The notes beneath the pieces were generated by a model. That model saw only the letters and a list, made by a program, of their open reading frames with translations, did not search any database and was not told the origin of the DNA. 52,188 nucleotides of DNA from a virus (Duplodnaviria > Caudoviricetes). Shown here piece by piece: positions 1-52,188 of the stretch. Location of the stretch: the IMG/VR virus record IMGVR_UViG_3300032216_001137, positions 1-52,188 of that record; one strand, written 5' to 3'. The position numbers were made by a program, and so were the translations under genes. Within the stretch, counting starts at the first letter, position 1. Each line of letters begins with the position of its first letter.

Positions 1-438
1 AATGTGGTAATTGAATGCTGGCTCTATAGCATAGATACGCATTTTATTAATCTTATCAAAAGCGGTCAATATGCCGTACTTGATTTTATTTTTCTCGCAC
101 CATTTAACACAATTAACTAAATTTTCTGAATTACCAGAAGAACTTATAAGGATGACCAACGTATCAGAATCTGCATAGAATTCAAGATATTTAACATATG
201 CTATATCTTGACCATAATCATTTATAAAGCATGTCAGCATCGATGGGTCGGTAAAAGAGACAGCCCTCTTGCCACCACGCTTTGTCATATCCTGAGCAAT
301 ATGTGCTGCAGCAGCATTACTTCCACCATTACCTAATAAAATTATTTTATTGGAATTATAGTAATGATTTTTAAATTTATCATATTCTTTATTATCAATA
401 CTATTTATTGCATCTACACATTGTTCAAAAAATATCAT
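1..438 (-). CDS. gmhA: Sedoheptulose-7-phosphate (phosphoheptose) isomerase, SIS domain; partial, runs off the window
   Basis: Not in the ORF track. Hand translation from ATG 438 (ATGA overlap with hddA stop): MIFFEQ...IILLGNGGSNAAAAHIAQD...LTCFINDYG...LISSSGNSEN, matching GmhA GNGGS, NDYG and SxSGNS motifs. Confidence 0.9.
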   Translation of the reverse strand, partial: MIFFEQCVDAINSIDNKEYDKFKNHYYNSNKIILLGNGGSNAAAAHIAQDMTKRGGKRAVSFTDPSMLTCFINDYGQDIAYVKYLEFYADSDTLVILISSSGNSENLVNCVKWCEKNKIKYGILTAFDKINKMRIYAIEPAFNYHI

Positions 439-1382
439 ACAATTCTTCCCTTCACGCCGTCCATAGATACATTGATCTTAATATTCTTAAAAGGGATATT
501 TAAATTATTTTTTTCAGAAATAACTAAAAAGAAACCACCATTACCTGCACCGCATAATTTATGCGCTAATACAGTCTTGTTATCATTTAATGCTTGATCA
601 ATCATCAATAAAGATTTATTCTCAATTATCATTTTACTAGTTTTCTTTTTTTCTGTCCAACTTTTATTAAAAACATTTAAAAATTGTTCATAATCTTCAT
701 TTTGTAATGAATGATATGCCTGATTTACAAGTCCTAACAAGGGTTTAGATTTATCAATATTATCACTTACATCTTTAAGAACAATTTTTGAATTTCTAGT
801 TATTCCTGTAAAAACAAGATGCATATCATATAAATTAAAAAATTTTGTATCTAAGAACTCTGTAGTCACACTACCATCATCATAAAAATTTAATTTTTTA
901 AATCCACCTATGCCACATCCATAAGGATCTTGATATCCACAATACGGATTAAATTTTAATTCTATTTCATATGCAATCTTACATATTTCAAAGTCGCTAA
1001 GATTCATATCATTATGTATCGATATGGCTTTTATTAATGATATTAAATAAGAAGATGATGATGCAAGGCCGCTTCCGTGAGAATATATATCACTAGTCAT
1101 AGAAATAAGAGATGGAGATATATAAAAATCTTCTAAAGTAGAACGAACAAGTTCATTTTCAATTAATGATATATGATTTACTTCTTCTCTTTTAGAATAA
1201 TTAATAATATATTTATGATCAATATTATTATATCCTGCACGGTCCTGACTTAAAGTAACATATGTTTTTAAATCTGCAGTAAAACTTATTACAGAACCAT
1301 ACCCAAATTTTTTAATAAAATTTGGGTTATCAGTAGATCCACCAAATAAAGATATTCTTAATGGACAACTTGCCAATATCAT
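435..1382 (-). CDS. hddA: GHMP sugar kinase, D-glycero-D-manno-heptose-7-phosphate kinase-like
   Basis: PLRISLFGGSTD, GSGLASSSS, GYQDPY..GIGG and KLCGAGNGGF motifs; coupled to gmhA. Confidence 0.88.
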   Translation of the reverse strand: MILASCPLRISLFGGSTDNPNFIKKFGYGSVISFTADLKTYVTLSQDRAGYNNIDHKYIINYSKREEVNHISLIENELVRSTLEDFYISPSLISMTSDIYSHGSGLASSSSYLISLIKAISIHNDMNLSDFEICKIAYEIELKFNPYCGYQDPYGCGIGGFKKLNFYDDGSVTTEFLDTKFFNLYDMHLVFTGITRNSKIVLKDVSDNIDKSKPLLGLVNQAYHSLQNEDYEQFLNVFNKSWTEKKKTSKMIIENKSLLMIDQALNDNKTVLAHKLCGAGNGGFFLVISEKNNLNIPFKNIKINVSMDGVKGRIV

Positions 1383-2197
1383 ATAAATATATCCTTATTT
1401 TGCTCATATAATCTTTTATCTTCAATATTACCAAAATCCATTAAATTTCTACCTTCATGATCGCGTGGCTCACCACTATAAAGCCAATTAACATCTCCAC
1501 GATTCAACTTAACTTTATCCCAATATTCCAAAGACTGCAGTTGATAATGATTTAATAATAATTCGGGATCTTCACGATTAGTTTTATAAGATAAAGTTTT
1601 AATCTGACCATTGGTATAAGCAGTATGAACATCAAGCGTATAGAAATCATAATCTGTATTATAAATTATTTTATCTGCCGCAAAAATAACAATGGTCGGT
1701 TCCATCCCCGGCCTTTTCATGTAAACATCTGCAAAATATTCGGCCCTCTTAGTAAAACCCTCAACGATATTTTTAGGTTGACTAATATGCCCATTTGAGT
1801 TAAACCAAACCCATGCAACATAAATTGCTGCAGCATCCTCATGGTTTCTTAATATTTTCTTAACATCAATTTCTCTAGGACTATACAAAAATTCATCAAG
1901 GTCAACAATGGCTAACCATTTTGTTTGATTCATAATGGGAATAAAATATTTATTATTGATATCAACTTGTCTACCATAATATTTATCACTAATATCATTT
2001 TCAAATAAAGTTACATAGTTAGAATCAATGTATGGTTGAAGTATTTCTAGATAGTTATCTTCGCTAAAATCATTAACTAAATAAATATGATCAAAACCAT
2101 GATGGATATAATGTTTTATCCATTCAGACAATCCCATAGTTTCATTTTTAAAAATGGCTGCGACAGACAAATAATATTTATTGTTAGACATTAACAT
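1379..2197 (-). CDS. GT-A glycosyltransferase (GT92 / GT2-like)
   Basis: AIFKNE...EWIKHY..GFDHIYLVND.SED, WLAIVDLDEF (DxD) and LNHY motifs. Confidence 0.82.
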   Translation of the reverse strand: MLMSNNKYYLSVAAIFKNETMGLSEWIKHYIHHGFDHIYLVNDFSEDNYLEILQPYIDSNYVTLFENDISDKYYGRQVDINNKYFIPIMNQTKWLAIVDLDEFLYSPREIDVKKILRNHEDAAAIYVAWVWFNSNGHISQPKNIVEGFTKRAEYFADVYMKRPGMEPTIVIFAADKIIYNTDYDFYTLDVHTAYTNGQIKTLSYKTNREDPELLLNHYQLQSLEYWDKVKLNRGDVNWLYSGEPRDHEGRNLMDFGNIEDKRLYEQNKDIFI

Positions 2198-3029
2198 ATT
2201 TCCTTAAATATATTTGATCATTATAATATTTTTTTAATTCATCATATTCCATATTTTTTAATTTGCCCCATAAATCCTGATTATGATTATAATAAGGATT
2301 GTTTTCCATAAAATTAGGAGATGAATTAATTCCCCTTGAGTGTTCTAAATGATAAACATAGTCATCAGTAAACCTTAAAACATTATATCCTAATTTTCTA
2401 AACCTATGAATTCTTTCCTTATCATCAGGAGAATATCCTTTAAAATTTTCATTCTCCATTCCACCATCAATGTAAACTTTTCTATTAAAAAATTGAACAT
2501 GACCAGCATATGATTGATGCTCTACACACATACCTAAAGAATGCAAAACTGCAAAATCATAATTTTCTTTAATAAAAAAATTTGCAACCATATCATCAAA
2601 AAAAATTACTCTTTTTTGATAATTAGGAACGCCATATGGATAAACAACATCTGCTTTTCCAATAGAAATATTTTTTACAGCATCAATAATTGTTTGCTTT
2701 TCTAATAAAATATCAACATCATAATTAACAACTATATCTGTATTACTTACAAATAACATTTCATTCATTATTTGCATCCTATAAAAAATAACATCATCAT
2801 TTTTTTCAAAAATATAATTTATTTTATCTAAATTTTTTTTATCAGAAACTTTAGAGATTAAAGGCAACACTTCAGAATTAAATTTTGATTCTGAATCTAC
2901 CTCTTTAACAATAACGGTTGTATCAAAATTATTAATTAAATAACTTATAGTAGTGAAAGCATTTCTAATTCTATCTTCTGACTCAAGCCTGATCGGTATC
3001 ATAAAAGTTGTATTTTTTAAATCAATCAT
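2184..3029 (-). CDS. GT-A glycosyltransferase with galactosyltransferase (GT7) C-terminal-like domain
   Basis: IPIR, NYDVD (DxD), VYPY, GGMENENFKGYSPDDKERIHRF and VYHLEH. Confidence 0.8.
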   Translation of the reverse strand: MIDLKNTTFMIPIRLESEDRIRNAFTTISYLINNFDTTVIVKEVDSESKFNSEVLPLISKVSDKKNLDKINYIFEKNDDVIFYRMQIMNEMLFVSNTDIVVNYDVDILLEKQTIIDAVKNISIGKADVVYPYGVPNYQKRVIFFDDMVANFFIKENYDFAVLHSLGMCVEHQSYAGHVQFFNRKVYIDGGMENENFKGYSPDDKERIHRFRKLGYNVLRFTDDYVYHLEHSRGINSSPNFMENNPYYNHNQDLWGKLKNMEYDELKKYYNDQIYLRKYVNV

Positions 3030-3730
3030 AATTGAATTCCATATTTTCTATGAACATAATTAAACTCTTCATTTACCTCAGATTCACTTATTTCAGCATA
3101 TAAAGTATCTACATTTCTAGATCTGTTAGCAATTAAATAATCTGTACAGTAAATAGGATGTCCATGATTTATTTTTAAATTATAATAAAGATCAACATCT
3201 AAAAGCATTCTTACTACAGGATCAAATCTTTCAATTACACCATTTTTTATTGCTAATACTGAAACTCCACCAATATAATTATTACCATTAGTAAGAATCA
3301 TTCGTTCGTCCCAACGAGGAATCATGGGGCCGTAATAACTTCTACCATCGTCATTTGTATGAATACATCCACATACAAGCCAGTCAGCGTTATGTTGGTT
3401 AAATAAATATTTTATTTTTTCTAATGCATAATTATCATAAAAATAATCATCTTGTTGCATAACTTTTATTATGTCACGATCACAATTATCAATTGCATTA
3501 TTATGATTATATGCTGGATTTCCACGATTAGGCTCACGGACATATTTTATTTCTAAATCATAAATATTATTTTTACAAAAATTTTCAATATCATCATTTA
3601 AACTCTGATCAGAAACGACAACTTGAATGGAATTTGTATTTTGTTTTTTAATAGACAGAAAAAGCGAATCAAGCATCTCTACGCCACGATTATAATATTC
3701 CCATACTGGTATAGCAACTGAAATACTCAT
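3026..3730 (-). CDS. Glycosyltransferase family 2
   Basis: Start moved to ATG 3730 (GGAGA SD, abuts upstream stop). ISVAIP, VVSDQS, N.NNAI, MQQDD and LLDVDL. Confidence 0.85.
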   Translation of the reverse strand: MSISVAIPVWEYYNRGVEMLDSLFLSIKKQNTNSIQVVVSDQSLNDDIENFCKNNIYDLEIKYVREPNRGNPAYNHNNAIDNCDRDIIKVMQQDDYFYDNYALEKIKYLFNQHNADWLVCGCIHTNDDGRSYYGPMIPRWDERMILTNGNNYIGGVSVLAIKNGVIERFDPVVRMLLDVDLYYNLKINHGHPIYCTDYLIANRSRNVDTLYAEISESEVNEEFNYVHRKYGIQL

Positions 3731-3731
3731 T

Positions 3732-4439
3732 TCATCTCCTATTTCCATGAAAACCAAACGTCGTAATCCCATAATTTTCTGGCACTGGACTTTCATAAGA
3801 AAATTTTGCAGCCAGTTCAATGGGAGCAAACTTACATCCGTTAGACTCAAAAAGATGTCTGTTGTGAACTGCTATACATCCATCTTCATTAAAATTATTT
3901 TGATTAAAATGTTTGTAAAAATCTCCGCTAGTACAATCAAATGGTATGTCTACCTCTAAAGGTGTCATGCAAAGTTTTTTACTTCTTAAAGAAAATCCAC
4001 CGTTACCAACCCTTATATGCTCACCGAATGGGGATAAGAAGGCATCTTCTCTATAGGGCCACGGCGCACCAATATAATCATAATTTAAAAATTCTTCATC
4101 CCATTGATCAGGGTTTATTACATAACCATCAGGTTGAGTTACTAAAATAAATTTACTATCAAAGTGTCTATATAATTCATAAACCATATATTTAGAATAA
4201 TCATTTATATTTTTAATCGGATATATGGTTTCTTCGTATTTAATGCCGAATCCATTCAACGTATCTTTATATTCTTCAATTACTTCCTTTGAAGTAATTA
4301 ATTTAATTTCATAAAAATTAATATTTGAACTACTTAAAATTAATGCCTGAATAGCACCGTTTACTGTATTTTTAAGGTCACTTTGTTCAAAAGGGTAGAA
4401 TAACGAGAATAAGGTTACATCATTAAGATTTATTGTAAT
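3732..4439 (-). CDS. DUF5672-family protein (putative GT-A-like glycan enzyme); probable non-canonical ATT start
   Basis: QPDGYVINP..W..EFLNYDYIGAPW, VGNGGFSLRS, NED, A..FS.E and FGFH. The frame is open to ATT 4439 (ITINLNDVTL), 60 codons upstream of the track start. Confidence 0.8.
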   Translation of the reverse strand: MTINLNDVTLFSLFYPFEQSDLKNTVNGAIQALILSSSNINFYEIKLITSKEVIEEYKDTLNGFGIKYEETIYPIKNINDYSKYMVYELYRHFDSKFILVTQPDGYVINPDQWDEEFLNYDYIGAPWPYREDAFLSPFGEHIRVGNGGFSLRSKKLCMTPLEVDIPFDCTSGDFYKHFNQNNFNEDGCIAVHNRHLFESNGCKFAPIELAAKFSYESPVPENYGITTFGFHGNRR

Positions 4440-4440
4440 T

Positions 4441-5331
4441 TTAACTACCTGCCTTTATAGAATCGTGTATACAGTCAATGCCCGAAAAAATATTACCATT
4501 TCTATCTAAATAAAACCAATCTTCAACAATATTATCTTCATTTCTCCAAACACCATTTGATACATTATAATCAAACCAATATTTGGGAGCAATAACTTTT
4601 TTAACATGAGTATTAACCCAAGCGGCCCAAAAACAAAACGTCGATGCAGATAAAATTAAATATTTAGCATTATACATTATTGAATAATCAATAGCAGTTT
4701 TTTCCTGAGAAATTTGAGAAGAAACTTCTGGGTGATTATTATCAAATATACCAACTATTGTACCATTTGGAATAAATTCTTTTGCTTTATCTGGATCATC
4801 AGTAACAACTATAAATTTCATATTAGAATTAATTTTTAACATTTCATTTATAGCATTTTGATAATATTCTTTAGGTAGCCATGATGATGTAAAAAAATAA
4901 TCTTTACCTCTTAAATTTATTACACAAATATCATCGGCACAATATTCTTTTATATCAATACTAGGTTTTAACCATTCAATTATATCTTGTTTTCTATCAT
5001 TTATATATTGTAAATGTTGAAAACAACCATCAATTTTTGTATTATCAGGTAAATTATTCCAAAAATTTTCATCTACACATGAATAATTTGTTTCTCTATA
5101 ATAATTGGAAATACCAATAGGAAGTTCATATGGAGGGCCGCCTTCTGGACTGTTTCCAGTAAAAACTTCTTGACCTAAATCTAAATTAGGAAGAAAAGTA
5201 GAACCTTTAAAAGGATTTGTTTTTTTAGTACCCCAAAGATAACCATTTTTTTCTGCAACAATTCTTAAAACAACAAGGCTCCAAATTTGATTACCCAATC
5301 CTTGACCACGATAAAGTTCTGTAACAATCAT
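4441..5331 (-). CDS. Glycosyltransferase family 11 (alpha-1,2-fucosyltransferase-like)
   Basis: GLGNQ, G.FQ, INLRGKDY (HxRxxDY variant), YY..AI, VTDD, STFCFWAAW and APKYW. Confidence 0.85.
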   Translation of the reverse strand: MIVTELYRGQGLGNQIWSLVVLRIVAEKNGYLWGTKKTNPFKGSTFLPNLDLGQEVFTGNSPEGGPPYELPIGISNYYRETNYSCVDENFWNNLPDNTKIDGCFQHLQYINDRKQDIIEWLKPSIDIKEYCADDICVINLRGKDYFFTSSWLPKEYYQNAINEMLKINSNMKFIVVTDDPDKAKEFIPNGTIVGIFDNNHPEVSSQISQEKTAIDYSIMYNAKYLILSASTFCFWAAWVNTHVKKVIAPKYWFDYNVSNGVWRNEDNIVEDWFYLDRNGNIFSGIDCIHDSIKAGS

Positions 5332-5912
5332 TTTATAATCCTAAAAACAATTAATTTATGATCCCATCCACCATAATCATAAAATTCTGCATAAGTTTTA
5401 TAAATAGGGTCTAACCTTGAATAAAGCATTTCTGGATCATAAAATACATCCTCAATAATAATCATTGAGTTATTAGACATTTTATTCCAATATAATTCAA
5501 TCAATTTAACATGACTATCTATTGTATGTGGTCCGTCATCAATTAAAACATCGATTTCACCATCAATTAAATCTATAGAACTAGGTTCATAAGCATCTAC
5601 AGTAAGATAATGAACATTATCCCCATCAAGCCATTCTAAGTTAACCGGAAGATTATTTATATCCTTGTCATATAAATTATCTATCCCATAAATTTTTGCA
5701 TTAGAAAAATAATTTTTCCATAAAAATATGGATGCCCCTCCCCTAACACCAATTTCAACAAACGTGATTTCTTTATCTCTTATGTGGTAAAAAGTTTTTT
5801 CATAAAAATTTTCCACATACCCTTTAGGTATATGTTTATCAGTACCATACTGAGGATTATCATAAATATTTAAATTATTTTCATTACATATGTCAACCAA
5901 ATTCTTAGTCAT
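5328..5912 (-). CDS. Class I SAM-dependent methyltransferase (sugar O-methyltransferase-like)
   Basis: GTDK..., VEIGVRGGAS..LW..YF, IYGID, DVLIDDGPH and IIEDV. Confidence 0.82.
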   Translation of the reverse strand: MTKNLVDICNENNLNIYDNPQYGTDKHIPKGYVENFYEKTFYHIRDKEITFVEIGVRGGASIFLWKNYFSNAKIYGIDNLYDKDINNLPVNLEWLDGDNVHYLTVDAYEPSSIDLIDGEIDVLIDDGPHTIDSHVKLIELYWNKMSNNSMIIIEDVFYDPEMLYSRLDPIYKTYAEFYDYGGWDHKLIVFRIIK

Positions 5913-5913
5913 T

Positions 5914-6690
5914 CTAACCCCTAATCAAATGTTTATATTTTTCTTTATTATCTAGCAAATAATCAGGATAAGAATTATCTAAATCTACCACTTGATAGTT
6001 TATATTTCTGTAAAAAATATCTTTTCCGATCAATAAATTATTTTCAATATTATTCATAACCTCTGGAATATTGAATTGTGTATCGCAGAAAGATTTAATC
6101 TTTCCTCGTATTTGCTGAGCATCACCACAATAAGTAAAATGCCACCCCCCATTTTCTACCAATGGCCCAGAGATCTTAGATACATCTTCCGTACCCTCAC
6201 GAATATTATCAATAGTATTGTTTTTCATATATCTATATCTTGCTGCCCTTGTACCAAACCAATTATCTGAATAAAAATTATTTAAATAATATGTATAACA
6301 TTTTTGTCTGAAAGTATGATGATTATCATCTGTTATCCATTCATCAATGTTAAACAAAACTTTTGGATTTGGAATTTCATCTATATCGCTTGTAAGCAAA
6401 ATATCATCATCTTCAAATAAATTTAAACTTAATGCTGAATTTCTAGAAAAAATTTCTCTATCCCATGTAATATTTAAATCTGGGATTTCTATTTGATTAT
6501 GAATTATTTTCTTTTCCCATTTTTTAAAAACATCTTTATTTTTTAAATATGTTGATTCTTTATCCAAGCCAGAGAATGTTTTGTTTCCTTCGGTTAAAAT
6601 AAAATAATCCACATATGGGTCTAAGATGTTCATCCTAATTTCTAACATTTCTACTTCATGATTAAGCAACAATATATCAAAAATTTTCAT
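5914..6690 (-). CDS. Glycosyltransferase family 17 (beta-1,4-GlcNAc transferase-like)
   Basis: E.EMLEIR...L.PYVDYFIL.E...TFSG..K, W.RE..SRN, SDIDEIP and GGWHFTY. Confidence 0.87.
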   Translation of the reverse strand: MKIFDILLLNHEVEMLEIRMNILDPYVDYFILTEGNKTFSGLDKESTYLKNKDVFKKWEKKIIHNQIEIPDLNITWDREIFSRNSALSLNLFEDDDILLTSDIDEIPNPKVLFNIDEWITDDNHHTFRQKCYTYYLNNFYSDNWFGTRAARYRYMKNNTIDNIREGTEDVSKISGPLVENGGWHFTYCGDAQQIRGKIKSFCDTQFNIPEVMNNIENNLLIGKDIFYRNINYQVVDLDNSYPDYLLDNKEKYKHLIRG

Positions 6691-7289
6691 TAATCAATCA
6701 CCTCTAAAGAATATTTTTCACCCATAGCAAAGACTCCGGTTCCAGAAAAATGACCTACATCCTTAAAAATATATTTCTTGTAAGGAATATTACTAAACAT
6801 TGTTTTAAGATCTGGGAAAGTATCGTAGTCTATATCATCCATTAAAATAATACCGCTCCAACCCTTTTCTTCTAAAAACTTAATCATTGGTGGCTCTTGC
6901 TTACCATCATGAGGATCAACATCAATCAAAATAATGGAAACCTTGTCATAATCAATTGATGAATCTTCCATAAAATTTCCAATTCTTAAATCAATATTTG
7001 ATTTATTTAAATTGGTATGGCAGGGCCATTGTATTAAATCATATGATATAACATTATTAGATTCATTATTTGATAGAGCAATTGCAGAATTACCATTCTT
7101 TGTACCAATATCTAAAATCAATGTATCGTTTACTTGATTTGAAATATTTGCATATAATTTATATGGCTGAGTTTCATGCACATCAACATCAACTTGCCAA
7201 GCATCGGAATTTCCAGAATAATAAAAATATTGCATAATTTTTGAAAAATCTGTATCCAAAACATCATTTTTATTTATTACAATGTTCAT
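6690..7289 (-). CDS. SAM-dependent methyltransferase (Methyltransf_24-like)
   Basis: ILDIGTKNGNSA, VISYD, ILIDVDPHDG, G.ILMDDI and GHFSGTG. Confidence 0.78.
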   Translation of the reverse strand: MNIVINKNDVLDTDFSKIMQYFYYSGNSDAWQVDVDVHETQPYKLYANISNQVNDTLILDIGTKNGNSAIALSNNESNNVISYDLIQWPCHTNLNKSNIDLRIGNFMEDSSIDYDKVSIILIDVDPHDGKQEPPMIKFLEEKGWSGIILMDDIDYDTFPDLKTMFSNIPYKKYIFKDVGHFSGTGVFAMGEKYSLEVID

Positions 7290-7873
7290 ACTTTAACCTT
7301 TCTGATAGCAAAGACTATACTATCATCATCAATATTTGGTCGGGTATCAAATATTTCATAAGAAACATCATTTCTTGAATTAAGGTACTCTGAAATTGTA
7401 GATACCATTTGATGATCTTCAGCCCACATTGGTAAATTTTTTCTAACATCTTCTATACAATACACGCCATTATCATTGAGGCAGGGGAATAATGCTTCAA
7501 ACGTGGCAATGGTGGGCGATAAAAGATGAACTCCATCATCAATTATTACATCAAATTTAACATCTAAATTTTTAGAAAAATTATTTAATTCGCTAACGCT
7601 AAATTGATCAACTTTAAAACTTTTAATTTTTTCTTTATTTATTAATTTTGTTTCATCAATATCAATTGCATAAATATTTGCATTAGGATATAGTTTTTCC
7701 CAAGCCCGTAGTGATGTGTCATTACTATTATTATAACAACCTATACCTATCTCTAACATATTGTTTAATGTATCAGGAAGTATTTGTGAATATGCTATCT
7801 CGTAATTATGAGAAACGCTTTTATCACTTCCAGATTCATTCAATAATTCCATTAAAAATGTTTTATTAACCAC
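7286..7873 (-). CDS. Class I SAM-dependent methyltransferase (sugar O-methyltransferase-like), paralogue of 5328..5912
   Basis: GSDK..SHNY...Y, LEIGI, SL..W, IYAIDID, VDQ, FDVIIDDGVH and G.YCIEDV. GTG start with AGGAGA SD. Confidence 0.82.
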   Translation of the reverse strand: MVNKTFLMELLNESGSDKSVSHNYEIAYSQILPDTLNNMLEIGIGCYNNSNDTSLRAWEKLYPNANIYAIDIDETKLINKEKIKSFKVDQFSVSELNNFSKNLDVKFDVIIDDGVHLLSPTIATFEALFPCLNDNGVYCIEDVRKNLPMWAEDHQMVSTISEYLNSRNDVSYEIFDTRPNIDDDSIVFAIRKVKV

Positions 7874-7890
7874 TTATTCTCCTAAATATT

Positions 7891-8919
7891 TTAATCATTT
7901 TTTTGATCACAAATCCATAAATATAATTTATTTATACCGTCTTGTAGAGACTGCGAATAATCCCAATTTAACTTTTCTCTGATCAGGGCATTATCTGAAT
8001 TTCTACCGCGCACACCAGTTGGACCATCAATATGATTAATAGTAAAAATTTTACCAGAAGCATTAGCAGCACATTCGACAAGTTGATTAATAGTAACCAT
8101 TTCTTCAGAGCCAATATTAACTGGACCCATAAAATCAGAATCAACTAAGCGCCTCACGGCTTCAATACATTCATCAATATAGAGGAAGGAACGAGTTTGT
8201 AACCCATCCCCCCAAATATCAATACTAGCGCCATTAATAACTTCAGCAACCTTGCGGCAAATAGCGGCAGGAGCCTTTTCCTTACCGCCAGTCCATGTAC
8301 CCTCTGGCCCAAAAATATTGTGAAACCTAGCAACTCTAATTGGAATATTATAATTACGATTATATGCAAAATACAGACGTTCGCTAAATAATTTTTCCCA
8401 TCCATATTCAGAGTCTGGATTAGCGGGATAAGCAGAATCTTCTGAGCATACTGGGTTATTAGGATCTAATTGATTATGTTCTGGATACATACAGGCACTG
8501 CTGCTGTAAAAAATTTTTGTAGTGTTAATTTTAAGTAATTCATTTAACTTTTGAACTGCGTCAAGGACATTAAGATTGATAGTTGCTGAATTATGCATAA
8601 CATCAGCATCATGATCACCCGTAAAAATATAACCAGCGCCGCCCATATCTGCAGCAAACTGATAAATCTCATCAAAGGATTTAGAAAACTTATCAGGAAT
8701 ATTCTGATAAAAATTACCCATCAGTCCGGTGAAACGCACCGCTCTTTTTACCATATCTGGATTACGAAGATCGGCAACAATAAATTCATCTGCTTCTGTT
8801 TTAGAAAATTCTGGATGCTTAAGATCTACTCCACGAACCCAATAACCTTCTGACTTTAAACGCTTAACCATATGGCTACCAATAAAGCCACCGGCTCCAA
8901 GAACAAGTGCTGTCTTCAC
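7891..8919 (-). CDS. NAD-dependent epimerase, GDP-mannose 3,5-epimerase (GME)-like extended SDR
   Basis: GAGGFIG, AADMGG.G.I, SSAC.YP (catalytic Cys), YGWEK, GTWTGGKEKAPAAICRK (catalytic Lys), WGDGLQTRSF and GVRGRNSDN. Confidence 0.9.
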   Translation of the reverse strand: MKTALVLGAGGFIGSHMVKRLKSEGYWVRGVDLKHPEFSKTEADEFIVADLRNPDMVKRAVRFTGLMGNFYQNIPDKFSKSFDEIYQFAADMGGAGYIFTGDHDADVMHNSATINLNVLDAVQKLNELLKINTTKIFYSSSACMYPEHNQLDPNNPVCSEDSAYPANPDSEYGWEKLFSERLYFAYNRNYNIPIRVARFHNIFGPEGTWTGGKEKAPAAICRKVAEVINGASIDIWGDGLQTRSFLYIDECIEAVRRLVDSDFMGPVNIGSEEMVTINQLVECAANASGKIFTINHIDGPTGVRGRNSDNALIREKLNWDYSQSLQDGINKLYLWICDQKND

Positions 8920-8921
8920 AT

Positions 8922-9071
8922 TTATCTCTTTCTAATCAAACCTATCTTTTCTAACGCACGCTGAATAGTCATATGGCTACAGTTTGCTTCTTTAGACATT
9001 TCAACAATATTTTTCTTTTCAAGAGCATATCTTTTATATAGCCATTCTTTATTTTCGTAAAGTTTAACCAT
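8922..9071 (-). CDS. Small HTH DNA-binding protein (49 aa)
   Basis: Below the track cutoff. Hand translation MVKLYENKEWLYKRYALEKKNIVEMSKEANCSHMTIQRALEKIGLIRKR; GAGGA SD; fills the gap between neighbours. Confidence 0.75.
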   Translation of the reverse strand: MVKLYENKEWLYKRYALEKKNIVEMSKEANCSHMTIQRALEKIGLIRKR

Positions 9072-9645
9072 TAGTCCTCGAAATATTATTCACCGCATAC
9101 CATGACAATCCGGCAGCATCAGCGACATTATCGCTAGTAGTAATTATACCCTTATCAGACATAAACTGTAAAGTTTTATCTTTTCTCATTTCCCTTATCT
9201 TATTCTTATACCAAGTTTCAGATTTATCTGGGAAAGCAACCTTGACCGCCGCCTTCTCATCCTTAGTAAAATTCTTATTACCAAGATACGACTGCCATGT
9301 TATAGGATGAACCTCAACAACTTTAGTATGATCATCTAAAATTTCAGCAATAATAGCCCCAAAGACATAGGCCATTTTAATTCCTACATTTACAGACTTT
9401 ACAACCACCGCAGCCTCAATAGCAACATAATCTAAATCTTGAAACATTTTTGATTTCAAAGCACGAATTTTCTTTTTAGCATCATAAATTCTTTCATACA
9501 CATCTGCACCATTAAAAAATATTTCACCATAATAAACAGGATGTTTACCGTCAAAAAGGCAAAAAGCGATACTTTTAGTGCTGGCATCAATGCCAAGAAC
9601 TCTACTTCCCTTAACTTTACTTAATGCTACAAGTTTAGACGCCAC
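9064..9645 (-). CDS. RuvC-like Holliday junction resolvase
   Basis: VLGIDAST, VAIE, V.PITWQ..LG and DNVADA acidic motifs. Confidence 0.8.
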   Translation of the reverse strand: MASKLVALSKVKGSRVLGIDASTKSIAFCLFDGKHPVYYGEIFFNGADVYERIYDAKKKIRALKSKMFQDLDYVAIEAAVVVKSVNVGIKMAYVFGAIIAEILDDHTKVVEVHPITWQSYLGNKNFTKDEKAAVKVAFPDKSETWYKNKIREMRKDKTLQFMSDKGIITTSDNVADAAGLSWYAVNNISRTNG

Positions 9646-9934
9646 GGAACTTCTTTCTCAAAAGTTCTTGCTCGTTTGCTTTAATAGCAGATATACATTT
9701 GCCACAAATATCTTCCTCAGTATACCTGCTTAAAATAGTGCCGCACCTAGAAGTTTTACAAATTCTTTTCTTACCCTTAAGTCTTTGTTTAGTTTCAGAA
9801 TACTTACTTCTAATTCTCTTATTAGTAGCATCCTTACAACATTCAGGAGTACAATATTTTTGATTATGCCTTTGTGCTATAAAAGTTTTACTACAATCAT
9901 CATAAGCACATTTTAAAATTATATCATCGGTCAT
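9635..9934 (-). CDS. Cys-rich zinc-binding hypothetical protein
   Basis: CxxxxC...QKYCTPEC and CxxxxC...CxxC. Start set to ATG 9934. Confidence 0.65.
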   Translation of the reverse strand: MTDDIILKCAYDDCSKTFIAQRHNQKYCTPECCKDATNKRIRSKYSETKQRLKGKKRICKTSRCGTILSRYTEEDICGKCISAIKANEQELLRKKFRGV

Positions 9935-10709
9935 TTGGAGGAACATACTTTTCTATTCTAATCAATCCATCATCAAGTTTATTCCAACAAGTATCCTTAA
10001 CCGGACAATTCTTACACATAGGAGTACTCTTAGTTGAAACTTTCTCAGGAAGAGTCTCATTCTCATATGCTGAACGAACTTCACGCAACCAAGCAAACAA
10101 CTCTTCAATTATCTTAATGTTTCTTTCATTTACTTGAACCGGAATAAAACATAGTTCCTGATCATTCTTATTTTCATAAATAAAAACACCCTGAGCAACC
10201 TTAAGAATCTTCATATAAATCAAAAGTTGCAGTAAGTGATTAGATGAAGGCTTCATGCTTGCTTGTCTAATAGCATAAACTTCTTGCTTAGCAGTCTTAA
10301 TTTCTGCTACTACCGGCGTTCCTTCCCATTCCAAGACCGCATCGACAAAACCGCGAATGGGTGGATCATCATAAGTAACTTCAACTTCCACATTTTTTAA
10401 TCTACCAGTTCCGTGTAAAATTTTCTGAATTCTATCATGTGCAGCAGTACCATTTTCCATATTAGCAATACCTTGCGCAGTAAACGTATCATTAAACTCT
10501 GCACCAGTAAAAGCAATATACCAATATCTAGGACAATTACCATGCCCATAACCAACAGTACTTGGAGAAAAAGTTGTCTTCTTCTGCTCAGTATTATTTC
10601 TACGCTGTTTTAAATAACTTTGCTCAATCTCTTTAGCAAATTCATTATGATCAAAACCGCCCTCTAGTGGCTTCTGAAACTTTAAATTTCCAATAATATT
10701 CTTCGCCAC
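9924..10709 (-). CDS. Cas4-like PD-(D/E)xK exonuclease
   Basis: CPRY, GT.AH, GFVD, EIKT, QLLIY and C-terminal CxxCP...C (Fe-S ligands). Confidence 0.85.
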   Translation of the reverse strand: MAKNIIGNLKFQKPLEGGFDHNEFAKEIEQSYLKQRRNNTEQKKTTFSPSTVGYGHGNCPRYWYIAFTGAEFNDTFTAQGIANMENGTAAHDRIQKILHGTGRLKNVEVEVTYDDPPIRGFVDAVLEWEGTPVVAEIKTAKQEVYAIRQASMKPSSNHLLQLLIYMKILKVAQGVFIYENKNDQELCFIPVQVNERNIKIIEELFAWLREVRSAYENETLPEKVSTKSTPMCKNCPVKDTCWNKLDDGLIRIEKYVPPNDR

Positions 10710-11041
10710 TATGCCCCATATCTAGCAATATACTTCAAACTATCAACAACTTTGTCTATCGCCTCAGCCATAGATGCATAAGTATTCTTTTTCATAGATG
10801 CCTCTGGACCTTTCTCAAAGGTCATATAGTACCTTTTAAGCATCGCAAACTTGGCACTTAATGCCTGTAACCGAACAATTAATTCAGGGGCTTTACCTGC
10901 AGGAACATCCGGCCTTGCTATTAATTTTATCACAATCGCTAATGCTTCGTCAAGGTCAGGGTCTTTGATATACTTAGACAACTCATTAAACTCTGAAACT
11001 TCACTTATAGACTCAAAAATATTATTTTCCGTCATCGCCAC
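10709..11041 (-). CDS. Hypothetical helical protein
   Basis: ORF coupled to both neighbours in the recombination cluster. Confidence 0.65.
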   Translation of the reverse strand: MAMTENNIFESISEVSEFNELSKYIKDPDLDEALAIVIKLIARPDVPAGKAPELIVRLQALSAKFAMLKRYYMTFEKGPEASMKKNTYASMAEAIDKVVDSLKYIARYGA

Positions 11042-11327
11042 TCTTTATCAAATCCTCTAGATAAGACCATTCAATAATTGCTAGACGAGTCTTATCATTA
11101 CCTTCACCCAAAATAATCTTAAGGCATGGATACAAATCTCTTGAAACTTTAAAAGAATCCGTACAAATCTTAGCCCACACATCCTTATTAATCGTAAAAG
11201 AACGAGAAGCCTCTTTGTAGTCCACTAAAAATGGGAACATAATAGCATCTCCCTTTTGATATTTACCCCGCCCAGAATTCTTCTGAGCCTTGGCACCATC
11301 ACGTTTAATTTCAGATCTTTCAGACAT
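11022..11327 (-). CDS. PD-(D/E)xK nuclease, Holliday junction resolvase-like
   Basis: SE.....GA....NSGRG..KGD....FLVDYKE...SFTI....W.KI. Start set to ATG 11327. Confidence 0.7.
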   Translation of the reverse strand: MSERSEIKRDGAKAQKNSGRGKYQKGDAIMFPFLVDYKEASRSFTINKDVWAKICTDSFKVSRDLYPCLKIILGEGNDKTRLAIIEWSYLEDLIKSGDDGK

Positions 11328-11526
11328 TCTTACCATCAATTCTTACAGAACTTAAATGATTATTTGGACAAACCCAATGAATTACATAAGCCCTCTCATC
11401 AAAATACGCCTCTACAGAAGCACGATTACAATGCTGGCATGGATACCGTTTATCTAACTTTTCAAACGCCGACATGTCTGGAACTTCTTCTTTATTTTTA
11501 TTTAAGAAATCATCAAGACGACTCAT
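11320..11526 (-). CDS. Small zinc-ribbon protein
   Basis: CQHC...WVCPNNH. Confidence 0.65.
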   Translation of the reverse strand: MSRLDDFLNKNKEEVPDMSAFEKLDKRYPCQHCNRASVEAYFDERAYVIHWVCPNNHLSSVRIDGKNV

Positions 11527-12517
11527 AGATCCTCTTTTCTAATTCATCTACAATATCTGGATTATTCCTAAGATACTCTACAGCCTTGGCTCTCCCCTGA
11601 ATTCTTTCTTCTCCAATGGTATACCAAGAACCGCCCCTCTGAGTAATTCCCATCATCTCAGAAACATCTAACGCTTCTCCCACTCCGTCAACACCGACAA
11701 AACTTCCTTGGTAGTAAAAGTCATACTGCCCACTGAGATTAGGTGGTCCAAGTTTGTTGTAGTCAATAATCCAGTTGACTGGACGCCCAACCTTTTGTTC
11801 AATAATCTTGTCGCCAACTGATACTCCAGCCTTGATAGCGTTCGCTTCGGCTTCGGATGACCATAGTTTAATGACAGTACTGGAAAAGAATTTAACCGCC
11901 ATACCTCCGGTTGGGATATGTGATGCGTGCATACTCCCAAACTGGTTTCTCTGTTGAGAAATAAGAACGAGTAGCGTATTTTTATTTGCGTAATTGAGCA
12001 TCTTAACGGCATGAGTCATATCCTTTGCTTCAGCACCGATTTGTTTTGTATCTTGAAGATTTTTTAATTCTTCTCCATCTTTCTCAAAGTAGATGGCTGG
12101 GAGCAACGCGGAAATAGAATCAACAACAATGATATCTACCTCTGCCTCCATAAGTTGGACAGCAACATCGACCATATCATTAATTGTTTTAGCAGATGAG
12201 TAAATTAATTGTGATGAATCTACTCCAAGTTTGTCTGCCCAATCTGCCGAATAGGATGCCTCAGAATCAATCCAAGCACAGACCTTACCATCTTGCTGAG
12301 CCTTAGCAATCATTTGTAGACAAAAGGAAGACTTTCCAGCACTCTTATTGCCCCAAACCAGCACTTGACGACCAAAACCCAGACCGCCCTTAAGAGATAG
12401 ATTAAGTCCAATGCTTGGAGTTCTTTGCCTTTGAACATCAACATTCTGTGCCAGTTGAATTCTCTGACGTGTTTTTGGATCTAGCCTTGCTAAAATATCT
12501 TCCGCTACCTGCGTCAT
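11513..12517 (-). CDS. recA: RecA/UvsX-like recombinase
   Basis: Walker A GNKSAGKS, WIDSE, IVVDSIS, ISQQR, TGG.AVKF and GSWY..G...QG. Confidence 0.93.
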   Translation of the reverse strand: MTQVAEDILARLDPKTRQRIQLAQNVDVQRQRTPSIGLNLSLKGGLGFGRQVLVWGNKSAGKSSFCLQMIAKAQQDGKVCAWIDSEASYSADWADKLGVDSSQLIYSSAKTINDMVDVAVQLMEAEVDIIVVDSISALLPAIYFEKDGEELKNLQDTKQIGAEAKDMTHAVKMLNYANKNTLLVLISQQRNQFGSMHASHIPTGGMAVKFFSSTVIKLWSSEAEANAIKAGVSVGDKIIEQKVGRPVNWIIDYNKLGPPNLSGQYDFYYQGSFVGVDGVGEALDVSEMMGITQRGGSWYTIGEERIQGRAKAVEYLRNNPDIVDELEKRIYESS

Positions 12518-12524
12518 ATCACTC

Positions 12525-12854
12525 CTAAAATTTATTGCCGTGCAATGCTGGACGTTCCTTATTGATAGATGTTTTATTATTTAAAGCATCTTCAATCGAA
12601 TGCTCTTCCATGAAATAATTATCGTTCATTCCAGCAATTAAGTCCAGTGTTCTAATAAGGATATCTGCAAACTCAGCCATAACCTCATCCTCAGTCTTAC
12701 CCTTACGAATAGCCTCAAGAACTTCCGTAACCTCAGAATGAATAAGCGCAAGTTTCATACCAATAAACTCATTAGGAGAATCACTATAGTTATCCCAAAA
12801 ACCTTTCTTTACAGCAATATCATGCAAATCATACATTAGTTCATCAAGACTCAT
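12525..12854 (-). CDS. MazG-like NTP pyrophosphohydrolase
   Basis: KGFW...KLALIHSEVTEVLEAIRK...EFADILIR.LD...N..RP.LHG. Start set to ATG 12854. Confidence 0.8.
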   Translation of the reverse strand: MSLDELMYDLHDIAVKKGFWDNYSDSPNEFIGMKLALIHSEVTEVLEAIRKGKTEDEVMAEFADILIRTLDLIAGMNDNYFMEEHSIEDALNNKTSINKERPALHGNKF

Positions 12855-13026
12855 CTGGGTTCTCCACAAGTTCTAGAGTAATTTCATCATCAACATCCTG
12901 CTTAATCATTACGCTGTAGTTTGTATAATCATCAAGCAGCGTCTTCAACTTAATAGAAATTGGTCCTGCTGTCTTAAGAAGAGCAGCAACAATTCTGTCC
13001 AAATCAATTGGTAAATCTTCACTCAT
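12844..13026 (-). CDS. Hypothetical protein (60 aa)
   Basis: Overlaps the dnaE stop (ATGA) and the MazG-like start. Confidence 0.6.
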   Translation of the reverse strand: MSEDLPIDLDRIVAALLKTAGPISIKLKTLLDDYTNYSVMIKQDVDDEITLELVENPDES

Positions 13027-16000
13027 AATAAATCCTTTACAAAATTCGTTCCGTCATCCATCTTGCCAATAACTGGCTCACAAATTTTACCGGGCTTCAT
13101 TTTACCCAGAGCCTTTGTATAATTTTTAGGAAAGACGATTAATCGTTTTAACTTCTTATTTTCTTCTGTAAGAATAACATGCGCCATCATCTTATTCTGC
13201 TTAGTCCTATATGGAGTAAAATCTACAACTCCATACTCCCCATCTCCGACAGGAATAGACTCTGAATACAGATACTTGATGAACGGGTCATCCTTTTTAC
13301 TTACTACGTCATCAATACTAACATATCGATGAATTCTATTGTCTCCCACAAGGAAGAAATACATATTGTTTGATTCAATTTGACTATTTTCATTATGAAA
13401 AATGCCAATCGAACTAGTATCATCAACTAATTCTACGCGGGACCAGCCGTTACCTCTTTTAATCGATTTAACCATCGCAAAGAAAACGTAACAGCCACTC
13501 TCTTCAAACTCTTCCAGCGGATCAACTTGACTCCTAATCTCTGGACTAATGCCCTTAACATCAAACTTAGGAATATTTAAGTATTCATAAAGGTTCTCAG
13601 ATTCAATCCCAGAGGTAGGATTATCATGAAAAGCCGCACCACCGATCTTATTTAGAGCATCAATAGCCCTTGAGTTAACGCCACTTCCCTTTGTTTGAGA
13701 AAATGATAGTAACTCAGAGTAATCATTAAATGGTCTTGCATTAATAATCTTACTAGCAATACCATCAGAAATAAACTTAACATCAGAAAGACCAAATCTA
13801 ATAGAATTATTCTGAATACTAAATCCCATATCAGATTCATTTACATGTGGAAGAAGGATCTTAAGGCCAAGACGCTTAGCCTCTAAAAGATAGTCTGTCC
13901 TAGAATCCTTGTCACCTTCATTCTTTAACAGTGCGAACATGAACTCAAGCGGATAGTAATGCTTGAGCCATGCTGTCCAGTATGACAACATGGAATACGC
14001 CACGGCATGTGAGCGGTTAAACGAATATCCTGCGTGCGCCTCAAAGTCGTGCCATAATTGTTCAGCGGCGTCCTTGTCAATGTGATTCGTTGCCCCCACA
14101 ATGAATTGTTCCTTGAAAACATCGAACTCATGTGCATCCTTCTTCTTTCCAATAATCTTTCTGATTTTATCTGCATCTGACCAAGACATCCCTGCAAGAT
14201 GCACACATGTCTGCATAACTTGTTCCTGATAAATAATTACGCCATAAGTTCTTTCCAAGAATTCTCTCATCATAGGATGAACGTATTCAGTTACCTCAGA
14301 ACCATTCTTACGACCAATATACTTTGTTCCAACAGTATTCATAGCACCCGGTCGAACCAATGCATTAGAAGCGACAAGATCCTCAAAATTATCAACACCC
14401 ATCTTCATAAGAAGATTGGTATATGGAGTTGCTTCTGCCTGAAAAATACCCTTTGTATGCCCCAAGGTTAAATCAAGATACACCTTCTTATCATCCATAG
14501 GGATATCTGTTAGAATAATATCTTTATCATACCTATCTTTAACCATAGAAATAGTATTAGAAATTACAGATAGAGTCTTTAGCCCTAGAGCATCAATCTT
14601 AATCAATCCAATATCTGCCGCCTCATCCATATCATAAGCAATAACAGGGATTCTGCCACTTACAGAATCAGAAGGATCATTTCTAGTTTCAATTGGAGCA
14701 TACTTATTAATTGCTTCTTTAGCAACAACAATTCCTGCCGCGTGCATACCATTACCACGAATTCTACCACGCAAGTTTGTAGCCAACTCAAGCACCTCTG
14801 GGTACCTGTTTCTAAATTCTAGGGTATTAGGAGAAGACTCGTATTCTTCAAAACGCTCCACGCTCTTCATAGCCTTATTCACTTCATGAAGAGGAATACC
14901 AAAGACTCGCGCAGCATCACGAATAACGCCCTTATCCTTAAAGAACTGGTATGTAGAAATAGATGCAACATGCTTAAATTTCTTACGAAGATATTCTTTT
15001 ACTTCACCACGCCTAGAATCCTCAAAGTCTGTATCAATATCAGGGAAGTCATTTCTTTCCTCGTTGATAAACCTAAAGAACAATAGGTCGTGCTTAATTG
15101 GATCTACCTCTGTAATACCAAGAAGGTAACAGACCAAGGAGCCTGCAGCAGATCCACGACCCGGCCCAACCAGAATTCCCTGAGACTTAGCCCATGTAAT
15201 CATATCTTCAACAACTAAGAAATAAGCAGAAAAGTCCTTCTTCTTAATTACTGATAGTTCTACGTCAAGCCTATCATTATAGATACTATCATCAATGATG
15301 CCCCGCCTTGCTAAACCTTCAACGCACTTCTCTCGCAACTTATCGTGAGCATTACGCTTAGGAACTGGAAGAAGATTCTTTCCAACAACATAATCGTAAT
15401 CTCCGATAGAATCCGCAACGGCAACAGTATTCTCATAAATATCATCACGATGAATACCCTGTGCTTCTAACTGATCTTTAATCTGTAACTTAGATTGGAT
15501 ATAAACATCAATATCCTTAAAACTAATTGGACGATCTGGATAAAGATAATCTAACCGCTCAAAAATATCGATCATCTTCCTAGACTTCTCAAAGTCTGCG
15601 CTGCGATCCATGTTTGGCTTAGTAGAAAGGATAAGCAATGCTTCTTCGACTGCCCTCTGATTTTCAGTAGCAAAGTGACAGTCTGAAGTAACGATGGAAC
15701 CAACACTATGAGCATCTGCAAGTTCTAAAAGTTTATGATTAAGTTTTGCAGGATTATGAGGCTGAATTTCCATAAAGAAATCATTATCAAATCTGTTCTT
15801 AAACCATCTTGTTAACGATACTGCTCGTTCTTCATTTTCCTTTTCGATAGCCTTAGAAATAAGCCCATTCATACAACCAGAAAGAACTATAAGTCCATTT
15901 CCATAATCACTTAAAACCTCAAGATCAATTCTAGGCTTACGATAAAAACCTTCAGTCCAAGCAATCTCTGATAGACTTTGAAGATTCTTAAGACCCTCCT

Positions 16001-16298
16001 GATTTTTAGCAAGGAGGATAATATGATTAAAGTACTGCGTATTATCATCACGCTTCTTCATATCTCTTTTATCAAATCTGTCTGTCTCAGAGATATAAGC
16101 CTCAACTCCAAGAATCGGCTTCATGCCCAATTCCTTAGCCGTCCTCTGCATATCACGATGACCGGATAGTGTTCCATGATCTGTAATAGAAATTGCTGTC
16201 TGCCCAAGATCCTTGGCAGCAGAAAGCAATTCATGCGGAGAACAAAGTCCATCCATCAGAGAATACTGAGAGTGACAATGAAGGTGAGTAAAATCCAT
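13023..16298 (-). CDS. dnaE: DNA polymerase III alpha subunit
   Basis: PHP motifs HLHCHSQYS and TDHG; GPGRGSAAGSLV, PDIDTDF, HAAG, KIDALGL, YQEQ and GYSFNRSH. Start ATG 16298 with AAGGA SD; no intein. Confidence 0.95.
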   Translation of the reverse strand: MDFTHLHCHSQYSLMDGLCSPHELLSAAKDLGQTAISITDHGTLSGHRDMQRTAKELGMKPILGVEAYISETDRFDKRDMKKRDDNTQYFNHIILLAKNQEGLKNLQSLSEIAWTEGFYRKPRIDLEVLSDYGNGLIVLSGCMNGLISKAIEKENEERAVSLTRWFKNRFDNDFFMEIQPHNPAKLNHKLLELADAHSVGSIVTSDCHFATENQRAVEEALLILSTKPNMDRSADFEKSRKMIDIFERLDYLYPDRPISFKDIDVYIQSKLQIKDQLEAQGIHRDDIYENTVAVADSIGDYDYVVGKNLLPVPKRNAHDKLREKCVEGLARRGIIDDSIYNDRLDVELSVIKKKDFSAYFLVVEDMITWAKSQGILVGPGRGSAAGSLVCYLLGITEVDPIKHDLLFFRFINEERNDFPDIDTDFEDSRRGEVKEYLRKKFKHVASISTYQFFKDKGVIRDAARVFGIPLHEVNKAMKSVERFEEYESSPNTLEFRNRYPEVLELATNLRGRIRGNGMHAAGIVVAKEAINKYAPIETRNDPSDSVSGRIPVIAYDMDEAADIGLIKIDALGLKTLSVISNTISMVKDRYDKDIILTDIPMDDKKVYLDLTLGHTKGIFQAEATPYTNLLMKMGVDNFEDLVASNALVRPGAMNTVGTKYIGRKNGSEVTEYVHPMMREFLERTYGVIIYQEQVMQTCVHLAGMSWSDADKIRKIIGKKKDAHEFDVFKEQFIVGATNHIDKDAAEQLWHDFEAHAGYSFNRSHAVAYSMLSYWTAWLKHYYPLEFMFALLKNEGDKDSRTDYLLEAKRLGLKILLPHVNESDMGFSIQNNSIRFGLSDVKFISDGIASKIINARPFNDYSELLSFSQTKGSGVNSRAIDALNKIGGAAFHDNPTSGIESENLYEYLNIPKFDVKGISPEIRSQVDPLEEFEESGCYVFFAMVKSIKRGNGWSRVELVDDTSSIGIFHNENSQIESNNMYFFLVGDNRIHRYVSIDDVVSKKDDPFIKYLYSESIPVGDGEYGVVDFTPYRTKQNKMMAHVILTEENKKLKRLIVFPKNYTKALGKMKPGKICEPVIGKMDDGTNFVKDLL

Positions 16299-16316
16299 TA
16301 TTATCCTTAAACTTAG

Positions 16317-16343
16317 GAAGCGGAGGCGCAATGCCTCCGCTTC
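16317..16343 (-). terminator. Strong 11-bp hairpin between ssb and dnaE (weak terminator or RNA-stabilising stem)
   Basis: GAAGCGGAGGC-ATTGC-GCCTCCGCTTC perfect inverted repeat with only a poor U-tract. Confidence 0.6.
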
Positions 16344-16362
16344 ATGTTAGCACAGAGGCTAT

Positions 16363-17025
16363 TTACCATTCAGTTGATGAGAATGATGATGTTGTTTCAC
16401 CATCAGAAGAAGACCCAGTGTAGAAAGTTTCCTGCTCAGCGTAAGGAATATCACGCACAGCAATCTTCTCTAGATCAAGACACTCATAGCCTTCAAGACT
16501 CTTAGTTTCTGAGGTTGGTAGAGGAATGATACTATAACTTGTTTCTGTAGACTGACCAGTCCTCTTAAGACGCCAAATAACATCTGTAATGCTACCTGTC
16601 TCACCAGCATACTGAATTACTTCTGGTGTCGCAGACTTTGGACCAGATCCCTGAGAAAGAATTGCTACATATGGATCTTCCTTACCATCATCTACCAGTA
16701 CATTAATGTACAGACGACTCTTGCCCTTCCAACCAGCCTTAGCATCCTTACGATGCTGCTCACATCCATAGCATCGACCCTGATCTTCAATGCTACATAG
16801 AGCCTTGCGACGGTAATCAGATGGATTAGTATGCTCAACTGCAATGAAGCCAACTCCACATGCAGGATCATAATTCTTAGAATCAGGATCTAGTTCCTGA
16901 AGAAAACGAATTTTAACACTTTGATTATCAGCCAACTTAAGCCAGCGACCCTTTTGACCTTCATTATCGTAAGATGGACGATCCAGCGTACGATTCATAT
17001 CCTTTAGACCTTTAACAATACCCAT
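16363..17025 (-). CDS. Single-stranded DNA-binding protein (gp32-like)
   Basis: WLKL...SVKIRFL, H...C....C..C zinc motif, LKRTG..TETSY and a Ser-rich acidic tail ending in W. Confidence 0.75.
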   Translation of the reverse strand: MGIVKGLKDMNRTLDRPSYDNEGQKGRWLKLADNQSVKIRFLQELDPDSKNYDPACGVGFIAVEHTNPSDYRRKALCSIEDQGRCYGCEQHRKDAKAGWKGKSRLYINVLVDDGKEDPYVAILSQGSGPKSATPEVIQYAGETGSITDVIWRLKRTGQSTETSYSIIPLPTSETKSLEGYECLDLEKIAVRDIPYAEQETFYTGSSSDGETTSSFSSTEW

Positions 17026-17072
17026 TTTATATTCTCCTATTTGTATTGAGCCATAACTTGCTCTGTATTAAT

Positions 17073-17081
17073 ATTATATCA
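17073..17081 (-). promoter_or_regulatory. Extended -10 promoter for ssb
   Basis: TGATATAAT just after the primase stop; AGGAG SD downstream. Confidence 0.6.
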
Positions 17082-17085
17082 GTTA

Positions 17086-18123
17086 TTACAGATTCAGGGA
17101 AGAGTATTCTACGTTTGTTATAGCATTTTTTATACAATGCTGAATCTCTTCATCTGTTAAATCGCCAGCATCCTTTGCCTCATGTGGATACACTTCTGTA
17201 TCACTATACACTGCCCAAAGAATCTCTTTATTCTTCAGGGAATCAGCGATTGTATTTCCTAGATCCCGACCGGGACTATGACCATTACATGACTTAGGAT
17301 AACACTTCCTACAATTCTGCACAACGTAATCTTCCTTCCTATCATTATCAGTCATAATAATAATCTTTGAAAAATACCTATTCAGGTTTGCGATGTTTTC
17401 CTTTGAGATAAATCCCCCAAGGGTGGCAACGACGTTGGGAAATCCCGTAGCATGAATCCTGATTGCATCGAAACTTGATTCACATATAATGACTGTCCCA
17501 CCAAACTTCTTAGCACGATGCAAGTTGAACATCGTTTTAGACCTTGGTAAGTTTCGTGAGTTTTTAAACTTCTTCTCACTAATTCCTCTTCCAACTAAAC
17601 CAACAGGCATACCATCTGGACTATGAACAGGAACAATAATCATATCCTGTTTAGATGAATATCCTAAGCCAAAATGATCAATAGAATTACCGTCAATTCC
17701 TCGCCTTAAAAGATACTCATAAGCAGCATAATTACTTTCTTTCAATAGATCATCATGCATTTCTCTTAATTTCTCTACAGGAAATTGTACGAACTCTGGC
17801 TTATCTTCTAACAATGATGCTAACTCATCTTCAAAACTAACTTCAGTATCTGCCTTTAAAGACTGGATAAGCCTCAAAGCCTCAAAATCACTACGATGCG
17901 ATATTTCTTTAACTAACTCAACAATAGTTCCAGACACATCACATGAAGGATTAAAACATAGATATAATCCCTTTGTATGACTTACTGAAAATGATGGAGT
18001 ATTCTTGTTGCCATGAAAAGGACATAGACATAGAAAATCATTATAAGTCTCAGCACTTACTTGTATGCCAAGTTCTCGCAATATTTTTCTAACATGCGAT
18101 TGTGTATAAGTTTCAGTTAACAT
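17086..18123 (-). CDS. dnaG: DNA primase (CHC2 zinc finger plus TOPRIM)
   Basis: CPFH...PSF...CF...C, ICESSFDA, VATLG, TDND and KDAGD. Confidence 0.9.
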   Translation of the reverse strand: MLTETYTQSHVRKILRELGIQVSAETYNDFLCLCPFHGNKNTPSFSVSHTKGLYLCFNPSCDVSGTIVELVKEISHRSDFEALRLIQSLKADTEVSFEDELASLLEDKPEFVQFPVEKLREMHDDLLKESNYAAYEYLLRRGIDGNSIDHFGLGYSSKQDMIIVPVHSPDGMPVGLVGRGISEKKFKNSRNLPRSKTMFNLHRAKKFGGTVIICESSFDAIRIHATGFPNVVATLGGFISKENIANLNRYFSKIIIMTDNDRKEDYVVQNCRKCYPKSCNGHSPGRDLGNTIADSLKNKEILWAVYSDTEVYPHEAKDAGDLTDEEIQHCIKNAITNVEYSSLNL

Positions 18124-18133
18124 TTTTCCCTAT

Positions 18134-18415
18134 TTATTTAGAGCGCGGAACTAACCTTTGCCTTGAATAACCATCATACTCTTGAGACTTTTTTTTGCCA
18201 ACATAAATTCCATGAAGATACAAGCCGAAGTTATAATTATTTTTTTGCTGATTATAGGAAATATAGACAATTGGATCTAAATCAAGAACTGGAACATACC
18301 CAGAATCTCTCATGATTTCAATGATTAAGGCTTTATTTTGATCTTTAATTCTTGGAATGGCTGCATCATCTGCAATCACGCCGTCGAAGCCAAATTTTTT
18401 AATTTTTTTACGCAT
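18134..18415 (-). CDS. Hypothetical protein
   Basis: Clean ORF between helicase and primase, with its own promoter. Confidence 0.65.
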   Translation of the reverse strand: MRKKIKKFGFDGVIADDAAIPRIKDQNKALIIEIMRDSGYVPVLDLDPIVYISYNQQKNNYNFGLYLHGIYVGKKKSQEYDGYSRQRLVPRSK

Positions 18416-18437
18416 AAAGATCCAATCTAATAAGATA

Positions 18438-18446
18438 ATTATACCA
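18438..18446 (-). promoter_or_regulatory. Extended -10 promoter
   Basis: TGGTATAAT immediately after the helicase stop. Confidence 0.55.
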
Positions 18447-19670
18447 TTAGAAAGGATCGTCGTATATTTCCTTAACGATTCCTCTATCGATATCCCAATC
18501 TAGGTAGAAACCAAAATCTGTACCATGTCGGTTCTTCCTGCTAATAACCTCAATAATGTTTGTATCTGGAGTACGATGAACAGCAAAAGACATGTCAGCA
18601 TCATATTCAATGGCCTTAGACCATGCTACCTGATTCAACATTGGTGGAGCATCATGATCTGATACATCATCTGCCGTCGCTGCAGTAATATCAATTACTG
18701 GAAGATTATTACGAATAGCAAGAAGTTTAAACTCACGCGAAATATTTCGGTTACGCTCTACCTCAGAGTTTGACTTCTTAGTATCATTAAACAACTGGTG
18801 ATAATCAAGAATCACTAGGTCTGGCCTATGCTGATCAATCTTACCCTGCACAGTTTGTGGAGTAACATCACCCATGCCCTCATTAGATACAAGAACAAAG
18901 CCTCGCTTATCCATAAACTTCTTAGAAGCCCAATGACTGAAATCATCAATGTTAATATCGCCGCGAGAAAACTGACTTGCCCTAAAAATACCACTACCAA
19001 GCATAGTATAAATACGATCACGCATATTCTCTGGAGACATCTCAAGAGAAACAATCATTGGCTTAAAACCTTGTTCCCAAGCCTTACAAGCAAGGTACGA
19101 TGTGGCCCATGTTTTACCACGACCGGGCCAACCAATAACAACAATTAAATGTCCCGGTGCCATACCAGTAGGATACGCCATATCCATAGCCTTAAAACCT
19201 GTTGGGATACCCGGCGAGCCACCCATTTCAGCAGCCCTATTCCGAACCTGCTCAATATGGCGTTCTGCTGCTTCCCAATCTGTAACATCTAGGTCACGAA
19301 CATTATTCGTAAACTTTGACAACTTAGACATCTGTGATTGCAAATCAGAAAGTACCCGCGCTGCAGCATCCGTCTTAAGATTATTACCGGCCTTAAGAAG
19401 AGTATTCCTAATCTGAGCAGCAAGATACTCATTCTTTAACTTATCTAGATAGTATGCTGTCTCTGCCTTAGTGTCTGCTGGCTCAAAATCTCTATACCTT
19501 TCAACAAGGACGGAAACATCTGGTACAGCCTTAAACTTGTAGTAATAGTTCTTAAGCCCTTCCCATACATCACGATGCGATGTAAAAACATCATCAACAT
19601 CATCTGCAAGCAGGATAGAGATATCCTTATTCTGACATACTGAACTAATAACTTCTGATTCTGTATTCAC
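18447..19670 (-). CDS. dnaB: DnaB-like replicative helicase
   Basis: GIPTGF, GWPGRGKT, SLEM, ILDYHQL, IEYDAD and KNRHG. Confidence 0.92.
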   Translation of the reverse strand: MNTESEVISSVCQNKDISILLADDVDDVFTSHRDVWEGLKNYYYKFKAVPDVSVLVERYRDFEPADTKAETAYYLDKLKNEYLAAQIRNTLLKAGNNLKTDAAARVLSDLQSQMSKLSKFTNNVRDLDVTDWEAAERHIEQVRNRAAEMGGSPGIPTGFKAMDMAYPTGMAPGHLIVVIGWPGRGKTWATSYLACKAWEQGFKPMIVSLEMSPENMRDRIYTMLGSGIFRASQFSRGDINIDDFSHWASKKFMDKRGFVLVSNEGMGDVTPQTVQGKIDQHRPDLVILDYHQLFNDTKKSNSEVERNRNISREFKLLAIRNNLPVIDITAATADDVSDHDAPPMLNQVAWSKAIEYDADMSFAVHRTPDTNIIEVISRKNRHGTDFGFYLDWDIDRGIVKEIYDDPF

Positions 19671-19990
19671 TGGCCCTCCATCATTTGCTTTGTTGTCTCT
19701 CGTATCTTAGCACGCCTCATATTATCTTCTTCAGACTTCTTCAACATTTCATCAAGTCGATCAAAGTTGTACATGAACCAGTTTAAAGAATGCTTATTGT
19801 TGCTTGTTGTTTTAAAATAATATGCAATAAGTTGCTGCGCTCGCTCATAGCCAACACTATCAATCAAATCTATCATTGCCCACTTGTCGCGGTACTTATT
19901 AATATTACATGAAGAATTGTACTTATCAGCATAAGCCTTAGAATAAACATTTAAAAGAGTATACGCTGGCTTATGATTTTCACTTGCCAC
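19667..19990 (-). CDS. Hypothetical protein (possible helicase loader/replication accessory)
   Basis: Coupled to the helicase (GTGA overlap); function inferred from position only. Confidence 0.6.
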   Translation of the reverse strand: MASENHKPAYTLLNVYSKAYADKYNSSCNINKYRDKWAMIDLIDSVGYERAQQLIAYYFKTTSNNKHSLNWFMYNFDRLDEMLKKSEEDNMRRAKIRETTKQMMEGQ

Positions 19991-20198
19991 CGTTGTTCTC
20001 TTCCTCTGCTTCTCTCATCTTCTGCTCTATCTTGTCTTCAATGAACTTGTATACTCTTTCTGTAGCACTATCTACAGTCTCTCCATCACGAACAAAATCT
20101 TCTACAGCAATCGAAACTTTCATGTTTTGAAAATTACCAAGATTCTTCGTAAAACCCAATTCAACCCTTACAAGGGTGCTTGTTTTTTCAATCGTCAT
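19980..20198 (-). CDS. Hypothetical protein
   Basis: V.LGFTKNLGNFQ-type small phage protein; ATG 20198 with GGGAG SD. Confidence 0.65.
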   Translation of the reverse strand: MTIEKTSTLVRVELGFTKNLGNFQNMKVSIAVEDFVRDGETVDSATERVYKFIEDKIEQKMREAEEENNGGK

Positions 20199-20237
20199 GT
20201 GTTCTCCCAAAGGAATCGTTTATGTTTCATTTAACAG

Positions 20238-20266
20238 AGCATAGCATCCAATATAAATTTTGGCAA
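20238..20266 (-). promoter_or_regulatory. Sigma70-type promoter for the replication genes
   Basis: TTGCCA-N17-TATGCT with TG extension. Confidence 0.6.
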
Positions 20267-20272
20267 TGCTTT

Positions 20273-20788
20273 TTACCAATCAGGTTGCTTCCAGATAGGA
20301 GTAAATTCCCCATCGGTACCCTTGACATAAAGGACAGTATTATTTTTTAAGATTGCTTCTAGTTCTCTTCTAGAAGGAGCATTAGTTGCTCTTCTCTCGC
20401 CATCTTTTCGCGGTCTTCCTATACTAACAGTCAATAGGTAATCATGCAACCTATAGATATCTTGTTCGCTGAAAAAATACCTTCCCTCGCGCTCAGACCC
20501 ACCAATAACTTGTGCTTTTTGTGGCGCAGGAATATGTCCAGCATAAATGTATTTAAGAATAGTTAATCTATCTCGCCCAATGATTCTTGATACTTCTATA
20601 GCAGAATAAGCACGCTGCATACGCTGTCTACAATCAGACAAAACATATGCAACGCGCTTATCCTGTTGATAATTCCAAGCAATTATCAAATCATCTGGAC
20701 GTTTAACTAGGAGAGTTTTATGCAACTCTTCATTTAGATAGAAATACCTGAGTGTTTTAGTAGTTCTTTTTCTTTTTGATTTAGCCAT
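20273..20788 (-). CDS. HTH (MerR/excisionase-like) DNA-binding protein
   Basis: YSAIEVSRIIGRDRLTILKY...G.IP.P...RYFFSEQDI, then GRPRK. Start set to ATG 20788 (AGGA SD). Confidence 0.7.
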   Translation of the reverse strand: MAKSKRKRTTKTLRYFYLNEELHKTLLVKRPDDLIIAWNYQQDKRVAYVLSDCRQRMQRAYSAIEVSRIIGRDRLTILKYIYAGHIPAPQKAQVIGGSEREGRYFFSEQDIYRLHDYLLTVSIGRPRKDGERRATNAPSRRELEAILKNNTVLYVKGTDGEFTPIWKQPDW

Positions 20789-20919
20789 TGTCCTAACCGA
20801 CTTGATTGTTTCTTTAAAAACCATCGCTTACCGCATCCCATACAAAATAATTCTACATGTATGTGAGAAGTAAAACAACGATCAATAAAGATTCTGCTCT
20901 TACATTTCTTACAATGCAT
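20734..20919 (-). CDS. Small zinc-finger protein
   Basis: CKKC...FCMGCGKR. Confidence 0.65.
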   Translation of the reverse strand: MHCKKCKSRIFIDRCFTSHIHVELFCMGCGKRWFLKKQSSRLGQWLNQKEKELLKHSGISI

Positions 20920-20927
20920 TTAAAGCC

Positions 20928-21188
20928 TTACGGCTGTGTGTCTTCCGAAGATGATACACTCGTAGGTACTGATTCTGATGCAAGTGATGGGCCGAAATTA
21001 CCAATGTTTGCACTAACAATAGATGTTAGTACTGAAAGTACTGCAGCAGTACCTGAAACGGTAAGTGCCTGTGACCAATCGACATTGAGAAGAGTTGATG
21101 CATTTGTAGCAAAAACTGCAACCAGTGCCTGTGCAAATGTCTTCACTGCTCGTTCAAGCACTGCGACAAGGAATGCGGTAGTAAACAT
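20928..21188 (-). CDS. Holin (r1t-type)
   Basis: ERAVKTFAQ...VDW..ALTVSG.AAVLSVLTSI.S...GPSL with two hydrophobic segments. Confidence 0.85.
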   Translation of the reverse strand: MFTTAFLVAVLERAVKTFAQALVAVFATNASTLLNVDWSQALTVSGTAAVLSVLTSIVSANIGNFGPSLASESVPTSVSSSEDTQP

Positions 21189-21199
21189 TTTTCTCCTAA

Positions 21200-22000
21200 T
21201 TAACCTGTAAATTTTTTACCATCTGCGAAGATGGTATAGTCTTTTGATATTTCTATTAACTGTACATGTGGATATTCGCCATTTTCAATATGTGCTATAG
21301 CGAAACCTTGCTGCCAGTTGTGTACGGTTGTATACTTAAATTGATCGTTCTTAACATCGCACATGTGACCAATCTCATATCCGCGTAGCGTTTCATTTCT
21401 TAACTCATGAGTTTTATAATAAGTACCAAGCCTGTGGCTATGGCCTCTCATCATAGATACCCCATAATTTTCCACATCTTTTCGTGCAGACTCACCTGCA
21501 TTTTGTGATAAAGCAACACCATGATGTACATGGATATCACCAAATCTCTTGCGTGGAAGATCATTATAATAAATATAATCATAACCTAAGTCGTCTAATC
21601 CCCACAAGGAATTAGGAGTTACTTTTTCAAGAATCTCAGGATTCTTTTTCTCAAAGTAATCAAATACTCTAATGTCATGGTTTCCAAGTGCAGTAAACAG
21701 TTGTGCTTTTGGCGCTGTTTTTCTAATCTCAGAATAAAACTTTTTCGTATTTGAAGACTCTTGTGCAACTAACTTAAGTAATGTTTCTTCATTTTCTGGC
21801 TTCTGATTCGCTAAAAGAAATTCGTCAGGCTTACCGTCAGAATATCTAGAATAGCAATTTTGATCATCAATATCACCTAGAAGATCTACAACATCCGGCT
21901 TAAACCATTTCATAAAATTAAAAAACAATTTAGTAGCACGAACATCTTCATAGGGGATCTGAAAATCAGAGGCAATAAGCCACTTTAAATCATTAGTCAT
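21200..22000 (-). CDS. Calcineurin-like metallophosphoesterase
   Basis: SD.QIPY, LGD..D, GNHD, HHG, GHSHR and NWQQGF. Confidence 0.87.
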   Translation of the reverse strand: MTNDLKWLIASDFQIPYEDVRATKLFFNFMKWFKPDVVDLLGDIDDQNCYSRYSDGKPDEFLLANQKPENEETLLKLVAQESSNTKKFYSEIRKTAPKAQLFTALGNHDIRVFDYFEKKNPEILEKVTPNSLWGLDDLGYDYIYYNDLPRKRFGDIHVHHGVALSQNAGESARKDVENYGVSMMRGHSHRLGTYYKTHELRNETLRGYEIGHMCDVKNDQFKYTTVHNWQQGFAIAHIENGEYPHVQLIEISKDYTIFADGKKFTG

Positions 22001-22008
22001 TTAATTCC

Positions 22009-22392
22009 TTAATATCCAATAGCAGTTACATGCAAAGTATAGTTTTGCACATTAATATTTCCTGAATAGAAAATAGCATAATTTACTTCATTCTGAGTAA
22101 CAGACTTAATGACAGGTGTCACAAAGAACGGGTCTGCCTGTTCTACCGTTAACTGTACAGTAGGGATAGATATAAATGGAACCGGAAACTGAATTCTATT
22201 AAATGTTTGTGTAATAGAAAACTGTAACCTATCAGAATATACTTTTAACTCACCGATACTCTTCTGTTGACCCTGAAGTCTTAAGTAATCTAAACGATTA
22301 ACAGACTGGTAAACATTACCAATTAATGATTGATGAGAATCTAAAGCATTCTTAATATTTTCTGAAGTTAACTCAACTGATGGATCATACAT
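22009..22392 (-). CDS. Putative minor tail protein (H-type-lectin/gp53-like beta domain)
   Basis: IQFPVPF..IPTVQLT...LHVTAIGY. Confidence 0.55.
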   Translation of the reverse strand: MYDPSVELTSENIKNALDSHQSLIGNVYQSVNRLDYLRLQGQQKSIGELKVYSDRLQFSITQTFNRIQFPVPFISIPTVQLTVEQADPFFVTPVIKSVTQNEVNYAIFYSGNINVQNYTLHVTAIGY

Positions 22393-22612
22393 CAGACTTA
22401 GCAGCGTTCTTTCTGGCTTCTGCCAATGACGTAATTAGTTCTGAAATTCTCTGATCCTTACCCTGTAGTTCCTGTGTTGCCTGCGCCTTTAGCACAGCGA
22501 GGCGGGTTTCATATTCAGTAGTAATCTGACCGATTCTATTCTGAAGTTCCTGCACTACAAGTTCAATAACTTGAGGCTGACCCTGCTCTTGATTCATAGG
22601 TTGCTCTGACAT
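22385..22612 (-). CDS. Small coiled-coil hypothetical protein
   Basis: ELVVQELQNRIGQITTEYE heptads; AAAGGA SD. Confidence 0.65.
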   Translation of the reverse strand: MSEQPMNQEQGQPQVIELVVQELQNRIGQITTEYETRLAVLKAQATQELQGKDQRISELITSLAEARKNAAKSDV

Positions 22613-22635
22613 ATTTTTCCTTTCGTGTCTTTTAT

Positions 22636-22665
22636 ATTGTAGTACATTTTAATATTTTATGTCAA
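22636..22665 (-). promoter_or_regulatory. Sigma70-type promoter
   Basis: TTGACA-N18-TACAAT in the gap after the tail fibre gene. Confidence 0.65.
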
Positions 22666-22682
22666 AATTTTATATTTAAAAA

Positions 22683-25600
22683 TTATTTATTTAATAGCAT
22701 AGTAACGCTTGATGTTAATTCTTCAATTTTTATTTGTTGTTCTTGAACGACTGCCCATAATATGGCTATCATTCCATTAGCCCCGTATCCCTTCGGATTG
22801 CCATCTTCATCATATGTGGCAAGTTGCGGCATCTTATCTGCAACATCCTCTGCAATAAATCCAAAATTTTCTATATTCTGATCATCATCTGGAAGAAGTG
22901 ATTTGTATGTTACAGGAACAATTTTAAAAGCATCATAAATATTTATTGAACTTGAATTTAAAATTTTATTTGATAAAACAGAAGGACTTAATTGTGAAAA
23001 ATTAGATAAAGAAAATATATCTTTTTTATATTCTTGCTTAGAAGAAAATCTATAAATACTATAATTAGGTGTGCTTCCAAAGAATACCAATGGGTCGTTG
23101 GCTGTGCTTGTTGTTGGTGTGTTATAAATCGCCACTGACCTTACTACTGCTCTTGTGGTAGAATTTGTACCCCACCCAAGATATATATAACTAGTAAGAT
23201 TATCATTTCCTATGTTTATGATGTTACCAGATTGTAAATCTATATTTCCAGCACTATACAGTCCGATACTATTATTAGTCACCTCCGACCAAGTTGCACC
23301 ATTTGCACTTTCAACTGAAATTGTTGCATTAGCATATGAACTAAGCCAACCAGCAGTATTCCCGTCTGGGCCGTCTAATTGTATAGAAGGGTATCCAACT
23401 ATGGATGTATCTGAAGCATTGCTTGGAGTTCTTGCCCAAATTCTAACATTTTGTTCAATCCTAGTACCATTACCTGATGGCGTTGTTCCAAGAATTAGAT
23501 ACGGAGTTATAGTTCCAAGATCATTGTATAATGCTGATCTAAAAAATGCATATGGGGAAGCAGTAGTTGGCCTAACTCTATATGATGTTTCAAGGGAAAT
23601 TGTTGAAGTACCAGTAGTTGGGACAGTTTGAGTAAATAAATAAGTTCCCGCACTTCCAGAAGTTGAATTAATTGAATTTGAAGATATAGCCCATCCACCA
23701 ATAGAGCCAGATTGACCATTAATAAAGCCAGTAATACTTGCACTTGTTGCATAAAGATTACCAGAATAATCAACTCTAAAAGGTGCCGTCGATCTATTTG
23801 CTACAGCAGATCCAGCGAAAAATGATATTTCATTTGAAGCAGGTGCTGTTGGATATACGGGGGCATATATTCCAACGCAGGCAGATGTGATACCTGCCTG
23901 ATTTACTGTCCAACCACCAATATTTGCAGAAGTAGAATAAAGAAAACCATTAGAATTTACAACAAATAAACTGTTTACCCCTGTTTTGTTTATTCCACCG
24001 GCATAAAATACGTTTCCAGTACCAACTGACATACCATAATATTTACCTGATGTTTGAGCATAAAGAAGGCCGGGTTCTAATGACCATCCACCAATATTTG
24101 CTGATGAAGAATACATAAAACCATTTGGATCTGCATAAAAATATGCATTTGTCCCAAGTTTATCTGTAGCGCCAGCATAAAAGACACCACCATTTAATGC
24201 CATGCCATAATATCTACCTGAAGTTTGAGCATAAAAAAGATTTGGCTCTAACGTCCAACCTGCAACATTACCATATTGAGATGTTACAGATCCAGAAAAA
24301 GATCCTGATGTAGCATAAACATTGCCTGTAAAAGATCCTGAACCATTTATAGTAGCACTACCTGCAATATAAACATTGCTTCCATCAAATCTAAGATAGT
24401 TAGTTGTGCTGCCAATATCTATAGCAGGGTTTGATCCATTATATCCAACATACCATCCAATTCCAGTTCCATAAACAGTTTTACCGGCTTTTATTTCACC
24501 ACCAGATATTACTGTCATAGGGGCAAAAAATTGTGGTGCCCCGCTTGAAGCAGTTATTGCAGCAGTTTTACCATTTAATGTTGTTGCGCTACCTGTTAAT
24601 GCTGTTACAGAACCACTGACAGAACCACTTAAAGTATTTATTGAATTATTTAAAGTTGTACTACTTGTATTAATACTATTATTTAAACTTGTACTTGCAG
24701 TATTAACTTGATTGTTTGTTGCTGCTGTTCCACCTGTAACATTTATAGTTCCATTAATTGTTAATGAAGCGCCATCCCATTGCATATAATTTCCAGCAGG
24801 ATTACCAATATCGAATCTTGGGGTACCTCCATTAAATTCTAACAACCAACCAGTGCCAGTTTGCCATGCAGTTTTACCTGCTTTTATAGAGCCAGCAGAA
24901 AGCACTGTCATTGGATTAGCAAGTGCCCCTGTTGAATCAAATGCCGATGTTTTAGTATTTAATTGATTAACAGATCCACTAACAGAACTGCTAAGAGTAT
25001 TAATATTATTATTTAGAGTAGAACTTGCATTACTTACTTGAGTATTAGTAGCAGCATTACCGCCAGTAACATTAATTTGACCATTAACAATAAGACTTGA
25101 TCCATCCCATGTTAATTGATTGCCAAGACTAAAACTGCCAGTTCCATCAACATAAAATGGTGTATTTACGTTAGAAAAAGATCCCGTCGTGCCATTTGTG
25201 ATAGCAATTTGATTAGATGAATTCTGAGCGCCAACTTGCATTATTAATTTAAGAGTATTTCCACCCTGAATTTGGAATCTTGTTCCATCATATTTAAAAT
25301 AAGTTAAAGGATTACCAACACGGAACTGATTATTAACTAACCACCAGTTATACGAATCTAATCTTATACCATTACCAGAATCATGATACCAACTATCAGT
25401 AGCACTTGCCCCTTCTGGGGGATGAAAGCCCATAGTTAATTGTTGAATACTTACTCTACCGGAGCCGCTAGTATTAACAATACCGCTAGGAGTGATCGCT
25501 AATGATCCATAATTAATGAAAAATTGCGTACTATTTGGAATCGAAACAATTGTATAAGCATTTGTACCTTTACTTGATGCTGAATAATTTAAAAGATTTA

Positions 25601-28600
25601 AACCATTAATATTTGGTAAATCAGTAAATATAACAATTGCAGAAGAACTAAAGAAGTGTCCTCCAGATGCTGTGAACAAAATAGTACTTGCAGTTGTATT
25701 AATACTTGCACTAGTAACATTAGCAAAAAGGGTTGGTGAAGCAATTGGAGTTACAGAATCAATAACCCCGCGAATTGTTCCATTAACATTCAATAATGAT
25801 AAATTATCAGGTTGAAGTGTCGTGACATATGTTCCATTAGTACCAGAATAATTAGATGTTAAAGTAATAGTGGCATTTGTTGTATATGTAATTGATGAAA
25901 TTCGAACACCCGTTGGAAGAACCGAACTCGTTACTATAGTATTTGGAATAACAGTACTTGCACTATTATTATATGTTGTTGTTATAACTGGCGAACCATT
26001 AGTATATGTTGCTGAAAGCGTTATGATTGATGCTGAACCCTTGCTAGGGGCAAAGGTTAGTTGGTTGCCTAGTGAGAAGTAACCATTTGAATCTACATAG
26101 AATCCAGTATCTCCAGTTCCATAGTTACCATAACCTATATATATTTTAGGGCTGGCTGAAGAGTTTAATGCTACTCTAGTTGTTCCAGTTCCGGTTCCTA
26201 TTTCTTGGCTTGTTAATGACCATCCACCAATGTTACCAACTGATGCAGTTATTTGTCCAGCAATTGAAGCATTGCTTGCAATTAAATTACCACTATTTGT
26301 TACGCTAAATGGAGCAGAAGAAGGAATATCATTTCCTGCATAAATTGCATAATTTCCTGTTGTTAATGCAACTCTGGTTCCCGCTGCGCCTGCTGTCAAT
26401 GATGATGTTGATATTGACCATCCTCCAATAGAACCAGCACTTGCGGTTATTTGACCAACAATAGAAGCACTCTGAGCAACCATTGCTCCAGCCTGATTTA
26501 CTGTAAATTGATTAGAGCCTAAGTTTAATCCAGTTGTTGATGATAGTACAATATTTGTTGCAGATAAACTATTTAATCCAATAGTAAATCCACCAATATT
26601 TCCGGTGGAAGCAGAAATATTTCCACTGAACGATCCTGATGTTGCATTAACTGATCCAGTAATGTTAGCATTAGTTGCTGTTAGATTACCAGCATAGTCA
26701 ACTTTAAATGGTGCCGTTGCCCTATTTGCTAAAGCAGAACCTGCAAAAATTGCAATGTCTGATGATAATGGGGATGTCGGAGCATACAGACCGACGCTTG
26801 ATGATGTCAATGCACTACTTGATATTAACCATCCACCAATAGTACCGGCACTTGCTGTAATTTGTCCAGTAATAGAAGCACTTTGAGCAATCATATTACC
26901 AGAAGAATCAACAGTAAATTTATAAGGAGCAGTTGCCGGAACCGCAATATATGATCCTACAATAGACCCCGTATTACCAAAATTTAAATTAACGCCTGTA
27001 GCACTTATACCACCAATAAGAGAACCTGATGACATAACTGCGCCTGAGAAAGACGCTGCTTGTGCATATAAAATACCACCACTAGTAACATTAAATTTTG
27101 CAGCCGCACCCGCGCTACTAGTTGCTCCTGCAAAAATGGTGGAAGTTGCATTTGTTGGATCTAAACCTGTAACATTTGGACTTGTTCCACCATATAATGC
27201 TGTTGGGGTTATTATCCATCCACCAATACTTCCTACTGATGAACTAATATTTCCAGTAAATGTTCCAGCAGATGCATAAACATTTCCAGTAAATGATCCA
27301 GATGTAGCATTAATTGACCCTGTGAAATACCCGGCTGAAGCATAAATATTTCCCGTAAAAGATCCAGATGTTGCAACAACGCGACCATCATAATAAACCC
27401 TAAAAGGCGCTACCGATGCATTAGAAAAACTAGCACCAGCGTAAATTGCTACAGTGCTACCAGATGGATTTGGTGGAGATGAGAAGCCAGTTTGACTAGT
27501 TGGATCTCCAATTGCTAAAGTTGAACCATTCCAAGCAAACTTTGTGCCAAGATTGAACGAACCGTCACTTGCTGATAATAAGAATGTAGGATTGCCTGCC
27601 GCATTATAACCTTGAACACCACTAGCATTGAATATCGTTCTTGCTCCAGAATTTGCCGCGCTACCTGCAAAAAGCGAACCATTTGGACCTACCTGTATAT
27701 TTCCACTAAAAGATCCAGACCTAGCAATTATTTTACCATCAACTAAGAAATTAATTCCATCCCATGTAACAGAACCATTTGCTAAACTAAAATTACCTGA
27801 ATCATACCAATAATTACTAGTATTTATTTTAATTCCATTAAGCCCTCCACCAAAGGCTCCTATCCCCAAGGTACCTGCAGTCATAGATCCAGTAAATTGA
27901 CCTGATTGTGCTACTATGCTACCCGCAACAGTTAACGTACTTGCAGTTGGATTGAATGTTAATTTATCTCTAAGACTAAAATATCCATCTCCATCAAGAT
28001 AGAATCCAGTAGTTGTATTATTATATAATCCTACTGCACCTGAATATATTTTACCAGCGACAGATGCATTACCGGCAAGGAGGTTTATTTGATTAGACGA
28101 CGTTCCACCAATACTTATTTTTTGATCTATAAATGCAGTACTTGCAGTAATCAATGATGCTGATAATGAATTAGCCTGTATTCTTCCAGCATTTAAAAAT
28201 CCAGTTGTTATTTTACCCGCATCTAGTGTTGATATTGTTGAATTAGTTAATGGTCTTTCTACCCAAGCCGTTGTTCCTGCAGCAGATGCAGTTCTAAAAG
28301 CAGTTATAGATGCACCAGTGGTATCTACAACAAACCAAGTATCTCCAGATGCAGTCGCTGTTGGAACAGTCGTTGATGCATTATAAAATATTATATTTTT
28401 ACCATTTGCACTAGTCTGTGCAGAAATTGCAACTCCTGAAGCAGATATTGCTGGATCTGTACCAATTGCAATTGATAATGGTGTCGGAGAAGCCCCTAGA
28501 TTTCCTTGGGTATCGAAGGGCTGTGCTGTAACATAATATGTCGTATTCCAAAAGGGTACAGCAAATCCTATCCTATTATTTAAAGAATTAAATGTTTGTA

Positions 28601-30152
28601 CATTAGCAGTTATTCCTGAATCAGTAGCAGATCTTACTCTATACCCACCGATTCCTACTGGTGGATTAAAATCTGTAGATGTTGCAACAGGAGTCCACGA
28701 TGCTGTAATAATATTATCATTAGCAAATACTGCAAAATTTGTTACTGATGCTGGAGCAGTTGTGTCTGCTGGAACATTTATTGTTTGTAATGCTGACCAT
28801 GAACTAGTATTATTAGATTTATCATATGACGCTACCCACCAATAATAAGTGTTTCCAGCATATCCAAGAAAGTTTGTTTTAACAGGATAATTTGCAGATG
28901 CTGGCGTAGACTGTACAGTTCCCAGTGCAGATGAAGTATTAGTTAAACTATATTTAAGATAATATCCTGCAAGATCCGTGTCTGCTACCGGAGTCCATGA
29001 TGCTGTTATATTAAATCTTTGACCACTAATATCTGTTGAGTCTAAAGATGCTGATGAATAGAATCCAGCATTAGGAGTGGCAGGTGGGATAGTATCTGCT
29101 ACAACAGGGTTTATTGGTATTACTGATGTTATAGGTCCATCTGGACCGGGCTGTCCAAACAAATCAAAATGTCTAGCAAGAACATAGAAAGTATTATAAT
29201 TAGGGACATTGCTATATTCTGCATATGTTCCAGTACCTCTCCAAACAGGGGCAGTAACACTGGCAAAGAAGGGCGTTGAATTGCTTGCATAAACTTCTGT
29301 GTATGAATAATCAGCAAACGATGATGACGGTGCAGACCATGATGCTGAAAAACCTTTAATCAATGGTGCCACAGTTATTGTTGGATAATCTGTTGGTACG
29401 GGGTTTGTTACAGTAAATGTTCTTGGCGTAGATGATGTTTGATTAAATATATCTACAGCAACGATAGAACCTGAGAAAGATCCTGAAGGCCGACCAAAAT
29501 CATTCACATTTTGTTGATATGTTAATTGGAATAATGCACTAGTTGTTGAATTAGAAATTGCTGGAATACTATAAACAACAGTCTTAGGAATATTTGAATT
29601 ATTTAATGTTAACTTATAATGTGTAATATCATTATCTGATGATGCCGTTACCGTATTCCATTGTAAATATAAATCTGGTGAACTAAATGATGAAGTAGAA
29701 TTTGTTATATTTGTTGGAACAGCATTATTTGCAGATGTGCTTAATGGATCAGAAAGATTACCGCTTGTATCTCTTGATCTTATTTGAAGATTAATGGATG
29801 GTGTTGCGCTGCCAAATAAATTTATATTATCTTGTACAGTAAATCTAAATGGTGAAAATGAATAATATGTTCCACTTGTACTAGACGTAGAACTTGATAC
29901 AATTATTTGAAAATCTTTAAAATCTGTTGAGACTGCTGCTGCAGAACCTGACCATGATGTAATAAACGTAGGTGTTGAAAAATCTGTAATAGGAAACTGT
30001 GGTACGGCTGGTGCAGTTATATCTTTGATAGTGGTAAAAACATATGCAGGAGATAAATCAGATTTTGTTCCAGAACTTTCTACTGAAGAAATTCTAATCA
30101 TATATTTTTGACCGGGGGCCAATTGAGATAAAGTTCTTATTATTTTTGCCAT
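22683..30152 (-). CDS. Giant tail fibre (2489 aa): N-terminal FN3 repeats, beta-repeat shaft, C-terminal intramolecular chaperone (Peptidase S74-like)
   Basis: D.T.P..P...ITASW FN3 signatures; about nine IGGW-type repeats; SSKQEYKKDI...GFIAEDV...VQEQQIKIEEL C-terminus. Confidence 0.85.
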   Translation of the reverse strand: MAKIIRTLSQLAPGQKYMIRISSVESSGTKSDLSPAYVFTTIKDITAPAVPQFPITDFSTPTFITSWSGSAAAVSTDFKDFQIIVSSSTSSTSGTYYSFSPFRFTVQDNINLFGSATPSINLQIRSRDTSGNLSDPLSTSANNAVPTNITNSTSSFSSPDLYLQWNTVTASSDNDITHYKLTLNNSNIPKTVVYSIPAISNSTTSALFQLTYQQNVNDFGRPSGSFSGSIVAVDIFNQTSSTPRTFTVTNPVPTDYPTITVAPLIKGFSASWSAPSSSFADYSYTEVYASNSTPFFASVTAPVWRGTGTYAEYSNVPNYNTFYVLARHFDLFGQPGPDGPITSVIPINPVVADTIPPATPNAGFYSSASLDSTDISGQRFNITASWTPVADTDLAGYYLKYSLTNTSSALGTVQSTPASANYPVKTNFLGYAGNTYYWWVASYDKSNNTSSWSALQTINVPADTTAPASVTNFAVFANDNIITASWTPVATSTDFNPPVGIGGYRVRSATDSGITANVQTFNSLNNRIGFAVPFWNTTYYVTAQPFDTQGNLGASPTPLSIAIGTDPAISASGVAISAQTSANGKNIIFYNASTTVPTATASGDTWFVVDTTGASITAFRTASAAGTTAWVERPLTNSTISTLDAGKITTGFLNAGRIQANSLSASLITASTAFIDQKISIGGTSSNQINLLAGNASVAGKIYSGAVGLYNNTTTGFYLDGDGYFSLRDKLTFNPTASTLTVAGSIVAQSGQFTGSMTAGTLGIGAFGGGLNGIKINTSNYWYDSGNFSLANGSVTWDGINFLVDGKIIARSGSFSGNIQVGPNGSLFAGSAANSGARTIFNASGVQGYNAAGNPTFLLSASDGSFNLGTKFAWNGSTLAIGDPTSQTGFSSPPNPSGSTVAIYAGASFSNASVAPFRVYYDGRVVATSGSFTGNIYASAGYFTGSINATSGSFTGNVYASAGTFTGNISSSVGSIGGWIITPTALYGGTSPNVTGLDPTNATSTIFAGATSSAGAAAKFNVTSGGILYAQAASFSGAVMSSGSLIGGISATGVNLNFGNTGSIVGSYIAVPATAPYKFTVDSSGNMIAQSASITGQITASAGTIGGWLISSSALTSSSVGLYAPTSPLSSDIAIFAGSALANRATAPFKVDYAGNLTATNANITGSVNATSGSFSGNISASTGNIGGFTIGLNSLSATNIVLSSTTGLNLGSNQFTVNQAGAMVAQSASIVGQITASAGSIGGWSISTSSLTAGAAGTRVALTTGNYAIYAGNDIPSSAPFSVTNSGNLIASNASIAGQITASVGNIGGWSLTSQEIGTGTGTTRVALNSSASPKIYIGYGNYGTGDTGFYVDSNGYFSLGNQLTFAPSKGSASIITLSATYTNGSPVITTTYNNSASTVIPNTIVTSSVLPTGVRISSITYTTNATITLTSNYSGTNGTYVTTLQPDNLSLLNVNGTIRGVIDSVTPIASPTLFANVTSASINTTASTILFTASGGHFFSSSAIVIFTDLPNINGLNLLNYSASSKGTNAYTIVSIPNSTQFFINYGSLAITPSGIVNTSGSGRVSIQQLTMGFHPPEGASATDSWYHDSGNGIRLDSYNWWLVNNQFRVGNPLTYFKYDGTRFQIQGGNTLKLIMQVGAQNSSNQIAITNGTTGSFSNVNTPFYVDGTGSFSLGNQLTWDGSSLIVNGQINVTGGNAATNTQVSNASSTLNNNINTLSSSVSGSVNQLNTKTSAFDSTGALANPMTVLSAGSIKAGKTAWQTGTGWLLEFNGGTPRFDIGNPAGNYMQWDGASLTINGTINVTGGTAATNNQVNTASTSLNNSINTSSTTLNNSINTLSGSVSGSVTALTGSATTLNGKTAAITASSGAPQFFAPMTVISGGEIKAGKTVYGTGIGWYVGYNGSNPAIDIGSTTNYLRFDGSNVYIAGSATINGSGSFTGNVYATSGSFSGSVTSQYGNVAGWTLEPNLFYAQTSGRYYGMALNGGVFYAGATDKLGTNAYFYADPNGFMYSSSANIGGWSLEPGLLYAQTSGKYYGMSVGTGNVFYAGGINKTGVNSLFVVNSNGFLYSTSANIGGWTVNQAGITSACVGIYAPVYPTAPASNEISFFAGSAVANRSTAPFRVDYSGNLYATSASITGFINGQSGSIGGWAISSNSINSTSGSAGTYLFTQTVPTTGTSTISLETSYRVRPTTASPYAFFRSALYNDLGTITPYLILGTTPSGNGTRIEQNVRIWARTPSNASDTSIVGYPSIQLDGPDGNTAGWLSSYANATISVESANGATWSEVTNNSIGLYSAGNIDLQSGNIINIGNDNLTSYIYLGWGTNSTTRAVVRSVAIYNTPTTSTANDPLVFFGSTPNYSIYRFSSKQEYKKDIFSLSNFSQLSPSVLSNKILNSSSINIYDAFKIVPVTYKSLLPDDDQNIENFGFIAEDVADKMPQLATYDEDGNPKGYGANGMIAILWAVVQEQQIKIEELTSSVTMLLNK

Positions 30153-31084
30153 TATGAAATTGTCATCCTGTATTCAATATCCATTTCTGAACCTACAGTT
30201 TTTGTAAACGAGTCAGTAGTCCCATCCCCATTTCTTATTCCAATTAATGCTCTACTAACTAAACATAGATTATCATCTGATAAAGATACGTCACGAAACT
30301 TAGCACCATCTATTGTTAAAACAGAAGTTTTTGAATTTGATTCAACTGTTAAATAAATTCTAGTTACATTATTATTAAATGTAGCATCTTTATAAATTGA
30401 AGATACGGGCACAGAATATATTTGATATCCAGTTGAAGAAGCACTTAGCGGAAGGGCTATGCTTGCCGTTGCAGGAGTTGGTATTTGACTATCAGTAAAC
30501 TTAATAGTGACAAGCCTCGTTGCAGATGTTTGCAAAGTATTAACATTATATAAAATATCAAGATAATCACTGCTTGAATAGCCACTGATATCTAATGATG
30601 TTGTACAATCAACAGCATACGAAGTATTGGCTGCAACAGGCAGATCGTTAGAACCGACCCTACCACTAGTATTTAATGAAGCAGTTGTTCCAACTCCAGT
30701 ATTAAGCCAATATTCATCAAAATTAAATATTACCCTATCATCAAAACCATTAGAGAAAGGGTTTCTTGTATAAGAAAATACACCAAGTTCATATATTTTA
30801 CCCGCAAGTGCTGCTGGGAAAGATGCTTTTAAAATAATCTCTCCAGTTGACGTATCATAACTTTTCAAGTTAATAGGGTATCTAGAAAATTCGTATTGTA
30901 GAATAGAATCTGTAATTGAAGGATCGGTTGAATTCATTGCTCCAATAGCAATCGAACCCGCCCACTCTGCTACTGAACCAGTAAGATATTTTCTAATAAT
31001 ATTTATTCCAGACGTAGTAATAATATTGTCAGATTCTAATTTTTCTACTCCATCAATATAAATTGAATATTTGCCCTTAAGCAA
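30152..31084 (-). CDS. Minor tail/baseplate protein
   Basis: NIITTSG...IAIG...L.YEF.R...IYELGVF...K..GSEMDIEY; position in the tail cluster. Confidence 0.7.
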   Translation of the reverse strand: MLKGKYSIYIDGVEKLESDNIITTSGINIIRKYLTGSVAEWAGSIAIGAMNSTDPSITDSILQYEFSRYPINLKSYDTSTGEIILKASFPAALAGKIYELGVFSYTRNPFSNGFDDRVIFNFDEYWLNTGVGTTASLNTSGRVGSNDLPVAANTSYAVDCTTSLDISGYSSSDYLDILYNVNTLQTSATRLVTIKFTDSQIPTPATASIALPLSASSTGYQIYSVPVSSIYKDATFNNNVTRIYLTVESNSKTSVLTIDGAKFRDVSLSDDNLCLVSRALIGIRNGDGTTDSFTKTVGSEMDIEYRMTIS

Positions 31085-31625
31085 TTTGAGTTACCTCTAT
31101 CCTATACTCAACAGCATTGACGACTTCATCAAAGGACACGGTTACATCTACATATGGTGTTCCGTCTGGGGCATATGTTATTGTTCCAACATAATTATTA
31201 TTGTTGTACACTGAACCATTAGTATCTGAGCCTGACTGAGTTGAAGAAATAGTAAATGTTTTATTTGTAACTGAAGTTATTGTAAATGTTCCATTAAACG
31301 ATGTATTGGCAAAACCTGAAACTATAACAATGTCTCCTGTTGAATACCCATGATTTTGTGTAGTTGTATACGTTGCAGTAGAACCATTTGCGCTTACAGA
31401 TACAGATGTAAAAATTTGTGATGGACCGGCAGAAATATTTGTTGGTGGAAGAAGATAATTTGATGTTACCGGCACAGTAGTAGGAGGAACTATAGTTGGT
31501 GATTGACTTGCAACAATGTCAAGAATGTTTACTGTAGCATTTAAATCCACCGATGAGTCAGATGCAACTTGAGTTGCTATCCTAGTACTAAATCCTTTTT
31601 TACTACTTTTACCCCTAGCAGACAT
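31077..31625 (-). CDS. Minor tail protein with an inserted beta domain (HG..TGD.V..SG type)
   Basis: ATYTTTQNHGYSTGDIVIVSG...FNGTFTITSV..KTFT; position in the tail cluster. Confidence 0.65.
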   Translation of the reverse strand: MSARGKSSKKGFSTRIATQVASDSSVDLNATVNILDIVASQSPTIVPPTTVPVTSNYLLPPTNISAGPSQIFTSVSVSANGSTATYTTTQNHGYSTGDIVIVSGFANTSFNGTFTITSVTNKTFTISSTQSGSDTNGSVYNNNNYVGTITYAPDGTPYVDVTVSFDEVVNAVEYRIEVTQIA

Positions 31626-32185
31626 TATTTTCTCCCCAACGCCCTAACTTTAAGGGTGGTGCTAAGACCACCGCTATCAAAGTTATGATTAATTGCTATA
31701 ACAAGATATTTTTTAGTTTTATTTGTATCGTCTACATTAATTTTACCATAATTGTATATTACATTCACAATGTCACCTATTTGAATGAACGGGTTTCCAA
31801 ATATTTCTATCTCAAATGCGTTTTGTTTTATATGATATATTTGTTCAAAAAGGCTGGCAATTCCTTGTGCTTGAGATTCATTTTGTATTAATTTAGATTC
31901 TATTGTTAATTCTTGAGCATCACCATAACTTAAATCAACATTATATTTACCAGTAGATTGTTTGATTAATGAAATACCATTAAGTTGAAAGTACGGCTCA
32001 GTACCGGGTATACTAACATCATTACCAGTTCTAGTAAGAAAAACATTATATGGTGCAGTATTAATTGCCACAAATTTAACATTCTCACAATTAACTAGCA
32101 AATTTGAGAAAACAACAACTTTTGATATCTCTATTGTTTTAGTAACATCAACTTTCGCTAAATTTTTTATTCCATTATCAGCCAT
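31625..32185 (-). CDS. Baseplate hub C-terminal-like protein
   Basis: IESKLIQ...A...EIFGNPFIQIGDIV...YLV..INH....GLSTTLKVR; own SD (AAGGTAGG). Confidence 0.65.
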   Translation of the reverse strand: MADNGIKNLAKVDVTKTIEISKVVVFSNLLVNCENVKFVAINTAPYNVFLTRTGNDVSIPGTEPYFQLNGISLIKQSTGKYNVDLSYGDAQELTIESKLIQNESQAQGIASLFEQIYHIKQNAFEIEIFGNPFIQIGDIVNVIYNYGKINVDDTNKTKKYLVIAINHNFDSGGLSTTLKVRALGRK

Positions 32186-32193
32186 GAATTAAC

Positions 32194-35100
32194 CTACCTT
32201 TTATAATTATCTAAATATGCAGTTGTAGTGAATAAATATTTTCCAGCAAAAATTGAAAGACCATTATTCAATATAGGTTTTTGTTCTATATTAAGATCAA
32301 ATATTTTTATGCCTTGTAAATAGTTTGAGCCAGTCCACCTAAAAAAATTATTCCCATTATTAGAATAATTGTATGCATAAGTATCTAATAAATTTTTTTC
32401 ATTATCTATATTATACAAAATATTATTTGCAATTTCTTTTTCATTTCCTACAATAAGGCCAGAATTTTGATTATAATCATATCCAATAATTTCTGATTTA
32501 TTGGAAAATACTAATTCTTCAACAATTGCTCCAACATTTCCGCTGCTCGGCCCCCAATGGAAGACGCCAAAATTATTAGTAGTTTTATTAAAATTACAAG
32601 GAAGATATAAATAATCACTTGTAGTAATGCTAATTCCTGAGTCACATACAGTTTGAAATAATTTTTCTGCATTTTTATTAGTTAAAAGAAATCCATTAAT
32701 ATATATTTTTACTGGATATCCCTTAACAGTTTTTGTAGCAAAATATACTTCAAACAATATTGGTTTATTTAAATCTATAAGAGTGTTACCAAATCCGTTG
32801 CTTTCACTAAGATCAGTATCAATTGGATCATTTTCAGTAAATTCCAGATGACGATATATTTGTCCCTTGCCACTATCGCCAAATGCTTTAAGTATTATAG
32901 AAAGAGAATTATTCCCCGTTTTTTTAGATCCTACACCAATCCATAAACCATTTTTTTTAGTGGAATCTGCTTGAATAAAAATTCCACAATAATTACCACG
33001 CGCAGTCGGGGTAAAACTTGAAGTATCCCCGGCAACACCTAATTGTATTAATGCTTTAAAATAATTATGAGTGATTGTTCCGGCAGGATCATTTGGCAAT
33101 GGTATGTGATAATTATAATTAAAAGAAGTTGCTGTATTATTTGGGATTGTAAAATATCCATCTTTTATGGCAATGTCACCTTTTCCTGAGCCAATAATTC
33201 CAAAATCGTTTCCAGTACTACTTCCAAAATTTGCATCAAAATTTGTCACTGTGGTATCAGGAACAAAACCATAATTAGAATGCTTGGCAATACTATCATT
33301 CCATGTACTAGATTTTAAAAGATGATCACTTTCTTTAGTGCCAAATAATGCTCTGCGAACACCGCCTAAGACATCTGTTTTTTTATGAGCAATTCCTTTT
33401 ATTTGGGGGCTTGCAGTTTTTATATCAGAAATAATTTTTTCTAAATAATCTTGAGAGTATATTCTTACAGGATTTTCTGAATAAGGAATAAAAGTAGATG
33501 ATCCCACAGGATTAATATCTAAAGTATAATAAAAGTCATAAAGAATTGAGTCAAACGATACAATTTCTCGATCTATTAAATAATAACCGCTATATCCTAT
33601 TTCAGAATTTAACAATCCACTATATTGATTATCTATTGTTATAGTGTCCTGTCCCACACCTAAACTAGCAGATAATTTTGCGCTAGATAAAACTATTTGT
33701 TCAGTAGGTGTCCAGATCGGGGCACTTACATAACCCATCATTGTAGCACCTTTTATATTATTTACCGTTTGACCAGATCCTTTGGTCATATTCGGACTAT
33801 CATATGAAATAGATAAACTCTTAGGAATACCAATATTATTTTCTTGTAAAGAAATAATATTTGCAAGTTCCGTACCAGTAGAAATATCATTTAAATAAAA
33901 ATTAACATTAGGTACATTATTTTCTGTCGGAGGAACTTTAATTTGAATCTTACCATATTCATCTGAATATAAAGCAAACTGATAAATTTTGGCTAACTCG
34001 TCTATTGCAGATAATGTATTCTCATTACTTTCTATCCAATAATAATTTAAGTATGATTGTGTAGGAGAAAGATTATTTAGACCGGGAAGTGTAGGATCAA
34101 AATCGTGAACTCCAGCAGCCCTCAATGTTTGGCTTAAAGCATTCTTTACTGTCATTTTTGAAAAAAATTGTTTTGATGCTGGTATATTAATATCTTGAAT
34201 TCTTTTTATAATATCATAAACTTCAAATTCTGCTGAATCTTCTGAAGATCTTATCGAATTAACATATCCACTAAACTGTGGAATAGTAACACTGTTAACA
34301 GTTAATTTAAGGAAACAACCTATTCCTTTACGCAAAGTTCCGTACAAGGGAGAATTCTTAGAATTATTATTAAATGGAATTATGTCATTTTGAGTAGAAT
34401 ATAATGGTGCATCATTGACACCACTGATTATTGGGAAGTTATTTAAATTTAAAGTAAGAACATCTGATGTTGCTTGACCAATTGGTAATGGGTCAGAATC
34501 GTCAGACATTTCTTTATTAATTGAATAAGATTCAACAAAATTACTAACATCTAAAGTGAGTCTTGGAGAAATTTCTACAAACATTAAAGTAGTTTTATCA
34601 TTTGGAACAACTATATCTGACTCTACCGCGATTCCACAAATTTGTGTATAATTTGATATTGATCCAGTTGATATATTAGGAGTTGATGACCATTTATTTA
34701 ATCCCCATGTATCATTACCTGAATTATAATATAAAATAGATATACCATTAGCATTTGGGCTAACCGCCGTACCAACTTGAGTCCAACTATAAACTCCAGA
34801 AGTTTTCTTTAAAACCCACACATATAATTGAGAAGTTGCCTTATTAACATAAGCACTTGCAAGATTTTGTTTAATAACAATCTTATTAACATTAATATTA
34901 TTATCATACAAACACCATGCAGTATTATTTGCATCAAAATTATCAGTACTAACTTTTGTTATATAGGGCACAAAAGTTTTTAAATCTGACGGATTAAAAT
35001 ATTGATCATCATCTGTTGATATATAACCATACAAATTAGAAGAAGACGATATTTCTATACCCATTCCATAAGGATAGAAATGGCTAGGATAATCAGTTAA

Positions 35101-35913
35101 ATTAGTAATAGAATTTTCTTTATATTTTACAAGGTACTCGCCGGGACGATATGGTTTAAATACTTGATTAATATTAGTATATTTATTTTTTCTTCCGGCC
35201 TGATATGAACTTATTGGAAAAACTTGTATTTGATCAACCAATAATTCACTTCTTACATTAATCTGTGAACCAGTTCTTAATTCAATATTAATAAATTCAA
35301 CTATACTAGTAGTTTTAGCATCAAATTCTATTAATACCTGCTTCCAATCAGCAGAATTAGCAATTGATTTAGTTCTCTTAGTCACCGCATCTGTAATTAC
35401 AGAACCTGAACTTAATCTATTTAATGCTGTACATATAATATCAACATCCAAAGATTCGCACACATCACTTAATGATGCTTGGCTATATGGAGTTTTAATC
35501 CATAAAGATACAACATAGCCATATGATAATTGTTGCAACCTTTGACTCGTACTAAGCAAGTCACCTACTCTAAATATAAAAGATGAACTAACCGGCGAAT
35601 TAGTAGAACTACTATACATTCTATAATAACTACCATCATTATATATAGAAGATTTACCGCTTGCTGAAGTTGTCGTATATGTTGTATTTCTAGTTTCTAA
35701 AAAACCTTTTATTGGGCCGGACAGATTGACTGGCCTTTTTAAAAAAACGTCAACCGTATTAGTAAGAAAAGGGCTAGTTGCTCCAGTAATTATAGGATTA
35801 GATGTTCCAGAAATAATAGGACTTCCAAAATCATTCATGTTCCATTCAAATTCCACAGTCGCGGAAACAGTTACAGAATTAGTATTTTTAATAGAGTCAT
35901 AACCACTAAGCAT
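32194..35913 (-). CDS. Large baseplate hub / minor tail protein (about 1240 aa)
   Basis: Follows Dit; VEISPRL..D.S...LPIG...L.L.N and Q.ALY.DEYG motifs. Start set to ATG 35913 (TAATG overlap). Confidence 0.72.
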   Translation of the reverse strand: MLSGYDSIKNTNSVTVSATVEFEWNMNDFGSPIISGTSNPIITGATSPFLTNTVDVFLKRPVNLSGPIKGFLETRNTTYTTTSASGKSSIYNDGSYYRMYSSSTNSPVSSSFIFRVGDLLSTSQRLQQLSYGYVVSLWIKTPYSQASLSDVCESLDVDIICTALNRLSSGSVITDAVTKRTKSIANSADWKQVLIEFDAKTTSIVEFINIELRTGSQINVRSELLVDQIQVFPISSYQAGRKNKYTNINQVFKPYRPGEYLVKYKENSITNLTDYPSHFYPYGMGIEISSSSNLYGYISTDDDQYFNPSDLKTFVPYITKVSTDNFDANNTAWCLYDNNINVNKIVIKQNLASAYVNKATSQLYVWVLKKTSGVYSWTQVGTAVSPNANGISILYYNSGNDTWGLNKWSSTPNISTGSISNYTQICGIAVESDIVVPNDKTTLMFVEISPRLTLDVSNFVESYSINKEMSDDSDPLPIGQATSDVLTLNLNNFPIISGVNDAPLYSTQNDIIPFNNNSKNSPLYGTLRKGIGCFLKLTVNSVTIPQFSGYVNSIRSSEDSAEFEVYDIIKRIQDINIPASKQFFSKMTVKNALSQTLRAAGVHDFDPTLPGLNNLSPTQSYLNYYWIESNENTLSAIDELAKIYQFALYSDEYGKIQIKVPPTENNVPNVNFYLNDISTGTELANIISLQENNIGIPKSLSISYDSPNMTKGSGQTVNNIKGATMMGYVSAPIWTPTEQIVLSSAKLSASLGVGQDTITIDNQYSGLLNSEIGYSGYYLIDREIVSFDSILYDFYYTLDINPVGSSTFIPYSENPVRIYSQDYLEKIISDIKTASPQIKGIAHKKTDVLGGVRRALFGTKESDHLLKSSTWNDSIAKHSNYGFVPDTTVTNFDANFGSSTGNDFGIIGSGKGDIAIKDGYFTIPNNTATSFNYNYHIPLPNDPAGTITHNYFKALIQLGVAGDTSSFTPTARGNYCGIFIQADSTKKNGLWIGVGSKKTGNNSLSIILKAFGDSGKGQIYRHLEFTENDPIDTDLSESNGFGNTLIDLNKPILFEVYFATKTVKGYPVKIYINGFLLTNKNAEKLFQTVCDSGISITTSDYLYLPCNFNKTTNNFGVFHWGPSSGNVGAIVEELVFSNKSEIIGYDYNQNSGLIVGNEKEIANNILYNIDNEKNLLDTYAYNYSNNGNNFFRWTGSNYLQGIKIFDLNIEQKPILNNGLSIFAGKYLFTTTAYLDNYKR

Positions 35914-36359
35914 TAAATTTGCTCCCAAGCAGCATTCATATCATACATATCATAATTTGTTAAAGATCGTTTACTTAATGTTAAACTAAAATCTGAAAAA
36001 AATGCATCATAAGTATCAATTACTCCTACTGCACCCATTCTTATTGTCAATTTTATAGGCTGACCATTATAAGTTTCATAAAATGTTTGAAGAGCATCTG
36101 CGCCAGCCAAACCATCAACTGTTGAAGCACTAGAATTAGGCAACTCTGTCCAACTCGTAGCAAAACTATATTTACTACTAACAACATATTTTCTTAGCGT
36201 GCCGTTTGCCATTCTAGCACTTTTTTCTATTCTTTCCGTACTAATAGCAAGAGGCTGCCTATTATGATCGGTAAGTCTTAAAGATGCTGAATTTTGTAAA
36301 ACTCCACCAACATATGGAGTCAGGACTATGAGAGATGGGATAGTAAAAGTGATAGCCAT
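35913..36359 (-). CDS. Distal tail protein (Dit-like)
   Basis: LTDHNRQP...ERIEKSARMANGTLRKY...SW..LP; directly after the tape measure. Confidence 0.72.
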   Translation of the reverse strand: MAITFTIPSLIVLTPYVGGVLQNSASLRLTDHNRQPLAISTERIEKSARMANGTLRKYVVSSKYSFATSWTELPNSSASTVDGLAGADALQTFYETYNGQPIKLTIRMGAVGVIDTYDAFFSDFSLTLSKRSLTNYDMYDMNAAWEQI

Positions 36360-39300
36360 TAAATACTTGTCACCGTCCTATTCATAGTGTCCCTCTTTTT
36401 CAAAGCGCCCAGAACCTTATTAGCAATCTCATCAGCAGAAGCATTAGTTCCAGCAACACTTACATTTATATTATAGTTGGAAATTGAATTAGATGAAACT
36501 TCACCGCCGGAAGCATAATTAACTTCCCCGCCCATTGCGTAAGAATTAACTTCTCCCCCCATAGAATAATATTTACTATCCATACTAGACATACTTGGAG
36601 TATTCATACTATTTAATCCATCAAAGAACTTGCTGCCATATTTATTTACAGCGTCTGCTTTAATTACATACTCTCCATTTGAAAGCATGGTTGGGATTGA
36701 ATCGGAAGTTTTTGTACCGGGGCCGCGAATAATTCCACCAGTAGCCGCCCCCGGCGCTCTTGATATTACTCCATTACTTAAAATATTATAAACTGCATCA
36801 CCAACAGTTATTCCTTTTGCATGTCCATATACATTAAAATTAAATTTTCCTCCTAAAGTAGAATTAATTTCAGTTTGCACCTGACCTCTGTTTACATTTG
36901 CAGTAACATTTACAACTCTAGGCTTTGTTAATGGGGCAAAGGGGTCGACTGTTGTAGATAAAGTAGGAATAAGAGGAACCTTTTTAGAAGTTGTTAATTC
37001 TCTTTCACCCGCTCTATACTCAGCATTTGGAGTATTTAATTTTGCATTAACTTGTACAGTAGTAGGCTTTGGATCTACAATTTCCCAACTATTCCTACCA
37101 ACCTTTTTAATAATTCCAGTTTTTTCTAAAGCAGTTTTTATATCAGCAGGAATTTTTGATGGATCTTTAATTTTTAATCTACCATCTGAGCCAACATATG
37201 TCATTTTATTTTTTTCTAAATATGTTAATAATGACGCTTTTGCTGTCTTAGGATCATCAATTACTAATTGATCCCCTTCCATGTGGGCAAGATTATTTTC
37301 TATTAATTCTGTTGTTATAGAAGCATTAACATTTACAGTTTTAGTTTTTGGTAAATCAGCAAAGGGGTCGTTTGGCATATATAATTCTGGAACAATTTTT
37401 ACTGGTTTTGGTGTAATTAATTCTCTTTCACCACTTCTATATTCAGGATCTGGAGCATTTAAATTTGGCTGAACCTTTAAACTTGCAGGATCTGGGTCTA
37501 CCATTGCCCAGCCGCCGCGACCAACTCTTTTAATAATACCCGTTTTTATTAAAGCAGTTTTTATTGAAGCGGGAATTTTATCAGGATTCTTAAGTTTTAA
37601 TTTACCATCAGGACCAATTTCTGTCATGTTGTTTTTATCTAAATATGTTAATAATGATGCTTTTGCTGTTTTAGGATCATCAATTACTAACTTACCATTT
37701 TCCTCATGAGCAAGACCATTTTTAATTAACTCTGCTTTTACAGAAGCCCTAAGATTTTCTGGTTTATCTATAACAATTTTTCCATTTTCTACATGAATAG
37801 GTCCATCTGTTATAACTTGTGCAATAAAATCTATAGTGTTGGCTCCAGTTAATTCTCTCTCATCTTGTCGATAGGTTTTAATTGCAGCGGGGCTTATAAC
37901 AGGATTAACATCCTGAGTAACAGGCTTGGGCGCAACAATTTCCCATTCAGAACCATTAACACTCTTAATTATTTTATTTTTTTGCATAAGTGCAAACATC
38001 GCTGCATTAATTTTTTTAGGATCTTTAATTTTTAACTTACCATCAGCACCAATTTCTGCTAATTTATTTTCTTCCAAGTAAGCCCTTAACGATGCATTAA
38101 CATTATCAGGTTTACTAATTACTAACTTACCATTTTTAATTTCAGCAAATTTATTTGCAATAAGATCAGCCTTAACATACGCATCAATTTGATCTGGTTT
38201 ATCAAAATACAATTTACCATCTTTGACACCAACTCCACCTTTATTTATCAAACCTACGGAAGCCTTAGCCTGAATTTCTTCAGGACTCTTAACAGACCAA
38301 GAATCTCCACCATTACTAGTAATAAGTCCGTTCGTCAATAAAGTAGTTTTAATTTTAGCATCAATATTATTAATATTTTTAATATTAATTTTACCATCTG
38401 GACCGACATCAACGCCGGGAGAAGTCAGTAATTCTGCCAACATTGGGACAGGAATTGGAGCAAGATCTACCAGTTTTTTAATCTGCTCCTTAACTTTTGG
38501 AGAAGCATCCTTAACTGATTCTTCTATAGAATTTATTAATCCTTTTGCTGGCTCATAGGTTCCCTCTAATGCTTTATGAATTGCTTTATTAACATTATCA
38601 ACACTATAACCAGCCTCAATAAGATCCTTTTTTAATTTTTGAATTACAGGATCTGCATCTGCTTCTTTCACAGTTGTAAATGCTTGTGCCCTAACCCTAG
38701 ACTCAATTTCATTAGCAATGGCTACAGGGTCAACTTGCGGCACAGAACTACTTCCACCGCCGCCGAAGCCGCCACCGCCGACAGACCCACCGCCGCCACT
38801 TGATCCACCGCCACCAGATTTCTTATTAGCAGCCTTAGTCTCAGCATTTCTCTTATCGTCGTTAATTTTCTTTCTATTTTCAGCAGCCTTAATAGCAGCA
38901 TTAGCAGCCTTAATTCTAGCATCCTCAGCAGCCTGCATACTAGACTCTCTAGCATCTGCCGCCTCTTTACTCTTCTGTGCCTTAAGTTGAGCCTCAAGCG
39001 AAGCGACCTTACCAAGATCACCCGTAGCCTTGGCCTGCGCGATCTGATTTTCAAGATCAAGTTTAGTGGCAGCACCGTCCAAAGCCTTCTGTTCAAGGTC
39101 ATAAAGTTTCTGCCTAGCATCCCGCTCAGCATTAATACCATCAATAATATTTCTATTATTATCAATAATCTTATCTTGAATTTTATTTAATTTTTCATAT
39201 TTCTTATTGATAGCATCTGTAGCAGCAGTATTAGAACCACCACCAGAACTTCCTCCACCAGAATGTCCACCACCGCCGCCAACTGAAGGAGCAGAGTACG

Positions 39301-42300
39301 ATCTATTCCCAAGGTTCGCCGTAAAACCTTGGAATCCAGCAGTTACGGCATTATCAAATTCAGTTTTACGAATAATAATGTCTACAATAACTGGGTCGGC
39401 AGCCGCTCGTCGGAATGTATCCCAATCTGTGATTAATCCTGCAGTAACTAATCTTGCTGCCGAAACAACATTACTATAATTAGCACCTGCATTAGCAGCA
39501 TTATTCATGGCTTGACCTAATAATGTATCTTTTCCAACACTATTTATTACTGCATTAAATTCTGCTTGAGCAGTCTTTGCTTTTATTACTGCGCTAAGTC
39601 CATATGTTTCTGGATTTCCTAAAACGTCTTTAATCAACGCTGCGTTCATTTCAAGTTCTCTTCGTGAAGCGGGGCTTCCCTCACTAATAGTGCCAAACAT
39701 GCCCTTTATGCTATTATTGAATTCATCTACAGGCATACTAGTTAATGCATTTGTGATAGAAGAACCAAATTTAATAAAATCATCATTGGCAAGTTTAATG
39801 CTTTCATCAACAACAGCAAGAGTCTGAATCATAGCGTCTGTGTTTTTTGTTCCATTAATAACATTATCAAATATGTGTTCAGCAGGGTTAACTGTTAAAC
39901 TTGTAACGTCATTTTGATTTGGTGTAATCTTTACATTAGCCATAATTCCATTTAATTGACTCTGTAAAGCATCTCCAGCATCCTTAAAATTCAATTGATT
40001 AAGTCTAACATTAACATCAAGCGATAAATCAGATCTTCCTGCCGCCTTTAATATGGCGGCAATGTCTATTTTTGCTCCCTCTTTAGTCATTCCGGCAACT
40101 ATATCTGAAGTATATTTATCTACAAGTAGCGCGGTTGCTTCTTTAGGATCGGCTTCTTTAATTTTCTGAATAAAATCTTTTGTTATTTGATCAGCGGTTT
40201 GAGCATAAGCATTTGCTAATTGCTCTAAAGCGCCCGTTGCTTCTTTTGTTTTACCTATTAATTGTGTAAGTTGAACATCAGTAATAGTTTGAATTTGAAT
40301 TCCAAATTGCGCTGCGGCCTCTTTACTAACTTGCATAGATCCAATCAAAGAATTCATATGGACTCTATCTAATTCTTGTATATAATCACTAAAAGCCTTA
40401 ATCGCTCCCGCTGCTGCACCAATTGCTATTCCCCAAGGTCCAAACATGGCCCCCATTCCTGCAAAGGACGCCACTTCAGATGCTGCCTGCGCTGCCTTAT
40501 TATCAACTTGAGATAATCCTACGGCAGCAGCCTCAAGTCCCATGCTCATTCCGAATGTTGCCATAGATCCAGCGCCAAGCGATCCTTTAAGTTTACCTAG
40601 ACCGGCAGATAATTTACCAGTCTTTTTTTCTGATTCAATAATTTTATTATTAGATTTATCAGTTTGTTGTTCATCCTTATCTTCTGCCATTGTTACATTA
40701 TCAACTGATTCTGCTAAACTCTCCATTGATGTTTGAGCATCAACAGCAGCCATTTGCTGTGCCTTTAACTGAGCCACCATCATCATAAGGCCCGAAATAT
40801 CACCTGTTGGTAAGAAAGTAGATCCAGTAATAGCAGGAGTTGAAGTAGCCCTTGAACCGCCACCCAGACCACCACTATCAAAATGTTGAATCATCCCACC
40901 ATAAGAATAATGCTGCATCATACCACCATCAGAATATGTAGGCATCATTCCACCACTATAATAATTACCAATCATTCCACCGTCAGCACGTTTTACTAAA
41001 TAACCATAATCCATGTATATGTCTCCGGTTGAACCTCTATCATGGTCACCACCCTGTGCAAAATGCTCAACCTTTTTATTCAAAAACTTTTTAGAATTTA
41101 TTGAATCAAAGAAACTTACACCATATTTATCAACAGCGTCTGCACCAACAATATATTCACCATTTGAAACCATCGCAGGAGTTTTATCTTTTTGAGAACT
41201 ATCTGATCGACCTTTCCCACCATCAGCATATTTTTGTGTAGGTGGTGGTTCTGGGCTAGGCATTGGAGGCATCCCGCCCATAGCATAATTGTTATTATCA
41301 ATCATGCCACCATCAGCATATTTCTTAGCATTTACTTCATCTAGAAAAGCCGCTCCATACTTACTTACAGCATCAGCCTGAATAACATATTCACCATGAG
41401 AAAGCATAGCAGGGATTTTATCATCTTTGGGACCACCCGGTCCAGTTATAAGTCCACCAGATGCTTTTTTCTTTGGACCCTTAACTGGTGGTGCTATTCC
41501 AGCAGCAGATCTAACAGTCGTACCAAAATCTGTTCCAACAGAAACACCCGCAAGACTTGCACTAGCAGCCCTAACCAAATTATTTATATTAATGATATCT
41601 TCTTCAGCAATTATTCCAAGTTGTCTAAGGTTTGCATCCAATTGCTCTAATGCAGTCGCTATACCAACTGCATCTACAGAATTTCCAGTTACATTAACAG
41701 AATTTCTAATTCCTTCTGCAGCAATACTTACTTGCTCTGCTATTAACTGTCCCTTTTCTCCAGCCACACCAATTAATTGATGTAATACATAATTTAAATC
41801 TTCTTCTACCCGACCAGCAAAGCCGGAAAATTCTGTATCAGTACCAGTTCTAGAAACGGCAGAAATAGTCTTAAACATATTATTATGTCCAATTCTATTT
41901 TCATAAAAATCTGCAACTTGTTGATGATAGTTTTGATCTAATGCTGCGTTTATTTTCATTGCTTCTTGTTCAAACAATTTTGATAGTGCGGCAGCCTGCT
42001 GTGGCACTGGTAATGCTTTTACTGATTCAATACCAACTTTAATACCCTGAGTATAATTTTTCATTAAATTAGTAGTTAAATCATCTATTTTTTTCCCTAA
42101 TTGCAATTCATCTATTAATTTTTCAAGTTGTACCGGAGAACCACTTTTTAAGGCTGATTGCATTCGCGCCGCTAATGCTTTAGCCTCACGAACTGCTGTT
42201 GCTTTGTCTTTAGTTGGGTCCATAAGAACTTGATGAAGATGATCCTGTAAAACTTTAGCAGTCGCTTTTGACTGAACTTGCGAAAGATTCATCCAATCTT

Positions 42301-45103
42301 TAACATCCTGCTCGCTTAATTTTTGAGCATCTGCTAACATGGTTTGTTCTCTTTCTACATTACCTCGCGCTAAACTTTTTATCCAATTATTTCTAGCGTT
42401 TTCCAATAACTTAGGATCAATAGTGACGCCCATAGCCCTAAGTTCTTCTTGTGAAGGTTCATAATAATGTTGTGGTGCATCTTTTGCTGCTTGTTGAATT
42501 TTTGCAGGAAGGCTCCCTTTGATTCCAACCGTACCAGATGGAGGATTAATTCTTTCAAACGCCCTCAATTGTCTTCTTAAACTTGCAGAATCTGTGACAC
42601 CTTTAGTGTTAGCAGCATCAAGATCTCTCAATAATAGTTTTTGTGATTCACTTATAGTATCTCCTAAACTTCTTAAATAATCTCTTGTTTGATTAACTAA
42701 ATTTTTAAAAGAAGTTGTGTGGAAAACTTCTAGCCCTTGACCACCACTCTTAGTACTATATTGTGGATTAAAACTAGATGCACCGCGAATCAAACCCATT
42801 TGATTTTCATCAGGTTTAGGAATAACTGGGCCAGCAGGAGAAATAACTGCACCAGTAATAGGGTTTGTTCTTTCACTCCTATAAAGATAAGGATTATAGG
42901 GAGCAGGAGTATCTGGATTATACTTAACATAAATCCCAAACAGTCTACTTGCAATCGACGCTAATTTTGGATTATCATTTAATGCTTGAATAAATGATGG
43001 ACTCATATTTCTTGTTACTTCAGCAGTTAATATTGATTCTCCTGCAGAAAGCATAGCAGGAATTACATCAGATCTTGGACCACCGGGACCAGTAACAAGT
43101 GTCGTTCTTCTAGATGTATATGGACCAGAAGGGTATCTTGAGCCAGTTGTTCCAGTTGGACCATTAGGAACGCCGCCCGAAGGAATTGGTCCTGCACCGG
43201 GATTAGCACGACTTGCCAACATTTCATATTGAACAAGTTCAGCATTCAATCTTTCTATAGCGCCTGCCAAAACTTTTGCTGCTTCCGATTGATTAAGAAG
43301 AGATTGCTGGAAAATGTCTCCCGCATTTGCTGCTGCCAATGTTGCTGGAGTCGCAACATCAGTAAATCCTCTAAACCCATTTGCAAAACTTTTAAACGTA
43401 GCAAAACCTTTTAGAATATATCCAAAAAAGTTTCCGAATACACCGGCAAGCATGACTACCGGACCAACAACTGCAGTAAATGTTCCAGCCATACTTAAAA
43501 TATTTTTAAGCATAGGATTGTTATTAACAAAATCTGCTACCTTTGTAAATACATTTAATGCAGTAGTAGCAAGTTCTAAGAATTTTTGACCAAACGGAGC
43601 AATGGCTGCTTGGAAACCTTGCAATGCTCTTTGATATCTACCAGTAGTAGATTCTTGCATTTGCTTCATTTCCTTATCAGCAATCGCCGCCGTTTCCGCT
43701 GCAGTAGAACCCATCAACTGGAATACCTGCATTGTCTGGCTTCCTTCTTTTCCAATATTTTGAAGAAGGGCAGAAATTCTTGAGAACTGATACTTACCAA
43801 AGATCTGCTCAATTACCTGAGCGCGTTGAAGATTATCTAACTGACTAAGCGACCTTTGCAATTCTTGGAAAAGCATTGGAAGATTTCCTCTGTTTTTTGT
43901 AACAATATCTTGTAAATTAATTCCTAATTTACCAAGATTCATACTTACAACTTTAGAAGGATTAATTAAAGAACCCAAGGCTGACTTGATTGCGTTTGCT
44001 GCTTCACCTGCTGGAACACCAGCCTCTTTCATGGCAACCATCATAGCGGCTACATCTTTAAAACTACCACCCAATTGTGCCACTATAGGAGAGGCTTTTG
44101 GAATGGCTGCAATCAAATCTTGTAGGCTAGTACTAGTTTGGTTTTCAACAGCATTTAGGAAATTAATAGATTCTGTTAACTGCTGATTATTTAATTTAAA
44201 TACGTTTTGTAGAGAAATAGTTGCTTTAACAGCATCTTGCCTATCAACTTCGCCAAGAACCGAAAGTCTTGTGGCCTCCGTCGTCGCATTTAAAAGATCT
44301 TTACCCTGTAGACCAATGGCTGCAATATCTGCTGCTGTAGCGGCTGTCTGAGCAATTGGTACGCCCATCTGCTGGGCAAGTTGGGTAGACAAGTCAGATA
44401 CTTGCTGACGGATACTTGCTAATGCCCCGTCACTAGCCTGAGTAACACCATTTCCATAAACCTTGGTTACTCTTGTCAATTCTTTATCAAGGCTCATGAA
44501 GGCTTGTGCAGCCTTTTGTCCAAAGATAGAGATTGGTACTGTCAAACCCACCGTCAACTGACGACCGGCCCACTGAGTATTTTTACCCCAGTTAATTAAA
44601 GCATCCCCACCTTTATACAAAGATAGGTTAAACAATTCAAGTTGCTTTCTAGCAATCATTGAACTATTTCCTACAGCATCAATTTGCTTTGGAGTATCTA
44701 CAAAAACCCTACCACTTTCAAAAGGGTCTGTTCTAATAACAGACTTTTGTAAAGCGACCTGTTGCTCTGCTAACTGTCTTAAAGAGCCTAAAGTTTGGGA
44801 AGAACCTTCTCGCCAAGTTTTAAAATATTCTTTAACGCTAAGTTTACCTGCTTGAAGTTGTTCACCAAATTTTGACGTAGTATCTTGAACATTTACCATT
44901 GTTCTGGTATATGCACCACTTGATTTTACAATATTGTCATATTCTTTTACAGCATTTTTTATAGTAGAAACTTGATTATCGCTAATACCAAAATTAACGA
45001 TTTGTTTATTAAGTTCTGTAACTCTCTGTCGAAGAATATTTATTTGATTAGTGACATTAGCAAAGTCACCAGTGGCAATAATATCAAGATTAATCTTTGT
45101 CAA
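36359..45103 (-). CDS. Tape measure protein (2914 aa)
   Basis: NWGKNTQWAGRQL.VG.TVP, TP901-type core (INFLNAVENQT..L.DL), long helical Ala/Gln-rich content, and position after the tail chaperones. Confidence 0.93.
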   Translation of the reverse strand: MTKINLDIIATGDFANVTNQINILRQRVTELNKQIVNFGISDNQVSTIKNAVKEYDNIVKSSGAYTRTMVNVQDTTSKFGEQLQAGKLSVKEYFKTWREGSSQTLGSLRQLAEQQVALQKSVIRTDPFESGRVFVDTPKQIDAVGNSSMIARKQLELFNLSLYKGGDALINWGKNTQWAGRQLTVGLTVPISIFGQKAAQAFMSLDKELTRVTKVYGNGVTQASDGALASIRQQVSDLSTQLAQQMGVPIAQTAATAADIAAIGLQGKDLLNATTEATRLSVLGEVDRQDAVKATISLQNVFKLNNQQLTESINFLNAVENQTSTSLQDLIAAIPKASPIVAQLGGSFKDVAAMMVAMKEAGVPAGEAANAIKSALGSLINPSKVVSMNLGKLGINLQDIVTKNRGNLPMLFQELQRSLSQLDNLQRAQVIEQIFGKYQFSRISALLQNIGKEGSQTMQVFQLMGSTAAETAAIADKEMKQMQESTTGRYQRALQGFQAAIAPFGQKFLELATTALNVFTKVADFVNNNPMLKNILSMAGTFTAVVGPVVMLAGVFGNFFGYILKGFATFKSFANGFRGFTDVATPATLAAANAGDIFQQSLLNQSEAAKVLAGAIERLNAELVQYEMLASRANPGAGPIPSGGVPNGPTGTTGSRYPSGPYTSRRTTLVTGPGGPRSDVIPAMLSAGESILTAEVTRNMSPSFIQALNDNPKLASIASRLFGIYVKYNPDTPAPYNPYLYRSERTNPITGAVISPAGPVIPKPDENQMGLIRGASSFNPQYSTKSGGQGLEVFHTTSFKNLVNQTRDYLRSLGDTISESQKLLLRDLDAANTKGVTDSASLRRQLRAFERINPPSGTVGIKGSLPAKIQQAAKDAPQHYYEPSQEELRAMGVTIDPKLLENARNNWIKSLARGNVEREQTMLADAQKLSEQDVKDWMNLSQVQSKATAKVLQDHLHQVLMDPTKDKATAVREAKALAARMQSALKSGSPVQLEKLIDELQLGKKIDDLTTNLMKNYTQGIKVGIESVKALPVPQQAAALSKLFEQEAMKINAALDQNYHQQVADFYENRIGHNNMFKTISAVSRTGTDTEFSGFAGRVEEDLNYVLHQLIGVAGEKGQLIAEQVSIAAEGIRNSVNVTGNSVDAVGIATALEQLDANLRQLGIIAEEDIININNLVRAASASLAGVSVGTDFGTTVRSAAGIAPPVKGPKKKASGGLITGPGGPKDDKIPAMLSHGEYVIQADAVSKYGAAFLDEVNAKKYADGGMIDNNNYAMGGMPPMPSPEPPPTQKYADGGKGRSDSSQKDKTPAMVSNGEYIVGADAVDKYGVSFFDSINSKKFLNKKVEHFAQGGDHDRGSTGDIYMDYGYLVKRADGGMIGNYYSGGMMPTYSDGGMMQHYSYGGMIQHFDSGGLGGGSRATSTPAITGSTFLPTGDISGLMMMVAQLKAQQMAAVDAQTSMESLAESVDNVTMAEDKDEQQTDKSNNKIIESEKKTGKLSAGLGKLKGSLGAGSMATFGMSMGLEAAAVGLSQVDNKAAQAASEVASFAGMGAMFGPWGIAIGAAAGAIKAFSDYIQELDRVHMNSLIGSMQVSKEAAAQFGIQIQTITDVQLTQLIGKTKEATGALEQLANAYAQTADQITKDFIQKIKEADPKEATALLVDKYTSDIVAGMTKEGAKIDIAAILKAAGRSDLSLDVNVRLNQLNFKDAGDALQSQLNGIMANVKITPNQNDVTSLTVNPAEHIFDNVINGTKNTDAMIQTLAVVDESIKLANDDFIKFGSSITNALTSMPVDEFNNSIKGMFGTISEGSPASRRELEMNAALIKDVLGNPETYGLSAVIKAKTAQAEFNAVINSVGKDTLLGQAMNNAANAGANYSNVVSAARLVTAGLITDWDTFRRAAADPVIVDIIIRKTEFDNAVTAGFQGFTANLGNRSYSAPSVGGGGGHSGGGSSGGGSNTAATDAINKKYEKLNKIQDKIIDNNRNIIDGINAERDARQKLYDLEQKALDGAATKLDLENQIAQAKATGDLGKVASLEAQLKAQKSKEAADARESSMQAAEDARIKAANAAIKAAENRKKINDDKRNAETKAANKKSGGGGSSGGGGSVGGGGFGGGGSSSVPQVDPVAIANEIESRVRAQAFTTVKEADADPVIQKLKKDLIEAGYSVDNVNKAIHKALEGTYEPAKGLINSIEESVKDASPKVKEQIKKLVDLAPIPVPMLAELLTSPGVDVGPDGKINIKNINNIDAKIKTTLLTNGLITSNGGDSWSVKSPEEIQAKASVGLINKGGVGVKDGKLYFDKPDQIDAYVKADLIANKFAEIKNGKLVISKPDNVNASLRAYLEENKLAEIGADGKLKIKDPKKINAAMFALMQKNKIIKSVNGSEWEIVAPKPVTQDVNPVISPAAIKTYRQDERELTGANTIDFIAQVITDGPIHVENGKIVIDKPENLRASVKAELIKNGLAHEENGKLVIDDPKTAKASLLTYLDKNNMTEIGPDGKLKLKNPDKIPASIKTALIKTGIIKRVGRGGWAMVDPDPASLKVQPNLNAPDPEYRSGERELITPKPVKIVPELYMPNDPFADLPKTKTVNVNASITTELIENNLAHMEGDQLVIDDPKTAKASLLTYLEKNKMTYVGSDGRLKIKDPSKIPADIKTALEKTGIIKKVGRNSWEIVDPKPTTVQVNAKLNTPNAEYRAGERELTTSKKVPLIPTLSTTVDPFAPLTKPRVVNVTANVNRGQVQTEINSTLGGKFNFNVYGHAKGITVGDAVYNILSNGVISRAPGAATGGIIRGPGTKTSDSIPTMLSNGEYVIKADAVNKYGSKFFDGLNSMNTPSMSSMDSKYYSMGGEVNSYAMGGEVNYASGGEVSSNSISNYNINVSVAGTNASADEIANKVLGALKKRDTMNRTVTSI

Positions 45104-45409
45104 TTACATTCCCGGCCCTTCATAACCAAGTCCCATTCCAATGCCGAAACCGGCTTGACGATCATTGAGAGTTGTAATATCTTCCTTATCATCTGGGCCT
45201 GACATGTCAATACCATTGACTGCAGCGATAAATTCTCGTTCTCTTTTTTCGCGTTTTCTAATGGAATTGGTAATTGATATAAGTTCTTCAAGGGTGAGAC
45301 TGTCTTCAAGATCGTCATAATTTTTCCACTGACCAAGAACAAAAACTTCTGATTCTAACTCGACAAGATCTAGTTGTTCCCAACTAGACTTGCCCCCAGA
45401 AGGTTTGGG
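45104..45409 (-). CDS. Tail assembly chaperone, -1 frameshifted extension (lambda gpGT-like)
   Basis: The -1 frame reads KPSGGKSSWEQLDLVELESEVFVLGQWKNYDDLEDSLTLEEL...GFGIGMGLGYEGPGM*; TAA at 45104-45106 directly abuts the tape measure TTG. Confidence 0.8.
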   Translation of the reverse strand, partial: PKPSGGKSSWEQLDLVELESEVFVLGQWKNYDDLEDSLTLEELISITNSIRKREKREREFIAAVNGIDMSGPDDKEDITTLNDRQAGFGIGMGLGYEGPGM

Positions 45410-45705
45410 TCGGCTGATTTAAGACCTCCCGCGATTTCAAGTATCTTCATCATTGTTGGTACTTCAATTAGTTCTTCAAATTTATCTTTATCTTTTGCAA
45501 CTTCTGGTAATGTTTTTTCTAAACATACCATGCAGGCTTCAATAAAAATTTCCATAGCATCATTTTCATCTTGGATATCATCATTATCCATCTTCTTAAT
45601 GATTTCCATGAATTTTCTTAGTTGTTTAATTGATAGTGGCTTTACGGTAATTGTTTCACCATCTGATAATTCAATTTCTATTTCATCGTATACTTTGGTA
45701 GCCAA
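45370..45705 (-). CDS. Tail assembly chaperone (gpG-like)
   Basis: Between major tail and tape measure; AGGAGG SD, TTG start; I.L.DG..I.VKPL.IK.LRKFM. Confidence 0.85.
   Translation of the reverse strand: MATKVYDEIEIELSDGETITVKPLSIKQLRKFMEIIKKMDNDDIQDENDAMEIFIEACMVCLEKTLPEVAKDKDKFEELIEVPTMMKILEIAGGLKSADPNLLGASLVGNN
45403..45409 (-). promoter_or_regulatory. -1 ribosomal slippery heptamer C CCA AAC
   Basis: Canonical X XXY YYZ in the correct phase (GAC CCA AAC), 10 codons before the chaperone stop. Confidence 0.75.
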
Positions 45706-45728
45706 TTGTTCCTCCTATGTATATGTAA

Positions 45729-45737
45729 ATTATATCA
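45729..45737 (-). promoter_or_regulatory. Extended -10 promoter for the chaperone/tape measure operon
   Basis: TGATATAAT downstream of a terminator. Confidence 0.6.
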
Positions 45738-45755
45738 AAATAACAATTAAATACA

Positions 45756-45787
45756 TAAAGAACAAGACCGCCCAATGGACGGCCTTG
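45756..45787 (-). terminator. Rho-independent terminator after the major tail gene
   Basis: CAAGGCCGTCC-ATT-GGGCGGTCTTG followed by TTCTTTA. Confidence 0.75.
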
Positions 45788-45809
45788 AACTTTTATTAAG
45801 TTATATTTA

Positions 45810-46487
45810 TTAACCAGTAAACTGAGAACCAGAATACAAACGGTCAATAATCTTACCATACTCAGATCCTGTGAAAGCAGTATCTGGGAGGACACGGAAT
45901 GTTACTGGGAATACTGTTGCAGCATCACGCTTAAGTGAATGTGCGCTAGTTTCCATAGAAACAACACGACGAGCAAGATAAACTCTTTCAGTATTTGAAC
46001 CTGAAGTAGGATCAGAAGAACCTGATGTACCCCATACAGGTCCATCTGGAGCATACTGAGATACGAAGACTAAACTTCTTTCAATAGGTTCGGAACCGAT
46101 TGCACCTGATGGAATAGACATTACTGTTGAAGATGAGTTATATGCAACAGTACCTGCATTGCCAAAGGCAAATTCTAGGTTCTGTAATGTTGCTTCAGCA
46201 AGGGTCGTCTTAAGTGTTACCTTAAGTGACTGCTTGAAGATTTTAGCAACGTCAAGTAACTGATCGACAGTAACTTCACCATAAGTTGGTTCATATGAAA
46301 GTTCAATACCTTCACTTGTAAGACCAGTTTCTACCCATGAACTAGAAATACCTCTCATAATTGTAGCAGCAGAGTTACCATATGAACTTGACCATGCAGG
46401 TTCAACAGGTCTATTAAGACCATAAGATGCACTAACAAAGACGTTAGCGGCACCTACGATTACGTTTTTTACGTTGGGTTGAGCCAT
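45810..46487 (-). CDS. Major tail (tube) protein
   Basis: NVIVGAA..F, GLTSEG.ELSYEP.YGEV.VDQLLD, TTLAEATL.NL and FPVTFR.LP. Confidence 0.88.
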   Translation of the reverse strand: MAQPNVKNVIVGAANVFVSASYGLNRPVEPAWSSSYGNSAATIMRGISSSWVETGLTSEGIELSYEPTYGEVTVDQLLDVAKIFKQSLKVTLKTTLAEATLQNLEFAFGNAGTVAYNSSSTVMSIPSGAIGSEPIERSLVFVSQYAPDGPVWGTSGSSDPTSGSNTERVYLARRVVSMETSAHSLKRDAATVFPVTFRVLPDTAFTGSEYGKIIDRLYSGSQFTG

Positions 46488-46547
46488 TTATTTTTTCACC
46501 ACCTTTATTTTTTTTTTAAATAATTTGGTGACACTTCCTCACTTCTT

Positions 46548-46556
46548 ATATTACCA
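46548..46556 (-). promoter_or_regulatory. Extended -10 promoter for the major tail gene
   Basis: TGGTAATAT upstream of a roughly 55-nt leader. Confidence 0.5.
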
Positions 46557-46567
46557 TAAATTTATCT

Positions 46568-47074
46568 TTAGGTATATCTATAATTTGAATTAATATTTCT
46601 AGTGTATTCATAAGAAAGTTTTATTGTAGCGTATAAATAGCCGCCCTCTTCATTACCATATTCTGGAGAAGTAATACTATCTACATAAATATAATGAAAA
46701 TTAAATGGAGAACCGTAAGAATATTTATTTACCTCTCTAGCAGAAATATCAAAACGTCTGAATACATCTTTGATAACTTCCAACATAGACCATAATTCTG
46801 AATATTTTTTACCAATTAATGTTAATGTTGCAGTGTCTGTGCAAATCCAAAATTGAGAATCATAGCCAGTATTTTCTATATCATAAACTATATAAGGCTG
46901 ATCTGGGACAAAATTTTGAAATTCTGGTACTTGTTGTGATGGAATAATTGGATTAAGATAGGAACTAAAACTTTCAACCCAATAATCTGTTTCAGATAAT
47001 ACTGACGCTGATGTAAGTTGATTCCACATATAATTTCTAATATCTGAAAATGGAATTTTAGTATAATCAGCCAT
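46568..47074 (-). CDS. Tail terminator-like protein
   Basis: PIIP.QQ.PEF...PYIVYD; position before the major tail gene. Confidence 0.7.
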   Translation of the reverse strand: MADYTKIPFSDIRNYMWNQLTSASVLSETDYWVESFSSYLNPIIPSQQVPEFQNFVPDQPYIVYDIENTGYDSQFWICTDTATLTLIGKKYSELWSMLEVIKDVFRRFDISAREVNKYSYGSPFNFHYIYVDSITSPEYGNEEGGYLYATIKLSYEYTRNINSNYRYT

Positions 47075-47790
47075 TAAAAACTCCTTGAAAGTCTGTCATA
47101 TTTATCACACACTATTTTAATACATGTATAGATATCAGATGAGTTATAATTATTCATTGACATTGTTTTAGCAATATCTTTTGAAAGTTCATCAAAAATA
47201 CCAGTCTTTCTAATAGCCGGTCCAAGTTTTGAAGATTCCCATTTACCAGTAAATTTTTCAACTGATCTAGTTGTTCTAACGCCACCGGGATTCTTTATCG
47301 TAATAGTAGTACCCTTTGGACGAAAAATTATTTTTCTTCCAGATGGGATAGTAACAATATTTCTGGTAACATATTGTACTGATTGACCAGATTCCATAAC
47401 CTGCGCCTTGTTTTTAAACACAACACTCTTACGAACACTCTTTCCATTTTTATTAGGAGTAGATAAAACTTTTGCAATAGGAACCTTAGTTTTTGAATTT
47501 GTAAAAACAATATCTAATTCTGCAGAATTTTTAGAAGAAATAGTTTTCTTAATTTTAAAAAGTTTATAATCATTTTCTCCAGTATGATTCCATTCATATA
47601 TATGATGAAATTCTTTAGGCCGCGCTCTTGCAGATACATTAATATCTTTAATATATTGTTTAGCAGCGATTGATGATACTGCGCGAGTAATATTATTTAA
47701 ATTTCTACTACTGGGAATACTCCCAAGATCTCTTTCTATTTTAGAAATTTGTCTATCAAATTTTTCTAAATCAATTTTAACTTGTAACAT
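47074..47790 (-). CDS. Neck/tail completion protein (basic)
   Basis: AR..P..FHHIYEW...G...LF, F.NKA.VME.G and NPGG; position. Confidence 0.65.
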   Translation of the reverse strand: MLQVKIDLEKFDRQISKIERDLGSIPSSRNLNNITRAVSSIAAKQYIKDINVSARARPKEFHHIYEWNHTGENDYKLFKIKKTISSKNSAELDIVFTNSKTKVPIAKVLSTPNKNGKSVRKSVVFKNKAQVMESGQSVQYVTRNIVTIPSGRKIIFRPKGTTITIKNPGGVRTTRSVEKFTGKWESSKLGPAIRKTGIFDELSKDIAKTMSMNNYNSSDIYTCIKIVCDKYDRLSRSF

Positions 47791-48217
47791 TATCTTGAAC
47801 ATTCACCCTTTCAAGAGTCACATTATAAAATACAAATCTACCAAATGGGTCTGTCATAGGATGACATGAAACTACCTCAAATATGGTGGGATTCTCAGAA
47901 AATACATCAGTTTCTGTAAATACAATCTGATTATCAGATGTTTTAATATTTGAAATTCTCCACCTTTTAGATAATTTATCCGTAAATTTTCCTCTAAGTT
48001 GTAAATTCTCAGTATACTTACCATTAGAATCATTAAATTTTTTACCGTCACCCCTCATAGACGCACCAGTACTTTTTTGTGGCAATAGGTGACATTTTAC
48101 TGTTTTTTGATATTTCCACGTTCTTAAAATTGCACCAGTAGTTGAATCTTGAGAATTTTCTTGCTCAAATATATCAGCAGACATATTCATTACTGATGAC
48201 ATATATATACTTCTCAT
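47777..48217 (-). CDS. Head-tail stopper-like protein
   Basis: M.ADI..Q...QD..TGAI.R.W...TIFEV...P..DPFG; position. Confidence 0.65.
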   Translation of the reverse strand: MRSIYMSSVMNMSADIFEQENSQDSTTGAILRTWKYQKTVKCHLLPQKSTGASMRGDGKKFNDSNGKYTENLQLRGKFTDKLSKRWRISNIKTSDNQIVFTETDVFSENPTIFEVVSCHPMTDPFGRFVFYNVTLERVNVQDNVTS

Positions 48218-49158
48218 ATTACAACAATCACAATATTCTTATATTGATCTAGAATTGAATCTACAATAGCATTTCCTGTTGAAGAAAACGCTGCTGAATT
48301 TAATTCAAAAGTAACTTCCGTCAAATTAACCTTGCTAAGGTATCTATTTCTCCATTGATAATCATTTGTCAAATAGTCTGATACAAGCATTACTGCAGCC
48401 GCCCGTATGTCTTGAGGAACATAAGGCCAACCAATTGTTCCTACAACACGATATCTTTTATTCTGTTTAAACCTTCCAGTAGAAGATTGATAAATTGGAT
48501 ATTCTGAATAGTTTGCTCTTGGAACATCGCCCGGTAGATTAGAATTAATTATATTAATAGTTTTACCAGTATCAGAAACAATTATACTATCGCCAAGAGC
48601 ATTATATCCAGCACTTGCCCTATATACTAAAACTTCATCTTCATAAATTTCATCAACTGACAACATTCTCTCAGTAAGAGAAAGAGAATCAGCATTAACG
48701 CCGTATTCAGTTTGACTATCATATCTTTTATTAAAATATTGATTGCAATAATTATTTATCTGAATTCTTGCCACTCTTTCAGCAAAGAGTATTTCTTCCG
48801 GCGTTATATAATTTTCATCAGATGGCGATACACCAATTTTTAATTCAGAAATTATTTCTGGAAGAGTAGCATATGGAGTAACCACTGCAGCATAACTATT
48901 CTCAGTTGCTGAAACTGAATTAAAACTATATGACCATTGAATAAGTAAATTTCTATCTACTGAAGAAACGGTTGGAGTAATCTGATAATAATACTGACCC
49001 AGACCCTCTTCATTAATAGCCGTTCCAGTAGCAATTGATGCACTCGTATCAGCATCAAAAACTTTTACTGTTGGTAACGAATCTGTATCAGTAGCAACAT
49101 TATTTTTATAGAAAATCATTTCATGTTTATGAAATGTATTACTAAATACTTCGTGCAA
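48214..49158 (-). CDS. Head-tail adaptor with N-terminal Ig-like domain
   Basis: VVTPYA, AE..AR..I..YC.Q.F, GW.YVP.DI..AA..L and TGN..VD.IL..Y. Confidence 0.75.
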   Translation of the reverse strand: MHEVFSNTFHKHEMIFYKNNVATDTDSLPTVKVFDADTSASIATGTAINEEGLGQYYYQITPTVSSVDRNLLIQWSYSFNSVSATENSYAAVVTPYATLPEIISELKIGVSPSDENYITPEEILFAERVARIQINNYCNQYFNKRYDSQTEYGVNADSLSLTERMLSVDEIYEDEVLVYRASAGYNALGDSIIVSDTGKTINIINSNLPGDVPRANYSEYPIYQSSTGRFKQNKRYRVVGTIGWPYVPQDIRAAAVMLVSDYLTNDYQWRNRYLSKVNLTEVTFELNSAAFSSTGNAIVDSILDQYKNIVIVVI

Positions 49159-49173
49159 TTAAAACGCCTCCGG

Positions 49174-49581
49174 TCAGGAATAATATTCCTGAATTTCTTT
49201 TGGTGTGGCTGGTCTAAAACCTTCTTCTTCATCAAAAATTCTTTGGGCTTGCCAATCTCCCATAGCAACATATGGATGCTCTCTAGTAAAAGTAAAACCA
49301 TTGGTTTCATACATTCCATTCTTCCGATCCATTTTTACTAAAACAGTAGCAGAAGAAGGCTCTGGAATATTTAATTGCTGATTTTTAATTTGAGCAGTAT
49401 TAACATAATCTTCTGGCTCATCTTTTTCTGCTGAGAAAAATTTTACATACAAATCATATGTAACACCTTCTTCATCTAACAGTGTAATCAAAGACTTTTT
49501 AGTCTTGACGGTTTCTGTATCTACGCCAAAACCTTCAGCAACTGTTTTTAATTCATCCAATTTCATTGATTCAAATGACAT
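49174..49581 (-). CDS. Head-associated hypothetical protein with N-terminal HeH/Rho-N-like domain
   Basis: MK..ELK.VAE.FGVD....KTK..LI..L; directly after the capsid gene. Confidence 0.65.
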   Translation of the reverse strand: MSFESMKLDELKTVAEGFGVDTETVKTKKSLITLLDEEGVTYDLYVKFFSAEKDEPEDYVNTAQIKNQQLNIPEPSSATVLVKMDRKNGMYETNGFTFTREHPYVAMGDWQAQRIFDEEEGFRPATPKEIQEYYS

Positions 49582-49605
49582 TTTTTAACCTTTCTATTTA
49601 TAACA

Positions 49606-49614
49606 ATTATATCA
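49606..49614 (-). promoter_or_regulatory. Extended -10 promoter for the head-completion genes
   Basis: TGATATAAT immediately after the capsid terminator. Confidence 0.6.
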
Positions 49615-49616
49615 GA

Positions 49617-49650
49617 AAATAGAAAAGGGAGGGCATAAGCCCTCCCTTTC
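49617..49650 (-). terminator. Rho-independent terminator after the major capsid gene
   Basis: AAAGGGAGGGC-TTAT-GCCCTCCCTTT followed by TCTATTT. Confidence 0.85.
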
Positions 49651-49665
49651 CAAATCTGATAATTA

Positions 49666-50781
49666 TCAGACGCTTGAAGTTGAAACCCACTTCGTATTAG
49701 AAGTTGGACTTGCAAGCGCATATGAATTGCTAACTGTTGATGTAGTCTGAGTTGTCTGTGTACCAGCAACATTGGCAAGACCAATGTTAGTAACAACAAC
49801 ATGTGCATCAAGGTTTTCAATTGCACAACCTACACGAATGTAGAGAGTGTATTCAATTGTATCCTTTTTAGGCTGGAAAGTACGGTAAACCGTAATATCA
49901 CGCTTAATTCCGACAATGAAGTTCTGTGGGAATGTAAGGTGAAGTTCTCCAGTTGTAGTGGACTCTGGCATCAATGGAACATTGATAACAGGAATGCCAA
50001 AAGCAAATGGTGTGATAGTACCGGGACCACCATCGTTTGCAGCAACATCACCACGGATAACGCCGGAAGCAATATCAAATGGGGTACCAAAGTTAGAACT
50101 ATTAGTATTGATTGCAAGGTTGTAGAGGTAATCCTGCACCAAGTTTGAACTTGTGAAGAATCTCAACTGGTTACGACGCTGCTTGTACTTACGGGGAAGG
50201 GCTTTGATTGCCTGATTAAAGACACCCATTCCTAGTGTAGAGTTATAAGCGTTAACGACATAACCACCGGCCTTTGCCTGCTTTGAGAAACCATCAAATG
50301 CTACCAAAAGTGTGTCTGATGATGCAGTATCTCCAGCAATAAGTAGATCTTCTACATCGTTTCCAGCCTGAGTAGCCATCATACGAGCAATATGATCTTC
50401 AAGATCAGTACCTTCAATGTTATCTTCAAGTGTTTCACTGGAAAGTTCCCAGTCAAGACGTAGTTTCTTTGTTGTCAAAGAAACCTTTGAAAAGTAAGCA
50501 TCTGAATTTACGATTGGGTATCCTGAGTCACCTACTGCATAGTTTCTTGGAAGCGCCTGATTAGCCGCACGAAGAATTCTCTGACCGACATTAACCTTGT
50601 CAATTTCTACTGTATCTGACTTCATGCGAATAGTGCGAGCAGCCTTTGTAAGAACAGTAGCATCCCACATGTAGTCAATAAATCTATTTGATTGTTCTGG
50701 GTAGAGAAGACCTCTGTTATCAGAAGTACTATTACCCATATCTGTTGTGTCAATTACTTTTTGAAGTAATTCATTACTCAT
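49666..50781 (-). CDS. Major capsid protein (HK97 fold)
   Basis: GLL.PEQ..RFIDY, L.TKKLRLDWELS.E.LEDNIEG, NDVEDL.I.GD and LP.KY; follows the protease; strong SD. Confidence 0.92.
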   Translation of the reverse strand: MSNELLQKVIDTTDMGNSTSDNRGLLYPEQSNRFIDYMWDATVLTKAARTIRMKSDTVEIDKVNVGQRILRAANQALPRNYAVGDSGYPIVNSDAYFSKVSLTTKKLRLDWELSSETLEDNIEGTDLEDHIARMMATQAGNDVEDLLIAGDTASSDTLLVAFDGFSKQAKAGGYVVNAYNSTLGMGVFNQAIKALPRKYKQRRNQLRFFTSSNLVQDYLYNLAINTNSSNFGTPFDIASGVIRGDVAANDGGPGTITPFAFGIPVINVPLMPESTTTGELHLTFPQNFIVGIKRDITVYRTFQPKKDTIEYTLYIRVGCAIENLDAHVVVTNIGLANVAGTQTTQTTSTVSNSYALASPTSNTKWVSTSSV

Positions 50782-50807
50782 TTCTTTTCACCTACCTTTC
50801 AAATTTT

Positions 50808-52079
50808 TTATAGGTCTTGGACGTTGAGGAAGTGTCCATTCCAAATGCTTTTTTGGATTTTAATTTCTTCTGATGCCCCTTCAGGGTCATTAGATTTCTT
50901 TACAGCAGTGGATGACTCGTAAGCATCCATTCTATTCTGTAGAGAACTTACTGACTTTGATAAATCTGCACAAGTTGTACTAAGTTCATCGATAGACTTG
51001 CTGATGTTTGTACTCATCTCAGAGATGATTTCATCAACACTCTTAACATTACTTCCACCGATTGCCTTAGCAACGCCAGCATCAATCTTTTCAGTAATGG
51101 TTTCCTTTAGTTCATCTAGCATCTTTACAAGGTCAAAATCTTCAGTTACCTCTGGATCAGCAGACTTCTCAATAACATCATCTTCTACTGTTTCTTCAAC
51201 AGTTTCTTCAGCAGAATCCGACTCTTCTAGAACGTCTACTGTCTCATCGGAAACTTCTTCAGTAGCAATTTCTTCTACTTCATCAACACTTTTTTCAAGA
51301 TCTGTTGATTCTACTGAGAGTTCTTTAGACATGTCTGTACCTCCTTTGGTTTTATTATTTAAATACTTATTTACAACTGATTCTATATCTTCAGATTTAG
51401 TATTCTCAATACTTTCTATCCAACCAATATTTGTCATTGTTTCATTACAGGCGGCACAGGTCGATGTATCTGAATTAGAAGAAATAGCAATTTCATCTGA
51501 AGAACACCAAAAAACATTTTCTGTTTCTATCTCTGTCGCAGTACCTTTGTAAATAAGACCATCAATTCCTTTTTGAATTGAAAAAATGTTTGCTAACGGA
51601 TTAGCAGGATTATCAACAAGGCTGAGTTCGTAAAGTTCGTAATCATTAATCTTTCTAATAGATTTATCTAATTCTTTACTAAATTCATCCTTTGCCTCAA
51701 TAATATTACCACCAATTGAAAAACCTGTTAGGGTACCGTCCAGAACCTTTTCCCAAGTATCCTGCGCCCCCTTAGAAATATATGTAGTTACAAAAACTCC
51801 ATTATAGGTTTGTCCACTAGGTTTATCATAAAAATTTTGTTGTTTAAACGAAACAACTTTGCCGACTGCTACAGGCTGATGCATTTCCCTCAAGTTTCCT
51901 CTGAAACGATCAAATGCTTTCTGTGAAGCCTCTGCAGTTACAACGTCTCCATGACGATCTAAGTTATCAAGCGAGGCAAATCCAGAGACTGTTCTAGTCT
52001 CTTTATCTATTTTTAAAAAGGGAACAGAAATATTAATTCTGTTTCCATCCTCATGCCATTCGGCTTTTTGAATGTCCAT
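50808..52079 (-). CDS. Prohead protease (HK97-type) fused to an acidic scaffold region
   Basis: VSGFAS.DN.DRHGD, REMH, GFSIGG and ELSLVD.PAN; acidic coiled-coil C-terminal half. Confidence 0.9.
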   Translation of the reverse strand: MDIQKAEWHEDGNRINISVPFLKIDKETRTVSGFASLDNLDRHGDVVTAEASQKAFDRFRGNLREMHQPVAVGKVVSFKQQNFYDKPSGQTYNGVFVTTYISKGAQDTWEKVLDGTLTGFSIGGNIIEAKDEFSKELDKSIRKINDYELYELSLVDNPANPLANIFSIQKGIDGLIYKGTATEIETENVFWCSSDEIAISSNSDTSTCAACNETMTNIGWIESIENTKSEDIESVVNKYLNNKTKGGTDMSKELSVESTDLEKSVDEVEEIATEEVSDETVDVLEESDSAEETVEETVEDDVIEKSADPEVTEDFDLVKMLDELKETITEKIDAGVAKAIGGSNVKSVDEIISEMSTNISKSIDELSTTCADLSKSVSSLQNRMDAYESSTAVKKSNDPEGASEEIKIQKSIWNGHFLNVQDL

Positions 52080-52088
52080 CTTATTTAA

Positions 52089-52116
52089 ATAATAACAACA
52101 TATTGAAATAAATCAA
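52089..52116 (-). promoter_or_regulatory. Promoter for the protease/capsid genes, probably near-leaderless
   Basis: TTGATT-N16-TATTAT with TG extension, ending 9 nt before the ATG; no SD. Confidence 0.5.
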
Positions 52117-52122
52117 AATCTG

Positions 52123-52188
52123 TTATACTTGCCTTCCGTCGCCTTTAGGATTTCTGGAATTTCCAGTTTGATCTGGAGCCGTTGCTTG
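52123..52188 (-). CDS. 3' end of the upstream gene, probably portal
   Basis: Reads QATAPDQTGNSRNPKGDGRQV*; position before the prohead protease. Confidence 0.55.
   Translation of the reverse strand, partial: QATAPDQTGNSRNPKGDGRQV

What the first reader, a model, noticed from the sequence alone, without database searches (positions are those of the whole stretch)
22683..50781. Recurring [S/T/N]-A-S and S-G-S tripeptides in exterior virion proteins: possible glycosylation sequon
Seen: the tail fibre carries roughly 14 SAS, 15 TAS, 7 NAS and 18 SGS (by eye), including in non-repetitive FN3 loops. The motif recurs in unrelated structural proteins: adaptor DTSASI, terminator LTSASV, major tail VSASY/TSGS/YSGS, Dit NSASL/SSAST, hub TSASG/LSASL, and the 310-aa protein TTASL/LSASS. 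It is scarce in the internal tape measure and in replication enzymes. Inference: convergent enrichment in non-homologous surface proteins fits an acceptor sequon for the phage's own GTs.
Basis: partly seen in the sequence, partly recalled or inferred. Interest (0 to 1): 0.8.

Follow-up and report, generated by a model that had tools for sequence, protein, structure and literature searches.

The report
Serine motif marking phage outer proteins
The outward-facing proteins of this uncultured long-tailed phage carry the three-residue word Ser/Thr-Ala/Gly-Ser about three times too often, and among its relatives only those with a large sugar-building gene cluster do the same, so the word may mark where the phage attaches sugars to its own particle, although no sugar has been measured.

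Summary
The fibre counts are exact (SAS 14, TAS 15, NAS 7, SGS 18) and all quoted contexts exist. The excess, 54 observed against about 17 expected, survives local shuffles, repeat masking and a dipeptide-based expectation, and is not a DNA-level bias. The real motif is [S/T]-[A/G]-S, usually followed by a hydrophobic residue. NAS is not part of it.

The window is a siphophage syntenic with Streptomyces phage Wakanda. Across 23 family genomes, outer proteins have a [ST][AG]S observed/expected ratio of 2.59-3.48 in the 5 that carry a GT11-containing glycan cluster. The other 18 have 0.81-1.68, with no overlap. The 5 fall in at least two separate DnaE lineages. Tape measure and non-structural proteins sit near or below expectation.

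My best reading, at about 0.5, is an acceptor motif for cytoplasmic O-glycosylation by the phage's own transferases. The main rival, at about 0.3, is a lineage-specific structural "Ser flavour" of beta-strand modules.

Points against the sequon reading:
- no chemistry has been done;
- one cluster-bearing relative (G059, which lacks GT11) is not enriched;
- no shared initiating enzyme has been shown.

The scan noted similar motifs before on other phage DNA (unchecked).

The parts
22683..30152 (-). Tail fibre, 2489 aa. It carries 54 [STN]AS/SGS sites, or 54 [ST][AG]S sites. It has a repeated shaft unit and a weak C-terminal match to the endosialidase chaperone domain.
   Evidence: Counts. Contexts. 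Shuffles. PHROG 19846 and 9413. Sub-threshold fn3 and Peptidase_S74 matches. There are 159 shaft homologues, of which 120 were listed. By segment, [ST][AG]S is 9/3.4, 24/8.8, 13/3.2, 7/2.5 and 0/1.0.
30152..31084 (-). 310-aa tail protein next to the fibre, with 3 motif sites (TTASL, ATASI, LSASS).
   Evidence: phrog_9983 tail protein, E 3e-32. 3 sites against 1.2 expected. Orthologues in G005, G052 and G058 carry 7/1.5, 9/1.5 and 10/1.8.
31077..32185 (-). Two small tail-tip proteins of 182 and 186 aa, with 1 and 0 sites.
   Evidence: phrog_9998 and phrog_10359 minor tail protein. Counts.
32194..35928 (-). Tail hub (Tal-position) protein, 1244 aa, with 4 sites against 2.8 expected.
   Evidence: Assigned by its position after Dit, as in Wakanda gp37. 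Counts. TSASG and LSASL confirmed.
35913..36359 (-). Distal tail protein position (Dit), 148 aa, with 2 SAS sites against 0.5 expected.
   Evidence: phrog_1194. Synteny. Counts.
36359..45103 (-). Tape measure protein, 2914 aa. It serves as the internal control, and the motif is at expectation.
   Evidence: PF10145 and phrog_10030. 6 against 5.9. [ST][AG]S 5/5.6.
45810..46487 (-). Major tail protein, 225 aa, with 4 sites. Two lie in a lineage-specific loop (residues 154-163). One lies in a C-terminal extension (residues 218-225, nt 45813-45836).
   Evidence: PF25681 and phrog_2175. Alignment of 13 orthologues. AlphaFold2 model, pLDDT 62.9, places 3 of 4 sites in or at the edge of segments with pLDDT<50 (147-163, 220-225).
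46568..49158 (-). Head-tail joining proteins of 168, 242, 146 and 314 aa (the last is the adaptor). There is 1 site each in the 168-aa protein and the adaptor.
   Evidence: phrog_442 head-tail adaptor. The others are PHROGs of unknown function. LTSASV and DTSASI confirmed.
49666..50781 (-). Major capsid protein, 371 aa. It has a Ser/Thr-rich C-terminal extension of about 34 aa (nt 49669-49770) that is absent from cluster-less relatives.
   Evidence: phrog_1623. 55% identity to Streptomyces phage capsids over residues 1-337. In the alignment, 2 of 13 sequences have an extension, the window and G005. G058 also has one. C-termini of 32 further relatives.
1..8919 (-). Low-GC glycan gene cluster, cut by the contig end. 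In map order it holds: SIS isomerase, GHMP kinase, GT2/GT92-like, unknown, GT2, DUF5672, GT11-like (4441-5331), methyltransferase, GT17, methyltransferase-like (6690-7289), methyltransferase, NAD epimerase/dehydratase.
   Evidence: Pfam. GC is 0.27-0.29 here against 0.30-0.39 elsewhere. SAM-binding motif in 6690-7289. Epimerase 85% identical to G005's. GT11 family present in the window, G001, G005, G052, G058, G065 and G079, and absent in 19 other records.

Best explanation
The tripeptide [S/T]-[A/G]-S, usually with a hydrophobic residue after it, is a selected surface feature of the phage's exterior proteins: capsid, tail tube, joining proteins, tail tip and fibre. It most likely serves as the acceptor site for O-glycosylation in the host cytoplasm by the soluble glycosyltransferases of the phage's own glycan cluster. 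The result would be a sugar coat on the virion.

Shown:
- the motif excess;
- its restriction to outer proteins;
- its co-occurrence with GT11-containing clusters across relatives;
- the turnover of sites while their density is kept.

Inferred:
- that the serines face outward;
- that the cluster acts on proteins;
- that a GT11- or GT10-type fucosyltransferase-like enzyme, or another cluster transferase, starts the chain on serine.
For: 1. Specificity. Among all tripeptides in outer proteins, SGS, SAS and TAS rank 2-4 in the window, 1, 4 and 5 in G005, and 1, 5 and 6 in G001. TAS ranks 1 and SAS 5 in G052.

2. Beyond dipeptides. Against a first-order expectation, [ST][AG]S is 76/47.8, 139/95.0, 66/42.1 and 47/30.0 in the four GT11+ genomes. 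It is 309/303.8 in 16 others pooled.

3. Direction. In the same context ([ST][AG]X followed by a hydrophobic residue), Ser:Thr at X is 3.4-5.2 in GT11+ genomes and 0.67 in the others.

4. Location. Tape measure proteins are at 0.55-1.1 of expectation and non-structural proteins at 0.5-1.1.

5. Comparative test. Five of 5 GT11+ genomes have a ratio of 2.59-3.48 and 18 of 18 others have 0.81-1.68. G058, G059, G070, G057, G064 and G071 were chosen by cluster status before any motif count. On the DnaE trees the enriched genomes lie in at least two separated lineages.

6. Selection. Between G001 and G005, motif residues are conserved at 75-78%, against 62% for other Ser (Fisher p=0.0007). There are 80 shared sites and 40 plus 47 unique ones, yet the totals stay at 120 and 127.

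7. Not a DNA effect. Ser codons in the motif match other Ser codons, and there are 51 distinct 9-mers among 76 sites.

8. Cluster make-up fits a soluble pathway. Nucleotide-sugar enzymes, methyltransferases and GT2, GT10, GT11, GT17 and GT25 enzymes are present. None of the 5 enriched genomes, including the complete G052, has PF02397, PF00953, PF01943, PF04932 or PF00303.

9. Terminal extensions. Capsid C-terminal extensions occur only in the three cluster-bearing genomes whose capsid was examined and extended (window, G005, G058). G058's and G005's carry TAS or SGS sites, and the window's tail tube ends in a short SGS-bearing extension.

10. Precedent. Glycans at the C-termini of capsid and tail tube are reported for mycobacteriophages (passage in PMC12619734). 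A GT11 enzyme fucosylated a serine in a peptide in vitro (passages of bioRxiv 10.1101/2021.05.10.443387). [quoted passage not shown]
Against: - No glycan or mass shift has been observed, and all records are uncultured contigs.
- The genomes are related. The association rests on two or three independent contrasts, and the Mann-Whitney values (3e-5; 1.7e-4 without near-duplicates) are not corrected for phylogeny.
- G052 was found through its Ser-type fibre, so its fibre is not a blind test.
- G059 has 2 GT2 and 2 epimerase genes but a ratio of only 1.43. Its contig is about 50% complete.
- G052's capsid has no Ser/Thr-rich tail.
- The window's capsid tail, the best candidate site by analogy, contains no [ST][AG]S.
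- The window's cluster shares only the GT11-like gene, methyltransferases and an epimerase with the G001/G005 clusters, so no common initiating enzyme is evident. GT11 may be a mere marker of one cluster type.
- About half of the fibre sites lie in a repeat unit that is conserved in 120 listed homologues. There, Thr-type relatives have T at the same places (consensus ...LTATSAxITGxITATSGxIGGW). These positions are therefore structural in any case.
- The baseline pattern [ST][AG][ST] is already 1.28-1.69 in cluster-less relatives.
- Five unrelated phages carrying the cluster's methyltransferase-like gene are not enriched (0.44-1.43).
- The sites sit in strand-like contexts rather than the disordered stretches typical of many O-glycosylation systems.
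Confidence: 0.5

Rival explanations
1. Structural 'Ser flavour'. The motif is a fold feature of beta-strand modules in fibres and decoration domains: a small residue faces inward and hydroxyls face outward. These modules come in a Ser version and a Thr version. One lineage's modules spread by exchange among related phages, and the glycan cluster travels with them or has an unrelated role. No modification is involved.
For: The same positions are conserved as T-A-T or T-S-G in Thr-type homologues of the shaft repeat. The 120 listed fibre homologues fall into Ser-rich and Thr-rich types: 54 of 120 have an S-ratio of 2 or more. Cluster-less relatives already show [ST][AG]T at 1.29-2.11. The motif is flanked by hydrophobic residues, as in a strand. 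In the window, 28 to 37 of 54 fibre sites lie in internal repeats. Structural genes in this family are mosaic: capsid identity and DnaE identity disagree.
Against: Ser has a lower strand propensity than Thr (my own knowledge), so a purely structural switch to Ser at one position is unexplained. The excess also appears in non-homologous proteins and in lineage-specific loops and terminal extensions of orthologous capsid, tail tube and adaptor proteins. Site density is kept through turnover. The Ser flavour coincides with GT11 clusters in 5 of 5 genomes and never occurs without them in 18. The sister group of G058 lost both together, or G058 gained both.
Confidence: 0.3
2. Indirect link. The glycan cluster modifies something else, such as the host envelope, a host receptor or phage DNA. 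The Ser motif serves another purpose tied to the same host or habitat, for example another modification or low-stick surfaces.
For: Phage glycosyltransferases are known to modify DNA and host serotype (passage in PMC12619734). The clusters turn over fast, like surface-polysaccharide loci: G001 and G005 have nearly identical DnaE, but their cluster genes are 42-63% identical. The window's contig is cut inside the cluster.
Against: None of the 5 enriched genomes, including the complete G052, encodes a priming phosphoglycosyltransferase, flippase or Wzy/ligase-type enzyme. They also lack a ThyA-family enzyme for hydroxymethyl bases. This rival gives no reason why a three-residue word with a fixed direction should track the cluster.
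Confidence: 0.12
3. Chance or composition artefact of Ser/Thr/Ala/Gly-rich proteins, picked out after the fact.
For: Counts in the window's small proteins are low (0-4 each).
Against: z is about 9 in the fibre under global and local shuffles. A first-order expectation is exceeded 1.5-1.6 fold.
Confidence: 0.01

Closest known systems
Virion O-glycosylation of mycobacteriophages by phage-encoded glycosyltransferases (Freeman et al. 2023, PMC10527164). The paper is not held here. I know it from a passage in PMC12619734 and from recall.
   Same: A siphophage carries its own glycosyltransferases. Capsid and tail tube subunits have C-terminal stretches where glycans sit, and here cluster-bearing phages have such extensions.
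   Different: Here a three-residue word is spread over all outer proteins, with dozens of sites in the fibre, and is not confined to termini. The cluster is far larger: GDP-sugar synthesis, methyltransferases and five or more transferase families. The hosts are unknown. Nothing has been shown chemically.
Protein O-fucosyltransferases and fucosyltransferase families GT10 and GT11 acting on protein. FUT10/FUT11 act on folded EMI domains (abstract of PMC11949838). The GT11 enzyme LmjFUT1 fucosylates a serine in a peptide in vitro (passages).
   Same: GT11-family genes are present in all 5 enriched genomes. GT10-family genes are present in G001, G005 and G052. The acceptors would be serines on folded beta structures.
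   Different: The known sequons are cysteine-framed motifs of eukaryotic domains (recalled). No phage or bacterial protein O-fucosyltransferase of this kind turned up in my searches. The window's GT11-like protein matches only the C-terminal third of the profile.
Chlorovirus capsid glycosylation by virus-encoded cytoplasmic enzymes at non-canonical sites (recalled; only the search listing of PMC5408694 was seen).
   Same: The virus builds methylated, fucose-containing glycans with its own soluble enzymes and puts them on its capsid protein.
   Different: That system is a eukaryotic giant virus with mostly N-linked glycans at a few sites on one protein. No tripeptide Ser motif runs across many proteins.
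Cytoplasmic glycosylation of repeat adhesins: serine-rich repeat proteins (GtfA/GtfB) and heptosylation of AIDA-I-type beta-helix autotransporters (both recalled, not checked here).
   Same: Many Ser sites on one long fibrous protein are modified in the cytoplasm by soluble transferases. S-A-S-type words occur in serine-rich repeats. The window's cluster begins with heptose-pathway-like genes (SIS, GHMP kinase).
   Different: There are no long low-complexity Ser tracts here. The window, G001 and G058 have no GT4-type PF00534 match on the stretches held. The heptosyltransferase family was not tested.
Bacteroidetes general O-glycosylation motif D-(S/T)-(A/I/L/V/M/T) (recalled).
   Same: It is a three-residue acceptor word with a small or aliphatic residue next to the hydroxyl residue.
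   Different: That system is periplasmic and uses lipid-linked glycans. Such machinery is absent from these phages. The word is different and requires Asp.

Membership tests
Phage-encoded virion glycosylation (mycobacteriophage type) | Glycosyltransferase genes encoded by the phage | tested here: met
   Pfam hits over cut-off for GT2, GT2_4/GT92, GT11, GT17 and DUF5672 in window 1-8919.
Phage-encoded virion glycosylation (mycobacteriophage type) | Glycan covalently bound to virion proteins | not testable with these tools
   This needs mass spectrometry or glycan staining of virions or of co-expressed proteins.
Phage-encoded virion glycosylation (mycobacteriophage type) | Acceptor stretches at the C-termini of capsid and tail tube subunits | tested here: inconclusive
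   Extensions exist in the window, G005 and G058 capsids and in the window's tail tube, and are absent in 11 of 11 cluster-less orthologues aligned. However, G052's capsid has none, and occupancy is unknown.
Sequon-directed protein glycosylation | A short word over-represented in target proteins relative to composition and to non-targets | tested here: met
   Tape measure and non-structural proteins are at or below expectation.
Sequon-directed protein glycosylation | The word co-occurs with the transferase across genomes | tested here: met
   With GT11, 5 of 5 genomes are enriched. Without it, 0 of 18 are enriched. These amount to only two or three independent lineages.
Sequon-directed protein glycosylation | The acceptor residue is solvent-exposed | tested here: inconclusive
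   The hydrophobic periodicity of the flanks suggests outward-facing serines. In the tail tube model, 3 of 4 sites lie in or next to low-confidence loops or termini. No surface areas could be computed, and the capsid model failed.
GT11 alpha-1,2-fucosyltransferase family (ORF 4441-5331) | Match to PF01531 over the curated cut-off | tested here: met
   35.3 bits against a cut-off of 23.9, but only profile positions 189-297 of 298 match. The six-frame search gives E 1.3e-10.
GT11 alpha-1,2-fucosyltransferase family (ORF 4441-5331) | Conserved GDP-fucose-binding motif and activity on a galactoside | not tested
   The motif was not inspected. Activity needs an assay.
Wakanda-like (Stanwilliamsviridae-type) siphophages | Gene order from protease and capsid through tape measure, hub and fibre to DnaB, primase, DnaE, RecA and Cas4-like nuclease | tested here: met
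   The annotated Wakanda region shows the same order. Capsid identity is 55%. DnaE groups with the family.
Serine-rich repeat protein glycosylation (GtfA/GtfB type) | Long low-complexity Ser-X dipeptide tracts and a GT4 GtfA/GtfB pair | tested here: not met
   The sites are dispersed, and shuffles within 20-residue blocks do not explain them. The window has no PF00534 match.
Lipid-carrier (en bloc) O-glycosylation or surface-polysaccharide pathway | Priming phosphoglycosyltransferase, flippase, and polymerase/ligase or O-oligosaccharyltransferase | tested here: not met
   PF02397, PF00953, PF01943 and PF04932 are each found in 0 of 5 enriched genomes, including the complete G052. Host enzymes could still be used.

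The most novel reading that the evidence does not exclude
A soluble phage transferase of the fucosyltransferase superfamily (GT11 or GT10 type) directly O-glycosylates the last serine of hydrophobic-[S/T]-[A/G]-S-hydrophobic words on folded beta-sheet surfaces. Further cluster enzymes extend it into a methylated deoxy-sugar or heptose glycan. The whole exterior of the virion, from capsid to fibre tip, would then be sugar-coated at genetically encoded addresses. This would be a viral protein O-glycosylation code that recurs in unrelated phage groups.
Probability: 0.2. Interest if true: 0.85.

Novelty: new variant of a known kind. Interest (0 to 1): 0.68.

Why it matters
If the motif is an acceptor site, phage virion glycosylation would not be limited to the tails of two proteins in actinobacteriophages. 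It would be a programmable coat written into every exposed protein, readable from sequence alone. That would give a way to predict which uncultured phages are glycan-shielded. It would point to candidate soluble protein O-glycosyltransferases with a simple three-residue address, which are useful for glyco-engineering. It could also explain why some phages spend 10-15 kb on sugar genes. The hypothesis can be tested directly by co-expressing a 225-aa tail tube protein with the cluster.

Tried and rejected
Explanations tested and rejected:
- Local composition. Shuffles within 20-200-residue blocks give the same expectation.
- Internal repeats alone. Masking them leaves a three-fold excess.
- Dipeptide preferences alone.
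- A DNA-level word or codon bias.
- A general property of Ser/Thr-rich phage proteins. Eighteen family genomes and five unrelated phages are not enriched.

Attempts that led nowhere:
- The capsid AlphaFold2 model was unusable (mean pLDDT 34.2).
- The tail tube model is only moderate (62.9), and only secondary structure and confidence were available, so burial could not be measured.
- PDB sequence searches with the fibre and with its C-terminus found nothing meaningful.
- Pfam on four fibre pieces gave only sub-threshold fn3 and Peptidase_S74 matches.
- The conserved 199-aa cluster gene was tried as a marker for independent lineages. It is a methyltransferase-like gene spread over unrelated phages and does not predict the motif.
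- A broad fibre alignment was too divergent for a locus search, so a narrower one was used.
- The Freeman 2023 paper is not held.
- The scan's notes on this genome were empty.
- Literature searches found no report of a sequon for phage virion glycosylation or of a fucosylated phage virion. Subscription journals are not covered.


Full report
WHAT THE WINDOW IS. The 52,188-base window is a whole contig record, and all long ORFs lie on the minus strand. It encodes a siphophage structural module, in this order:
- prohead protease, 50808-52079;
- major capsid protein, 49666-50781;
- head-tail adaptor, 48214-49158;
- major tail protein, 45810-46487;
- a 2914-aa tape measure protein, 36359-45103;
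- Dit-position, hub and small tail proteins;
- a 310-aa tail protein;
- a 2489-aa fibre, 22683-30152.

Next come replication genes: DnaB, primase, DnaE-type polymerase, RecA and a Cas4-like nuclease. At 1-8919 lies a low-GC cluster (0.27-0.29 against 0.30-0.39 elsewhere). It holds an SIS isomerase, a GHMP kinase, GT2/GT92-like, GT2, DUF5672, GT11-like and GT17 genes, three methyltransferase-type genes and an NAD epimerase/dehydratase. The gene order matches Streptomyces phage Wakanda from protease to RuvC-like resolvase. Wakanda has no such cluster at that place. Capsid identity to the cultured Streptomyces phages is about 55%.

THE OBSERVATION. All quoted contexts in six other proteins are present. 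In the fibre, 54 sites stand against 16.9 expected (0 of 1000 shuffles as high). The tape measure has 6 against 5.9. The 28 non-structural proteins have 3 against 6.3.

CONTROLS.
- Shuffling only within blocks of 20 to 200 residues leaves the expectation at 16.9-17.5 (z 9.1-9.4), so local composition is not the cause.
- Many sites sit in recognisable internal repeats..ATSGSF[ST]GN....AQSASI.GQITASAG.IGGW.., [TS]ASW[TS]P, and a tandem ..NSINTLSGSVSGSV... The tripeptides most in excess in the fibre are repeat words such as GGW, IGG and GSF.
- Masking repeats still leaves 35 against 12.0 (later copies masked; 19 of 54 sites removed). The harshest mask (1194 of 2489 residues) leaves 17 against 5.8.
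- Against a first-order (dipeptide) expectation, outer proteins still show 76 against 47.8.
- Ser codon use inside the motif equals that of other serines, and the 76 sites use 51 different 9-mers. The signal is therefore at the protein level.

WHAT THE MOTIF REALLY IS. NAS does not hold up: observed/expected is 1.54, 0.66 and 1.51 in the window, G005 and G001. TGS does hold up. The pattern is [S/T]-[A/G]-S. The residue that follows is hydrophobic in 54% of the window's sites (background 32%) and 44% of G005's (31%). Thr or Gly is favoured one step further on. I infer a strand in which the small residue and the hydrophobic ones face one way and the hydroxyls the other. The pattern has a direction. 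In the same context, Ser:Thr at the third place is 3.4-5.2 in the enriched genomes and 0.67 in the others.

RELATIVES. The phage belongs to a large uncultured family. More than 598 capsid loci and 539 DnaE loci were confirmed, and 80 of each were kept.

First round. I fetched 14 contigs whole. Eleven of them were the contigs of 58 kb or more among the 28 screened. The other three were G001, G003 and G004. Outer proteins were defined by position, before counting, in two groups: every ORF between the tape measure gene and the p266/DnaB genes, plus the seven head-tail orthologues.
- window, 2.81;
- G001, 2.62;
- G005, 2.44;
- the other genomes for which a tip module was counted, 0.62-1.76.

Wakanda's 2018-aa fibre has 7 against 7.7. 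G001 and G005 are the ones with large glycan clusters: Gmd, further epimerases, FkbM methyltransferases, and GT2, GT10, GT11 and GT25 genes. An unbiased ranking of all tripeptides in outer proteins puts SGS, SAS and TAS at the top in the window, G001 and G005. In the 11 other contigs pooled they are at 1.44, 1.15 and 1.00, whereas SGT (1.93) and TAT (1.89) are favoured.

On DnaE the three enriched genomes form one clade (100/99). That first contrast therefore counts as a single event.

Second round, G052. Homologues of the fibre shaft (159 found, 120 listed) come in Ser-rich and Thr-rich types. The contig of one Ser-type fibre outside that clade is G052, which is complete and 96 kb long. It proved to carry Gmd, three further epimerases, two aminotransferases, and GT2, GT10, GT11 and GT25 genes. 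Its DnaE is only 57% identical to the window's. Its counts are:
- tail tip, 47/14.3;
- head-tail proteins, 11/3.1;
- tape measure, 3/4.2;
- non-structural proteins, 7/13.5.

Second round, blind test. I then screened 28 DnaE relatives for PF00535 and PF01370. Before any motif count I fetched 4 of the 5 with GT2 hits (not the 22-kb G082). I also fetched G070, which has epimerases only, and 3 of the 4 cluster-less contigs that are at least 90% complete. Results:
- G058: 35/11.1 in the tip and 10/3.3 in head-tail proteins. Its 418-aa capsid has a C-terminal tail that holds three TAS sites.
- G059: 14/9.7, not enriched.
- G065: no tape measure gene on the contig. Its three Ser/Thr-rich ORFs give 16/7.3.
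- G079: no structural genes on the contig.
- G070: 0.84.
- G057: 0.86.
- G064: 1.17.
- G071: 1.66.

The GT11 family (PF01531) is present in the window, G001, G005, G052, G058, G065 and G079. It is absent from G059 and from the other 18 records searched.

Pooled over tip and head-tail proteins, [ST][AG]S is 2.59-3.48 in the 5 GT11+ genomes and 0.81-1.68 in the 18 others, with no overlap. On a 23-row DnaE tree (FastTree; G001 and G024 left out as near-duplicates) three groupings stand out:
- The window and G005 pair together.
- G058 is sister to the cluster-less G007, G057, G010 and G012.
- G052 groups with G059, G065 and G079 elsewhere.

The 17-row IQ-TREE tree needs at least two changes of the label.

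SELECTION. G001 and G005 have nearly identical DnaE but diverged tail proteins. Between them, motif residues are conserved at 75-78%, against 62% for other serines (93/120 against 479/776, p=0.0007). Eighty sites are shared, with 40 and 47 private to each, and the totals stay at 120 and 127. In orthologous capsid and tail tube proteins the sites of enriched phages lie mostly in lineage-specific loops and terminal extensions. In the moderate tail tube model (pLDDT 62.9), 3 of 4 sites are in or at the edge of low-confidence segments.

WHAT THE CLUSTER COULD ACT ON. None of the 5 enriched genomes, including the complete G052, has any of the following:
- a priming phosphoglycosyltransferase (PF02397, PF00953);
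- a Wzx-type flippase (PF01943);
- a Wzy/ligase/PglL-type enzyme (PF04932);
- a ThyA-family enzyme that could make hydroxymethyl bases (PF00303).

This fits stepwise transfer by soluble enzymes in the cytoplasm, where virion proteins fold. It does not prove it, because host enzymes could serve.

LIMITS.
- There is no chemistry.
- There are two or three independent contrasts, not 23.
- G052 was found by its fibre type.
- Contigs are fragments, so 'absent' can mean 'off the contig'.
- G059 is a cluster-bearing exception.
- G052's capsid has no tail extension.
- The window's own capsid tail lacks the motif.
- The window's cluster shares few genes with the others.
- Half of the fibre sites are positions that are structural in all homologues, and only the Ser-for-Thr choice differs.
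- Five unrelated phages with the cluster's methyltransferase-like gene show nothing.

COMPARISON AND NOVELTY. The nearest known system is virion O-glycosylation of mycobacteriophages at capsid and tail tube C-termini. I saw only a citing passage for it. Fucosyltransferase-family enzymes that act on protein are known. A GT11 enzyme fucosylates a serine in a peptide (passages), and GT10 members FUT10 and FUT11 act on folded domains (abstract). My searches found no report of a sequon for phage virion glycosylation. The scan's own earlier notes describe like motifs in unrelated T4-like phages. I did not test those notes and they are not independent evidence. I file the finding as a new variant of a known kind, with 0.5 on the acceptor-motif reading and 0.3 on a structural Ser flavour.

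Noticed in passing
L105:13151-16941 and L106:2934-7158 (G010); L111:9126-10861 (G012): Cluster-less sister phages carry a PF11397 'GlcNAc' glycosyltransferase next to DUF6065 proteins and five 2OG-Fe(II) oxygenase (PF13640) genes. By recall, this pairing resembles hydroxyproline-linked cytoplasmic glycosylation. It may be another kind of protein modification system in the same phage family.
   Followed up: partly
L097:3547-4581 (G005), L105:2682-3698 (G010); also Wakanda, G003, G004: A GT1/GT4-family glycosyltransferase gene lies near the start of the structural region in both cluster-bearing and cluster-less relatives. It also matches PF20706, 'GT4 in conflict systems'. Its target is unknown, and the window ends before that position.
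   Followed up: partly
window 1-8919; G001 39.4-55 kb; G005 65.6-79.7 kb: The glycan clusters turn over much faster than the backbone. G001 and G005 have almost identical DnaE, but many cluster genes are only 42-63% identical. Yet the window's epimerase is 85% identical to G005's. An IMP dehydrogenase/GMP reductase-family gene sits beside the cluster in G001, G005 and G052.
   Followed up: partly
L038-L045 (capsid loci): A third kind of capsid C-terminal extension (…VKNVKVAAGYDARS…LPAARP) occurs in 8 of the 32 relatives whose C-terminus could be read. It is about 23 aa long and not Ser/Thr-rich.
   Followed up: no
window 36359-45103: The tape measure protein has 2914 residues. Relatives range from 1852 to 3892. 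This implies a very long tail that varies in length across the family.
   Followed up: no
P0105; window 4441-5331: One fibre-shaft homologue is named by its source as coming from a Candidatus Saccharimonadales MAG. The window's GT11-like protein shares short words with a fucose-glycan locus of a CPR bacterium noted earlier in the scan. This is a faint hint about the host group and nothing more.
   Followed up: no
outer proteins of 18 non-enriched family genomes; G033, G034: Non-enriched relatives and two unrelated phages show a milder excess of [ST][AG]T instead (1.29-2.11). This is probably a structural baseline of beta-rich phage proteins.
   Followed up: partly
window 49563-49826: An 87-aa ORF overlaps the end of the capsid gene in another frame. 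It has a Leu/His/Gln-rich translation and is most likely not a gene.
   Followed up: no
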